From positions 124,001-188,000 of the forward strand of contig OZ025757.1 in the NCBI GenBank assembly GCA_964019335.1: a stretch of 64,000 nt of DNA, given 5' to 3'. Below are positions 1 through 64,000 of the stretch, in pieces. This stretch comes from Diplonema japonicum. Lineage: Eukaryota > Protista > Euglenozoa: Diplonemea. The notes under the pieces are model-generated. The model searched no databases, was not told the origin of the DNA, and saw nothing but the letters and a program-made list of their open reading frames with translations. The position numbers and the translations under genes are program-made. Every line of letters begins with the position of its first letter. Within the stretch, counting starts at the first letter, position 1.

Positions 1-559
1 GTATGCAAAGAAGCAGCATCGAGATCCAGGGAAACACCTTTTTTAGCCGCATTTGCCACATTGTTCGAAATTATGACCCAAATAACGTTTGGGGCGAGCA
101 TTTGGGATATATGGAATGTCGTTGAGCCTCTGATGTCAAAACAGGGTCCACAAGGATTCCGATCTTCACGAAACCGGATGCCTTCCAACCGCTCCGGCTT
201 TGCCGTCCAATCACCCTGCTGTGACTCGGAATCGGTCGAATTCGTATCAGAATCACTGTTCGTACCAAAATTGCATAATAGGGATGAGCCATCAGTGCTA
301 CCATCACTCATAATGTCCTCTTCCGGCCTCTTTCTGGGCACCCTTTTTTGAAGTGATTTTTAAGGGTAAATTTGGGCTGGCGTTTTTTTTTCTTTTTTCT
401 TTTTCTTGTTAAGTTAGGGCAGCATTTAGTTTATATTTTTCATATTTTCCGCGCAGGACCCCGGATGCGAGAAGTGGCCGAGCTGTATTGCATTGAAAGC
501 CCTTTGCGCAAAAGATTTTTTTTCAAATCGTCTCTATAAAGACGCTCGTTGGTAGATGG
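1..559 (-). mobile_element. Defective piggyBac-like DNA transposon, family A (cut by window start)
   Basis: Ends in CGTTGGTAGATGG (547-559) followed by TTAA (560-563). Near-identical to 43028-43592, the element with both TIRs. Carries a frameshifted acidic transposase N-terminus on the minus strand. Confidence 0.85.
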
Positions 560-660
560 TTAATAAATTATTGTTTCCAAAGGAGCAGCAGGTGAGTGTT
601 TTTTTTTTTTTTTTTTTTTTGTTCCCCCCTTTTCTTTTTATTACATCAAACAGCTTTAAC

Positions 661-700
<40 letters not shown>

Positions 701-903
701 AAGAGGAAAAGCCCCCAAAAAAAAAATGAAGAGAGAAAAGAAGTATGATAACTGATTTCCTTTCGTATAACCGCTGGGGGGGGGGGTGTTTTTTTTTTAA
801 AACCTTTTTGTGAAACTCATAACGAATAAATTCAGCCCCCCCCCCCCCCCCCCCCCCGGTCGGCACATCAATGCGACCCCCCCCAAAAACACACACACAC
901 AAC

Positions 904-3672
904 TTATGTCAATGCCGAAACGTCTGTGAGGAGAGAAGATTCAGTGCGAGGGAACTCGGGGTCGGGCGACCTCATGGCGAAAACTCGGTGATGCCGTGGA
1001 GGGTTTACAACCGACTGCCGCCTTCGCTTCACCCTATCTGAAACAATCGAATCTGTCGAAGCAGTCACAGACAACTCCGAAAACGGCGCCCGGCACAATG
1101 GGGGGACTGTTCTTATCTCTTCTATAGGCGTGATGACAGGTGTTGCCAGCAGCGCAACCGACCGAGGAGCCTGGCTTGTAATCCCGATTTCAGCGACCAC
1201 CAATGCAGGAACTTGCCCCAAATTCTTGGCAATCGCTTCTTTAACAGCTTCCAACAACGCCGGTCTCGAAGGAGCTGACGACGGTAGTTTGCTTAAAACA
1301 TCAAATGCAGAATCATGATCGCCCGCCCAGTGAAATTTAATCGCTTTATTCAACGCACTCCACGGGTCTTGTTCTTGCTTGATAAGGTACATCCATTCTT
1401 GGTTCGCCTCGGACGGAACATGGCGCGACATAATCTCCCACACGACTATGGGCGCTGTACTGCCTCGTTTCCCGAAAACTATTTGTTCCAACGCCCTCAA
1501 GATGAACAGAGTCGCCGCATCCCTCACCACATTGTTGTCCGCAAGGATCTGAATTCCCCACCGATTCGCGAGCCTTTCGACAATATGCGTCCACACCGCT
1601 GTCCCGCTAATGTAATTATACCGTTTCAACCCTTCACAACCAAGATTTCCCACCAACGCCACCCCGGTCGCAAGCCCTATCGTAACATTGACGATTTTAA
1701 CAGAACTGTGGGTCGCTGAGTTGTTCGCGATTATCGTTTGGATTCTACACGAAGCTTTCAAAGCTTCAAGCCGATGCCCGCCTTTTGTAAAATACCCATA
1801 CACCCTGTCACCCTTGAAATCAGTGAAACCCCTGCTGTTGGATATGACAGATGTGAATGTGGTGAGGACGGCACGATGGGTAGCCTCCAGATCCGAGATG
1901 TCCAGATTTTTCACAAGACCCAGGAAATTGTTCACGCTTCCTTCCAGAAGAGTAACCTCCCGTTTCTTCAAAACAGGTGGGATCGACTCCATAAGTGTAA
2001 GCGGGGATGTAGCAACAGAATCCCTCACACTGTGCTCTGTGGAGGCGACCGATGGGATGTCATCGTCGTCTTCTGACATTTCGTGCGACATTTCGGGCGT
2101 TCCAGGAAGCATGACCTCTGCTTCTTCTCCTAAAATGTCGCCTTGTTCCGACTCGTTCACCAGACATGGCTGTGGGATAAAATCCTTTAATTTCATGAGG
2201 TTTTCGCACATTCCGATGAACGACCGTTGCATGCACGCAATTTCTGTAAACATGCATCGTTCTGCGAGGGTTTCCGCCATGACCTCTGGGACGCGTTCCC
2301 ATTGCGCAGCCTGTGTCATTTTTTCGCGAAGCGAGTTTTGTGCTTGAAAAATCCTCCCGAACACGAACCAGAATATTAAAGGCGAACACCCTGCCAGGAC
2401 GAGAACCACGCCTACCGCCCAGTAAACCGTTTGCGTCCTCTGTTCTTCCGTATCGTCTATAAGACTGTACAACCCTGAGAAATAATCTGATTCGGGCGTT
2501 GCGACAACTATTGCAATTCGTAACCCGGAGTCGTCATCTACCATGACGGCTTGAACGTATGTTTTGTCCGGGTTGTGTATCGTGTCGTTGAGTGTCTGCC
2601 CGTTTGTTTTGTAAAACTTCACGCACCCTGTTCGACAGTCTGTGAGCATATCTTGAAGAACGATGGTAGAGTTCAAATAGCTCCAGTAAGGCCGGTCGCT
2701 CAACGCCTTTGAAAGGTACGGATCCTCAATATCGTCAAGGGTACTGTTCACCAAAGACTCAGAGAACACAGTAGAGCTCGCACCGTTCAACCCGGGAACA
2801 GCAGATGCAATGAATCTACTCGATGTTGCCCCGTACTCCAACAGCACGGAACGGGTGTTGTCGGAAACGCCCGTCGTTACATTCCGCAAAATCGCGGCGA
2901 AGAATGATATCGATGATTCAATGTACAGGTAGCACCCTGCAGGGCCTTGGTTGCAAGGGGACATTAACGGGATGACGTAAGTTTCTAGATACGGCTGAAA
3001 AACGATGGGGTAGAAGGTTAACGAAGTAGGGTTTGTATCGGACATTGCCGCGATTACCTCCAAACCGGTTTCGACCTGCTGGGTGGTTGGGTAATCTACC
3101 CAATTTTCCCCTGACACTGATGTTTTAACCACTGGTGTTGATGTTGTATTTGTGTTACTTATGTACATCCATGAGGTGCCGTTCCACATGTTTGGTGATG
3201 ATGCCACACCTTGCTCTTCTGAGTACTGGGTTTGCAATCTGAAGGCGGAAACGTGTTCGTTTCCGTGGTTTTGCTGCATGGCCATTATGGTAGATTTCAA
3301 GGAGGAAAGCAGGAAGGTTCCTTGGAGACCGGTGCTGCTCTGCAAGCCGCTTATCGCGACTTTCATTGTGGTGGCTACTTCCTTCAGGCAAAGGGAAATT
3401 TGCGTTATCCCCGCTACCCGTAGCTTGGCAACTGCTTTGAGAAGAATCTCTTCCGAGTTTTTTACTAATCGGTCTTGCGTTTTATCGGAGCCTACCGCTA
3501 TAACCGCAACACCTCCTATACCCACACATAGAACAGTTATAAGCGATATAACTACTAGTACCCAGCTGAGTTTTACCTCAAATGGTGGTTTTGCAACGTC
3601 TTCTGCCGGTGGGACGGCTAATGGTCCTGTGTTTACGGCCTCCCTAGGGACGACGCCCTGCGCCTCATCCAT
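904..3672 (-). CDS. Receptor-type adenylate/guanylate cyclase-like membrane protein (2 TM, extracellular sensor, degenerate HAMP, class III cyclase-like domain)
   Basis: 922-aa ORF. TM1 WVLVVISLITVLCVGIGGVAVIAV and TM2 VYWAVGVVLVLAGCSPLIFWFVF. HAMP-like TEIACMQRSFIGMCENL..FIPQ. Cyclase-like KREVTLL..FKGDRVYGYF..VTIGLATGVALVGNLG..YNYISG. Confidence 0.8.
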   Translation of the reverse strand: MDEAQGVVPREAVNTGPLAVPPAEDVAKPPFEVKLSWVLVVISLITVLCVGIGGVAVIAVGSDKTQDRLVKNSEEILLKAVAKLRVAGITQISLCLKEVATTMKVAISGLQSSTGLQGTFLLSSLKSTIMAMQQNHGNEHVSAFRLQTQYSEEQGVASSPNMWNGTSWMYISNTNTTSTPVVKTSVSGENWVDYPTTQQVETGLEVIAAMSDTNPTSLTFYPIVFQPYLETYVIPLMSPCNQGPAGCYLYIESSISFFAAILRNVTTGVSDNTRSVLLEYGATSSRFIASAVPGLNGASSTVFSESLVNSTLDDIEDPYLSKALSDRPYWSYLNSTIVLQDMLTDCRTGCVKFYKTNGQTLNDTIHNPDKTYVQAVMVDDDSGLRIAIVVATPESDYFSGLYSLIDDTEEQRTQTVYWAVGVVLVLAGCSPLIFWFVFGRIFQAQNSLREKMTQAAQWERVPEVMAETLAERCMFTEIACMQRSFIGMCENLMKLKDFIPQPCLVNESEQGDILGEEAEVMLPGTPEMSHEMSEDDDDIPSVASTEHSVRDSVATSPLTLMESIPPVLKKREVTLLEGSVNNFLGLVKNLDISDLEATHRAVLTTFTSVISNSRGFTDFKGDRVYGYFTKGGHRLEALKASCRIQTIIANNSATHSSVKIVNVTIGLATGVALVGNLGCEGLKRYNYISGTAVWTHIVERLANRWGIQILADNNVVRDAATLFILRALEQIVFGKRGSTAPIVVWEIMSRHVPSEANQEWMYLIKQEQDPWSALNKAIKFHWAGDHDSAFDVLSKLPSSAPSRPALLEAVKEAIAKNLGQVPALVVAEIGITSQAPRSVALLATPVITPIEEIRTVPPLCRAPFSELSVTASTDSIVSDRVKRRRQSVVNPPRHHRVFAMRSPDPEFPRTESSLLTDVSALT

Positions 3673-4247
3673 GGGGGAGGGAGAAAAGAGGGAGGGGGAA
3701 AAAAAAAGAAGGGCCCTCCCCCCCCACTCCCCGTTTTCCCCACCCCACCCCGCCGCCGCCCCTCCAATCCCCCTTTTTTTTTTTTTTTTTAGAAAAAAAG
3801 AGCAAAATAAAAAAAAATAAGTGGGGGCGATGGGGGGGAAAAAAAAAAAAAATCAAATTCTAATGTTTGGCGATCGTTGTTTGTACAAGCCGGAAAAAAA
3901 AAAAAAAAAGAAGAAGAAAGAAGAAGAAAGAAAAAAAGATGTCATTGAAGGGAACCTGCAGTATGTGACAGGATCGCCTAGAGAAAATAGAAATGTAGGA
4001 AATGAGAAGGAAGAAAAAAAGGAGGGGAAGGAGATTTAAAAAAAAAAAAAAAGAAATGAGAAGGGGAAAAAAAAATCTAGGGGATTTTTAACTTGACAAA
4101 CGGAGTATGAAAAAAAAAAAGAAAAAGGAAGAAAAAAAAGGGGGGGGTGTACAACAGGGAAAAAAAAAAGAACAACAAATACTTTTTTTTTGAACAATTT
4201 TCTTTTACTACTACCACTACACCCACCCACCCTCCCCCTCCCCATTT

Positions 4248-4398
4248 TCAAAACAGCCTTGTCAAAGGTGGGTTGTTCGTCGGTGTATCGGGGCCGTACC
4301 CACGTGACGGTGAAACCCTTCTCCCGGTGATCCTCGAGAACTCGGATTGGAAGTCCATCAAAGATTTGGAGCTGCTCGATCGGCTGGGAAAAACATGC

Positions 4399-4431
<33 letters not shown>

Positions 4432-5234
4432 GGTACCGGAACCTGCACCTGCAGCACCTCAACAGGCCGAACCGGCTTTTGAACCACCACAGGCAGCTCC
4501 TTCTGCACGGTAGCAAGGACTGTTTCAGGAAGTGCAGGAGGCAAGGGTGAGTCATAATGCGACACTGGAGGCGGCGGTGAAACCCTTCCATGAAGTAGCG
4601 GCCGCACAACTTTTTCAAAAGCTTGCTTCGGGACAGGGAACTCCGGGATGGTTGCAAGCGAGGCCCTGTCTGTCCGAAGCCTGGTGTTTTCCCTCTTCAA
4701 AGATTCGACCTCTGCTTGCAGGCTTGCGATTACCATGTCTCTTTCATCCGGCCTCACTCTTTCTGGTGTTAATTCAAGAGATTTGACAGACATTTCGTAA
4801 ATTGGGTCTTTTGCAGGTGAATAAACAGATGTTTCAAGGGAGCGTTGCCTTATGGGGGACAGGGGTTTTGGTGTGCGTTGTCCGCCCCCACCACGGCGGT
4901 CTTGAGAATCTAAGAGGTCTGAACGGGTTCGGAGCATAGATTGTAACGCGAAAATCTGTCGGTTAACCTTGGCGAACTCTGATGTGGCGTCGCTGCTTGG
5001 TGGGGATGGCTTTGACTCCACCCGTCCCCTTCTCTTTTCACTGTGGTAGTAGTTACCGGTTGTGTGCATGTCCATGCTTACGGAGGCTTCACGTTTGTGT
5101 GGTTCTGAAGGTTTCTCCTTGACGTTCCCGCTTATCGTGTGTGTCCTCACGGTTGAGGTGGAAACGGTTGTGGAAACCTCGCTCCCTCCCCGCCGAGGGG
5201 GTCCGGACAGAAACGAAGACTCGGACCCGGTCAT
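4248..5234 (-). CDS. Hypothetical protein with low-complexity regions, a short coiled coil and Q10
   Basis: Open frame with coding-like composition between homopolymer spacers. First ATG at 5234 (MTGSESS). Coiled coil IASLQAEVESLKRENTRLR. Confidence 0.7.
4401..4430 (-). repeat. (CAG)10 coding microsatellite (polyQ)
   Basis: ctg x10 on the plus strand within the 4248-5234 CDS. Confidence 0.95.
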
Positions 5235-5467
5235 CCCTTCTTCTTTCCTCACCCCTTTTTTTTTTTTTTTTTTATATACAAAATGGGTTTTTAACAGGTT
5301 TGGGTTAAGAATAATAATAATAAAAAAAAAAAAGATTTTTTTTTTTTTTTCTCAGTACATTATTTCATATTCATCTGGGAAAAATATCACCCCTGCACCA
5401 AAAACACTCAGGAATAATGCTGCAAGGGCAAATTGCTGTGGGTATTTTTTTTTTTCTTTTTTTTTTT

Positions 5468-5953
5468 TCATACTTTGCCTGCGAGTTTTATATTGCTTGT
5501 TTTTTTTATGTCATTTTCCCGTACTTGCATCCGTCGTTTAATCTCGGCTTCGTTCGCCTCACGCTCCATTTTTCTGCTGTTGATTTTCATGGCGAATCCT
5601 TTCAGGACGGGGCCTTCAGGTGGTTTATACAAGCTAAGCATCCCGTCGGGCCGTTTTGCAAACCATATGACCCCACATCGGCCGTCCAATTCTGTTGCGA
5701 AAGGGGGTTCAAAGCTGGGGTCCGTGCCCTTTTCCCATTCCGTCACACTGGTGTGCCCCGAGGGCCTGATCGTCCCCCGCCCAAACTGTCGCCCTGCAAT
5801 TGCTCGTGGGTACTTTTCAAAGTAAATCACGTTTCCCTTTGAATCCTCGCTGATTGTGTAATAGTTCGTACCGTAGCCCCACTCTCCTATCAGTGTTTTG
5901 GGGTCGGGAAGGGAACCTTTCGAACAAAGAGCTACAAAGCTCCTTCGTAGCAT
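5468..5953 (-). CDS. Hypothetical protein, probably mitochondrial
   Basis: 161-aa ORF starting MLRRSFVALC, a short euglenozoan-type presequence. Same strand as neighbours and preceded by an A-rich leader. Confidence 0.7.
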   Translation of the reverse strand: MLRRSFVALCSKGSLPDPKTLIGEWGYGTNYYTISEDSKGNVIYFEKYPRAIAGRQFGRGTIRPSGHTSVTEWEKGTDPSFEPPFATELDGRCGVIWFAKRPDGMLSLYKPPEGPVLKGFAMKINSRKMEREANEAEIKRRMQVRENDIKKTSNIKLAGKV

Positions 5954-6039
5954 TTTTTTTTTTTTCTTTTTTTCCCTCCTTGCAATAGTCTATAAAAAAA
6001 TTTTCTTTTTTTCGGTTTTTTTTAAAAAAAAAAAAAAAA

Positions 6040-6172
6040 TAATTCTTTATGACTATATGTCTTTGTTGTTCGCACGAGCAAAAAAGATTTTTAAAAAGCT
6101 GCGAAAGTTTTTTGCTCGGCACAAGTTGCATATAGTTATAAAATCATTTTTTGAAAGATAAATATTTGTAAC
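6040..6172. repeat. R1 imperfect-palindrome dispersed repeat (~133 bp)
   Basis: Nested inverted repeats TTTATGACTATATG/CATATAGTTATAAA and CGAGCAAAAAA/TTTTTTGCTCG. Other copies at 20716, 25031, 27386 and 55645. Confidence 0.85.
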
Positions 6173-6280
6173 AAAAAAAAAAACAACAACTGGAGAAGGG
6201 AGAACAAAACTTTTTTTTTTTGTAATTTTTTTTTTTTTTCTAATTTCTTTTTTTTTTTCTTCTCATACTTAGCGCTCCCA

Positions 6281-6312
<32 letters not shown>

Positions 6313-6393
6313 ACTCAAAACGAAATAGTTTTAGAACTGTTGTTATTGCCACTATCGGCGGCTTTCCCAGAAGAGGAGGAGGAAGACGAGGTA

Positions 6394-6611
6394 CTAGTTG
6401 CTGAGTTGTTTTGTGGCTGAGATGCTGCTGGCGTGTCGTTCCTATAAAATAAAGAAATACAATAACACCCCCCTCCCCCCCTTTTTATTTATCCACACCG
6501 TCTAATCGACTTTTTCCCAACACATTCTTTGCATTTAAATCCGGATTTCCTTACCTCGCCGTGCCGGTCACTCCGGTAGCAAACAGTACACGTTGGGCCA
6601 TCAGGTTTCTA

Positions 6612-6643
<32 letters not shown>

Positions 6644-8010
6644 CGCACGCATACCGCCAACCGCAGGGACATCTGCAACCCAGAGCTGCTCGAAAGTCTT
6701 GCAAGATCGAATTTTGTGTCGACTTTCGTGCTGTTCACATGGGTTATTTTCCACCCTATACACGAACCAAGGCTGACTGAGGCTGCAGGTGAATCGGGAG
6801 CCGGCTCTCGGACGATCAGATCCTCCTCGGTAACCACCCCGAACATTGTTCCGCTCCCCGACCGCACCAACGTAACCGTGAGGGCCTTGGTCTCAAAGGA
6901 TATGGGGAGGTTGTGGAATATATTTGTAGAGATACACATTTCACGAAGCTTGCTTAAGGTCGTGAGCTGCGTCTCGTCCTTAGGCAGCATAACAGACGCT
7001 TTTGGCGATTCCGGAAACCACAATCTGTGAAGTCCATCGTAAACAACCTGTGTGATGCCAAGAATCTCACTACCAGGTTTCATCGCGATTTTAAAATTTA
7101 ACGCGTCCCCCGAAACGTTTTTATCAATTGACACTGTGGACCCGCTGGTGGTGATGAACTGGACTGACTGTGTATTTCTGTCAGCTCTGGGGAGTTCAAT
7201 TTCATCGACAACAGGTGAAGGCAACACCACCGGAGGGGTCGAGACGGCGAAGAATCGATCGCACACGTCCCGTACCTCGCTTTTCGGATATTTCTCGCAG
7301 AGCTCTGTGAGAACCCCGGTCAATACCTCGTCCATTCCCGGATCCGAGTGGTTGTTGGGATGTGGTGTTGTAGTTGATGCCGTCGGGGTCCACGAGACTT
7401 CCAGTGGAGGACCGTCTACCCGATGTTTTGTAGCCTCCGTCAGCACCGCCACAATGTTTTTACAGCTTCTTTCCGACATTAACTCCACAACTGTGCTGCG
7501 CTGCCGCAGCCCTGCTGTGTGCATTGTTAAGTTCGCCCCGTTGGAATCGATCTCCACCTTAACAAGATTCCTCAAGGGAACGCTCGTTTGCAAATTGTCT
7601 TGACCTTGTGATATTAAAATCTCACCGTGGGTTATCGAGATGGCCCCTTGAGATGTCGGTGCCAGGAGAAGAGGAGTTTGTGGTGCTGCTGATATAGGAG
7701 CGGGTGGGGTGTGGAATTGTGTTGCTTGCGGTACACGCAAGCCGGGTGTTAAAGGGGAACCCATTAAACTCCCGTTGCTTGAGTTTTCCCTGCCGCTTAG
7801 CCCAGCACCCAAAGACTCCCAAGTGTCGTCCACCTTAACCCCTGCAGGTGCTGGTCTGTTAAATGCTCTTTCAAACGCTCTTCGTAAAATTGCCTGGGGG
7901 CTGCCTGGCCGCGCCGCTGCGACTGAACCTTCCACATACACAATATCTCTTAGTTTATCTGAGCTGGCGGTGGCGGCGGTGGTGCTCAAAGGCTGAAGCG
8001 GTGATGTCAT
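6394..8010 (-). CDS. Hypothetical protein with PH-like middle and C-terminal PDZ-like domain; predicted introns 6609-6654 and 6442-6554
   Basis: ATG at 8010 (MTSPLQ); the upstream ORF extension is homopolymer junk. PDZ-like TVTLVRSGSGTMFGVV..LIVREPAPDSPAA..CIGWKITHVNSTKV. Introns GTATGC..ATAG and GTAAGG..TATAG. The last-exon frame is uncertain (alternative stop at 6315). Confidence 0.65.
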
Positions 8011-8982
8011 TTTGTCTCCACCCCCTTCCCCCTCCCCCCCCTCCCACCGCCTTTGTGTTATATTGTAACATGAGAAAAAGACTAAAAAAAAAAAAAAAGG
8101 AGGGGGAAAAAAAAAAAAACAGAATTTCCCTGGTACCGGATAAAAAATCTTATTTTTTTTTTTTTTTTTACTTTTTTTTTTTTTTTTTTTCTTGTCCTGT
8201 CCTCCGCCGCGATTCTCTTTCCCTTTCCACTTTTTTTTTTTTTCTGACGGAAAAAAAGGGGGGGGAAAGTAAGAAAACCAAGAACAACGCACCTTTTTGG
8301 GGGGCTGTATCTTTTGTGTGGATGATAGGTGCGTCACTTGAACACAACTAGCGCCAGGCGCTGCAGCCCGAGGCAGCAAAGTCGGCAGATAGGTTTAATG
8401 AAAAACTTGCCCCAGTTTCTGAGCCCGAAATATTTTCTTTTCTCTCCCAAGCAAGAAGCCTTTTATTGTTTATGCGTGCCCGAGAGATGTAGAAACCTGG
8501 AGAAAGTTTTGTAACCCTGCAAAACACGCTGCCCAAACATTTCCCTTATTGGTTGGGGAAAAGAAAGAAAAAAAAGGAAAAATTCACTCTGATGGGGGGG
8601 GGGGGGGGGGGGGGAGGAAGTATTTAATGCAACGATCCCACACCCTCCCCCCCCCTTTTTTTGGATTTTCGCTAAAGAACAAATGTAAAGAAAAAAAATA
8701 GTAGTTAGCATTTTTCTTTCTTTTTTTGCAAAAATGATATTTTTGCGTAGAGTCAACCTCCCCCCCCCCCCCCCCCCCCCCACGTAACTCTTTCAATTTT
8801 TTTTTCAAAAAAAAAAAAAAAAAACGTTGTGAGAAAGGAGACAGGTTATGTGCACAACTTTAAAAAAAAAAACTAAAAAAATCAGAAGGTTTCTTCTTTT
8901 TCTTTCCACTCTTAAAAACGGGTACGGAGGAAATATACATACGAAACAATATCTAAAAAAAAAAAAAAAAAACTCTCCTTGT

Positions 8983-10749
8983 TCACTCAACGTATTGCAC
9001 GTCCCCTCCTGTGAGGTTCCACTCCGTGTCGTTATTCGCAGTGCAAGAATGTCCGTCGTTCGTGTCCTCGAAATTCTGAATGTGAAAATTATGCATCTTC
9101 TTCTTTCGTGACGGCACACCGGCTTCCTCCTCTTCCTCCTCCCCCTCTTCCGCCCCCTCCTCCTCGTTCTCGTTTATAAGACCTGTCTCTTCCGAACATT
9201 CTGAACCATCTTCCGGGAACAACCAAAAACACCATCTCCTCCATAAGATTATTGCAAGGCAAGACCCAACACAAGCCGACAATGCGGATATCGACAAGGA
9301 TCCTTTGAGACAGTCGTCCCCATAGCAATATTTTACAGGATCGGAAGTGTTTTTTTCGGCGATGAAAACGAAGGAGGATTCCATGTGGTTTTCTTCAAAT
9401 TTTGCGTTAATGCCTGAGAACATGAGGGAGCCTCCTGACGGGGCCAGCGCCATGCAGGACAGTGCAACGGCGAAATGTTTCATTCCAAACACTTCTGCGG
9501 TGAGCTGTGGGATGACTGTTTGTACCCCACCCACACCAAGCCCAAGAATCGCCACACCGGTAACCTCCGCAAAACCGCCATCTCCAACAGCGAGTGTGAA
9601 CAAAGCCGCACTGTTGATCAAGCCCCACACAATGAACCAGAAGGTTCTCCGAACCTTGTCCCTCCACTTGTCAGTCACGATTCCGGTGATGATTCGCCCG
9701 ACAGTGTTCGCAACGGCAAATGTTGTCACAAGAGTAGTAATTAAATCCAGTCCGGGCAACCGTTGCCCCTCGCCTTTTTTAACGTAAGTCTCGCCTTCAA
9801 TCAGATCGGTCCTGCTGATCACCAATGCAGACAATACGTTCAAACATGCTGCGCACGGCCCGAACACCATTAGATACGTTATGAATAACTGCCCGCCTTC
9901 CAAAAAAGCCCGTTTTTTTTGAAACTTCGGTTCGGGTTGAACAACAACGGCGGCTGTTGAATTCACGACAAACGGCTTGCTCTCCTCCGCATCACCGTTT
10001 TTACGCGAGATCCACGCGGTTGTGACAAGTATACACAACGGTGCTGCAAGACATGTTACCATCATGAACCCGAACGCGTCTGGGGAGTCAACAAAACCCG
10101 ATGTTAAAATCGCGATCGCTGCGACACAAGCTGCAGCGTTTAATATTCTAACCGCGCGTTTTATAACGGACGACGGGGTTGGCTCCACGTTCGTCCTCAT
10201 AAAGAAACCGATGGATGCTTGGAACAAATGTCCGAACAGAAGAAGCAGGAAGAATTTATCGCCTTCGAAGAAGGCTTTTCCGAGTATTGTGAAAATACCA
10301 GCCGACAGTGACACCCATGTGGCTAGAGCACCGACCACCCTGCCTCGGAGATCCTTTCCGCATTGAGATTGACATGTTTTCAAAGCAATTAGGTAGCAGT
10401 AAGCCCCTCCTTGCCCGCTGCAATATGCCGCGATTCCATACATCGTCCAGTTTACATTTGAGTCAGACCGTGTTAAGAAGTACATTGCTAGATATCCGGA
10501 ACACCCAAGTATCATAGACGCGATGGCGGCGGCCTTGGGTCCGTACTTGTCAAGGAGGATGCCTCCTAGGACGGCTGTCCATACCCCCGCTTGCATTAGG
10601 GAGCCGATGGCGTTTACTTCCGACGGGGAGTACCCGTGTTTGTTCTTGATGGTGTCTGCAAAGGACGCGAACGCGAAGGACGGCACACCCCCAGCCATTG
10701 CCAGGTACACCCCGAGGACGATCTCCCTGTCGAGGCCTATGGGAATCAT
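8983..10749 (-). CDS. MFS transporter, nodulin-like family
   Basis: ATG at 10749 (MIPIGLD). About 12 hydrophobic segments. Motifs GGILLDKYGPK, NTVGRIITGIVTD, AEVFGMKHF and the nodulin-like C-terminal CYGDDC. Confidence 0.88.
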   Translation of the reverse strand: MIPIGLDREIVLGVYLAMAGGVPSFAFASFADTIKNKHGYSPSEVNAIGSLMQAGVWTAVLGGILLDKYGPKAAAIASMILGCSGYLAMYFLTRSDSNVNWTMYGIAAYCSGQGGAYCYLIALKTCQSQCGKDLRGRVVGALATWVSLSAGIFTILGKAFFEGDKFFLLLLFGHLFQASIGFFMRTNVEPTPSSVIKRAVRILNAAACVAAIAILTSGFVDSPDAFGFMMVTCLAAPLCILVTTAWISRKNGDAEESKPFVVNSTAAVVVQPEPKFQKKRAFLEGGQLFITYLMVFGPCAACLNVLSALVISRTDLIEGETYVKKGEGQRLPGLDLITTLVTTFAVANTVGRIITGIVTDKWRDKVRRTFWFIVWGLINSAALFTLAVGDGGFAEVTGVAILGLGVGGVQTVIPQLTAEVFGMKHFAVALSCMALAPSGGSLMFSGINAKFEENHMESSFVFIAEKNTSDPVKYCYGDDCLKGSLSISALSACVGSCLAIILWRRWCFWLFPEDGSECSEETGLINENEEEGAEEGEEEEEEAGVPSRKKKMHNFHIQNFEDTNDGHSCTANNDTEWNLTGGDVQYVE

Positions 10750-10914
10750 ATTGTTTCGATTATTATTGTGTTTTTTTTTCTTTTTTTTTTTCTCCCCTTC
10801 CTCCTCTCTCTCTCCCCCCTCCACCCCTCCCCTCCTCTCCTCCTGGAAAGAAAAAAAAAACTTTTCTTTTTTTTTTTTTTTTATATTATGATTTTTGGTT
10901 GAGAGAAAAAAAAT

Positions 10915-11205
10915 ACGCACCCCTACTGGGGAGGAATAGGTTGGTCCTGCTCGTGCCGGATGGAAAGGAGAATTGGACGCAACCTGAACGGCGCTACCAG
11001 GCGGGAAGGTGCTGGATACCGACGGCGGCAAAGGCTAGGTGACGACAAAGGCTGTGGGTGACGGCAAGAAAGCGGTGTTTGTCCCCGCGGTGGAAAGCTG
11101 TGCTCGAAACCTACCTGGTGGAGACCACGACGCGAGCGAGGGACCTCGTTCGCTGGGGGCGGGTCGAGCCGAGGACGGTGTCGAAGAGGTACTGGCTAAT
11201 CCTCG
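10915..11205 (+). pseudogene. Degraded coding-like relic of unknown origin
   Basis: GC-rich island. One plus-strand frame reads ~95 codons with a single TGA (11040-11042): ...CWIPTAAKAR*RQRLWVTARKRCLSPRWKAVLETYLVE... Confidence 0.3.
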
Positions 11206-11266
11206 AAAAAAAAAAAAAGAAGAAAAAAAAAAAGAAAAGAAGAGGGTTAGGTTGTTTTTTTTTTTT

Positions 11267-11297
<31 letters not shown>

Positions 11298-11305
11298 CAA
11301 TTCAT

Positions 11306-12373
11306 TCACAATGCAAGATAATTAACATGGACATCACCGTCCGTGTTGTGTAATTTGTCATAGTCGGCGACCCAATGAAACAGCGAGCTCCCGGAGGCGA
11401 AGGACGCTCCCCATGAGTTACACTCGATCAGGTGTGCTTCGAACGGGGTAGCAGTCAGATCAACCCAGACGTCAAGCATAACGCTTGGGAGGGGCAGCGA
11501 AGACGCGATGCAACCATGAAGCTCAACAACTGCGCGAACGATGTCGGAAAGAGTTTCGGGGGTGTGGTAGAATGGCTTGTACCACTGCTGTTGGGAGAGA
11601 GCCGTCACCTTCGATTTACACACGAAAACCCGAAACTCATTTTCAGGGACCAGACGCTCCTCCCACGGCTTAAGCACCACCGAAATATCATAAAGCCCAC
11701 TGTACCTTAAACACTTTTGATACGCTTTTAAAAACTCGTAGTTTTTCGTAAGTTGAAGCGTTACCTGTCTAGGACGACCGAGGCTGAAGAAATCCGGCTC
11801 ATACGTCGGGTCGTTTTTTCCAGATGTGCAGGAAAGCTTCATGAACATCTTCTCCATTCCCAGATTTTTTTGCGCGGCGTCGATCCTCTCTGTGAGCTGG
11901 GTGTAATACCGTTCTTCTTCATCCGTGAGATCGATTTTGCTGATGAGCTTCTTCTCGGAGATTGCGGTTAGGTTTTGGAGGTCGAATGTGTTCAATGAAA
12001 CGGTTTCCATGGTGATGGCGGTGTCGTTCCACCCTTCGTCGAACTGGTGGATGTACCCCGCGTAAAATTCCCACCAGAGTTTTTGTGCCGTGCTCGGGTC
12101 TTGTTTTGCATTTTCCCAGTCATCGATCTGGTTGGTGTGGGGGACCGTGACGTCGCCGACCACGACCTCGCACCTTTTCCTAAGCTCTTTCTTTGTTCGA
12201 TCCGTCACCATGGTTTCCCACCATTCTCTGTCAACCTCGACGAAGGCCGTCCCTTCCCCGCCCTCCTTCTCGCGTGCTATGTACGGTGCGTACTCGTAGT
12301 GGTTGTTACTGTTTATGCTGGTTGTCGCCACCCTGTTGTGGTAGATCGGACGGAGGTGGATGTTTGGGTACAT
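11306..12373 (-). CDS. CDC123/D123-like ATP-grasp protein
   Basis: 355 aa. Motifs FMKLSCTSGKND, VLKPWE, ENEFRVFV..VTALSQ, VMLDVWVD and LIECNSWG..SGSSLFHW match the D123/R2K ATP-grasp pattern. Confidence 0.8.
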   Translation of the reverse strand: MYPNIHLRPIYHNRVATTSINSNNHYEYAPYIAREKEGGEGTAFVEVDREWWETMVTDRTKKELRKRCEVVVGDVTVPHTNQIDDWENAKQDPSTAQKLWWEFYAGYIHQFDEGWNDTAITMETVSLNTFDLQNLTAISEKKLISKIDLTDEEERYYTQLTERIDAAQKNLGMEKMFMKLSCTSGKNDPTYEPDFFSLGRPRQVTLQLTKNYEFLKAYQKCLRYSGLYDISVVLKPWEERLVPENEFRVFVCKSKVTALSQQQWYKPFYHTPETLSDIVRAVVELHGCIASSLPLPSVMLDVWVDLTATPFEAHLIECNSWGASFASGSSLFHWVADYDKLHNTDGDVHVNYLAL

Positions 12374-12591
12374 TTTTTTTTTTTCTTTTTTTATATATAT
12401 ATATATATATATATAAATACTGAATGCTATGATGGTCGGTGATCCGGCAACAAGAAAAAAAAAAAAAAGAAATCACAAAAAAATCGGGCTTGTAGCCTCT
12501 TTTTCGAATTTCGGGGGGGAGATAGAAAACTGCGAGAGAAAGGGAGGGGGGAAAGGCATAAAGCCAAACATTTTTTTTTTTTTTTTTTTTA

Positions 12592-13385
12592 CCATTAAAG
12601 GACGAAGCGCTAGATATCTAGCGATCAAAAAATTAAGATTTTTGTATAGGCAATTTTAAGTACCATAGACCCTTACCCTTGCACAGAATGACCTAGTTCC
12701 GCGATTTCTTTTCGATCGAAAATCACTTTTGGCCCCTAGATTAACCTCCAAAAACACCCTCGAAACCAGTTTTTGGTGGCACGAAAGTGAATATGAGCAG
12801 TACTGATCAGACGAGTTCGGGAGTGCCCAAGGGGACATTCTCACTGGCGATGGGACCTCATCTAGTGCCAGTAGTGACGAGGAGAGTGAAGATATGCCCT
12901 GGGAGACCGAGATTACGCAGGTTACGCGTAAGAAGTGGCGGGGCGTAGCAGGCCCGAAATCACCCGTTTCGCACATGAGTGCATCAAGGGTTTTCAAACT
13001 GTTCATCCCTATGGTGTTTGTACAATCTCTTTGCACCGTTTGCCAGGACCACAGCCCCGACTTTGACTTCACTGTGGACGATATCTATGAGTTTCTGGCC
13101 TTGTGGATGCTCATGGACATCATCCGCAAAGCCGACATAAAAGATTACTGGTCGAGTGTTCCTTCCCTAGCCACACCCTTTTTGGCAAGCGTAATGTGAC
13201 CGCTTCTTGCGCTTTACAACGGTCGTTGCATTTTGGGGAGGGTGAGGAAACAGATAAATTGCGAAAAGTAAGATTCCTGCTCTCCTCCATCGTCCCTACC
13301 TGGCTGCAACACTATTCCCCCGGAAAATCAATCAGTGTTGATGAGAGTATGATCAAGTCACACGGTAGGGCATTGCCTTTAATGG
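12592..13385 (+). mobile_element. Internally truncated piggyBac-like element, family B, with transposase pseudogene
   Basis: 10-bp TIRs CCATTAAAGG (12592-12601) and CCTTTAATGG (13376-13385). TTAA on the right (13386-13389), TTTA on the left. Interrupted transposase IYEFLALWMLMD..KDYWS..TPFLASVM* / DKLRKVRFL..YSPGKSISVDESMI (DDE_Tnp_1_7-like). Confidence 0.85.
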
Positions 13386-13406
13386 TTAAAAAAATAAAAT
13401 AAAAAA

Positions 13407-14606
13407 TTACATCTGTTTCCGGATTTTTTCCTCGCTCACGTCCGCTATTTTCCCGTAGCCTGACCCGGCGATTGTTCTCCGCCTGTGGTCCTCCAGCCAG
13501 TTCGCCTTGAACCATTCCAAGGTGTCATTCCAGCCCACTTTGAACGGGATAACAGGTTTGTACCCGAGGTCCGTCTCAGCAGCAGTAATTCGAAACCATC
13601 TATGCATTGTTAGCATGCGTAAGGTGAACGGGGTGAGCTTCATCTGCTTCCCAGTGAGGTATGTGATGAACGCGCAAATGTAAGCAAGCACGGACATGAA
13701 GGGAACGGGGAGGTGGAACTTCTCGGTTATCGGTTGCATGCCCATTGCGACTGCTGCCTCGTTAACGGTGGGCCAGAACAAAGAGTAACCTTCGGGGTAA
13801 GGATGTGTGTCGCCATCTGTTACAATGTAGAATTTTCCGAGTGTTTTAGACCCGGGGTACAGCGATCTTTCGGATATAATCAACCCGTGACAATAATTAT
13901 CAACGTGCGAGAAGCAAATTCTGTTGTCGCCTTTTCCGAATACACGAAGCTGGCCAGTCCCAGCGGATTCCAAAATATTCGTCAGAAAAAGCGTGTCTCG
14001 CGGGCCGTAGACTTGGTGCGGGGCAACAGAAACACCGAGAATTTCATTGTTCTTCACGTATTTGTTGACTTCCAGTTCGCCTAAAGCTTTTGTTTCCGCG
14101 TATTTTTGAAGGTATTTTTCCATCGGAATTTTCGGGAGTTCGCTCTCTGTTAACCCGTCCACGTCTTCTCCGGTGAACCTGGTTGACGGCGATGACGAAT
14201 ACACCATTTTCGGGACTTTGAATTTTTTACAAGCTTCCAAAATGTTAACCGTTCCCTCGTGGTTAACGTCGGTGTATAGGTGATTTGGGTGGAAGGGTCC
14301 GACAGCTGCTGCGATGTGCCACACACATTCTGCATTTTTGACCGCTTCTTCTACGTCTGCTGGGCATCGCAAATCGCCTTTTGTGTACACGATTTTTGCG
14401 TTTTCCCACCTGCTTTTCGGTGGGTTCGCGATGTCGAAGGCCACAACCCGTTCCGCGCCTCGTTCCACCAGCATCTCCACCAGCCGCTGTCCTACAAATC
14501 CGCTGCTCCCTGTCACCACGCACCTTTTCGGAACGGGTGGGTAATCCTGTGACACTGCTGCCGCTCTCTGCGCTGCAGAGGCTGCTGGTGCCGTTTCATG
14601 TGTCAT
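13407..14606 (-). CDS. 3-beta-hydroxysteroid dehydrogenase / sterol-4-alpha-carboxylate 3-dehydrogenase (NSDHL/ERG26-like)
   Basis: ATG at 14606 (MTHETAP). Rossmann VTGSSGFVG, VYSSSPS, catalytic YAETK, PHQVYGPRD, FSHVDN and DLGYKP. Confidence 0.9.
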   Translation of the reverse strand: MTHETAPAASAAQRAAAVSQDYPPVPKRCVVTGSSGFVGQRLVEMLVERGAERVVAFDIANPPKSRWENAKIVYTKGDLRCPADVEEAVKNAECVWHIAAAVGPFHPNHLYTDVNHEGTVNILEACKKFKVPKMVYSSSPSTRFTGEDVDGLTESELPKIPMEKYLQKYAETKALGELEVNKYVKNNEILGVSVAPHQVYGPRDTLFLTNILESAGTGQLRVFGKGDNRICFSHVDNYCHGLIISERSLYPGSKTLGKFYIVTDGDTHPYPEGYSLFWPTVNEAAVAMGMQPITEKFHLPVPFMSVLAYICAFITYLTGKQMKLTPFTLRMLTMHRWFRITAAETDLGYKPVIPFKVGWNDTLEWFKANWLEDHRRRTIAGSGYGKIADVSEEKIRKQM

Positions 14607-15721
14607 TGTATGTTTTTTTTTTTTTTTTAAACCCCCACTCTTTACCGCAGTTTTCGAATCGAAGGGGAAAAAACAAAGAAGAAGAAACATGGTGGGGGGG
14701 AGAGGGGAAGGGGGGGAGGAACAAGAGAATGACACTCGGTTTTTTTTTTTTTTTTTTTTTTTTTTCTTTCCCGAATCCCTAAAGGAGCCCGGTACTCCCA
14801 TTTTTTTACTTGTTGGTCTTGAACATGCTCGGGGTGTACCAGAATTTTCAATTCCAGCTGTCAAAATCATCTAAAAAGAGAGTGTGTGTTAGCGCGTTTG
14901 TTTGCAAGCACAGGAGGTCGTGTTCAAAAAAAAGAAAAAAAAGTTTTTTTTAAAATAAAGACCAAATCATCAGCTAGGTCCTTTAGGGGTTAAAGAAGAA
15001 AAATGGGGGCAGGAAAGGGGATGGAAAGAAAAGTGAGTGAATCCTATTTTTTTTTCTTTTTTCTTCTTGTATGAAAGACAGAATGGGAAGGGAAAACAAA
15101 GAGAAGAAGAAAAAACACACACACCCACGCACATCAACAACGACAACAACACAGGGAGACAGGGGAAAGAGAAGGGGTAGTAAAATGTAAAAGAAAAAAA
15201 AAGTTTTCTGATTTGGCACACCATCGCCAAAATATTTCAAAGGGAGAGGGAAAAAAAAAAAAAAGAAAAATAACACACTAACTTCTTTCTTCAGTACTTT
15301 ATAGAGCAAGCCCTTCCCCCTCTCGAAGGCCCCCTCCCCCTTTTTTTTTGTGGCGTTATTCACTCTATAGGAGCGGAGCGACAAGACTTTTTTTTTTTTT
15401 TGTTTTTTTTTTTTTTTTTTTTTTTTTTTGTATTTTCTTTATTATGTTGCTTGTAAACAAAAACCAGTATTTTCATATGTATCTCGTTTCCCCCCCTCCT
15501 TTTTTTTCCCCGAAGAAAAAAAAAAAAAAGAAACATGAACAAACATGCAACCAAAGGCAGAAATCAAACTATTTCCTCTCAGAGAAAAAAAAGGGGGGGA
15601 GGGAAAAAAAAAACGGGGCGGGCAAGGGAAACAAAAAAAAGAGCCAATTAAGTTAGCTAAGATAATAACCACGTGTTTCAAGCTTTTTCTTCTTCTTTTT
15701 TTTCCTTCCCCCCCTTCCCCT

Positions 15722-18700
15722 CTATTCTTCCTGCTTAACAACCTCACCTGCCTCTTCGTCCTCTTCCTCCTCCTCATCTTCTTCAGGCTCTTCTTCATGC
15801 TCCTCTTCTTCATGTTCAGCTTCCTCCCTGGTCTGCATCGCAAATCCAAAACCGGAGGGTGCAGGGGGCTCTACAAGCTCCACCTTTTTTTTTTTTTTTT
15901 TTTTTTTTCACCCCTCAAAAAAAAAAAAAAAAAAATTACCTTGATGCCACTGTCGCTATCGCCAGTGTCCTCACCTGCTTCACCACTGTCTGTTTTGGTG
16001 AATGAAAACCCGCCGGTTTCTTGTTCGTCGTCTTTGGGGACCTCAGGGGCAGGGGTATCGCTAAGCATGTTGAAGAGACCGGCCTCATCGACCTGTTCTT
16101 CAACAGGGGCAGGTTGGGCTGCGGGTTCTTCCTTCGCCTCTTCTTTTTCAACTTCTTTCGGTGTTTCCTGCTGGACTTCCTCCTCTTCGTCATCAAGGAG
16201 ATCGGACGGATCTGTGAATCCGACTTTCTTCTCAATCTCAAGACGTTCTTCACGTAAACTGTCGATTTCTTCCTGCGCCTTGTCGCACTCTTCGAACATT
16301 TCATCCACCATGTACCCTTCCAGGTCCTTCTCAAGCTTATCAATCTCCGCTTTAATCTGAACAACACGTTTTGCCATTGCAATACGGTCTAACTTCTCTT
16401 CCTCTTCTTTGTTCTTCTCCGGTTCCGGTACCACTGTTGGAGCAGGCTCGGCTGCTGGTTCCGGTTGAGACTGTTCGAGTTGCTGTTGCTGCTGTTGTTG
16501 TTGTTGTTGTTGTGGTTTTGAACCGCCGATGAGCTTGTCCCAGGTTTTGGTGACGTTAGTTCTAAGCGTGTCAAGGGAGTCTGACGGGAGCGATGCTTCG
16601 ATAGATTTTAATTCGATCCTTGCAAGGTTGTACTCAGATTGTCGTAGCTCTTGTTGCGGTGGAGGCAGCCCGGTGGCCAACTGGTCCTCAAGTGAGGTCA
16701 AATCGAATAGAAGCAGTTCAGCACGGAGTTCTAAGGCTTCCTTTTCACACGCGGAGTGTGCAACATTGTGTTTTTTAATCGAAGCGGTCAGGGCAGCGCG
16801 TTCCCTCTCTAGCTCTTCGACGCGGTGCTTGGCGGTTACGAGCTCTGTTTCAACGGTTTGTTGCTCTGCTTCAACAGATTTGATATCGTTTTGTTTCGCT
16901 TGAGCTTCTTTGAAGTTTCGTCCGGCGGCGGCTGCTTTCTTCGCGATCTGCAGCTCCGGGAGCGAAGCTTCGAGGAATTCCAGCCGTTTCTTCATTTGGT
17001 CAACTGACGCGCACTTTCCGTCGTACGCAGCTTGTAGCGCGATGACCTTGTTCTCATAGGATTGAAGGGTAGTTTGCGAGGATTCTACTCGGTCCTGAGC
17101 GTCTTGCTGTTTTGATTTGTAGCGCTTTCTGGTCGTTCGGACTTTTGTCAGTCGCTTTTGCTGGGCTTGGGTTTGTTCGACGATTTCTCTTGCAGCGTCG
17201 TGTTCCCTGCTTAGCTCGTTCATGAACTCCTGTCGGAGCGTTTCTTCTTTTTTCTGGTTGTCGCGGGTTCTCTCGTTCGCCCGTTGCTTCTCCTCCAGCG
17301 TGCGCAGGGTCGACAGTACTGCATCGTAGCTTTTTTGATCGGCGTCGATTGATTTCAAAACGTGGCTTAGATTCTGATCGAAGTCCAGTTTCACAGACTC
17401 GATTTGTTTTTCTTGGTCGCCGAGCTGTTCCTTCTTCTGGATCTGAAGTTTTTTATTGCGGGAAACTTTTTTTTCAAGGTCTTCTAGCTCGTCTTGCAGT
17501 TGGTTTAATTCTTCAACCAATGCGGTTTTCGCGCTGCGAAGCTCCGAGGTCTGCTCGTCGATCTTCTCGTTGACCTTGGCCTCCCTCGCCCGGAGCTCTT
17601 TCAGATCCTCCTCGATATTTTTACGATTCCTCTCTGATTTTGAAATGTCGTTCCGAAGTGTGTCGTCTGCCGACTCGTACCTGTGCACGTTGTCGGCGAT
17701 AAATGCTTCGAGTGCCTTTGTTTCCTTGGCCTTCAGGTTGCTGATGTTATCGGCGAGGAGGGTGAGGAGATCGACGGTTTTCTTCGGGGTTCGTTCCCTT
17801 GCCTCCTCGAGGATTGCGTAGTCGCGCCTCATGCCTGCGATCTCACCTTCGATTAGATCGAGGTTCTTCTTTGTTTTTTCTATTGTGTTGTCTAGTTCTT
17901 CTGCGCGGAGGTAGTTCTCCTCTGCGATGGCTTGCGTCTGTCTTGTGTAGCAGTTTTCGAGTTCGTCCAGAAGTCTTTGTTTTGAGGTCGCACAGCGTAC
18001 CTCCCTGTCGGTGGCGGCTTTTTGTTTTATATGGATGTCAGAGAGTTCTTCTTGAAGAAGTTTCATGTTCCTGTCATGTTCCATCTTCAGGGTCTTCCAG
18101 CCTTGTTCCTCTTCCTCTTCGTGTTTGGTGGCTGGTTGTGGTGGGGGTGCGGCACGTTGTGTTTGCTGTTCTAGTACTTGTTGTTTGACTTGCAGTGCCT
18201 CCGGGATGGCGGGTTCCTGGTGCAGACGTGCCGCGAAAACGCCGAGACCCGTGTCTTCAACTTCTTCTTCTTCCTCGTCTTCTTCATCCTCTTCGTCTTC
18301 CTCATCATCATCGTCTTCATCGTCGTCTTCTTCATCTTGTGCGGCTTGCAGTCGTTGCTGCGCTAGCATTTGTTGCTGCGCGACCTCTGCCTGCAAGGCG
18401 GCGGGTACCACGGAGTTCTTTGCTGCGGTGGAGTTCTTCCTCGCTGCCACAACGGGGCTGGACGGTGAGTTAGGCGGCGGTGGTGGGTTTGCAGGCGACC
18501 TTTTTTTTTTTTTCTTTTTTTTTTTTCCCCTTTTTACATACATAGGGCTTTCAACAGGAACGGCGTCCTCCTGTTTTGTTGGGCGCCGTCGTCTGGAGGC
18601 TTGCCTGGAAACAGTTGCTGGCGGTGGTGACGCTGTCTCCTCTTGAGGATCAGAGAAGTGGTTCATGAAGTTCATGGGTGAGGTTGTGGTGGTTGTGGTT

Positions 18701-19047
18701 GTAGCGGCTTCCTGTGTGAGACATGAATGGGAGGGAGGGGGAGGGGGGGGAGGGAGAAGGACACATACATCAACGAAAGAAAATCCTTGCTGCGGGGCCG
18801 CGGGGGCTTCACCCCCCTCGGTCACGAAGTGAAAGCCGCCTGAGGACGCGGCAGCAGGAGCAGGTGTCGATGTAGTTGTGTCAAGCATCTGCATCCCGGC
18901 GAAAAGCCCAGCGTCACCGCTAACCGACATGCTCCCCTGGCTCTCTGTCTCCCCTACGCTAGACTCTGTTTCTTGCTTGGACGACGCCGCGGCCCCACCC
19001 GATCTTCCCCCTTTTCTCGCTTGGCCCCTCTTGAAGATATTCATCAT
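15722..19047 (-). CDS. Large coiled-coil protein with three UVR-like motifs; predicted introns 18712-18768, 18458-18541 and 15884-15939
   Basis: UVR-like AIAEENYLRAEELD, AAAAGRNFKEAQAKQ and YMVDEMFEECDKAQEEI. GT-AG introns remove polyP/polyK junk. The spliced last exon reads VELVEPPAPSGFGF..EEE* (stop 15722-15724). Confidence 0.8.
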
Positions 19048-19103
19048 AAACAGCAAGCCCGCAGTACCCCCTTCCCCTCCTTGTGTGCCCTGGGGTGTGT
19101 GTT

Positions 19104-19138
<35 letters not shown>

Positions 19139-19567
19139 CCTGCAAATTTTTCAAAAAGAAAAAGAATTTTTGGGGAGGGGAGGGAGGGTGTTTTTCGGCA
19201 TTTTTTTTTTTTTTTCCCCGGTGATCCTCTCTCAGTCCGTTCAGCTTGGCAACAAAGGGCCTTTCAATCAAAGGAAGCAATGTGGCCTATAAATGGATGG
19301 TAGTAATACCCAAGGCCTGCCCCCTTCGAAATCAGTGGCCCCAGAGCCGCACGGAGCCTCGTGCCGTCTCCAAAGAAACAAAAACAAAATTGGGAAAATC
19401 AATTATCTTTTTTTTTTTTTTTTTTTTTTTTTTTCCTTTCCAGAGGAAAATTAAAAAAAAGAAAAAAGAAAAAAAAAAATGAATTGAAATAATGTTAAGG
19501 AGAGGATAAGGTGCTGGACCATAGATAAAAAGGTTTAGCGTTACAGAATAAAACAATAAAAACTCGA

Positions 19568-19834
19568 TGGTTTAAAGGAAGCCGGTGGGGGCACCCTGCA
19601 CAAGCACCATTTACTTGATTACAGGGGGCGCACCTCGGCCTAGCTGTAGCTTCTTCTGCGTTCCGCGTCGTGTCCTTAATGCGTGCGGTGTGCAGCTCAA
19701 CCCCAGCCGGGGCGCCCCGGGTAACCCCCAGAGCATCTGCTTCTTCCACTTGGGCGCTACCGGTGATGACCGACGAGGAGGTCAACAGCGAACAACACAT
19801 CTGATGTACTTCTTTATATTTCCATGTTATCCCC
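19568..19834. repeat. R2 GC-rich dispersed repeat (SINE/retroposon-relic-like)
   Basis: Core GCGTTCCGCGTCGTGTCCTTAATGCGTGCGGTG..GGGCGCTACCGGTGATGACCGACGAGGAGGTCAAC shared with 63579-63891. Partial copies at 55069-55165 and 58899-58947. Confidence 0.8.
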
Positions 19835-19908
19835 ACCACCAAAAAAAAAAAAAAAATAATAATAATAAATAAAAATAAAAATATATGATTCTTTTTTTTT
19901 TTATTTCT

Positions 19909-20478
19909 TTTTATTTCACTCGTCATTTTTCTTCACTCACTAGGGGACTCATTATTTAACGCGGAACGGCCACTATTTAACTAGTTAAATAATTCAAGAT
20001 TTTGCAGTTAAATAATTGGGCTTCAGAGTGAAAAAAATGGGTCTTGTCGTGGAAAAAAATGCACTCGACCCCTTGAAAAAAATCTTTTTTGGGGGTGGGG
20101 TATTTTGACTATTTTTGGCCATCTGAGACCCTTCCGCCCCTTAAAAGTGGGAATTAGTGCTTTACTTCCCCTTAAAATGCCACGGTGAAATAGCTACCCT
20201 GTATTTCCTTACGAAAATCCCCCAAAAGGCTGACCTGCCGTCAGCCTGAAGTAGGAAGGCATGTCGTCCCCCGCGCCTCGGATTCGGAAGTCCGTCCACC
20301 ATCGTAGAGAACCCTCCAGCCTCGGGAACCTGAGCAACAAGCCATCCGTGTCGATGTTGTCTGCGCAAGCCATTTTTGTTTGTGCAAGCCGTTTTCACCT
20401 ACAGTAGGGGTAAACGGGCAAGCTGCCTCTACTCTTTTTTGCAATAACAATTCTTTTCAAAAATTTGTTTACTTGTTC

Positions 20479-20510
<32 letters not shown>

Positions 20511-20700
20511 CAGCAGTGAAAGCAGTGAGGGGTGAGTGACTCAAATGACGAAGAGTGAAATAAAACGACTTACTTGCCGCCAAATGAGCCATTATTTAAC
20601 ACTCGTTACCGTTTTTTTGTACTCGGCGGGTCCTCGTGCAAAAGATTCGGGAACTCGAGTTAAATAATGACTCATTATTTGTTGGCAATAAATAGCTATT
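19909..20700. mobile_element. R3 non-autonomous element with subterminal inverted repeats and terminal stem-loop
   Basis: TTTTATTTCACTC..GTCATTT at the start and AAATGACGAAGAGTGAAATAAAA at 20543-20565. Hairpin ATGAGCCATTATTTAAC..GTTAAATAATGACTCAT. Ends TTGGCAATAAATAGCTATT. Confidence 0.65.
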
Positions 20701-20715
20701 TTTTTTTTTTTTTTT

Positions 20716-20849
20716 GTTACAAATATTTATTTTTCAAAAAATGATTTTATAACTATATGCAACTTGTGCCGAGCAAAAAACTTTCGCAGCTTTTTTAAAA
20801 ATCTTTTTTGCTCGTGCGAACAACAAAGACATATAGTCATAAAGAATTA
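20716..20849. repeat. R1 palindromic repeat copy (inverted orientation)
   Basis: Reverse complement of 6040-6172. Confidence 0.85.
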
Positions 20850-21067
20850 TTTTTTTTTTTTTTTTTTTGCAGTGCGCTGCCACGGGTGGCATCTGCGCTA
20901 ATTAACTGGGAAACATCGACTGCAGCCTCTCCAACTGAAGGAGCTGTTTGGGTAGACGAGAACAAAGGTCTCTTGTCACATCCATGCATGGTGCACCCAG
21001 GCTCCTCGCGCAAACTTGCGCCGAGGGGAAAAGAAGAGATTTTTGCAATGTTGAATACATAAACTAA

Positions 21068-21117
<50 letters not shown>

Positions 21118-21657
21118 TCAGAGCCGTTGAAAGAAAAAAAAGAAGAAGAAAAAAGTACCAAAGTACTTAGTTTACCCCCCTGCTTTCAACCAAGTACAAA
21201 AAGTGACCAATCTTGCACCCCTAATGTCCTCAATGCTTAAATTTTCACAAAATCTTGTGAAGCTAGCATTCTTGCTCCCCTATAATTCTGTTCATCTTGG
21301 GAAATCTGAAAGCTTCCTATTTTTTTTTTTTTTTTTTTTTTTATTTGAAGCGCTGGGCCAAATTTGTACTTGTTGCAAAAGTATGGGTTATTTTTGTACT
21401 TTGTCCAGAATAAAGAGAGAGGAAATAAATAAAAAAGAAGAAAGAAAAACGATAAAATCAGTGTGCGGGAGGGTGCTCACTGCTCATAAGGGATTCACAC
21501 TAATATCATATTAGAAGAAAACAAAGGGGAAAAAAAGAGACATTTAAAGACATTTAAATTTAGAACAAGAATAATAGGAGCGGTTTGCGTTTCAAAACAG
21601 AATTAAGAAACTCTCTTCAAAAACTGTTGCAAAAAATGGGTTAATTTTCCAACAACC

Positions 21658-21688
<31 letters not shown>

Positions 21689-21849
21689 GAAAAAAATGAA
21701 GAAAGTGATAGAGGAGAGCAAAAAAAAAAAAAAAGAAAAGAAATTTTCACGAAGCACGTCTCGCCTTCCCCGCAAGCCTCTTGCATGGGGGCGAGTTGCA
21801 CCTTACTACATAACTTGATTTTTCTCTTGAAATAATGTCAATTACGGCA

Positions 21850-24630
21850 CTAAGAGCTGCCAGGAGGTGCGGTCCACTCCACCACCTCAGAGCCAGGAGT
21901 GTTCTTCACCACCTTCCCCAAGACACCATCGGTGAGCCAGTTCGCCCCTGAACCAGCAAAGGTCATTGTGACTGCATGAACCTGCCAGCCATCCCCACCC
22001 TGTGCCCTGATCCGAACCTTGCGGGGGTGCTGCAGGATCCCAGTTGCAGTCATCACATGAACACTCCCCTGGGCAGGGGCCGCCACACTCCCCACAACCT
22101 GAACACTCCCATCCCAGTACTCCACCTCAATGGGGAAGGAGTGCGACGACTCTGCATAAGTTTCCGAAGCGGTCACCACCCCCACAGTGAAGTCCATCGA
22201 GTTCAAGGCGTACATGTTGCTCCGGAAGGTCCCCCCACAGAAGGCCTCCCCGTTCCCGATGCAAGGAGCGTTGCAATCCCCACTTGCAGCCGGAGGCTTG
22301 GAGCGGATGTCCTGCGTGCACCAGCAGGTGTCTCCCTTCTGTATCCCAAAGAACTTGTAGTTCCGAACAGTGTCCCCACCACAGTACGCTGCACAGTGCT
22401 CAACTGACATCCCTGCAGAGACGTACGCCGTCCTCCCAACATTGTCCTCGAAGCACCCCACATGAGAGAAGCGGACAGAACTCTTCACAGCCATGTTCCG
22501 GTGCCCGCTGGTTGCGCAGTCCGCTGCGTTTGTTCTGACCGACTGCGCAAGTTCAGAAGCCCCGCCGCACCAACATTCGGATGTGAAGAGCGTCCCTGCA
22601 TGGGTGTGCCCGGCGGTGTTACACAGTGCAAAGCACTGCTGTGGTGTATAGGCTGCGACGCTCCTCGACTTCAGGGCACGGTAGTCGGCGAAGCATCCTA
22701 TGTCGTAGGACAGTGAGGCTGGTGCGTCGGGTCTGATAAAAAAGGTACTGAAACCGTAAAAGATGTTGCTGGGGTGAGCATTTAAAAGGGGGGGGGCACC
22801 TACAAGGAGCACACCGTGGGCCGCGTGCAGGAAAGGACGCCCGAAATATTCGACAGCGGACGCCGACCCAACAATAGTGGGCGCTAGTGGTGTGCTGATG
22901 TCACGGATCAAGACGCTGGAATCTGTCGTCACAAAGAGGTCGTCCCCGTAGATTGCCATCGCTGCAACGTCGGACAGCAGGCTTTGAACCGCCGTTTGAA
23001 CAGGAGAAGCAGGTGTGTTGACGTTGACAACAACTAAACCCGCAGCCAAGACGTACGCAGCCAACCCCGACTGCGACACCTCCACATCCCTTGCCCCAGC
23101 GATGTCAAGCTTCGCAAGAAACTTCGGCGACGACGGTTCACACACATCGAGAACCTGCAGACTGTCTCCGTCCGCAATGTAAGCGGTTGTCCCTGACACC
23201 GCCACTGCCTTCGCATCGTTTGGAGTGTTGTAACGGCCAATTCTTCGCATCACCGGGCCACCGATATCGTACATCTCAAGCCCGCGACTGCCGCAAGCGA
23301 GATACATCACATTCTCAATAATGAGAATGTTTTGAACACCCGGAAGGTGGAGCCTCTGAAGAACGTTGAAGTAAGGGAGGTTTGAAATATCGATGACGAA
23401 CACCTCAGTGGGCCCAGCGACGTAAAGGCGCAACCCGACGTTAGCCAACGACACGACCCGGTGCGCGTAAGGAAAGAAACCGTTCATTTTTCGAGAACTT
23501 GTGAAAAAATCGATCCCAAGAGAAATGCTTGCCACATAAAGGTCCTCAGAGACAACATGAACGCGAGGCGGGTTTCTGTCGGGAATCGGGAGATATGAAT
23601 CAGACAGCATTCCGTCCGGTTTTAATTTGTACATTTGGCTGTCTCTGTACAGAAAGACTCCCTTTGCTGTAGCTTGCAGACCATGGTACGGTCCACCTGT
23701 TCGAAGGTTATGTGTTACAATCAAGCTTGGTCTCGCCTCCGACAGTGAATAAACGCTTAGCCTGTTGTCGAAAAATAGAACGTAGAGCAGATTTGAAACA
23801 GGGTCTACATCGATTTCCTCAATGGTGGCGGTTGAGTCAAAAGAAGTGAGAGAACGGGTGGGCCGGTAGTTCATTCTGCCAAGGTTGCCTTGTTCGAAAA
23901 AGTGAATGGCGGAAGCGGTCCTTGTTACAATCTTGTAAGAGGAATCGTAAACACGCATTTCCGCAGCGTTCGACATCCCTTCCACACCGCCTCTGTCATC
24001 GATTATGGCGAAGGTTTGAAAACGCCAGTTGTTTGCCAATGTGGGCAGGTCGATGACGGTCATTTTCGAGCTGTCCCTTATGAAAGCATAGTTCGAGGAA
24101 AAGATTGTTTCAACCGATCCGAATGGAACAACGTCAACGTAAACCGGGGTGAACCTGTTCGAAATATCCATTATGATAACGTTTGTCGTAGCGATATACA
24201 TTGCATTTTCAGCAATGGCTACACTTTTCGGTGAGCTTCCAACGGAGTTGAGTTCTGTGTACCCTTTCAGGATTAAGTTGCTTGGGTCGGTACGGTCAAG
24301 TGCGTAAACGTGACGCGATCCAATCATGTATAAAGTATCGTTCCCAAACAGCTCCACCAGTAAAATTCTCTCTTCAAGCCCAGTGAACCTTTTGTATCCA
24401 CCCACCACCACAGGTTTGTCGGCATCCGTCATATCGTAAACAACAATTCCCTGCCACGTCACGGCATAGCCGATGTTCCCATCGATCTTCATTCTTCCCT
24501 CGGGACCCCTGTAACGCTCAGCGATCTGCTGGCCTTCGAAAAGCCTCGTGGAAGCATGCGCGAGATTGTTCGCCAACACAGCGCAACAGAAGAGGAACAC
24601 CCGTTGCAGTTTGCAAAAATGGAGCGTCAT
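21850..24630 (-). CDS. Secreted LVIVD-repeat / 2xWSC / PLAT-like protein, array copy 1 (subfamily A)
   Basis: 926 aa with a signal peptide. LVIVD-type repeats (GTTAYIADGDSLQVLDVCEPSSPKFL). WSC motifs IGCFAD..QQCFALC..ECWCG and VGCFED..MSVEHCAAYC..CWC..CNAPCIGNGEAFCGG. PLAT-like FTVGVVTAS..GGDGWQV. Confidence 0.85.
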   Translation of the reverse strand: MTLHFCKLQRVFLFCCAVLANNLAHASTRLFEGQQIAERYRGPEGRMKIDGNIGYAVTWQGIVVYDMTDADKPVVVGGYKRFTGLEERILLVELFGNDTLYMIGSRHVYALDRTDPSNLILKGYTELNSVGSSPKSVAIAENAMYIATTNVIIMDISNRFTPVYVDVVPFGSVETIFSSNYAFIRDSSKMTVIDLPTLANNWRFQTFAIIDDRGGVEGMSNAAEMRVYDSSYKIVTRTASAIHFFEQGNLGRMNYRPTRSLTSFDSTATIEEIDVDPVSNLLYVLFFDNRLSVYSLSEARPSLIVTHNLRTGGPYHGLQATAKGVFLYRDSQMYKLKPDGMLSDSYLPIPDRNPPRVHVVSEDLYVASISLGIDFFTSSRKMNGFFPYAHRVVSLANVGLRLYVAGPTEVFVIDISNLPYFNVLQRLHLPGVQNILIIENVMYLACGSRGLEMYDIGGPVMRRIGRYNTPNDAKAVAVSGTTAYIADGDSLQVLDVCEPSSPKFLAKLDIAGARDVEVSQSGLAAYVLAAGLVVVNVNTPASPVQTAVQSLLSDVAAMAIYGDDLFVTTDSSVLIRDISTPLAPTIVGSASAVEYFGRPFLHAAHGVLLVGAPPLLNAHPSNIFYGFSTFFIRPDAPASLSYDIGCFADYRALKSRSVAAYTPQQCFALCNTAGHTHAGTLFTSECWCGGASELAQSVRTNAADCATSGHRNMAVKSSVRFSHVGCFEDNVGRTAYVSAGMSVEHCAAYCGGDTVRNYKFFGIQKGDTCWCTQDIRSKPPAASGDCNAPCIGNGEAFCGGTFRSNMYALNSMDFTVGVVTASETYAESSHSFPIEVEYWDGSVQVVGSVAAPAQGSVHVMTATGILQHPRKVRIRAQGGDGWQVHAVTMTFAGSGANWLTDGVLGKVVKNTPGSEVVEWTAPPGSS

Positions 24631-24772
24631 TTTTTTTTTTTTTTTTTTTTTTCTTTTTTTTTTTTTTTTTCCTTTTTTTTTTAATTGAGGGATGGGGGGG
24701 GAAGAAAAAAAAACTTTTTCTTGAATTGAATCAAAGAGTATCTATGAACCCGGCCAGGCTAGAAGAGAGATA

Positions 24773-24804
<32 letters not shown>

Positions 24805-24976
24805 GGAACAACACACAGACACGGACACATCTCGCGACTCCTCAAGGTGCGGGTGAAGGGGGCACCTCAGCGGAAACTGTTCCTGACCACCACCGGTTTA
24901 AAAAAAAAAAAAAAAAAAATGTTATTGTTAATGACAACATGTCTTTTTGTTGGTAAAAAGCAGCGAAAGTTATTAT

Positions 24977-25030
<54 letters not shown>

Positions 25031-25031
<1 letters not shown>

Positions 25032-25096
25032 TTGCTTGACACAAGTTTGCATATAGTTATAAAATCATTTTTTTTTTGAAAGATACATATTTGTAA
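25031..25096. repeat. R1 partial copy
   Basis: ACAAGTTTGCATATAGTTATAAAATCATTTT..GAAAGATACATATTTGTAA matches the right half of R1. Confidence 0.75.
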
Positions 25097-26503
25097 GAAA
25101 AAAAAAAAAAAAAGAAAAGAAAGAGAAGCTTTCGTTCGACTATGCCAAATGTAAAATTAGAACACAAACCCGCACTCATACGAATGAGCAGTTTACCTAA
25201 AGGAACAACGGAGAAAAAAAAAGGGGGGGGGGAGAAAGGAGCAACCCGTGCCGTTTTTTCGGCTGTGTAAATTTGACCCATTGCGTGCCAAAGCGACGCG
25301 CCTTCCTATGGAATTACGAGGTCCCCCCCCCCCCCCGTTTCGTTTCTTCTTTTTTCTGAGCCCAATTGTGGAACGGTATGGCATAATAGGTATAAAACCC
25401 CTTATCACCAGAGAGAGAGAGAGAGAGAGAAAGAGGATTCAGATAAATAAAAGTTGTCTCGATTTTAGTGGTGCCATGCAGTATGTGACACAGCGGCCAC
25501 CCTTGTGAAACTTCGCCCCGAAGCCTCCCAAGTCCCCTGTGGTCCCGTAGAAAGTAAAAGTGGAGAGGTAAAGAAAGCTTGGAAATTGAAATAGGGAGAG
25601 GGGCCACAGAAGCAATTAAACACCAACTGGAGAGAATGTTGTGGGAGGCTTGCTTCACTGGCACGATGCCGCGGGGAGGCTACTTGCCTGACCTGGTGAA
25701 GCCACCTCCTTGTTCGATGTAATGGGATAAGGGGCTCTCCGTTGAGGGCGATGCTAACTGGCGCCACGCGTAGGGTGGGCTCTCCACCCCCGTCCAGGTT
25801 TCCCCACGTGTGCGGCTTTAGAACGAGAGTTTCCCTTTCGCTTGTGTTTCTCCAAACCACAATTACCAGGAACCACCACAGGGAGGTTGGAAACATTGGT
25901 CCCCATAAAAAAAAATATACTGTAAGGCGAAAAAATTCTGGAGAGAAAAAATGCTGGCACCTTGGCTCTCGCTTCGTGCAAGGATACAGGCAATATTCCT
26001 CGCTTCCTGTAAGGGCATAATTGATGACCCCATCCTGCTGATGGTTGATGGCCTTAACTTCAATATTACGGATCCCTTCTTGAAGATAGTATTCACCCCA
26101 TGAGCCCCTCAGCAAGAGTCGGCTGATTATTGTTTGTTCACAGCCGGGGTTCTACCAATTCATTATCAATACAACCAATGGAGAAAAATGCCTGGATAAT
26201 TCTTTCTTTTTTTTTTCCCCCCCCCGTTTTTACAGTAGTAATAATGAAAAAAAAACCCCCCTGTTCCGTTTTTTTGTTGGGGGGGGGTTTCCCCGGTCAA
26301 GGTGCTCGCCCACAAGGTTTGCCTTTATCCTTGCTTCCGCAGAGCACAACCTTGCACAGACTTGTCTCTGCCCCGGCAGAAGAAATTCTTACTCGGCACA
26401 TACAAGTTTATTTATTCACTATTAGCCATTACTTACATTAAAGAGGAGACAAGAAAGATAAGAAACAAATGAGGGAGAGAGAGAGAGAGAGGATTTTTTT
26501 TAT

Positions 26504-27208
26504 TTTTATTTCACTCTTCAGAAATTACTTCACGCACTGGGGGGGCCCATTACTTCACGCTAAATCTCATTACTTCACGCTAAATCTCATTACTTCACGG
26601 TGAAATAATGGCCTGTTTTCCGTGAAGTAATAGGGGGTTTCCGTTAAATAATATGCCTCGGTAGGCCAATTTTTGCCTCGGTTCGGTTCCCAGTGGGGCT
26701 ACTTTTTCCTCTCAGTTTGCTATTTCCCCCCAGGTTCAGCTCAATTGGCCAACTTTTGCCTCGGCTCAGTTCCAAGTTGGATTACTTTTTCCTCCCAATT
26801 TGCCCACTTTTGGCTAGGCCTTGTTCCCAGTTTCTGGGGGTAACTCTTCTGTGGGTAAGGGTAACTTAGTCAGCTTACCTAAGCACCCCAAAAGACTTCA
26901 AAATACCGAAGCAGCAGAAAAAAAGGAGCCAGCGGCCGCGCTAGGTATGGGAAGGCCTGATTAGAGATGGTGACAGTGGCAATGCCAGCGACAGCGGCAG
27001 CTCTTAGTCAACAAAAGGAGGAAAAACAACTTGTATTGTAACCTTTGTAACCCCTCTCTTGTTGTACCCCTTGTCACCCTGTTGTGCCCCTCGTGGTGAA
27101 GTAATTTCAGAGTGTCGTGAAATAAAACCACTTACCTACCGCCAAGTAATGCTTTACCGACCTCGAGGTAACGGTAAAGTCATTACTTGTTGGCAGTAAA
27201 TAGCTATT
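26504..27208. mobile_element. R3-related element (second subfamily) with internal 20-bp minisatellite
   Basis: IRs TTTTATTTCACTCTTCAGAAATTACTTCAC and GTGAAGTAATTTCAGAGTGTCGTGAAATAAAA. Tandem CATTACTTCACGCTAAATCT x2.6 at 26548-26599. Ends TTGGCAGTAAATAGCTATT. Confidence 0.6.
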
Positions 27209-27385
27209 CTTTTCGAGCGTTTTTCTTCTAGTTGTTTTTGTCTTGTAAGCAAATACAAAAAAAAAAATGCTGTAATTGCTGTCTGGAATTTGTCAGCGCC
27301 CCGTAGTCAGTGACCAGGGACATTTGCCAGTTTCATTATTCTCAACATTATTCACATTTACAGCATTTGTTTTAAAATAAATAAA

Positions 27386-27520
27386 ATAATTCTTTATGAC
27401 TATATGTCTTTGTTGTTCGCACGAGCAAAAAGGGTACTTTAAAAGCTGCGAAAGTTTTTTGCTCGGCACAAGTTGCATATAGTTATAAAATCATTTCTTG
27501 AAAGATAAATATTTGTAACA
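27386..27520. repeat. R1 palindromic repeat copy
   Basis: Near-identical to 6040-6172 apart from loop changes. Confidence 0.85.
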
Positions 27521-27714
27521 AAAAAAAAAAAGAGACATTTAAAATATTTATTCGTTTTCGTTTCATTTTCTTTTCTTCTTTTTGATAGAGCCTTTTGAAG
27601 TTCACCTTGGAGCATCCCCCACGTCTTTTGTTTTTGGACATTCCTTTTCCTTTTTCTTTTTTTCTTTTCTTTTTTTTTTATTTCAAACACCTGCAAGCCA
27701 CCCAAGCACGTAAT

Positions 27715-30489
27715 CTAAGAGCTGCCAGGAGGTGCGGTCCACTCCACCACCTCAGAGCCAGGGGTGTTCTTCACCACCTTCCCCAAGACACCATCGGTGA
27801 GCCAGTTCGCCCCTGAACCAGCAAAGGTCATTGTGACTGCATGAACCTTCCAGCCATCCCCACCCTGTGCCCTGATCCGAACCTTGCGGGGGTGCTGCAG
27901 GATCCCAGTTGCAGTCATCACATGAACACTCCCCTGGGCAGGGGCCGCCACACTCCCCACAACCTGAACACTCCCATCCCAGTACTCCACCTCAATGGGG
28001 TAGGTGTGTTGCGACTCTGCATTGGTTTCCGAAGCGGTCACCACCCCCACAGTGAAGTCCATCGAGTTCAAGGCGTACATGTTGCTCCGGAAGGTCCCCC
28101 CACAGAAGGCCTCCCCGTTCCCGATGCAAGGAGCGTTGCAATCCCCACTTGCAGCCGGAGGCTTGGAGCGGATGTCCTGCGTGCACCAGCAGGTGTCTCC
28201 CTTCTGTATCCCAAAGAACTTGTAGTTCCGAACAGTGTCCCCACCACAGTACGCTGCACAGTGCTCAACTGACATCCCTGCAGAGACGTACGCCGTCCTC
28301 CCAACATTGTCCTCGAAGCACCCCACATGAGAGAAGCGGACAGAACTCTTCACAGCCATGTTCCGGTGCCCGCTGGTTGCGCAGTCCGCTGCGTTTGTTC
28401 TGACCGACCTAGAAATTTCAGAACCCCTGCCGCACCAACATTCGGATGTGAAGAGCGTCCCTGCATGGGTGTGCCCGGCGGTGTTACACAGTGCAAAGCA
28501 CTGCTGTGGTGTATAGGCTGCGACACGCCTTGACTTCAAGGCACGGTAGTCGGCGAAGCATCCTATGTCGTAGGACAGTGAGGCTGGTGCGTCGGGTGAT
28601 ATGGTGAACCAGGCGAACTGCTTCTCTTTGTAAGTAGAGGTGGGGTACCCAGCTGCAAGGAGCACACCGTGGGCCGCGTGCAGGAAGGGACGCCCGATAA
28701 ATGTGGCATCGGCTGGCTCCGACCCAACAATAGTGGGCGCTAGTGGTGTGCTGATGTCACGGATCAAGACGCTGGAATCTGTCGTCACAAAGAGGTCGTC
28801 CCCGTAGATTGCCATCGCTGCAACGTCGGACAGCAGGCTTTGAACCGCCGTTTGAACAGGAGAAGCAGGTGTGTTGACGTTGACAACAACTAAACCCGCA
28901 GCCAAGACGTACGCAGCCAACCCCGACTGCGACACCTCCACATCCCTTGCCCCAGCGATGTCAAGCTTCGCAAGAAACTTCGGCGACGACGGTTCACACA
29001 CATCGAGAACCTGCAGACTGTCTCCGTCCGCAATGTAAGCGGTTGTCCCTGACACCGCCACTGCCTTCGCATCGTTTGGAGTGTTGTAACTCCCGATCTT
29101 GCGTATCATTGGACCACCGATATCATACATCTCAAGCCCGCGACTGCCGCAAGCGAGATACATCACATTCTTAATAACGAGAATGTTTTGAACACCCGGA
29201 AGACGGATCCTCTGAAGAACGTTGAAGTAAGGGAGGTTTGAAATATCGATGACGAACACCTCAGTGGGCCCAGCGACGTAAAGGTGCGACTCGAAGCTTG
29301 CCAACGACATGACTGGTTCCAAATAAGGATAGAACCCGCGCCGACTGCTGCCACCATATAAATCGATACCAAGGGAGATACTTGCTGCAAAAAGGCTCTC
29401 AGAGATGACATGAACCCGCGGCAGGTGTTTGCCGGGAAGCGGGAGATGAGAATCGGACAGCTGTCCGTTCGGCTTCAACCAGAACAGAACCTCATGCGAA
29501 GTCAAAAAGATCCCTTTTGACGTGACGTGCAGACTATGGTATCCCCAGCCTTGCCTAAGGGTATACGTTTCCACAAGTTTTTGGATACCTTCCCCAACAG
29601 AAAAAACGTGGATGAGATTATCCTGCAACACGTAAAGACGGTTTGTAACGCGGTCCAGACCCATGTCGATGACGGCCCCCTCCAGTTCGTAATAACCAGA
29701 GTTTTCGTATTCAAGGTGCAAGTACGTGTGGAAGAAGTTTAATTCGTGTGAGTTTGAAAGAACGAGAGATGCACCGGAGTTATAAACAATTATTACGTCA
29801 GCGTAATTCGCCCCGGGCGACTCGGGCCGGTCCGCGCTTATTGACCACCTGAACTCGAGCTCAAAAGGGTCAGATGCAGGTAAGTAGAAGATCGATATCC
29901 CCCGAGCGTTAGACGAATAAATGTAAGAATTTGCTTCTGAGAAAACGGCGGTTCTCATCGTGGTTCCACTTTCACTGTGCGCCCCTACAAAAACAGGGTT
30001 ATACCTGTCGGTGATGTCCATTTTAAGAAATCCGCTGTACCGCTGCGAACCAGGTGGGGGAGCGTACAGCGACCCTATGTACAAAGCATTGCCCGCGATA
30101 AATACGGAATACGCTGCGTAAACTTCGTCATACGGGTCCTGTCGTCTGCCGGACCCTTTTAGGACCAGCTTGCTTGGGTCGGTGCGGTCCAGTACATAAA
30201 CGTTTTCTGTCGCAATCAGGTACAACAGGTTATCGTCAAGGAGCTCTACTGCAAAACCGCGTTCCCTGTAACCTGCCGCCCACCCGCTTATCAGAACAGG
30301 GCTGTTGGTGTCTGTCAGGTTGTACACGAGAATACCCTGCCATGCTGCAACGTAGCCTATAGAACCTTCCACTTTTATATCCCATGCCTGTGAGTAAGAT
30401 TGCGAAATTTGGCCCCCGATTAGCCTCGTCGCAGCGTGGACGGTGTTGCCCGCTTGCAGGACGCAGGACAGGATCAACAGGAGCTTCAT
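27715..30489 (-). CDS. Secreted LVIVD/2xWSC/PLAT-like protein, copy 2 (subfamily A)
   Basis: True ATG at 30489 (MKLLLILSCVLQAG), after a poly-A leader. Same architecture as copy 1; ends TAPPGSS. Confidence 0.85.
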   Translation of the reverse strand: MKLLLILSCVLQAGNTVHAATRLIGGQISQSYSQAWDIKVEGSIGYVAAWQGILVYNLTDTNSPVLISGWAAGYRERGFAVELLDDNLLYLIATENVYVLDRTDPSKLVLKGSGRRQDPYDEVYAAYSVFIAGNALYIGSLYAPPPGSQRYSGFLKMDITDRYNPVFVGAHSESGTTMRTAVFSEANSYIYSSNARGISIFYLPASDPFELEFRWSISADRPESPGANYADVIIVYNSGASLVLSNSHELNFFHTYLHLEYENSGYYELEGAVIDMGLDRVTNRLYVLQDNLIHVFSVGEGIQKLVETYTLRQGWGYHSLHVTSKGIFLTSHEVLFWLKPNGQLSDSHLPLPGKHLPRVHVISESLFAASISLGIDLYGGSSRRGFYPYLEPVMSLASFESHLYVAGPTEVFVIDISNLPYFNVLQRIRLPGVQNILVIKNVMYLACGSRGLEMYDIGGPMIRKIGSYNTPNDAKAVAVSGTTAYIADGDSLQVLDVCEPSSPKFLAKLDIAGARDVEVSQSGLAAYVLAAGLVVVNVNTPASPVQTAVQSLLSDVAAMAIYGDDLFVTTDSSVLIRDISTPLAPTIVGSEPADATFIGRPFLHAAHGVLLAAGYPTSTYKEKQFAWFTISPDAPASLSYDIGCFADYRALKSRRVAAYTPQQCFALCNTAGHTHAGTLFTSECWCGRGSEISRSVRTNAADCATSGHRNMAVKSSVRFSHVGCFEDNVGRTAYVSAGMSVEHCAAYCGGDTVRNYKFFGIQKGDTCWCTQDIRSKPPAASGDCNAPCIGNGEAFCGGTFRSNMYALNSMDFTVGVVTASETNAESQHTYPIEVEYWDGSVQVVGSVAAPAQGSVHVMTATGILQHPRKVRIRAQGGDGWKVHAVTMTFAGSGANWLTDGVLGKVVKNTPGSEVVEWTAPPGSS

Positions 30490-31385
30490 TTTTTTTTTTT
30501 TTTTTTTTTTACAGCCTGTAGAAACTAAGAGGAATAGGATGGCGGGTGGGGGGGGGGGAGTTTTTTTTGCATTTTTTTTGTAATATTGCAGAGCCAAATA
30601 AAAGAAAAGAATCCTTTTAAAAAAAAAAAGAGAGAGGGTAGAAAAGAGGTGAGGGACGTTACCTCTCCTCCACTCGAATACCCTCTTTTTTTTGGGGGGG
30701 GGGGAGGTGGGGGGGGGCAATTCACTCAATACCCAAAAAAAGTTTTGAAATTTTGGGATTCATCCGCCAACTATCATTGAAAATAGTCTTTTTTTTTTTT
30801 TAAAATTTGAGGCTGCCCTCAGGTGAGATTTGTCTTTTCCTTTGAGCTTTTCTTTTTTCCCTATTAAGTGAATTACCTCTTTTCCCCCTAGATTGAGACA
30901 AAAGAAAGCGGAGACATTCAAAGGGAGAGGGGGGGGGGGGGGGGAAGTTTTTTGTGCTCACGAGCGGTATTTTTCCTAATAAAATATCTCATTTGCATTG
31001 TTAAAAAAAGAAAAATTGTAAAGTCCTACAGGTATATGCACCAGCACAAAACCGAGCACATGGGCAACAGTGAAAAGATGATAAGGAGGCCGTTGTCTCT
31101 ACCTATCTTTGAAAACCATGTGGAAAAAAAAAAAAAGGTGCAGGCAACTGTGTTGAAAACATTGATGGTAGGCACGTATCGAGAAACCTACCACAAACTG
31201 AGCCTATTGAAAATAAAAATAGAAAAAAAATACGTTACAAAAGGTAAAACATGCAACAACTCACAACCCCATGTAAGCCCCTTGCTAAGGAGGAGCGAGT
31301 CGCCGTGAATTCCATTTTTAAAGGACGATGGCAAGTACCAGTACTCTTGAACATCTATCACTTTTTCTTTTTTTTTTGTTCCGCT

Positions 31386-34112
31386 CTAAGAGCTGCCAGG
31401 AGGTGCGGTCCACTCCACCACCTCAGAGCCAGGGGTGTTCTTCACCACCTTCCCCAAGACACCATCGGTGAGCCAGTTCGCCCCTGAACCAGCAAAGGTC
31501 ATTGTGACTGCATGAACCTTCCAGCCATCCCCACCCTGTGCCCTGATCCGAACCTTGCGGGGGTGCTGCAGGATCCCAGTTGCAGTCATCACATGAACAC
31601 TCCCCTGGGCAGGGGCCGCCACACTCCCCACAACCTGAACACTCCCATCCCAGTACTCCACCTCAATGGGGTAGGTGTGTTGCGACTCTGCATTGGTTTC
31701 CGAAGCGGTCACCACCCCCACAGTGAAGTCCATCGAGTTCAAGGCGTACATGTTGCTCCGGAAGGTCCCCCCACAGAAGGCCTCCCCGTTCCCGATGCAA
31801 GGAGCGTTGCAATCCCCACTTGCAGCCGGAGGCTTGGAACGGATGTCCTGTGTGCACCAGCAGGTGTCTCCCTTCTGTATCCCAAAGAACTTGTAGTTCC
31901 GAACAGTGTCCCCACCACAGTACGCTGCACAGTGCTCAACTGACATCCCTGCAGAGACGTACGCCGTCCTCCCAACATTGTCCTCGAAGCACCCCACATG
32001 AGAGAAGCGGACAGAACTCTTCACAGCCATGTTCCGGTGCCCGCTGGTTGCGCAGTCCGCTGCGTTTGTTCTGACCGACTGCGCAAGTTCAGAAGCCCCG
32101 CCGCACCAACATTCGTTTGTGAAGAGCGTCCCTGCATGGGTGTGCCCGGCGGTGTTACAAAATGCAAGGCACTGCTGTGGTGGGGTTGCGACACGCCTTG
32201 ACTTCAAGGCACGGTAGTCGGCGAAGCATCCTATGTCGTAGGACAGTGAGGCTGGTGCGTCGGCATCGAAATCAAACATTCTGTTGCCGAAGACAGAATC
32301 CGCTAACGCCACTGCATCCGACGACGCATGCAAGCTGGGTGCTCCCAGTGCGGGAGAGAAATCCCCCGTGCTGCCCACGATGGTGGGCACTAGTGGTGTG
32401 CTGATATCGCGGATCACTACAGCAGAGGCAGTTGTTATGAAGAGGCTGCTACCAGACAAGGCCATCTCAGCGTGTGCGTGGACGTCCTGTGTTGTGAAAG
32501 ACAGAGCCGAAGGGTTAGACGCCATTACAATGTGAAGCTTGCCATCGGAGAGGACGTAAACAACCGTGTCCTTAAAGAGAACGTCCCTTGCCCCAGCGAT
32601 GTCAAGCTTCGCGAGAAACTTCGGCGACGACGGTTCACACACATCGAGAACCTGCAAACTGTCTCCGTCCGCAATGTAAGCGGTTGTCCCTGACACCGCC
32701 ACCGCCCTCGCATCGTTTGGAGTGTTGTAACTCCCGATCTTGCGTATCAAATTTTCGTTGATTGAAAACACGGCAAGACCTGCTTTCCCGCATGCAGCAT
32801 ATAATAACCCACCAGCAATGTGCAAAGCCTGTACCTCAGAATAGAGAATTCTGTGAAGTAAAACCGGGCGAAACTCGATGTCCAGAACAAGTATCTCTGT
32901 AGCAGCCGCAACATATAGTTGGTTTCCAACCGACGCAAAGGCTCTGACCTCAAACGGGTAGTGGTAGTAGTCAAGAACTCTGAACCTGCCGTAAACGTCG
33001 ATCCCGTCCTCTTGAAAGAAAAAGGCTTTCGAGCGGGAGATAATGTGGGCCTTCCCAGGGTACAACTCTGGCAAAGGGAGCGAGTTCAAGACAGTCGATG
33101 ACTCAAGCCTGTAAAAAGAATTCGAGCTCGAAAAAAAAACAGCCCTTGGTGAAACAGACAGAAGAATCCCCCCAACGATAGGCGTAGAACTAACCAGCAC
33201 TGGCTGCGCAGCGTTGGCCAACGAGTAAACCATAATTTTTGAAGACACCACCACATAAAGCCGCTGGCTTCCTTCATCGGCCGACATGTCTGTAATGGTA
33301 CCACCTTGATCTAAAGACCATCCAGACCATTCGTACGACCACCGCCCATCTTTTACGTAAACGTTCAGGACGGACTTTCTAGCCGTGAACAGGAAGTTCA
33401 TCGATTGGTAAAAGACAAACTGCTGAAGGAACGCAAAGCCCGGGTGCACGGACCCCAGCATGGTGTATACTCTGCGGGTTCGCATCATCGCTCCATTGGT
33501 ACCCTCCGGAACGGTATAAATATGCAACCCATCAGCATCTGAGAAATAATATCCATCATTACCTGGGAAAACCGCAGTTACCACGCGCCTGGTGCTCATT
33601 CGGTACATTCCAATAAAAACCGGGTTGAAACGGTCGGTGAGATCGAGTTTCCAGACGTGGGAAAACCATTCCGACTCCGGCGGGGGGTTGGTTAAGGTTC
33701 CTACAAAAAAAGAATCCCCGTCGATTTCAGCAGAGAATAGTTGCCTCAAACCGTAATTGGTGCTGTGGTCTGGTGCAGATATAAGTCGTAAACTTGCAGG
33801 ATCCGACCTATCAAAAACATATAATTTTTGCGGGCCGACGGCGTAGAGGACGTCATTGTGGGTCGGAGAGAGAACAATTCTCCAAACATCTCCTATTTTG
33901 TACGTTCCAATGGTTTTGATATCGTTTAGGTTTGCTAGGTCGTAGACCCTGACCCCGTCAGGGCCCGCTGCGGTGTACCCAATGTTTCGATCTTGTCTCA
34001 TGAACCACAAGCTGAGCTTCGTTTTCTCTCGAAAACTGACCCCCCGCAGGTTTACCCCCGCTCCCACCGTTGCGAGGAATGTCAGTAGAATGAGTGAGAT
34101 GGTTATTTTCAT
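31386..34112 (-). CDS. Secreted LVIVD/2xWSC/PLAT-like protein, copy 3 (subfamily A)
   Basis: 908 aa with signal peptide MKITISLILLTFLATVGA and the same conserved C-terminus. Confidence 0.85.
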   Translation of the reverse strand: MKITISLILLTFLATVGAGVNLRGVSFREKTKLSLWFMRQDRNIGYTAAGPDGVRVYDLANLNDIKTIGTYKIGDVWRIVLSPTHNDVLYAVGPQKLYVFDRSDPASLRLISAPDHSTNYGLRQLFSAEIDGDSFFVGTLTNPPPESEWFSHVWKLDLTDRFNPVFIGMYRMSTRRVVTAVFPGNDGYYFSDADGLHIYTVPEGTNGAMMRTRRVYTMLGSVHPGFAFLQQFVFYQSMNFLFTARKSVLNVYVKDGRWSYEWSGWSLDQGGTITDMSADEGSQRLYVVVSSKIMVYSLANAAQPVLVSSTPIVGGILLSVSPRAVFFSSSNSFYRLESSTVLNSLPLPELYPGKAHIISRSKAFFFQEDGIDVYGRFRVLDYYHYPFEVRAFASVGNQLYVAAATEILVLDIEFRPVLLHRILYSEVQALHIAGGLLYAACGKAGLAVFSINENLIRKIGSYNTPNDARAVAVSGTTAYIADGDSLQVLDVCEPSSPKFLAKLDIAGARDVLFKDTVVYVLSDGKLHIVMASNPSALSFTTQDVHAHAEMALSGSSLFITTASAVVIRDISTPLVPTIVGSTGDFSPALGAPSLHASSDAVALADSVFGNRMFDFDADAPASLSYDIGCFADYRALKSRRVATPPQQCLAFCNTAGHTHAGTLFTNECWCGGASELAQSVRTNAADCATSGHRNMAVKSSVRFSHVGCFEDNVGRTAYVSAGMSVEHCAAYCGGDTVRNYKFFGIQKGDTCWCTQDIRSKPPAASGDCNAPCIGNGEAFCGGTFRSNMYALNSMDFTVGVVTASETNAESQHTYPIEVEYWDGSVQVVGSVAAPAQGSVHVMTATGILQHPRKVRIRAQGGDGWKVHAVTMTFAGSGANWLTDGVLGKVVKNTPGSEVVEWTAPPGSS

Positions 34113-34259
34113 GATTTTTTTTTTTTTTTTTGCCCTGTGCTGTGGGGATGGCGGAAGAGAGTTGTGTGTGTGGTTGAAAGAGAAAAAAATAAAAAATAAA
34201 AAATTAAAAAAAACGGGGAGGGATTAAAAAAAAAGAAAAGAAAAAAAAATAAATGATAA

Positions 34260-34366
34260 CTATCTTGCCAAACGGACCCTTCTTATTTTTTTTTTTTTGC
34301 TTAATTTTTTTTTGATTTTTTTTTAATTTTTTGGTTTTTTTTTTTTTTGAAAAAAAATACTGCGGT

Positions 34367-34399
<33 letters not shown>

Positions 34400-34557
34400 A
34401 ACGGACAAAAATGCTCGTATTTTCTTTTTTTTTTTTCTCTCTTCTTGTTGTGCTATTTTTGTCCTGCTCGTCGATTCTCATTTTTTTTTGTACAGTATTT
34501 ATTTTCTGTTGCAAGACCCCCCCCCCCCCCCCCCCACCCATGCTCGTTGGTAGATGG
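34260..34557. mobile_element. Decayed MITE-like derivative of piggyBac family A
   Basis: Intact right end CGTTGGTAGATGG-TTAA (34545-34561). Degenerate left end ATAA-CTATCTTGCCAAACGGACC resembles TTAA-CCATCTACCAACGGACC. Confidence 0.6.
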
Positions 34558-34730
34558 TTAAAGGAGAGGTAAGGTCGCTTTCCCCCTCCTTTTCACGTTG
34601 GTATTTGTTAGGCCTACACAACTTGGTGGCCACAGACAAAAAAAGAAAAGGAAAAAAGAAAAGAAAAAAAACAGAGAAAAAAGAGAAAGAAAAAAAAATC
34701 TCAAGCCTTGGGAAAGAAAAAAAAAAAAAA

Positions 34731-34769
34731 CTCAAAGTGCAGGACAAACCCCCTCATGGAGGGCCGCCC
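34731..34769. repeat. Short dispersed repeat, also at 51135-51171
   Basis: CTCAAAGTGCAGGACAAACCCCCTCATGGAGGGCCGCC at both sites. Confidence 0.8.
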
Positions 34770-34796
34770 TTTAAAAAAAAAAAAAAGGAGGTAATT

Positions 34797-35005
34797 AATA
34801 GCTATTTACTGCCAACAAGCGACTTAAAAAATCGTAACCTCAAAGGTCCCACATTTGGTACTCTTAATTTTTGGTAAAAACGCAGAAACCCCAAGGCAAC
34901 GGTAAAAAAAAAAAAAAAAGCTCATTCTTCGGCGGTGAGTAAGTAGTTTTCTTTGCACGACCCTCTGGAATTACTTCACCACGAGAGGCAAAAGGGGTGA
35001 CAAGG
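34797..35005. mobile_element. R3-related element end (inverted copy of the 27.05-27.21 kb end)
   Basis: AATAGCTATTTACTGCCAACAAG..GGAATTACTTCACCACGAG..GGGTGACAAGGG is the reverse complement of the end of the 26504-27208 element. Confidence 0.6.
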
Positions 35006-35432
35006 GCTTTAACATACTAGAGTAGGGTCCGCAAGAACAGGGGCTGCTGGGAACTGAACCTCGGCAAAAGCTGGCCTGAGATGGGCATTATTTGTTTCTA
35101 AGTGAGAAAAAAAAAAAAAAGAAAAAAAAAATCAAGTTTTGGTTGCAAAGAAGAACCATCTTTGCGAAGGTACAAAAAAAAGACAGGGGCGGGGGAAGTT
35201 TAGCGACGGACCCACCCAGGTACGTGCACACCAAGCTGAGATGGTATTTTTTACTCCAGGACAACGGCTATGAGGGTTGAGAAGGGAGAAAAAAAAAAAA
35301 GAAAAAAAAAAAGGAGAATGGGGGGTTTTTTTTTTCAAATAGATCATGTAAAAGAATAGGGAGGAACCTGGCATTGCCATGGGGGGGGGGGTGTAAAAAC
35401 TCGAAGGAAAGTTTCTTTTTTTTTTCTCTCTC

Positions 35433-35759
35433 TTTATTTCACTCTTCGTCATTTTCTTCACCCACAACGCAAAAATGGCTGAAATTCAGCGTCGTTGAAT
35501 AATGGCGCTTCAGAGTGAAAAAAAAAGGGGGGTCTCGTTGTGTAATAAAATGTATCTGAGGCCATTTTCCGGCCCTTAAAAGTGGGAATAAGTGCTTTAC
35601 TTCCCCTTTAAAATGCCACGGCGAAAAAGCTACCCAGTACTACCTTAGGGAAAAAAAGCCCCCCATAAAAGCTGACCGAAAGCAGTGAGGGGTGAGTGAC
35701 TCAAATGACGAAGAGTGAAATAAAACGACTTACTTGCCGCCAAATGGGTCATTATTTAA

Positions 35760-35808
<49 letters not shown>

Positions 35809-35983
35809 AGTTTGGCGCTCCATTTGTTTGTGCGCACGAGCGGAATTTTACCTAATAAAATAGCTCATTACGCTGCCATCAACTAGTTTTTAGTCTCGAC
35901 AATAATATTGTTTAAAAAAAAAAAAAAAATAGAGAACCCGAGTTAAATAATGACTCATTATTTATTGGCAATAAATAGCTATT
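35433..35983. mobile_element. R3 element copy with nested insertion
   Basis: IR pair at 35433 and 35703-35725. Internal CCTTAAAAGTGGGAAT..TTTACTTCCCC..AAATGCCACGG shared with 20140-20185. Ends GGCAATAAATAGCTATT. Confidence 0.65.
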
Positions 35984-36242
35984 AAAGTTCATAACCCCTA
36001 AAAAAAAAAAACAAAAAAAAAAAAAGAAAAGAAAACACGTTTGCCAACGTTCCCCTTTGTTGAAAGAAAAGAAAAAGAAAAAAAGAAAACAAGGGACCAC
36101 ACCCTTTATGGAGCTACAGGAGAAACAACAGTGAAGTTGAGCACACACAAAAAAAAAAAAGAAGAAAAAAAAGAAGAAAAAAAAAAAAAAAAAAACAGGT
36201 TTTTGGGGAAAAAAAAGTAGAAAAAAACTCGATCTATTTTCT

Positions 36243-36651
36243 TTTTATTTCACTCTTCGTCATTTTCTTCACTCACTAGGGGCCTCATAATTTAAACTAG
36301 TAAAAATTATAAGATTTTGGAGTTAAATTATGGGGCCTCAGAGAAGTCTCGTTGTGGATTAAAATGTACCCAACCCCTTGAAGAATCTTTTTTTGGGGGT
36401 GGGGTTTTTTTTGACTATTTTTGGCCATCTAAGTGCTTTACTTCCCCTTAAAATGCCACGGCAAAATATCTGAGAACCGTGAGGAAAACAGCAGTAAAAG
36501 CAGTGAAGAGTGAGTGACTCAAATGACGAAGAGTGAAATAAAACGACTTACTTGCCGCCAAATGAGCCATTATTTAATACTTGTTTACCGTTTTTTTTTG
36601 GCCCTCGTGCAAAAAAATTCGGGAACTCGAGTTAAATAATGACTAGCTATT
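36243..36651. mobile_element. R3 element copy
   Basis: IR pair TTTTATTTCACTCTTCGTCATTT..TCACTCACT and AGTGAGTGACTCAAATGACGAAGAGTGAAATAAAA. Colinear with 19909-20700 but lacking its central segment. Confidence 0.65.
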
Positions 36652-36732
36652 TCTTTTTTTTTTTTTTTTTTCTTTTTGAAGTGACCATTCTGCGGTTGTA
36701 TCGGTGGTGCGCCTAGATTTCTCAAGGAGTGT

Positions 36733-36767
<35 letters not shown>

Positions 36768-37011
36768 CCTTCTTTGCCACACATGTCTGAACTCGGCGTG
36801 TACGGCTTTTCTCTTATTATCAATCTCCAGCATCTATAGTGGTGATCGACCTCCTTGTCCCAGGGTACCACCGCGAAAAATAATAAAAAAAAATAATAAT
36901 AATAAAAAATAGGAAAAAAAAAAAGATAATAGTAGTTATTCACAACTAATACTGAATTTTCTGTCACGAGTGACAGAAGTTTTTTTTTTAATAAGACGTG
37001 AATAATGTGGT

Positions 37012-37042
<31 letters not shown>

Positions 37043-37255
37043 CTTTTTTTTTTTTTTACCCCTCTTCGATTTTACTTCATTCTGTATCCCTAAGGATACA
37101 ATCACATTTCGGCACCCCACCTCCGGAAAATGCGGGAAAAAAAAAAAAAAAAAAAAAAACTTTTGACACACAGTAGCGTGGTAACCAATAACCGACAACA
37201 CATGCCCAAGAAATTGGAATTCTTCTGGAGTAAAAATAAAATTGGGGGAGTGGTG

Positions 37256-37291
<36 letters not shown>

Positions 37292-37310
37292 AAAAGTAAA
37301 ATAGAAGAGT

Positions 37311-37640
37311 AATAACTATTGATTTATGAAAAATAAAGCGGACCCTTATTTCCCGAGGCTGTTAATCTCCTCCGAACATATTATCAGCCAAGGGGAAAGA
37401 GTAAAGGTCCACTTTAATCATGAATTCTACGTAATTTAATTTATTTTCTGGTTCTCCATGGCACTCCCAAACTCCCCAAAGCCAGGAAGACCTGGGCCAG
37501 TCTTGCAATTTTGTGCATATGCTTCATGGTATGGCTGCCTCCCTACTTAGGCCCCAGGACGCAACCACAGAATTAGATCGACCCCGTTTTCACAAAATCT
37601 GCAGGGGAAAAAAAAAAAAAAAAAAAACATAAAGTACTTA
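37311..37640. repeat. Dispersed repeat R6, also at 63128-63435
   Basis: Shared blocks AATAACTATTGATTTA, TTATTTTCTGGTTC..ATGGCACTCCCAAA, CCAAAGCCAGGAAG and TATGCTTCATGGTATGG. Confidence 0.7.
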
Positions 37641-37924
37641 GAGCCCAGAAAAATAAATAAAAAAAAAAAAAATAAGAAAAACTGCTAACTTTGACCCTAA
37701 GTTACATAATATTTAGGAGGGAAAAGTTTCTGACCCGCCGGTCCCCCCAGGTTGAGTTCATAAATCTCAACGTCGTGCCCCCGAGAGAGAGAAAAAAAAA
37801 AAAAAAAACTCAAACTAGAATTTAAAAGAAAAAAGAACCCCCTTTTTTTTGTTTGTTTGCTGCAACAAGTAAACATACTTTTGTAAAAAAAAAAAAAAAT
37901 TGTAAAGTGAAAACATGGCATGCA

Positions 37925-37961
<37 letters not shown>

Positions 37962-38177
37962 AACAATATGGCTAGCATCGACATTGGCGCGTTCTCCTGT
38001 GCCTCGGGGGGGCACGCACCTGCAGCATAAGATTGGGTTTTCCATAGTTGTGGTGTCAAAAGATGCTTAAATCCCCCCTCCCCCCTTCTTCAGTGTCAGG
38101 TGAACTTTGCGTGCAAAGTTGGGTCGCATTTTTTAAACCCTAAAAAAAAACTTGGGGGGGTCAAGTTAGCACTGCAA

Positions 38178-38213
<36 letters not shown>

Positions 38214-39363
38214 AAATATCGATTTGTTAACGGTCAGGCCATACATATGCTCTGTACATTTTGGTGTGAGCTTCTAATAGTTTGGGCGGCTTCCTGTGCT
38301 AGTAGATAGGATTATCGCCCGCAAGTTTAATAATGGGGCAATACTATCTTCCTATTCACAGAATTCCCCCGAAATGACTTGCAAAAGGGGAGGTATCGTC
38401 AGTACCTTAAGTCCGGCCAAAGGTCTTGCTGCCCCGTGATTAAAAAAAAAAGAAAATAGAGCAAAAAAGATATAGTTGTCTTACTGTAACAAGTTATGAC
38501 CTTCCCGTTTACCTCGGAGGCAGAAAAAAAAAAAAAAAAAAAAGGACATTTCTTGGTCTGGTAAGTGGGGGGGTTTTTTTTTTCCCCCCTCTTTTTTTTT
38601 TTTTTTTAATTTCGCGGCGTACCTCAGAAATCAGTTTCGTCACGCCATGAAATTTAAAAAAAAAAAAAAAAATAATAGAAAAAAAAGAAAAAAAAAACTA
38701 AAAATAAAAAAAAAAAAAAAAAAAGAAATTACGGGAAAAATTAAAAAAAAAAAAGAAATTACCCCTTTCGTCCAAGGCACAGAAAACCAAGCGAGGTTAA
38801 CATTCTTTTTTTCCTTTTTTTTTTTTCCTTTTTTTTTTTCTTTTCGATTTCAAAACGACCCTTATACAATAAAAAAAAAATAATAGAAAAAAAAAAATAC
38901 GCTCCATATCTCTAAAACCCGTAATTTTTTTGCAAAAGGTTGGCTGAGAAAAAAATTTTAGAAAGCTTTGACGCCCCCCCCCCCCCCCCCCCCCCCCCCC
39001 ATTTTTTTCCCTACAGAAGACGCGGCTCGGTTAGGCAACCAATCACAATACCAGTTTTTACAGATATGAGGCGTTACAAAAAAAAAAAAAAAAAAAAAAA
39101 AAAACAATAGATATTCTTTTTCTTTCCCCCCCCTTTTTTTTCTTTGTTTGGCCAAACAGAAGGCTCGTCGGGCAACGTGCAAAGATAGCATACTGGACCT
39201 GTCGTTCCGGAAAACAGGTCACTTAACGGCCCATAGGGACCCCCGGATACCGCCTACTAGCATTGATCATACTGATTTTTTTTTCCCCCCCTTCTTTTTT
39301 TCCTCATTCATTTTTTTTTTTTTTTTTTTTTTTTTTTTGCCGTTGTAGTTTAGCACGATTATA

Positions 39364-42150
39364 CTACGAGCTGCCAGGAGGTGCGGTCCACTCCACCACC
39401 TCAGAGCCAGGGGTGTTCTTCACCACCTTCCCCAAGACACCATCGGTGAGCCAGGTCACCTCCGAACCCGACATATTAATTGTGACCTTAGCAACCGTCC
39501 ACCCATCCCCACCCTGTGCCCTGATTCGAATAATGCGGGGGTGCTGCTGGATACCGGTTGCAGTCATTCCTTGAATACTCCCCTGGGCAGGGGCCACCAC
39601 GCTCCCCACAATCTGAACACTCCCATCCCAGTACTCCACCTCAATGGGGAAGGAGTGCGACGACTCTGCATAAGTTTCCGAAGCGGTGGTTATCCCCACA
39701 GTGAAGGCCAATGAGTTCAAGGCGTACATGTTGCTCCGGAAGGTCCCCCCACAGAAGGCCTCCCCGTTCCCGATGCAAGGAGCGTTGCAATCCGCATCCG
39801 CAGCCGGAGCATTGGAACGGATGTCCTGTGTGCACCAACAGGTGTCTCCCTTCTGTATCCCAAAGTACTTGTAGTTCCGAACAGTGTCCGAGGCACAGTA
39901 CGCTGCACAGTGCTCAACTGACATCTCTGCAGAGACGTACGCCGTCCTCCCAACATTGTCCTCGAAGCACCCCACATGAGAAAAACGTTCCGTGCTCGTC
40001 ATTTCCATGTTTGAGTGCCCGCTGCCTAAACAGTCGACTGCGTTTGTTCTGACCGATTTCACAAGTTCGGGAACCCCGCCGCACCAACATTCGGATGCGA
40101 GGAGCGACCCTGCATGGGTGTGCCCGGCGGTACTGCACTCTGTGAAACACTGCAGTGGTGTGAAAAACGCAACACGCCTCGACTTCACAGCACGGTTGTC
40201 GGCGAAGCATCCTGTGTCGTAGGACGTCAGTGTTGGGTTCTGCCCGCTGATGGTGAACCCCCACATAGATGAGATAGTGTCGGCCTTGGCCGTCACGAGC
40301 AGGATATTACCTGCCGCATACACATTTGTCTCTATTTTGTTAGCCGTTGAAATAAAATGTTCACCCACAATTGTTGGTACACGCGGAACGGTGATATCAC
40401 GGATAATAACGCCGCCGGTAGATGCCTTAGCGACGACGAACAGTGCGTCACCGGACATCGCCATTGTGAAGGGCACGCTGGCCTGAGTCACAATGACTGC
40501 AGGTGAAGCGGGTGTCAGGACATCCACCACCATCAAGTTCGCAGTTCCAGCAACATATGCCGTCACACCTTTCACAAGAACATCGAACGCACCCTCAGCA
40601 ATCGTAACATTCCCCAGGAACACCGGTGATGAGGGAACACACACGTCGAGAATATGCAGGCTGACACCGTCGACGAGGTACGCTTTTGTCTCTGAAACAA
40701 TAACGGATTCTGAAGGCGTGACGGTGCTGTACTGCGCCACGCGTTTCAGAACGGTACCTTTGAAACTCAAAACCACAAGACCATGAGCGCCGCAAGCAAG
40801 GTACAACAAATCACCGTCAACATGAATCTTTCGGATGTCCGCTTGCAAATATTTCCCGACGAGTACCGGAACAGCCGAAATATCGATAACAAGCAGCTCG
40901 GCAGCGTTTGCAACATATAGTCGCTTGCCGCCCGACGACCCGATCGCAATGATTTCTTGTTGGTACTCGAAGAATGTCATGCTGACGAGGTCGGGACGGT
41001 AGATTTCAATCCCCGTCCCGTGGAAGCGAACGCTGGTCCCGTCGGACGTAATGTGGGCGATCGGCGTGAATTCAGCAGGAGTGGGAAGTACATTTGCATT
41101 AACAGGGTGCGTGGGACGGTCGAAACGGGTGATGCTGCTCCAATCAAGATTGGCAATGAAGATCCCCTTCGACGTCGGAAAGAAAGCCGACGCACCAACA
41201 GTGTGTTCCGAACGGATCGACAACGTGGCACCAGAGATGTCATAAACAATTATCTTCGTCTGCGTCATTACGTACAAATCGTCGCCCGACACCATCATAT
41301 CCTTTATGTTACTGTCAACATATGTTGACTGTCCTATCGTCCACCAGTTGAACGAGTAGAACACACTTCCATGTGGACCATTAATGGGAGCTTTCTTCAT
41401 TAAGTACAGGTCGGTGCCCTTGGCAGTGAACCCAACGTGCGGGCCCCCGATTACGAGAAAATCCATGTCTTGCAAGCTCGCATCGGTCTGCGTGTTGATT
41501 CTTTGTGACATGCTCAAGGGATTTCCGGTGCCAGGCAGATGAAATGTTTTCAGGCCCTCGTGGTCCGACCAGTAGTACCGCCAACCGACTTCAGTCGCCG
41601 TGTAGGATTTTTCTTCTCTGAAGACCCATGTGCGAGCCGATATGTGGTGTTGAAATTGTCCAACAAATGTGGGAGCGAACCTATCCGCCAAGCTGAATCG
41701 AATCACGAGCCCGGCTTCAAATAAGTACAACGCATTTTGAGACACTTGTACAGTGGCATCGATAAACCCTTGGCCGTTCGGCCTGCCGTGGAGTGTGACA
41801 CCCTTCAACACAAGGTTGTGAGGGTCAGACCTGTCGAAATTCCAAATCCAGTTATTCCCGATCAGGTACAAGGCGTCCGTCCCGGACAGTTCCACCTTCC
41901 ACGCGCTCTCCTGGACCTTGTAGCCACCGATCAACACCACGTTTTGAGGGTCCGTGAAGTTGTAAACCAACACACCGATGTTTCCAACCGTGTACCCAAT
42001 GTCCCCCATCACTTTCAAGTCGCGATGCTGCGCGCCTCCAGAGGGCCAATGATCGACGCCCCTTATGGTGTAATCGAGGGACGTAGCCGCTTCGGTGTTG
42101 CCAGCTGTCAGCAGGACACACAGAAGGAGAAGTATCTGCGGTGATTTCAT
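39364..42150 (-). CDS. Secreted LVIVD/2xWSC/PLAT-like protein, copy 4 (most divergent subfamily A member)
   Basis: True ATG at 42150 (MKSPQILLLLCVLLTAG). Same architecture; ends TAPPGSS. Confidence 0.85.
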   Translation of the reverse strand: MKSPQILLLLCVLLTAGNTEAATSLDYTIRGVDHWPSGGAQHRDLKVMGDIGYTVGNIGVLVYNFTDPQNVVLIGGYKVQESAWKVELSGTDALYLIGNNWIWNFDRSDPHNLVLKGVTLHGRPNGQGFIDATVQVSQNALYLFEAGLVIRFSLADRFAPTFVGQFQHHISARTWVFREEKSYTATEVGWRYYWSDHEGLKTFHLPGTGNPLSMSQRINTQTDASLQDMDFLVIGGPHVGFTAKGTDLYLMKKAPINGPHGSVFYSFNWWTIGQSTYVDSNIKDMMVSGDDLYVMTQTKIIVYDISGATLSIRSEHTVGASAFFPTSKGIFIANLDWSSITRFDRPTHPVNANVLPTPAEFTPIAHITSDGTSVRFHGTGIEIYRPDLVSMTFFEYQQEIIAIGSSGGKRLYVANAAELLVIDISAVPVLVGKYLQADIRKIHVDGDLLYLACGAHGLVVLSFKGTVLKRVAQYSTVTPSESVIVSETKAYLVDGVSLHILDVCVPSSPVFLGNVTIAEGAFDVLVKGVTAYVAGTANLMVVDVLTPASPAVIVTQASVPFTMAMSGDALFVVAKASTGGVIIRDITVPRVPTIVGEHFISTANKIETNVYAAGNILLVTAKADTISSMWGFTISGQNPTLTSYDTGCFADNRAVKSRRVAFFTPLQCFTECSTAGHTHAGSLLASECWCGGVPELVKSVRTNAVDCLGSGHSNMEMTSTERFSHVGCFEDNVGRTAYVSAEMSVEHCAAYCASDTVRNYKYFGIQKGDTCWCTQDIRSNAPAADADCNAPCIGNGEAFCGGTFRSNMYALNSLAFTVGITTASETYAESSHSFPIEVEYWDGSVQIVGSVVAPAQGSIQGMTATGIQQHPRIIRIRAQGGDGWTVAKVTINMSGSEVTWLTDGVLGKVVKNTPGSEVVEWTAPPGSS

Positions 42151-42159
42151 ATCTCTTTT

Positions 42160-42191
<32 letters not shown>

Positions 42192-42296
42192 TGGTCAGAA
42201 TCAGAAAAAGCAAAAAAAAGAGAAAAAAAAAAAAAAAAACAGGGGGAGAAAAAGAAAAAGGCAGAGCTGACAAAAATAAAAATAAAAAAAATTTAA

Positions 42297-43592
42297 CCAT
42301 CTACCAACGGACCATTTTTGCCCACAGGGGGTAAATTTTCAAAACTTCAAAAAAAAACTATTCTAGCGCAACGCCGGGGCTATATGCCCCCGGAAATGCC
42401 TCCAGATGTCCCAATTCTAGAGAGAGGGTACCCACAGCAGGGCCCACCCCCACAACATTGTCAAAAATATCGTTCCCAAAGTGCTCGAGAGGGGTACAAA
42501 AAACAAGTCAAAAAAAATCGACTGTAAAATTCTATAAAAAGCTATTTAAGGCCTTCTTGACGCGGTTCGTACGTGCTCCAGGGCTGGGGCACTTGGTGGG
42601 GAGCGGGTCCTTTCCAGAGGGCCTCCGGTTTTCATTCTCTTTTGGCCGACACGTCAAATTTGACTTCACCAGAACATCCAACGTCGACAGAAAGCGCACA
42701 GGCATGATGTCATGCCACGTTGTGGTGCAAAGGATGCTCACGTGCTGGTGGAACTGGGTGTCTCCACAGGATGCGCGTCTTTGGGCTTGCGGCCTCGCTT
42801 CTTTGGGGCATCCATGATCTCCGGGAGGCCTTTGCGATAGGTAGAAGTCAGCACGCTTGTTTGTTTCGCTGCGGAAACACAGATTACCCAGAATAGTCAA
42901 AAAGCAGTCTCTTGACACGACGGTGGCGTACCCAGGGGTGTGGCTGAGAGACGTGGAGCCTGTGTGCCAGTAATCAGAATAATCTGGCTTGATATCCAAG
43001 TCCATCGACAAAAGGGCACCTAGGAAGGTACGCAAAGAAGCAGCATCGAGATCCAGGGAAACACCTTTTTTAGCCGCATTTGCCACATTGTTCGAAGTTA
43101 TGACCAAATAACGTTTGGGATGAGCATTTGGGAGAATATATGGTATGGCGTTGAGCCTCTGATGTCAAAACAGGGTCCACAAGGATTCCGATCTTCACGA
43201 AACCGGATGCCTTCCAACTGCTCCGGCTTTGCCGTCCAATCACCCTGCTGTGACTCGGAATCGGTCGAATTCGTATCAGAATCACTGTCTGTATCAAAAT
43301 TGCATAATAGGGATGAGCCATCAGTGCTACCATCACTCATAATGTCCTCTTCCGGCCTCTTTCTGGGTGCCCTTTTTTGAAGTGATTTTTAAGGGTAAAT
43401 TTGGGCTGGCGTTTTTTTTTTATTTTTTTCATTTTCTTGCAAAGTTAGGGCAGCATTTTGTTTATATTTTTCATATTTTCCGCGCAGGACCCCGGATGCG
43501 AGAAGTGGCCGGGCTGTATTGCATTGAAAGCACTTTGCGCAAAAGATTTTTTTTTTCAAATCGTCTCTATAAAGACGCTCGTTGGTAGATGG
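42297..43592 (-). mobile_element. Internally deleted piggyBac-like element, family A (1296 bp, both TIRs, TTAA TSD)
   Basis: TTAA(42293-96)-CCATCTACCAACG ... CGTTGGTAGATGG-TTAA(43593-96). Frameshifted transposase MSDGSTD..TPYHIFSQM / LRTFLGALLSMD..YSDYW..TPGYATVVSRDCFLTILGNLCF. Confidence 0.9.
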
Positions 43593-43622
43593 TTAAAAAA
43601 AAAAAAAAAAAAAGCTATTGAA

Positions 43623-43653
<31 letters not shown>

Positions 43654-43907
43654 CCGTCACGAGATATGAGTGTTAAAACAAATTTAAAATAGGGGGGGGG
43701 GGGGGGGGGGGCACGTTGGAAAGCGTTACCTTCAGGCTAAGGTGCGATTCACTCACCCGCAGAGCCAGGAATAGAAGCGCTTTGCAGCAAGGGGAAAGAA
43801 AGAAGAAAGAAGAAGAAGAAGAAAAAGAAGAAGAAAATAAGATTGCTGCACACAACTCTTATGATTAAGTTACATTCTTTACCTGCATTTTAATATTTTT
43901 CGGCAAT

Positions 43908-46700
43908 CTAAGAGCTGCCAGGAGGTGCGGTCCACTCCACCACCTCAGAGCCAGGGGTGTTCTTCACCACCTTCCCCAAGACACCATCGGTGAACCAGTT
44001 CGCCCCTAAACCAGCAAAGGTCATTGTGACTGCACGAATCTTCCAGCCATCCCCACCCTGTGCCCTGATCCGAACCTTGCGGGGGTGCTGCAGGATCCCA
44101 GTTGCAGTCATCACATGAACACTCCCCTGGGCAGGGGCCGCCACACTCCCCACAACCTGAACACTCCCATCCCAGTACTCCACCTCAATGGGGAAGGAGT
44201 GCGACGACTCTGCATAAGTTTCCGAAGCGGTCACCACCCCCACAGTGAAGTCCATCGAGTTCAAGGCGTACATGTTGCTCCGGAAGGTCCCCCCACAGAA
44301 GGCCTCCCCGTTCCCGATGCAAGGAGCGTTGCAATCCCCACTTGCAGCCGGAGGCTTGGAGCGGATGTCCTGCGTGCACCAGCAGGTGTCTCCCTTCTGT
44401 ATCCCAAAGAACTTGTAGTTCCGAACAGTGTCCCCACCACAGTACGCTGCACAGTGCTCAACTGACATCCCTGCAGAGACGTACGCCGTCCTCCCAACAT
44501 TGTCCTCGAAGCACCCCACATGAGAGAAGCGGACAGAACTCTTCACAGCCATGTTCCGGTGCCCGCTGGTTGCGCAGTCCGCTGCGTTTGTTCTGACCGA
44601 CTGCGCAAGTTCAGAAGCCCTGCCGCACCAACATTCGGATGTGAAGAGCGTCCCTGCATGGGTGTGCCCGGCGGTGTTACACAGTGCAAAGCACTGCTGT
44701 GGTGTATAGGCTGCGACGCTCCTCGACTTCAGGGCACGGTAGTCGGCGAAGCATCCTATGCCGTAAGAAGTCATTGGGGGTGGTGTGTGTCCGCTTATGG
44801 TGAACTTCCACATGGGGTAGAGGACAGGGACGGTAGCAGTTTCCCCAATCACCGCAAGATGGTTGCCAACCGCATGAACAGACCCGGTGCGCAAGTAGAA
44901 AACACCACCGCTATCCACGCTGTCGGGCACACGGGGCAAACTAATATCGTGAATCACAATATAAAAAACGCTGGGGCCTATCCTAACCATGCAGAAGAGG
45001 GCGTTCTCTGCGATGGCCACGGAGTAGCACCCGTTCCGAGTGATGTGGAAAGCAGGCTCCGAAGGTACCCCAACATCCACCACAAGCATGTTCGAGCTTG
45101 CAGACACGTAAGCCGTCTTGTCCTTCACAAGAACATCGTTCGCATCCACAATGTCCAGCTTCCCAAGCAACTTCGGCGACGACGGTTCACACACATCGAG
45201 AACCTGCAGACTCCGCCTGTCGACAAGGTACGCTGTTGTTCCCGAAACGACAACGGATTCTAAAGGTCCGGCGGTGCTGAAGCGCCCCACCTTCCGCATT
45301 ATGGAACCCCCTATGTTCATAACCACAAGACCCTTGAAACCGCAAGCAAAGTACGCGAAATCACCAACAACGCAAATCTTTCTCACATCCGGAAGCAAAA
45401 CACGTTCAACAAGCCGGGGAGTGCTTGAAATGTCAAGAACAAGCAGTTCCTTAGCACTCGATACATATAGTTGGGTTCCGACAGACGCGAAGGCAAGAAC
45501 CTGCTCCATATGCGGGTAAAACACCATATCAACAAGGCCCGGCCGGTAAATTTCAACCCCAACTGTATAAAAGCGAACGGTGGTCCCGTCGGGCGTGAGA
45601 TGCGCAACGACGGTACATTGCGGCACCGGAAAACTGTTCGAAAGAACCTTTTCAGTGGTGTAGTCATAGCGACTGAAACCGGGCTTGGACACGGTAATGT
45701 AAAACACCCCCTTTGTTGTAACGAATATCGCAGATGCTTGGACGAAATGCCGGGTCAACAACACGGGGGTGAGCGTCGCTACATTGTACACCGCTAGGTA
45801 CCTTTGCGTCAAAACATACAAAATGTTTCCACCGGATAGCTTCATCTCCACAATAGGAGAGTCTAGTGTGAATGTTGCCCAACTCCACGCGAATTCGTCG
45901 TATAAAAGTTCACCTCGCGGGCCTTCCATTTGCTTCTTAAATATTACATTGAGATTTGTCCCCTTGGCGGTGAAGCCGGTGTGCGAATCTCGGATAATAA
46001 GCTGCGTAACAGAATTGAAAGCTGCATTAGTTTGATACCATTTTTCTGTCACGGATAACGGTTCTGATGGGACCGGCAAATCATTCGTCTTCAGCCCCGT
46101 CTCGTCTGTAAAATAGTATCGCCACCCGTTGTGATGGTAGAACCCAAACTCTTCTCTAAATATCATTGTGTGCACATTTCTGCCGGGTTTTTGAAAGGTT
46201 CCGACGTATGCCGGGGCGAATCGTTCTGCAATGTTAAACCTCACAAGATCGGAGGTGGTGCTGCTCATTCCCGAAAAATACAAGGCATCACCAAGAACTG
46301 CAAGGTGTAAAAATTCGAAGCCGACCGCCCTCCCGTGAGTGGCGCTTCCTTTTAAAATCAGTTTTTTGGGGTCGGTTCGGTCGAACGCCCATACTTTGCG
46401 CGGTCCGACGGCATATAATGTGTCGGAATAGAACAGAATTATTTTCCAGATCTCTTCTTCGACTTTGTAACCACCGACAAGCTTCACATTATTGACATCG
46501 GACAAGTCGTACGCCAACACCCCGGCGTTGCCGAGGCCTCCTGCCGTGTATCCAGTGTTTCCGGCCACTTTTAAGTCTCGTTGTATCATGCCCTGTGGGT
46601 TCCAGTGCTTCTTCTCGGCCAGCCGTATGATGGGTGAGGCATCTACCAGGTTGATCAAAACCGTGCACAGTGCGAGAGATATAGAGGATAGTGTATTCAT
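43908..46700 (-). CDS. Secreted LVIVD/2xWSC/PLAT-like protein, copy 5 (subfamily A)
   Basis: 930 aa with signal peptide MNTLSSISLALCTVLINLVDA and the conserved C-terminus. Confidence 0.85.
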   Translation of the reverse strand: MNTLSSISLALCTVLINLVDASPIIRLAEKKHWNPQGMIQRDLKVAGNTGYTAGGLGNAGVLAYDLSDVNNVKLVGGYKVEEEIWKIILFYSDTLYAVGPRKVWAFDRTDPKKLILKGSATHGRAVGFEFLHLAVLGDALYFSGMSSTTSDLVRFNIAERFAPAYVGTFQKPGRNVHTMIFREEFGFYHHNGWRYYFTDETGLKTNDLPVPSEPLSVTEKWYQTNAAFNSVTQLIIRDSHTGFTAKGTNLNVIFKKQMEGPRGELLYDEFAWSWATFTLDSPIVEMKLSGGNILYVLTQRYLAVYNVATLTPVLLTRHFVQASAIFVTTKGVFYITVSKPGFSRYDYTTEKVLSNSFPVPQCTVVAHLTPDGTTVRFYTVGVEIYRPGLVDMVFYPHMEQVLAFASVGTQLYVSSAKELLVLDISSTPRLVERVLLPDVRKICVVGDFAYFACGFKGLVVMNIGGSIMRKVGRFSTAGPLESVVVSGTTAYLVDRRSLQVLDVCEPSSPKLLGKLDIVDANDVLVKDKTAYVSASSNMLVVDVGVPSEPAFHITRNGCYSVAIAENALFCMVRIGPSVFYIVIHDISLPRVPDSVDSGGVFYLRTGSVHAVGNHLAVIGETATVPVLYPMWKFTISGHTPPPMTSYGIGCFADYRALKSRSVAAYTPQQCFALCNTAGHTHAGTLFTSECWCGRASELAQSVRTNAADCATSGHRNMAVKSSVRFSHVGCFEDNVGRTAYVSAGMSVEHCAAYCGGDTVRNYKFFGIQKGDTCWCTQDIRSKPPAASGDCNAPCIGNGEAFCGGTFRSNMYALNSMDFTVGVVTASETYAESSHSFPIEVEYWDGSVQVVGSVAAPAQGSVHVMTATGILQHPRKVRIRAQGGDGWKIRAVTMTFAGLGANWFTDGVLGKVVKNTPGSEVVEWTAPPGSS

Positions 46701-47481
46701 CTTTTCACTTTTCCCTCTCCCTTTCCTCTCCCCTCCTCCTGGTATAAAAAGTTTTTTTTTTTTTTTCCAAAATTTTTAGAAATTACTTTAAGAATAACAA
46801 AAAAAAAAAAAAAAAAAAAAAAAAGAAAAGGGTGTTACTCGAAGAATAGGTTAAAACTGAGCAAAAAAAAAAAAAAAAAAAAAAAAGAAGAAGAAGAAGC
46901 TCGGTCTCCCTTTACCCTCCTTTTTTTCTTCTATAACATATGACGTAATGTCTTTTTTTTTTTTTCCCCTCGCACTACTCCAAAAAAAAGGGGGGGTGGG
47001 GAAGGAAAAAAAAAAAAAAAAAAAAAAAAAACGGGCACAAGTTAGTTCGAAGCAAAATGAAGTGCCAGGAGAAGGGCAGAGAAAAAAAAAACTAAAAGGA
47101 AAAAAAAAAGGGGGAAAAAAAAATTGCGGTGCGCTGGTGCTTATACCATGGACTGGGGGATCCTACATGCGTCTGTACACCATTCTGCTGTTGCGTCCTG
47201 GTGCCAGCCGTCGGAGTTTGTCAACTCAGTCATGGATGGTATCTGAGAACCTGCTCCAAGAATAGTCTCCAGATAAGGAGCTGTTTGGGTAGACGAGAAC
47301 AAGGGTCTCTTGTCAAGGGGGTGTACTCTGGCGGCTTAGACCATCGTGGTGGTTGACCGCCTTCTTTGTTCCAAGGGTACCACTTCAACCTGGCAGTCAG
47401 AGTTTAAAAAAAAAAAAAAACTCGATAAAATTTCAGTGTGCATGGGGGTGCTCACTGGTAAAAAAAAAAAAAGTCGCTTCA

Positions 47482-47527
<46 letters not shown>

Positions 47528-48024
47528 GCTTTTTTTTTTTTTTTCCCGCTCTACAAGTGAAAGTCCCAGGCAAGCCTCTTATCAAGTGCGTAAAACCAAG
47601 GTTCGAGTGCACGGGCCATAAACAGTGTGCAAGGAAACAACTACAATGTTATAGAAGAGAGCCGGTTCCAAAAGAGAAGGATGGGTGAAAGAAAGAAAAA
47701 AAAACGGGTGTAATAAGAGGCACTATTGCCTTTACGAAATGTAGAGCTGGTAAACCGAAACGAAAGGAGAGGGGGTGAACAAAAAAAAAAAAACCAAAAC
47801 GAAACGAAAAAAAAATGGAGCGGTGCAAAGCAAAGTTCTTTTGAATTGTACACAGAGTCGTGAACATATGCTGAAAGAGTGTTCAACATAAGACATAAGT
47901 ATAATGAAACACCCCTCACCGTTGGACAATAAAAAAAAAAAAGAGAAGAAAATGCGCTTGCAGGTAATAGGAAAGACGAACAAGGAAATAGTATAGAAAG
48001 AAGAATAATACAACTCGCCGTAAT

Positions 48025-50826
48025 CTAAGAGCTGCCAGGAGGTGCGGTCCACTCCACCACCTCAGAGCCAGGGGTGTTCTTCACCACCTTCCCCAAGACA
48101 CCATCGGTGAGCCAGTTCGCCCCTAAACCAGCAAAGGTCATTGTGACTGCATGAACCTTCCAGCCATCCCCACCCTGTGCCCTGATCCGAACCTTGCGGG
48201 GGTGCTGCAGGATCCCAGTTGCAGTCATCACATGAACACTCCCCTGGGCAGGGGCCGCCACACTCCCCACAACCTGAACACTCCCATCCCAGTACTCCAC
48301 CTCAATGGGGTAGGTGTGTTGCGACTCTGCATTGGTTTCCGAAGCGGTCACCACCCCCACAGTGAAGTCCATCGAGTTCAAGGCGTACATGTTGCTCCGG
48401 AAGGTCCCCCCACAGAAGGCCTCCCCGTTCCCGATGCAAGGAGCGTTGCAATCCCCACTTGCAGCCGGAGGCTTGGAGCGGATGTCCTGCGTGCACCAGC
48501 AGGTGTCTCCCTTCTGTATCCCAAAGAACTTGTAGTTCCGAACAGTGTCCCCACCACAGTACGCTGCACAGTGCTCAACTGACATCTCTGCAGAGACGTA
48601 CGCCGTCCTCCCAACATTGTCCTCGAAGCACCCCACATGAGAGAAGCGGACAGAACTCTTCACAGCCATGTTCTGGTGCCCGCTGGTTGCGCAGTCGTCT
48701 GAGTTTGTTCTGGCCGATTCCACAAGTTCAGAAGCCCCGCCGCACCAACATTCGGATGTGAAGAGCGTCCCTGCATGGGTGTGCCCGGCGGTGTTACACA
48801 GTGCAAAGCACTGCTGTGGTGTATAGGCTGCGACGCTCCTCGACTTCAGGGCACGGTAGTCGGCGAAGCATCCTGTGTCATGTGATGCCACTGTTGGTGT
48901 GTGCCCGCTTATGGTGTAGCCCCACGTGCCACTGGCACTAGATGGTAAAGGTGGGGCAATAAAGAGGATGTAAGCCGATACAAGGAACAGGTAGTTACCT
49001 GCTGCGTACAGGTTGGGTTTGACCAGCGGGTAACCGACGTTTACGCTACCCACGATAGTGGGCACACGAGGCGCGCTGATGTCTCGGATCACGATGCTAC
49101 CGGTAAAAAAATTGACAGAATCAAATTCCACGGCGATAAACAGAGCGTTGCCAGCAATTGCCATGCCACTAGACGGAGGGACGGCTTGGTTAAGGAGTAA
49201 AACAGGCACCGAAGGCGTCGCGACATCCACCACCACCAGGTTCTGTGTACCAATAACGTATGCCGTCGTATCCTTCACAAGAACCTCAGTTGCCCCAGCG
49301 ATGTCAAGCTTCGCAAGAAATTTCGGCGACGACGGTTCACACACATCGAGAACCTGCAAACTCTGCCCGTCAACAAGGTACGCTGTTGTCCCCGAAACGA
49401 TAACGGACGTCGCAACCCCGGCGTAGTGTCCCACCTTCCGCATTATGGAACCCCCTATGTTCATAACCACAAGACCCTTGGAACCGCAAGCAAAGTACGC
49501 AAAATTACCATCAATGTACATTTTTTCCACCCCGGGAAGCAGCATTCTTTCAACAAGCCGGGGGGTGCTTGAAATGTCAAGAACAAACAGTTGTGCCGCA
49601 CTGGAAACGAACAGTTGGGTTCCGACAGACGCGAAGGCGAGAACCTGGTCTTGGTAAAAGAAAAACTTGGGATTCGTCCCGGGTTGGTAGATCTCAATCC
49701 CGTAGTCCAAAAATCTTACCGAGGCACCGTCAGGAGTAACATGGGCAACAGGCAGCTTCATGGGGGGAACGTACACACTGCCTAACAACCCAGAGTTGAG
49801 AACGTAATTCCTCAACCCGTACCGGGATACCTGCATGAAAACACCCTTTGCGGTAACCATCAAAGAGAGCCCGATTACACTATATTCTTCGACAAAAGTT
49901 GGCGATTCCGGGATGGGGTACAAAGAGTACACGAGAAGCTTGGTGTAGACCAAAACGTAAAGATGATTCCCGTGAATTTCGATATCCTGGATGAAACCGC
50001 CTTGAGGATACGCGACGCTTGCGTGCCAGCTGAGATAGTTTGTCGGATCCGAACACTGGCTGCAAACCAGTTTGGAAATGTATAGCGTCGACCCCGTTGC
50101 AACGTAAAGGTACAAAGGTCGAACAGAAATTACCTGGCTGTAGAAAACGAATTTTGTAGCGGATGCGAAGCCTTGATGGTTCTGCACGAGCTTCTGGTTC
50201 ACGACGATCGGGTTGGTGTTGGAAGGGAGGTCGTTCGTCTTCAAACCATTTTCGTCGGAGTAGTAATACCTCCAGAGCAAACCATCAGAGACATATTCTT
50301 CAAGTTGGAACACTGCAGTTCTGGTGTGCGTTCCGAGCTTGCTGAGGACCCCGGTGTGGACAGGATTGAGACTATCAGCAATGTTGAAGTGGATAAGATC
50401 TGAATGTGTGTCGCTTCGCCCGGTAACATACAATTCGTGGCCTATGGCGGTAGCGGTGTCGACCCGAAAGCTGCTTGGGCGAGCGTGAGGTGCGGAATTT
50501 TTCAGAACCGGTTTCCAAGGATCGCTTGAATCAAAGGCCCACACGTTTTGTGCCCCTATGGCGTATAAAGTATTTGATCCGTGAACAATTACCCTCCACA
50601 CCTCTTCCCCAAGCTTGAAACCTGTCACAAATTTCGTGTTGCCAACGTCGGTCATGTCGTAGACCAGAAGCCCCGAAGAACCCCCTGCTACGTAACCTAC
50701 GTCACCGTTTAACTTCAAATCATATCCGCCAGGGCTGTGCCCCAAATACTTGTATTGCGTAATAGAAGGTTCCCCGGCGATGGTCAGTGCGAGGCACAGC
50801 ACGAGGAATATTGATGACGGGTCCAT
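48025..50826 (-). CDS. Secreted LVIVD/2xWSC/PLAT-like protein, copy 6 (subfamily A)
   Basis: 933 aa with signal peptide MDPSSIFLVLCLALTIAG and the conserved C-terminus. Confidence 0.85.
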   Translation of the reverse strand: MDPSSIFLVLCLALTIAGEPSITQYKYLGHSPGGYDLKLNGDVGYVAGGSSGLLVYDMTDVGNTKFVTGFKLGEEVWRVIVHGSNTLYAIGAQNVWAFDSSDPWKPVLKNSAPHARPSSFRVDTATAIGHELYVTGRSDTHSDLIHFNIADSLNPVHTGVLSKLGTHTRTAVFQLEEYVSDGLLWRYYYSDENGLKTNDLPSNTNPIVVNQKLVQNHQGFASATKFVFYSQVISVRPLYLYVATGSTLYISKLVCSQCSDPTNYLSWHASVAYPQGGFIQDIEIHGNHLYVLVYTKLLVYSLYPIPESPTFVEEYSVIGLSLMVTAKGVFMQVSRYGLRNYVLNSGLLGSVYVPPMKLPVAHVTPDGASVRFLDYGIEIYQPGTNPKFFFYQDQVLAFASVGTQLFVSSAAQLFVLDISSTPRLVERMLLPGVEKMYIDGNFAYFACGSKGLVVMNIGGSIMRKVGHYAGVATSVIVSGTTAYLVDGQSLQVLDVCEPSSPKFLAKLDIAGATEVLVKDTTAYVIGTQNLVVVDVATPSVPVLLLNQAVPPSSGMAIAGNALFIAVEFDSVNFFTGSIVIRDISAPRVPTIVGSVNVGYPLVKPNLYAAGNYLFLVSAYILFIAPPLPSSASGTWGYTISGHTPTVASHDTGCFADYRALKSRSVAAYTPQQCFALCNTAGHTHAGTLFTSECWCGGASELVESARTNSDDCATSGHQNMAVKSSVRFSHVGCFEDNVGRTAYVSAEMSVEHCAAYCGGDTVRNYKFFGIQKGDTCWCTQDIRSKPPAASGDCNAPCIGNGEAFCGGTFRSNMYALNSMDFTVGVVTASETNAESQHTYPIEVEYWDGSVQVVGSVAAPAQGSVHVMTATGILQHPRKVRIRAQGGDGWKVHAVTMTFAGLGANWLTDGVLGKVVKNTPGSEVVEWTAPPGSS

Positions 50827-50893
50827 GATAAATGTTTTCCCTCCTTTTCCTTTTTTTTTTTTTTTTTTTTTTTTTTTTGTCGGATCATCCGTC

Positions 50894-50925
<32 letters not shown>

Positions 50926-51856
50926 GGAATTTCAACACGTTTTACGAGTGTCTAGCAGAGAAAAGAAAAAGAAAAAGAAGGGGGGAGGGGGGAAAGAGAA
51001 TTGAAACAACACGTTTTTGGGAGAGCAAAGGTGCTTCCATACATGCATACTACCTACCCCACCCCCCCACCCCCCCCAGAGATAAAAAAATTAATTAAAA
51101 GAATATGTCCTGTTGTCCCAAAAAGAAAAAAAACTCAAAGTGCAGGACAAACCCCCTCATGGAGGGCCGCCCAAAAAAAAAAGAAGAAGAAAAAAAAACT
51201 CACTATGCCGAGCGGTGGAGGGGACATCAAAGCTGTTAACAATTGCCTGCTCTTTTTTTTAAATCCCACGGGAATCAGAAAATCTGCACGCAAACTGTTT
51301 TCAAATTCAAGGAATATTTGATGCCGCCTAGCATGGGGGGGTGGGTGGGGAGGAGGGGAGGGAGAGGGAGAAATACGCCATAAGCTGCAGCAAGCAAAAA
51401 TCAAAGAGAGAGGGAAAGAGAGAGAAAAAAAAAAAAAAAAACTGTCCCGCTGCTGCTTGTTTTACGCACTGCTATCTCGCTTCAAGACGAATAGCTCTCT
51501 TCGATCTGACAATACACTAATAGTTGATATAAAAAAAAATAAAAAAGAAATAACAAAAATGGGGGAGTGTGTGTCTTTGACATGCAAAAGAAAAAAAAAA
51601 TGCCGCAGATACAGCGTTTGCACAGAAATAAGAGAACAGATTCGGAGGGTGCCGTTCTCTAGAGCGGTATAAGAGGGGAAGGGGGGGAGAAAAAAATAGG
51701 ATCACAGAACAGGAGGAGCCCCCACAACATGCTCACTCTGCAAGCCTCTTGCAGCAGTGGGCATCCTTGTCAAGGTTGAACCATATAAATTTAAAGTAAA
51801 CGTTCGCCATCTAATTCTTTCTTTTTTTTTTTTGAGCAATTTTTCACCACCAAAAA

Positions 51857-54649
51857 TCAGGGAGCGATCCAGACCCCCAACCTTTGCCCTTCCTGATCCT
51901 TGATCCACGCCCCTGTCTCCCCATTGATATGCCACTTCACAGCCGTTGTGGTGGGACCGGAGAACTTCACGTGCTTCACATTCCACCCGTCCCCGCCCTG
52001 TTCCCTCAACCGCACCTCCCGAGGGAGCATCGCGGCAGTGGGGATAGTGAAGAGGGCGATCGACCCCTGAGCAGGAGCCACCACACTCCCCACAATCTGA
52101 ACACTCCCATCCCAGTACTCCACCTCAACGGGGAAGGAGTGCGCCGACTGGGAGTAGTCACCTGTCCCTGTCTGCACCTCCAGTGTCAAAGACACAGGTT
52201 TCAGAATGGAAACGATCGAGAGGGAAGTCTGCCCCCAGAGCCTGCACTCGTGTGAGTCGGCCGTGCACGAAGGGCAGCTCGCAGCAGGGGCACGTAGCGC
52301 CAGCCCGATGTCGTTGCCGCACCTGCAAAGGTCGTTTTGCATGCTGGAGTACGTCGATCCCTGTGCCCTGCACGTCTCGGAGCACTCCGACACTGTGAGC
52401 AATGAGCTCTGCAGAACGTGCGACGCTCCTGCAGGACCGTAATTTGTGTAACATCCCACGTGCACGGGGACCGCACTACGCACGGACACCCTCCCAGCAG
52501 CCCCTGTGGCTGTGCACTCCGAGGTGTCGCTACGGGTGCTCCCCACGAAGTCCGCAGAATTCCCGCAGCAGCACTCCACTTTGCCACCCGTCGTCGTCAG
52601 CCCGGAGCGTGTGTGGCCTTCAGAACCGCATGCCGACGCGCACCCCTCCGCCGTCACCGCAGCAATGATCACCCTGATGGGCATAATGGGGTTCCCGTTC
52701 ATCACCTCATGCAGGCATCCCATTTCGTTCCCGGGGTACTGAACCGATCTTGAAATGGTCAGCCTCTGGAGGCCGTTGTTGGTGTCCGCAATGAACAGGT
52801 GGTCGCCGCTGACGTGCACTGTCGACTGGCCCATGCCGGTGGCGAGGTTGGTTGTGCCCGTGGTCTTCGCGTACTGCTCATGCGGTGCACTGATGTCAAC
52901 GATGGTGACATAGTCATACAATGTGACGTACTTGAGAAAGGCTGTCTCCTCCGACACAGCCATCTGGAAGGGGTTGCTGAACTCAAAGGTCCCACCTTGA
53001 ACAGGCGTTGCTGGGGTGCTGACGTCAACAGCCGTGAACTTCGTCTCGCTGGTAACGTAGACAATTGTGCCCCTCACGTGAACATCCTTCGCACCAACAA
53101 TGTCGAACTTCCCAATGAAAGTGGGAACCGAAGTCGAACACACATTGACCAGCTGAAGGCTCGTCCCGTCCGCAATGTAAGCGGTTGTCCCTGATACAGT
53201 CACCGCCTTCGCAGTCCCTGGTGTGTCGAAGACACCCAAACGGCGCATCGGGCTGTTCTCTGTGTCCAGGATCACAAGACCAGCCGACCCACAAGCAAGA
53301 TACAAAGTGCTGCCCTCCACATACATATCTTCAACACCATGCTGCGAGTAGATCTCCAAGAGGAGGGGGGCCGCAGGGTTGCTGACATCGAGGGTGAAGA
53401 CCTCCGAGGACGCGAAGTAAAGCCTGTTCCCGACCACCTTCTCCGCCATCCCGTTGATCATATGCGGGTGGCTGTAAAACCCAACCCTCAGCATGCTGCT
53501 CCTGTCAAACACCTCAATACCATACGGGCTGGACACCTTGAACACGTGCGTATCGGACGAAGCAAGAAGGGGAACCTGCTCTGTAGGGAGGGCAGCGAGG
53601 GTCTGGAAGACCTCGGAGGACGAAGCTGTGGAGTACGCGAACTGCACGAAGCCCGCGTCTTGCAAAATGTAGTGATGAGCACCTGCTCTCGGCAAATGAA
53701 CAAGTCTGCGGTTTGTCGCGGTAGATGTAGTCTTCAAATGAAGAGGGCTCGTAGGGGATCCACCAAGACCGTTCGTCGTGTTAATGTTGTACCTCACTAT
53801 CTCATTAGTGGTGAGGACAAGGAGCCAGCCACCATCGCTTCTGATATCCACAATAGGCGCGGAAAGGATCGCTGTGAGAGTGATGGTCGACTGCCTGACC
53901 GCACCGGCGCTGCCCAAAGACAATACATAGAAAACCGAACCGCAACCGATGTAAAGGGAATCCTCGTGGTAAAAACTAAAGGCGGTCACGGGGCCTATCA
54001 AAGTGGTAGGAAGGGTCACGGTCCGATCACCACCCGCAACGGGAGCAGACGCACCGGTAGCAGCCAAAGTACCGGTGAAGGTTAGCCCATCTGATTTATA
54101 CATGAACTCTTCACTACCGTGCCTCACAGCCTGTGCCGATGAGGCAGCTGCGGAATACGTGTGTTCCCAGGTAGTTGTCAGAGCTGACAATGCAAACCTC
54201 TTGAACAGAGTGGTGGAGTGGAAGGAACCGATAAAAACGATCTCGGACGTGGAGGGTGCCCATTTGAGCTCAAGGCACTCAGACAGCACATGGGGGGAGT
54301 TATGTACTTCCGTCGGGCTATCCCAGTATTGCAGGCTGTACGCGGTGACCTCTTCGTGCGTTGCCACATATAACATCCCAGATACGACTATGACCCGTTG
54401 TGCGGGGTATCTCGTCTTCAGGGTTCCGCCCACTTTCGGGTTCGTTGGGATCGAGAGGTCATAGATGAGAACCCCATGGTGGCCCGCAGCAACATACCCG
54501 TGCTTCTCGTCCGCGCTAGTTGTAAGGTCTTTGAGGTCTACACTGTCCCTTGGTCTGTCGAAACGCCCTGAGAGGGTAGTGGCTGCTTCGCTGTCTACCA
54601 CCAACCAGCATAGTGCCACGATGAGAGCATGGGGCGATGCAGAACGCAT
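51857..54649 (-). CDS. Secreted LVIVD/2xWSC/PLAT-like protein, copy 7 (subfamily B)
   Basis: 930 aa with a signal peptide. GYVAAGHHGVLIYDLSIPTNPK repeats, WSC MGCLHE../VGCYTN.., PLAT-like LTLEVQTGTGDYSQS..GGDGWNV. Ends GVWIAP. Confidence 0.85.
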   Translation of the reverse strand: MRSASPHALIVALCWLVVDSEAATTLSGRFDRPRDSVDLKDLTTSADEKHGYVAAGHHGVLIYDLSIPTNPKVGGTLKTRYPAQRVIVVSGMLYVATHEEVTAYSLQYWDSPTEVHNSPHVLSECLELKWAPSTSEIVFIGSFHSTTLFKRFALSALTTTWEHTYSAAASSAQAVRHGSEEFMYKSDGLTFTGTLAATGASAPVAGGDRTVTLPTTLIGPVTAFSFYHEDSLYIGCGSVFYVLSLGSAGAVRQSTITLTAILSAPIVDIRSDGGWLLVLTTNEIVRYNINTTNGLGGSPTSPLHLKTTSTATNRRLVHLPRAGAHHYILQDAGFVQFAYSTASSSEVFQTLAALPTEQVPLLASSDTHVFKVSSPYGIEVFDRSSMLRVGFYSHPHMINGMAEKVVGNRLYFASSEVFTLDVSNPAAPLLLEIYSQHGVEDMYVEGSTLYLACGSAGLVILDTENSPMRRLGVFDTPGTAKAVTVSGTTAYIADGTSLQLVNVCSTSVPTFIGKFDIVGAKDVHVRGTIVYVTSETKFTAVDVSTPATPVQGGTFEFSNPFQMAVSEETAFLKYVTLYDYVTIVDISAPHEQYAKTTGTTNLATGMGQSTVHVSGDHLFIADTNNGLQRLTISRSVQYPGNEMGCLHEVMNGNPIMPIRVIIAAVTAEGCASACGSEGHTRSGLTTTGGKVECCCGNSADFVGSTRSDTSECTATGAAGRVSVRSAVPVHVGCYTNYGPAGASHVLQSSLLTVSECSETCRAQGSTYSSMQNDLCRCGNDIGLALRAPAASCPSCTADSHECRLWGQTSLSIVSILKPVSLTLEVQTGTGDYSQSAHSFPVEVEYWDGSVQIVGSVVAPAQGSIALFTIPTAAMLPREVRLREQGGDGWNVKHVKFSGPTTTAVKWHINGETGAWIKDQEGQRLGVWIAP

Positions 54650-55014
54650 GTTTCTTTTTTTTTTTTTTCTTGATTTGGCTTCTTCTTTTTTTTTTCTCTG
54701 GGGGTGAAAAGGAGTTTTAAAAAAAAAAAGAAAGAGAAAGACAAAGTATAAAAAAAAAATTTAAATAAAAACGTTGAAACAGGGGGGGGGGGGGGGGGGG
54801 GGGTTTCTCTCTCTCTTGCTCGGTTTTGCAAATCGACGGCAGACAGGAGGATTGGGGGGGGAGAAAAAAAAAAGAGAAAAAAAAAACTCCCCATTAAAAT
54901 AGACCAACGGTCAACAAGAGTTTTTTTTTTTTTTTTTTTTAAATTACCAACAAATAAATGATGTCGTAATTTTGAGTTTCCGGTAAGTAAAGTTTTACCT
55001 AAGCAAGGAACAAG

Positions 55015-55058
<44 letters not shown>

Positions 55059-55068
55059 AATTGCAATA

Positions 55069-55165
55069 CGTTCTCCCACTCGGGCGCTACCGGTGATGAC
55101 CGACGAGGAGGTCAACACGGGAACAACACATCTGATGCACTTCTTAAAATTCCATGTTATCTCCA
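55069..55165. repeat. R2 partial copy
   Basis: GTTCTCCCACTCGGGCGCTACCGGTGATGACCGACGAGGAGGTCAAC..AACAACACATCTGATG. Confidence 0.8.
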
Positions 55166-55644
55166 CCACCAAAGAAAAAAAAAAGATTCTAAAAAACAAA
55201 AACAAAAGACATTTAGAAATGAAAGGAGAAGGGGAAGAGGGACGGGGGGGGGGGGTTCTTTTTTTTGAAGAAGAAAGAATGAAAAAAAAAAGAAATATCC
55301 TGGCGCTTGTTTGTTTGTGCATTATTAGCATCGGCACGAAAACGTGTTAATTTCCCCTCCAGAAAAACCTGCATAAAAAAGCAGACTAACTGCACAAGCC
55401 ATTGAATAATCCTTAGTTAAGACAATATAATAAATATTGCATTTACAACAAGAAAAAGAGAAGGATAAAAACAGGGAAACGATCTATCCTTCTAGAGCAA
55501 AGCATTTGAGGGGGAGAAGGGGGGGAGACAGAACAAACGAAGGAGCAGAAACCATTTTGCACGAGTGGGGATAGAGGGTTGAAACATGAGACACTCAACT
55601 ATCATTAACTGAATCATCCAAAACACCTTGGTTCCCGTGTAAAA

Positions 55645-55776
55645 ATAATTCTTTATGACTATATGTCTTTGTTTTTTCGCGGTTTTTTTTTTTTTTTTTT
55701 TTTTTTTTTCTTTCTTGCTCGGCACAAGGTACATATAGTTATAAAGTCATTTTTTTGAAAGATAAATATTTGTAAC
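55645..55776. repeat. R1 copy with the loop replaced by poly-T
   Basis: AATTCTTTATGACTATATGTCTTTG...TTGCTCGGCACAAGGTACATATAGTTATAAAG..GAAAGATAAATATTTGTAAC. Confidence 0.8.
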
Positions 55777-55923
55777 AAAAAAAAAAAAAAAAAAAAAAGA
55801 AAAGAAAAAAAGAATAGCGGCTTACCACCTCTCTAAATATTCCAACGGACTGTCGCAGTACACAAGGTGGAATAAGAGAATGATATAGAGTGTCGTGGCT
55901 TTTTATCGACCACCTTGACCACT

Positions 55924-58638
55924 TCAAGGAGCGACCCAGACCCCCAGCCTGTGCCCTTCCTGATCCTTGATCCACATCCCTGTCGCACCATCGACACGCC
56001 ACTTCACAGCCGTTGTGGTGGGACCGGAGAACTTCACGTGCTTCACATTCCACCCGTCCCCGCCCTGTTCCTTCAACCGCACCTCCCGAGGGAGCATCGC
56101 GGCAGTGGGGATGGTGAAGAGGGCGGTCGACCCCTGAGCAGGAGCTACCACACTCCCCACAATCTGAACACTCCCATCCCAGTACTCCACCTCAACGGGG
56201 AAGGAGTGCGCCGACTGGGAGTAGTCACCTGTCCCTGTCTGCACCTCCAGTGTCAAAGACACAGGTTTCAGAATGGAGAATGCTTGCCGATTGTACCGCC
56301 CGCACTTCTGCTGAGGGTCCGCGAGGCACGGAAAACTGCAGTCAGCTGCTGGAGCAAGTTTTTGTGTCCCGATGTTGTCCCAGCAATAGCACGAGCCCCT
56401 GCCCAGCACACCGGAGTAGGCTTTCCCCTTCGCCTGGCACAGCCCCGCACACCGCGACACCGTCACAAAGCTATTAGCCCCCGCGTGCTCCAACCTTCTC
56501 GTGTCGTCTTCTAAGAGGTCCACGTAGCACCCCACATGCACAGGCACCGCACTCCGTACAGCGATCCTCCCAGAGTCCACAGCCGAACACCCAGAAGCCT
56601 CACTGCGGATGCTTCCCACGAAATCCGCCGCCTCCCCGCAGCAGCACTCCACACTCGCAGCCATCGTTCGCAGACCAGAGTGCGTGAACTTCACAGAGCT
56701 GCACAATGACGCACACTGCACTGAAGTCATTGTGGTGAAGAACTTCCTGACAGGCAGGATATAGTTGTTGGCAGCCACCTCATGCAGACACCCCACTTCA
56801 CTGCCAGAGAAAGATGCAATTGTGTCGGTGATGGTCAGCCTCTGAAGGCCATGATGCATGTCCGCAATAAACAAGAAGGGGCCACTGACGTGCATCATGG
56901 GCTGCGCCGTGGTGCTGATCGCGGTGTGTTTTTCCTGGAGCTGCCAGTAGCTGATGTCGACTGTGCTAATGGTGCTTGGTCTGACGAGGAAAGCCGCCTG
57001 CTGCGTCACAGCTATCGTAAAGGAGGAGGTCTTGTAATTCCTCTGGGAAGGTGCTGCAGGTGTTTTGACATCCACCACCGCCATGTTTATGCTGTTCACA
57101 ACGTAGGCGGTCTTCCCCACCACCTCCACATCCCTCGCACCAGCAATGCTCACCATCCCAAGAAGCACAGGCGACGCGGGATCGCACGCCTCGACCACCT
57201 GAAGGCTCGTCCCGTCCGCAATGTAAGCGGTTGTCCCTGATACAGTCACCGCCTTCGCAGTCCCTGGTGTGTCGAAGACACCAAGAAAGCGCATCGGGCT
57301 GTTCTCTGTGTCCAGGATCATAAGACCAGCCGACCCACAAGCAAGATACAAAGTGCTGCCCTCCACATACATATCTTCAACACCACGCTGCGAGTAGATC
57401 TCCAAGAGGAGGGGGGCCGCAGGGTTGCTGACATCGAGGGTGAAGACCTCCGAGGACGCGAAGTAAAGCCTGTTCCCGACCACCTTCTCCGCCATCCCGA
57501 GGATCGCATGCGGATGGCTGTAAAACCCAACCCTCTGCAGGGTGTTCTTGTCAAACACCTCAATACCATACGGGCTGAACGCCTTGAACACATGTGTGGC
57601 AGACGAAGCAAGAAGGGGAGCAAGCTCAACGAGGGGAAAGGGGACGAATTTGATTTTAGAAGCGAAATCGTAAAAAAGCAGTGCCTCTGTGGTGACGACA
57701 TAGATGCTGCTCGCAACGGTGACGGCGCGTATGTTGCTCCCCACCGGATCGTTCGAACCGCTGTGTAAAAGGCTGGGGTGGTTGTGGTCCGTAACGGAGT
57801 ACACAAACACCGCCTTTGTGGTGACAACTGTCAATACAGCGCCAGATAGTCTAATGTCCACGACAGGGTCGGCTAAGGTTGTCGTGCGGAGGATAGTAAT
57901 ATCTGACTCACTTAAAGACACATAGTGGCAACGCGTCCCCTCTGCTAGGTAACCGCGTGTCCTCGAGGTACCCTCCACCATCTTGAAGACCGTGACATCG
58001 ACTCCGGAAATTGAGGGTGGGTAATAGAAGTAATAGCGTACATCAGGCAGCACTTCGATTCCGCTGAATATGAAGCAGTCCACGCTAATCCTCGTGGCCC
58101 TGCAGCTCCAATCGCTTTCATATGATGCCCCGATCCCGACGTAATTCAAGGATATCTGCGCGATCACACCGAGCTGAAGTGTGTACTTACTGAGGAATGA
58201 CTGCTGGTAATGTACGTTTATATCGTTACTGATTGAAAATATGATATTTCCTGAAAGGTAAATGAAAAATGGCGACACCGGGCGATGCGGTGTGCTGTAC
58301 ATCACCGTTGGTCTGTCCCAGAACTGCAGACTGTATCCGGTGATTTCGGCAGAGCCTTCTACGTACAGAACCCCGTTAACGACGAGGACCCTGTCTGCAG
58401 AGGATCTTGTCTTCAGGGTGCTGATCAGAATCGGGTTTCTCGCGGAGGCAAGGTTGTAGATCAGAACCCCTTGGGCCCCTGCCGCCACGTACCCGGCGTT
58501 GTTGTGCATCGCAATGTCGCTCAGTGTGACATTGTCCCTTGGTTTGTCAATTAGGCCCGACAGGGATGGTGCAGCCTCGCTGTCCAACACCAACCAGCAC
58601 AGTACTAAACAGAGAGCAAGGGACACAGGGCGCCGCAT
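55924..58638 (-). CDS. Secreted LVIVD/2xWSC/PLAT-like protein, copy 8 (subfamily B)
   Basis: 904 aa starting MRRPVSLALCLVLCWLVLDSEA and ending GVWVAP. Confidence 0.85.
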   Translation of the reverse strand: MRRPVSLALCLVLCWLVLDSEAAPSLSGLIDKPRDNVTLSDIAMHNNAGYVAAGAQGVLIYNLASARNPILISTLKTRSSADRVLVVNGVLYVEGSAEITGYSLQFWDRPTVMYSTPHRPVSPFFIYLSGNIIFSISNDINVHYQQSFLSKYTLQLGVIAQISLNYVGIGASYESDWSCRATRISVDCFIFSGIEVLPDVRYYFYYPPSISGVDVTVFKMVEGTSRTRGYLAEGTRCHYVSLSESDITILRTTTLADPVVDIRLSGAVLTVVTTKAVFVYSVTDHNHPSLLHSGSNDPVGSNIRAVTVASSIYVVTTEALLFYDFASKIKFVPFPLVELAPLLASSATHVFKAFSPYGIEVFDKNTLQRVGFYSHPHAILGMAEKVVGNRLYFASSEVFTLDVSNPAAPLLLEIYSQRGVEDMYVEGSTLYLACGSAGLMILDTENSPMRFLGVFDTPGTAKAVTVSGTTAYIADGTSLQVVEACDPASPVLLGMVSIAGARDVEVVGKTAYVVNSINMAVVDVKTPAAPSQRNYKTSSFTIAVTQQAAFLVRPSTISTVDISYWQLQEKHTAISTTAQPMMHVSGPFLFIADMHHGLQRLTITDTIASFSGSEVGCLHEVAANNYILPVRKFFTTMTSVQCASLCSSVKFTHSGLRTMAASVECCCGEAADFVGSIRSEASGCSAVDSGRIAVRSAVPVHVGCYVDLLEDDTRRLEHAGANSFVTVSRCAGLCQAKGKAYSGVLGRGSCYCWDNIGTQKLAPAADCSFPCLADPQQKCGRYNRQAFSILKPVSLTLEVQTGTGDYSQSAHSFPVEVEYWDGSVQIVGSVVAPAQGSTALFTIPTAAMLPREVRLKEQGGDGWNVKHVKFSGPTTTAVKWRVDGATGMWIKDQEGHRLGVWVAP

Positions 58639-59693
58639 AACGTTTTTTTTTTTTTTTTTTTTTTTTTTTTTCCCCTCTCAGTCTGAAATAGGAATTTTGC
58701 CTTTGTTTGTGCGTGCAGGAAAAGTAAAAAGATACGGGGGAATGATGAAGGGGGCGGCGGCTATGCTGGCAAGGAAACGCGTTTCCAAGTTTTTTTTTTT
58801 TTTTTTTTTCGAAAAAAAAAAGGAAACGGAAACGGAAACGTTTCCCCATTTCTTGCCAGCATAGCCCTGGGGGGGGGGGGGGGTTAAACAAATACATATT
58901 TGAGTTAAAAGAGGCCGGTATTGGTGGCGCCCTGCACAAGAACTGTACATATGCCACACCAACCAGTACGACGTTAGAACATGGGGGAGGGGGAGAAAAA
59001 AAAAAGGAGGCTTATTTTTTTTTTTTTTTAGAATTGAAGTTTTTGAATTGTTCAGAACCCTTGGACTCCTACGATTAGGAAGGAAAAAAAAAAAAAAAGA
59101 GAGGGTGAGACAACAAAAAGAAAGTCTCGCGTCCGTACTTAAGGTCTGATAATTTTGAGCAAAAGGGGAGGGGGGTGGTGGTTTTTTTTTTTTTTCTTTT
59201 TTTTTTTCTTTCTTTCCGTCAGAAGTACACAGTACTCCTGTAGATTGGACACTAATAGCTTTAAATGCCAACAAGCAGTGAAAGTTAACGCCACTCTCTG
59301 TTCCTACAATATCACAGAGGGCCCGCCGGAATGGCTGTTTCAACCATGTTGTCTGCAGCTTGTCCAATACAATAAAAAAAAAAGAGAGAAAAAAAAAAAA
59401 AAGCACGAGCAAGTCTTGGTTGTCGAGTGGGCCTATGAGTGACCGGAGGGTGATTCTGCTCATAGTCCCGAAGGTTTAATTGATCTAAAAGAGAAGGATA
59501 AAAACAGGGTCTAACCTTCTAGAGCATAGCTTCTGAGGGGAAAGGGGGGCAAAGAGAATCATCTAACACCTTGGTTCCCAAATAAAAAGAATAGGGTCTC
59601 TGACTCTCCTAACTAAACAAAACAACGGACTGTCGCAGTACATAAGAGAATGATATAGAGTGCCGTGGCTTTTTATCGACCACCTTGACCACT

Positions 59694-62480
59694 TCAAGGA
59701 GCGACCCAGACCCCCAGCCTGTGCCCTTCCTGATCCTTGATCCACATCCCTGTCGCACCATCGACACGCCACTTCACAGCCGTTGTGGTGGGACCGTAGA
59801 ACTTCACGTGCTTCACATTCCACCCGTCCCCGCCCTGTTCCTTCAACCGCACCTCCCGAGGGAGCACCGCGGCAGTGGGGATGGTGAAGAGGGTCGTCGA
59901 CCCCCGAGCAGGAGCCACCACACTCCCCACAATCTGAACACTCCCATCCCAGTACTCCACCTCAACGGGGAAGGAGTGCGACGACTGGGAGTAGTCACCT
60001 GTCCCTGTCTGCACCTCCAGTGTCAAAGACACAGGTTTCAGAATGGAGATTGCGTTCCGCAGATTCGCACCGCACTTCTGCTGAGGGTCCCTGAGGCACG
60101 GAACACTGCAGTCAGCTGCTGGAGCAAGTTTTTGTGTCCCGATGTCGTCCCCGCAATAGCACGAGTCCCCACCCTGCACACCAGAGTAGGCCTTCCTCTT
60201 CGCCTGGCACAGCCCCGCACACCGCGACACAGTCACAGAGTTGCCAGACTCCTCGAACTTCAACTTCCTCGCCGCTATGTCGTCCACGTAGCACCCCACA
60301 TGCACAGGCACCGCACTCCGTACAGCGATCCTCCCAGAGTCCACAGCCGAACACCCAGAAGCCTCGCTGCGGATGCTTCCCACGAAATCCGCAGCCTCCC
60401 CGCAGCAGCACTCCACACTCGCAGCCGTCGTCCGCAGACCAGAGTGCGTGTAGTCCGCAGAGCTGCACAATGACGCACACTGCACTGAATTGAGTGAGAC
60501 GATGTAGATGTTTCTGACAGGCAGGATATAGTTGTTGGCAGTCACCTCATGCAGACACCCCACTTCACTGCCAGAGAAAGATGCAATTGTGTCGGTGATG
60601 GTCAGCCTCTGAAGGCCATGATGCATGTCCGCAATAAACAAGAAGGGGCCACTGACGTGAACCGTGGGCTGCGCCGTGGTGCTGATCGCGGTGTGTCCTG
60701 CAAAGGACGGCCCCTGAGGAGAGCTGATGTCGACTGTGCTAATGGTGGTTGATGTGGTGAGGAAAGCCGCCTGCTGCGTCACAGCCATCGCAAAGGAGGA
60801 GGTCCCGTGCTGGTATGTCCTCACCAAAGAAGGTGCTGCAGGTGTTTTGACATCCACCACCACCATGTTCCTGTCGTCCGCAATGTAGGCGGTCTTCCCC
60901 ACCACCTCCACATCCCTCGCACCAGCAATGCTCACCATCCCAAGAAGCACAGGCGACGCGGGATCGCACACCTCGACCACCTGAAGGCTCGTCCCGTCCG
61001 CAATGTAAGCGGTTGTCCCTGATACAGTCACCGCCTTCGCAGTCCCTGGTGTGTCGAAGACACCCAAATGGCGCATTGGGGTGCTCTTTGTATCCAGGAT
61101 CACAAGACCAGCCGACCCACAAGCAAGGTACAAAGTGCTGCCCTCCACATACATATCTTCAACACCATGCTGCGAGTAGATCTCCAAGAGGAGGGGGGCC
61201 GCAGGGTTGCTGACATCGAGGGTGAAGACCTCCGAGGACGCGAAGTAAAGCCTGTTCCCGACCACCTTCTCCGCCATCCCGAGGATCGCATGCGGATGGC
61301 TGTAAAACCCAACCCTCTGCAGGGTGTTCCGATCAAGCACCTCAATACCATACGGGCTGGACGCTTTGAACACATGTGTGGCAGACGAAGCAAGAAGGGG
61401 AGCACGCTCTGTGGGGGGGAGAAAGGGGACGAATTTGTCTTGAGAACCGGAATCGTAAAGAAGCAGTGCCTCTGTGGTGACGACATAGGTGCTGCTCGCA
61501 ACGGTGACGGCGCGTATGTTGCTCCCCACCGGATCGTTCGAACCGCTGTGCAGGAGGCGGGGGTGGTTGTGGTCCGTAACGGAGTACACAAACACCGCCT
61601 TTGTGGTGACAACTGTCAATACAGCGCCAGCTAGTTTAATATCCACGACAGGGTCGGAGAAGAGCAGCGTGCGGAGGATAGTAATATCACCTTCCCATCC
61701 ACCAGCAGCCACACCGTCAAAAGTGGTGGAGTGCACCCCAGCGAAGGTCACATAATGGCAACGCGTCCCTTCTCCTAGGTAGCCGCGCGTATTCTCAGTA
61801 CCCTCCACCATCTGGAGGGCAGCCGTGGACGCTACGCCAGTGGTTGGGCTGACTTGTTTTGGGCCGATGTACCTAATGTGAAGCTTGCCTACAGGCATTA
61901 TATCAATTTTGTGGAAGTAAAAGCAGTTCACGCCCTGCGACCCGTCCATGCAGCTCCAACCGCGTTCGTATGTTGCTGCGGAACAGACCGTCGGATAGGT
62001 TAGCTGCGCGATCACACCGAGCTGAAGTGTGTACTTCCTTAGAAATGACTGCTGGTTGTTTGCATCGTTACTGATTGAAAATATGATATTATATGAGAAG
62101 CTTAGGAAAAATGGCGACGCCGGACGATGCTGTGCGCTGTACATCACCGTTGGTCTGTCCCAGAACTGCAGACTGTATCCGGTGATTTCGGCAGAGCCTT
62201 CTACGTACAGAACCCCGTTAACGACGAGGACCCTGTCTGCAGAGGATCTTGTCTTCAGGGTGCTGATCAGAATCGGGTTTCTCGCGGAGGCAAGGTTGTA
62301 GATCAGAACCCCTTGGGTCCCTGCCGCCACGTACCCGGCGTTGTTGTACATCGCAATGTCGCTCAGTGTGACATTGTCCCTTGGTTTGTCAATTAGGCCC
62401 GACAGGGATGGTGCAGCCTCGCTGTCCAACACCAACCAGCACAGTACTAAACAGAGAGCAAGGGACACAGGGCGCCGCAT
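59694..62480 (-). CDS. Secreted LVIVD/2xWSC/PLAT-like protein, copy 9 (subfamily B, recent duplicate of copy 8)
   Basis: 928 aa. The first ~115 aa and the 3' flank are nearly identical to copy 8. Confidence 0.85.
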   Translation of the reverse strand: MRRPVSLALCLVLCWLVLDSEAAPSLSGLIDKPRDNVTLSDIAMYNNAGYVAAGTQGVLIYNLASARNPILISTLKTRSSADRVLVVNGVLYVEGSAEITGYSLQFWDRPTVMYSAQHRPASPFFLSFSYNIIFSISNDANNQQSFLRKYTLQLGVIAQLTYPTVCSAATYERGWSCMDGSQGVNCFYFHKIDIMPVGKLHIRYIGPKQVSPTTGVASTAALQMVEGTENTRGYLGEGTRCHYVTFAGVHSTTFDGVAAGGWEGDITILRTLLFSDPVVDIKLAGAVLTVVTTKAVFVYSVTDHNHPRLLHSGSNDPVGSNIRAVTVASSTYVVTTEALLLYDSGSQDKFVPFLPPTERAPLLASSATHVFKASSPYGIEVLDRNTLQRVGFYSHPHAILGMAEKVVGNRLYFASSEVFTLDVSNPAAPLLLEIYSQHGVEDMYVEGSTLYLACGSAGLVILDTKSTPMRHLGVFDTPGTAKAVTVSGTTAYIADGTSLQVVEVCDPASPVLLGMVSIAGARDVEVVGKTAYIADDRNMVVVDVKTPAAPSLVRTYQHGTSSFAMAVTQQAAFLTTSTTISTVDISSPQGPSFAGHTAISTTAQPTVHVSGPFLFIADMHHGLQRLTITDTIASFSGSEVGCLHEVTANNYILPVRNIYIVSLNSVQCASLCSSADYTHSGLRTTAASVECCCGEAADFVGSIRSEASGCSAVDSGRIAVRSAVPVHVGCYVDDIAARKLKFEESGNSVTVSRCAGLCQAKRKAYSGVQGGDSCYCGDDIGTQKLAPAADCSVPCLRDPQQKCGANLRNAISILKPVSLTLEVQTGTGDYSQSSHSFPVEVEYWDGSVQIVGSVVAPARGSTTLFTIPTAAVLPREVRLKEQGGDGWNVKHVKFYGPTTTAVKWRVDGATGMWIKDQEGHRLGVWVAP

Positions 62481-63127
62481 AACGTTTTTTTTTTTTTTTC
62501 CCCTTTCCCTATCTGCAAAAAAAAAAAAAAAAAAAAAAAAAGATATGGGGATATAATGGAGGCGGGGAGTGGGAATAAATAAATAAAAATTGCCACACCA
62601 ACCTCAGTGCGACGGTAGAACATGGGGGAGGGGATAGAGAAAAATGAAGGGGGGGTTTTAAAAAAAAGAATTGAGCGTTAATAGGTTTTGAACCCTCGGA
62701 CAACGTGAGGCCCCACCTCCAACAAGGAAAGAACTTGTTCGTGCACAACCTGTAGAAGGGTAAGCCCCCAACAATGATACCACTCTTTTTTTCAGCACTT
62801 CCAATTCATTGTTAGTGCTAAAAACATATTGTTTTTTTTCTTCTTGTTCACGCAAAAAAAAAAAAAAAAAAAAAAAAAAAGGTCTCACGTCCGTACTAAG
62901 GGGTGAAAATTTTGAGCAAAGGGGGGGGGAGGAGGGGTTCTTTTTGAGCAGAGATACTCTACAGGATAGAGTTAGAATGAGAAAAGAAAAGAAAAGAAAA
63001 AAAAGAATAAAACTCGATAAAATTCCAGTGCACATAGAAAAGTGGCTGACCTTCCACATCCCTGGCTGAACACTTCTGGGTGAGACCTATGGGCGGTCTG
63101 CTCATAGTCTATGGCAGGTTACATTAA

Positions 63128-63435
63128 TAATAACTATTGATTTATATAAGTCCACTTTAATTCATGAAAACGTAATTTTATTTATTTTCTGGTTCCCTAT
63201 GGCACTCCCAAAAAAAAAAACCCCCCCCCCAAAGCCAGGAAGTCTAAGATTTGACATAATATTAAGACAGGGGGTTGCTTGCACTGCTCGTCCATGGCAG
63301 TCAACCTGGGCCAATCTTACAATTTTGTGCTTATGCTTCATGGTATGGTTCAGGCGGCTATAAAGGAACCTCTTTTCTCTGAAGCCCCATTTTCACAAAT
63401 CTGCTTAAAACATGAGGAAAAAAAATAAAGTACTT
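63128..63435. repeat. Dispersed repeat R6 copy
   Basis: Colinear with 37311-37640. Confidence 0.7.
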
Positions 63436-63578
63436 TATTTTATTTTCCTTAGGGAAATAATGAAAACTTTATTTTCCCGGCACTAGCCAAAATTCCTTTA
63501 GAGAGAATCCAGAAAATAAATAAAAAATCACTATGACAGGAACGAAGTGGTTAGCAACGGCCCGCCAAAAAAATATAT

Positions 63579-63890
63579 ATGAGTTAAAGGAGGCCGGTGT
63601 TGGCGGCGCCCTGCACAAGAACTGTCTACTTGATTACAGGGGGCACACTGCAACCGAGTTGTAGCTTCTTCTGCGTTCCGCGTCGTGTCCTTAATGCGTG
63701 CGGTGTACAGCTCAACCCCAGCCGGTGCGTCCCGGGTAACCAAGACTCTGCGCTCGTGCAGTTTGCTGCCTGTTTGTCACCCTGAGCATCTGCATGATGT
63801 TCTCCCACTCGGGCGCTACCGGTGATGACCGACGAGGAGGTCAACAGCGAACAACACATCTGATGTTTTTCTTATATTTTCATGTTATCC

Positions 63891-63891
<1 letters not shown>
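63579..63891. repeat. R2 GC-rich dispersed repeat, longest copy
   Basis: Colinear with 19568-19834 plus an extra internal segment near 63742-63780. Confidence 0.8.
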
Positions 63892-63921
<30 letters not shown>

Positions 63922-64000
63922 AACGAAAAAAGAAACAGTAGTTCTATGACGCTGGCAGGACATACATCTCTTCAAGCATCAAAAAAAAGGGGGGGGGGAA

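Follow-up and report, generated by a model that had tools for sequence, protein, structure and literature searches.

Tandem gene arrays in which coding blocks are homogenised while flanks diverge are known from the kinetoplastids, where they include GP63/MSP of Leishmania and the MASP and mucin families of T. cruzi. Members of the Polycystin-1/REJ family combine WSC and PLAT domains in one protein, although these are large membrane proteins with a cytoplasmic PLAT domain. In lipoxygenases, pancreatic and lipoprotein lipases and clostridial alpha-toxin, the PLAT domain attaches an enzyme, secreted or soluble, to lipid surfaces. Proteins bearing WSC domains are lectins that bind glucans and are enriched in a fungal extracellular matrix (PMC9252488), and some of the secreted fungal AA5 copper-radical oxidases carry a WSC domain beside a seven-bladed propeller (PMC11611005). 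Cell-surface proteins with LVIVD repeats (PF08309) were first described in bacteria and archaea (PMC2447325). Here we analysed a gene array of the diplonemid Diplonema japonicum, contained in a 64,000-nucleotide stretch of DNA (the window), whose products bring LVIVD, WSC and PLAT-like modules together.

Array layout and domain composition

Positions 21850-62480 of the window contain nine intact, intronless open reading frames (ORFs), all on the minus strand and encoding proteins of 904-933 aa. These features had been noted in the original prediction and were confirmed. Subfamily A consists of g1 (21850..24630, 926 aa), g2 (27715..30489, 924 aa), g3 (31386..34112, 908 aa), g4 (39364..42150, 928 aa), g5 (43908..46700, 930 aa) and g6 (48025..50826, 933 aa). 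Tandem subfamily B consists of g7 (51857..54649, 930 aa), g8 (55924..58638, 904 aa), g9 (59694..62480, 928 aa) and g10, which lies directly beyond the window end (L001:416-3163) and brings the tandem array to ten copies. The range of lengths given above has g2 and g4 starting at the first ATG after an upstream lysine run derived from poly(A), corresponding to residues 81 and 51 of the respective listed ORFs. An eleventh family member, g11, is a dispersed copy on a separate contig, C115. All eleven reading frames, each of more than 900 codons, are open. A BLAST search of the gene-masked window with the family proteins revealed no gene fragments or pseudogenes in the spacers, and the 3.1-kb and 5.3-kb spacers held neither decayed copies nor genes, only homopolymer-rich AT sequence. 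Co-oriented gene clusters are a feature of this euglenozoan.

The proteins share an architecture of a signal-peptide-like N-terminus, two LVIVD-type β-propellers, two WSC domains and a divergent PLAT/LH2-like β-sandwich. By a hydrophobicity heuristic, all nine begin with a hydrophobic N-terminus resembling a signal peptide; in g9 this comprises aa 1-24 (62409..62480, minus strand), a hydrophobic stretch followed by the small residues SEAA. The same heuristic found no further transmembrane-grade segment (Kyte-Doolittle, 19 residues) and no hydrophobic C-terminus in the nine copies, the C-terminus being polar. A single 19-residue window at aa 283 of g9 was marginal (1.71 against a threshold of 1.6), with only the N-terminus otherwise hydrophobic. 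The heuristic thus upholds the earlier claim of a signal peptide and no hydrophobic C-terminal transmembrane or GPI tail, and the family proteins are predicted to be soluble and secreted.

LVIVD matches scored 39.8-82.9 bits in the nine copies, against a Pfam gathering cut-off of 20.2, and were also present in g10 and g11. Consistent with the earlier reading of the N-terminus as a propeller, the N-terminal ~600 aa model as tandem β-propellers. We used g9 for the AlphaFold model. Its propeller 2 (aa ~371-630; 60591..61370, minus strand) is built of canonical LVIVD blades, of which a blade HMM detected five in tandem (41.6-52.7 bits), and was modelled by AF2 with a pLDDT of 80-93 over aa 360-590. 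Comparison with seven-bladed propellers using VIA gave Z 27-29, with ~270 residues aligned at an rmsd of 2.1-2.5. When the blade HMM was iterated, every copy showed four to five significant tandem blades of ~40 aa at aa ~400-615. Propeller 1 of g9 (aa ~25-370; 61371..62408, minus strand), the variable head, has degenerate LVIVD-like blades: in g9 the blade HMM recognised a single clear blade, and in most other copies one or two weaker ones. The AF2 model nevertheless has four-stranded blades here, at moderate to low confidence, and the best Foldseek matches of the g9 N-terminal region were tandem double propellers. Mean pLDDT of the full-length g9 model was 57, falling below 50 in propeller-1 residues 118-219 and in the WSC region. 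Both propellers model as seven-bladed, a count that is insecure for propeller 1 because model confidence is low there. A sequence search found no solved LVIVD structure, and NCBIfam returned only a sub-threshold choice-of-anchor-B match. We know of no LVIVD propeller with a characterised ligand or activity.

The WSC family (PF01822) matched all nine copies at 33.7-67.7 bits against a gathering cut-off of 27.8. Eight copies, g1 among them, have two WSC stretches, and Pfam reports one in g9 (aa 728-805), where the first WSC domain was placed by alignment to the other copies, giving a pair at aa ~636-806 (60063..60575, minus strand). Six or seven cysteines per domain are invariant in both domains across 11 sequences. 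The C-terminal module, at aa ~812-928 in g9 (59697..60047, minus strand), was assigned by fold match from a model built on the g1 tail (pLDDT 68). Its 20 best Foldseek matches were all PLAT domains (TMq 0.53-0.67), led by that of 15-LOX (E 8.3e-5, TMq 0.67). VIA gave Z 9.1-11.4 for eight PLAT domains, then 8.2, 7.7 and 5.7, with non-PLAT entries at 8.2 and then at 5.7 and lower. A profile of the tail searched against the PDB weakly matched the 5-LOX PLAT domain at E 0.037, including the G-x-D-x-W strand motif. PLAT (PF01477) did not reach the Pfam gathering score, the best E being 0.077 in one of 17 domain copies; an ATS3 profile matched PLAT-like domain copies at E 0.15 and 0.0088. These results support a divergent PLAT/LH2-like, eight-stranded β-sandwich, predicted from a medium-confidence model and lying below the Pfam threshold. 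Thus, of the domains originally proposed, LVIVD and WSC were borne out by Pfam, and PLAT by fold but not at the Pfam threshold. The PLAT-like module recurs elsewhere in secreted-type proteins of D. japonicum, in six cases following a subtilase-CUB and in three preceding a PT linker with WSC domains. Given this distribution, it behaves as a module of extracellular proteins that accompanies WSC.

Searches among ~15 billion proteins found neither a full-length homologue nor the same domain combination outside D. japonicum, in line with the earlier remark that the combination was not known to have been described. Residues 805-926 retrieved D. japonicum transcripts only, a search of the ESM Atlas with the tail gave no usable match, and none of 339 pattern matches from a metagenome scan with the family alignment was confirmed. 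Among the papers searched, none linked LVIVD to diplonemids.

Several of the genes are represented in D. japonicum transcripts in EukProt. The g1 protein is 100% identical over 926 aa to transcript P0109, and g7 is 99.4% identical to P0002. The chimeric Trinity isoform P0110 contains a 200-aa piece specific to g3 at 99-100%, Trinity isoform P0111 likewise contains a g5-specific piece, and chimeric isoforms also carry unique pieces of g9/g10. Six sequencing runs listed for the sequence contain 76-91% of its words, and none of them is recorded as RNA. Judging from this transcriptome assembly, chimeric isoforms included, at least five copies appear to be transcribed.

Gene conversion, head exchange and divergence

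The original prediction described a variable head joined to a constant tail. This pattern stood in subfamily A, where amino-acid identity rose from 30% in propeller 1 to 47% in propeller 2 and reached 89% across the WSC pair and 90% across the tail; it failed in subfamily B (g7-g10), whose near-identity falls instead in part of propeller 2 and in the final ~100 codons. The further, 'antibody-like' reading of the tail as functionally constant was not supported as stated, because synonymous sites of the subfamily A tail are just as uniform (pS 0.06-0.17 in the tail versus 0.75-0.80 in the head). The homogenised 3' block covers the WSC pair and PLAT-like domain, aa ~640-926 of g1 (21853..22713, minus strand) and the equivalent last ~860 nt of g2-g6. 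Among g1, g2, g3, g5 and g6 its nucleotide identity was 83-100%, rising to 93-100% from codon column 851, and g4 was the least homogenised copy, with a tail 75-96% identical to those of the other A copies. Between g1 and g2, which share 69% amino-acid identity overall, nucleotide blocks were 93-100% identical from codon column 501 onward. In subfamily A, tail identity breaks down no more than a few bases from the stop codon, and the 3' flanks are divergent. Run-length permutation tests gave p<0.002 for 10 of the 15 A pairs. The dispersed copy g11 is not homogenised, none of its 50-codon blocks exceeding 69% nucleotide identity to the tandem B copies. Because the identity extends to synonymous sites, ends at the stop codon and is missing from g11, the constancy of the tail reflects concerted evolution among tandem neighbours. 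Together, these nucleotide comparisons demonstrate that the near-identical blocks were produced by gene conversion between tandem neighbours, the tracts ending where the coding sequence does.

Heads have also moved between copies. Nucleotide identity between g8 and g9 was 99-100% over codon columns 1-150 and 56-83% over columns 151-350. By comparison, g9 and g10 were 91-100% identical from codon column 451 to the end (99-100% in 9 of 12 blocks) and ~50% identical or less in the head. Read from this mosaic, g9 is a g8-type N-terminus on a g10-type body, demonstrating that whole heads have been exchanged. The array is thus a clean case of concerted evolution that halts at the edges of the coding sequence and in which neighbouring genes trade whole domains. 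It is also a warning to check synonymous sites before taking 'constant regions' as a sign of functional constraint.

Amino-acid identity between subfamilies A and B was 16% for propeller 1, 32% for the WSC pair and 35% for propeller 2; between g11 and the tandem B copies it was 32%, 51% and 52%, respectively. In conversion-free comparisons the WSC pair was conserved no better than propeller 2, and propeller 1 emerges from the alignments as the fastest-evolving module, about twice as divergent as the rest. Strand positions were better conserved than loops (0.21 versus 0.13). Head pN was ~0.5, below a pS of ~0.78 at which synonymous sites are saturated, such that dN/dS has no power to tell adaptive diversification apart from old divergence under relaxed constraint; we therefore set it aside as a test of diversifying selection. 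For the recent pair g8/g9, dN was approximately equal to dS, a value equally compatible with relaxed constraint, positive selection and the import of foreign tracts.

Candidate functions of the family

We favour, at a probability of roughly 55%, a lineage-specific D. japonicum family of secreted propeller-WSC-PLAT-like proteins that are glycan-binding or adhesin-like and homogenised by gene conversion. Such proteins would act extracellularly as glycan-binding, lectin- or adhesin-like molecules, with the WSC pair docking onto polysaccharide and the PLAT-like domain perhaps attaching to the surface of a membrane or lipid. Each paralogue would have a binding surface of its own, provided by both propellers and by propeller 1 above all. 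The array would then combine one shared docking module with about ten different specificities, plausibly used to contact prey, host tissue or detrital polysaccharide.

The antibody-like repertoire originally proposed, in which heads under diversifying selection and a functionally constant tail recognise or opsonise prey, host or virus, seems to us rather unlikely. The locus does encode a multigene family whose members each pair a variable with a conserved segment, and the 10-11 distinct heads, all open, the twofold divergence of propeller 1, the better conservation of strands than of loops, the exchange of heads between paralogues and the co-transcription of several copies would all suit a repertoire. 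However, tail constancy is explained by gene conversion rather than by constraint on the protein, the head/tail rule breaks down in subfamily B, head pN lies below pS with no signal of positive selection (a test that saturation blocks), and the proteins have no membrane anchor or signalling part. We consider quite unlikely a related scheme, an innate recognition repertoire of about ten propeller-1 specificities kept by selection and reshuffled by conversion onto a WSC-WSC-PLAT docking module; if it were true, the cell could mark different prey, host surfaces or microbes by means of a single shared handle. The original proposal is partly supported: its domain reading holds and propeller 1 is indeed the fastest-evolving module, whereas the antibody-like design is not supported as stated. 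It is also unlikely that these are secreted enzymes with catalytic tandem propellers, polysaccharide-acting or oxidative, for which WSC and PLAT would serve as carbohydrate- and surface-binding modules. Some fungal AA5 copper-radical oxidases are laid out as a secreted propeller with WSC (PMC11611005). Among known sequences the LVIVD part comes closest to bacterial proteins, a subtilase is the other protein on C77 to bear a PLAT-like domain, and diplonemids have been reported to have gained bacterial metabolic genes (PMC10161547). Neither Pfam nor NCBIfam, however, matched the proteins to catalytic propellers (Kelch, glyoxal oxidase, glycoside hydrolases or lyases), no invariant polar cluster was identified, and a fall to 16% identity with many indels between paralogues would be unexpected in a catalytic domain.

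A variant surface coat, with antigenic variation as in parasitic euglenozoans and one or few copies expressed at a time, is very improbable. The host is a euglenozoan that may be parasitic or predatory (PMC13598402), and tandem multigene families with segmental conversion and mosaic genes are in keeping with such a coat, but the heuristic found neither a GPI signal nor a transmembrane anchor, there are only eleven genes, and pieces of at least five paralogues occur in a single transcriptome. Neutral decay of redundant duplicates, or an artefact of assembly, is barely credible and already largely refuted. Repetitive arrays are prone to misassembly, yet the match to independent transcripts is exact for g1 and 99.4% for g7; the young pair g8/g9 has dN close to dS, yet eleven frames of more than 900 codons have stayed open while synonymous sites in the heads became saturated, and the spacers are free of fragments. 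With all copies open and at least five in the transcriptome, neutral decay with most copies unexpressed, a possibility raised alongside the original prediction, fits this locus poorly.

Relation to known systems

The kinetoplastid arrays resemble this locus in being euglenozoan, in their co-oriented tandem genes with conversion confined to part of the coding sequence, in their divergent 3' flanks and in the pairing of variable and conserved segments within one protein. The Diplonema proteins are unrelated to theirs, lack a GPI anchor by the heuristic and form a small family, and D. japonicum is free-living or of uncertain parasitic status. Polycystin-1/REJ proteins likewise combine WSC and PLAT, whereas the Diplonema proteins have no transmembrane segment by the same heuristic, and Pfam gave no REJ, GPS or PKD-channel matches in the nine copies. 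The modelled tail shares its eight-stranded β-sandwich with the PLAT/LH2 domains of lipoxygenases, lipases and alpha-toxin; in lipoxygenases and lipases, however, the domain sits on a lipid enzyme, whereas the PLAT-like tail in Diplonema is joined to lectin-type modules.

Fungal WSC lectins and AA5 oxidases are secreted and use WSC as a glycan-binding module, both of which are also predicted for the Diplonema proteins. The propeller of the AA5 oxidases is of the Kelch type, whereas that of the Diplonema proteins is LVIVD, with WSC placed C-terminal to two propellers and followed by PLAT; Pfam matched no copy to a Kelch or glyoxal/galactose oxidase family at E<=0.01. Bacterial and archaeal LVIVD proteins are likewise exported and have tandem blades of ~40 aa that form a β-propeller. 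Bacterial and metagenomic LVIVD proteins share 30-40% identity with propeller 2, and the bacterial matches are confined to that propeller. These bacterial proteins cover 12-53% of the query, their LVIVD repeats being partnered with PKD, Ig-like, T9SS sorting, CARDB and other domains, and none that matched has both WSC and PLAT, unlike the proteins of the eukaryote Diplonema. The Diplonema family thus fuses an LVIVD propeller, for which these searches otherwise returned only bacterial and metagenomic matches, to WSC and PLAT-like modules typical of eukaryotes.

Extent, setting and expression of the array

Nine long open reading frames (ORFs) on the minus strand span positions 21850–62480 of the window. 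Two of these, genes g2 and g4, are listed with starts lying upstream inside a translated poly(A) run; with both begun at the first ATG after the run, the array products are 904–933 amino acids long. They form subfamily A (g1–g6, pairwise identity 46–69%) and subfamily B (g7–g9, 53–83%), with around 28% identity between A and B. When the whole genome (a 62.5-Mb assembly of 132 contigs, in which the window is C110:124001–188000) was searched in six frames, the family totalled 11 members. The first copy added, g10 (L001:416–3163, or G000:C110:188416–191163), belongs to subfamily B, encodes 915 amino acids and prolongs the tandem array directly past the window end, and the second, g11 (L002:3670–6456 on contig C115, 928 amino acids), is dispersed. 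The original prediction of a nine-gene array was thus borne out, with nine window ORFs carrying LVIVD and WSC domains, and extended by g10 and g11.

No family fragments or pseudogenes were found in the array spacers, and the two long spacers consist of homopolymer-rich AT sequence without convincing genes. All large ORFs of the window share one strand, so co-orientation is a regional trait and not peculiar to the array family. One of them, a 1061-amino-acid ORF at 15871–19056 (minus strand), has no Pfam match and is unrelated to the array; its product is rich in E, K and Q, with a coiled-coil-like appearance and acidic and polyQ runs, and it accounts for the AT skew of −0.40 at 16–18 kb. Upstream of all nine array genes, within around 45 nt of the ATG, we observed an A-rich tract (runs of around 10–30 A) that ends 0–6 nt before the ATG in most copies (for example, 24631–24680 and 62481–62520) and is preceded by a polypyrimidine tract. 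Diplonemids are euglenozoans. The layout resembles an acceptor for trans-splicing with an A-rich leader behind it, and it causes mechanical ORF calls to begin too early, in lysine runs.

Evidence for transcription comes from a Diplonema japonicum transcriptome assembly (EukProt/Trinity) that includes partly chimeric isoforms. Transcript P0109 matches g1 at 100% over 926 amino acids, and P0002 matches g7 at 99.4%. Three more Trinity 'isoforms' are chimeras with pieces of 100–200 amino acids that are 96–100% identical to g3, g5 or g9/g10, those of g3 and g5 being unique to these genes. Together, these sequences indicate RNA of at least five members in that transcriptome.

Domain order and fold

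LVIVD and WSC domains scored above the Pfam gathering thresholds in all nine window copies, with two WSC stretches in eight and one in g9; none of the nine gave a Pfam match to PLAT. By a Kyte–Doolittle heuristic, every copy has a hydrophobic, signal-peptide-like N terminus and none has a further transmembrane-grade segment or a hydrophobic C terminus, in agreement with the original prediction. The family is transcribed and tandem and has secretion-type features. N-glycosylation sequons are scarce in all eleven proteins (0–1 in most, with a maximum of 3 per >900 amino acids), compared to around 5 per protein predicted by a rough composition estimate.

Modelled with AlphaFold from an alignment of all 11 family sequences, g9 has a moderate mean pLDDT of 57 (80–93 for residues 360–590) and shows four-stranded blades throughout residues 40–630. 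Its top Foldseek matches are the tandem double propellers Utp21, Elp2, AIP1 and DDB1, and VIA-align superposed it on single seven-bladed propellers at Z 27–29 (around 270 residues, rmsd 2.1–2.5) and on two-propeller proteins over 510–530 residues. A family-iterated blade HMM detected four or five significant tandem blades in each copy at residues ~400–615, and most heads held a further one or two recognisable blades; the head alignment keeps the blade-core motifs GY.A..G..VYD, LYV.. and I.VYS amid indel-rich loops. From the model, fold matches, HMM and motifs, we assign the head to propeller 1 (residues ~25–370) and the middle to propeller 2 (~371–630), supporting the propellers predicted for both regions. 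The number of blades in propeller 1 is not secure, as residues 118–219 are modelled at pLDDT <50.

The last ~100 amino acids form a separate module, and its HMM also found three other proteins in the same genome: a 1224-amino-acid protein (L003:3235–6909, contig C77) with a subtilase (Peptidase_S8), a CUB and six PLAT-like modules; a secreted-type protein on contig C47 (L004:3240–6001, extending beyond that locus) with three N-terminal PLAT-like modules and, after a long PT-rich linker, three or more WSC domains; and a secreted-type protein on contig C97 (L005:1298–3196) with three N-terminal PLAT-like modules, PDTDAP-type repeats and a Cys-rich end. The C47 protein is thus a case outside the array in which the D. 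japonicum genome combines PLAT-like with WSC modules. When a 17-domain profile was compared with the PDB, the first matches were the PLAT domains of 5- and 15-lipoxygenase, at weak E values (0.037 and 1.8), and Pfam PLAT and ATS3 stayed below threshold for copies of the module. With the g1 tail modelled by AlphaFold (pLDDT 68), the 20 best Foldseek matches (best E 8.3e-5, TMq 0.67) were without exception PLAT/LH2 domains, which belong to lipoxygenases, lipases and alpha-toxin, and VIA-align placed eight PLAT domains at Z 9.1–11.4, followed by a carbohydrate-binding module (8.2), plant LOX1 (7.7) and then values of 5.7 or less. The original description 'PLAT-like' therefore holds for the modelled fold but not for membership of the sequence family, and the domain order is signal peptide, propeller, propeller, WSC, WSC, PLAT-like.

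Gene conversion and divergence of the modules

By sliding-window Nei–Gojobori counts, 6–17% of synonymous sites differ among subfamily A genes over the last ~290 codons (WSC pair and PLAT-like module), and 75–80%, that is, saturation, in the head. Protein-level constraint could not produce such synonymous near-identity in the tail. Past the stop codon, nucleotide identity among subfamily A genes drops from 99% to the background level in the space of a few bases, and the 100%-identical start shared by g8 and g9 breaks off shortly before the ATG. When polymorphic sites were permuted in a Sawyer-type test, p was <0.002 in 10 of the 15 A pairs and in g8/g9.

A table of nucleotide identity in 50-codon blocks (alignment codon columns) revealed mosaics. 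The pair g1/g2 is 93–100% identical over columns 501–700, 66% over 701–750 and 95–100% thereafter; g8/g9 is 99–100% identical over columns 1–150 and 56–83% over 151–350; and g9/g10 is 91–100% identical from column 451 onwards (99–100% in 9 of 12 blocks), with heads at 32–56%. Columns 451–600 and 951–1050 are common to g7–g10 at 83–100% (93–100% for 951–1050), and the WSC region of g7 is only 47–73% identical to the other tandem B copies. The dispersed g11, which shows no homogenisation with the array, is at most 69% identical to any tandem B copy in every block, which we regard as decisive that homogenisation depends on tandem proximity. Such homogenisation is concerted evolution, driven by gene conversion or by unequal exchange, and a variable head with a constant tail is a rule specific to subfamily A.

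Comparisons free of conversion (A versus B, and g11 versus tandem B) gave amino-acid identities of 16% and 32% for propeller 1, 35% and 52% for propeller 2, 32% and 51% for the WSC pair, and 43% and 63% for the PLAT-like module. Propeller 1 is thus intrinsically around twice as divergent as all other modules, and indels are most numerous in it; these comparisons show no special conservation of the WSC pair. Modelled strands of propeller 1 are slightly better conserved than its loops (0.21 versus 0.13). All 11 reading frames remain open although synonymous divergence is saturated, and in the heads pN (~0.5) is below pS (~0.78), indicating that selection preserves the heads and that they are not in decay; with RNA of several members, this speaks against the decay of mostly unexpressed copies that was named as a refutation of the original prediction. 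Saturation blocks the use of head dN/dS as a measure of diversifying selection, and in g8/g9, the sole young pair, dN about equals dS, an ambiguous value confounded by imported tracts. Both modular gene conversion and a fast-evolving first propeller mark the family.

Relatives and proposed function

Searches of 5.8 billion clusters with g9 and g1 gave full-length matches in D. japonicum only, as did a profile search of 1.84 billion representatives among the best 150 matches listed (at least 330 bits). Other matches listed cover the LVIVD part alone (profile positions ~400–630, 12–53% of the query) or WSC repeats and come, where a source is named, from bacteria, archaea and metagenome bins. No full-length relative emerged when JGI metagenome contigs were scanned by pattern, and our literature search found no paper linking LVIVD to diplonemids or describing the propeller–WSC–PLAT architecture. 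From these searches, the family is apparently confined to D. japonicum. Its genome holds many more LVIVD-only and WSC-only ORFs, including a cluster of LVIVD-only propeller ORFs (~620–800 amino acids) on contig C62 (L006:8113–9966 and further matches), and this mostly prokaryotic repeat is broadly expanded in this eukaryote.

PLAT domains bring soluble proteins to lipid surfaces, and beta-propellers often serve as platforms for multivalent binding. In secreted lectins of fungi, WSC domains act as carbohydrate-binding modules (PMC9252488). On these precedents, we take the array proteins to be extracellular binding proteins in which the paralogues would share a WSC/PLAT docking end and differ in the propeller surface borne on it. 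Larger organisms are presumed to be invaded or eaten by D. japonicum (PMC13598402), so that contact with the matrix of prey or host would be a reasonable setting. A serious rival is a secreted enzyme with the propeller as catalytic domain and WSC as binding module, a layout shared with fungal AA5 oxidases (PMC11611005) but without family-level support here.

The original interpretation is partly supported: propeller 1 is indeed the most divergent module, the constant tail reflects concerted evolution within subfamily A, and the evidence at hand does not justify the antibody analogy. The family, which merits pursuit within diplonemid biology, combines two known kinds: a secreted, lectin-like protein assembled by domain shuffling, and a euglenozoan tandem array under concerted evolution.
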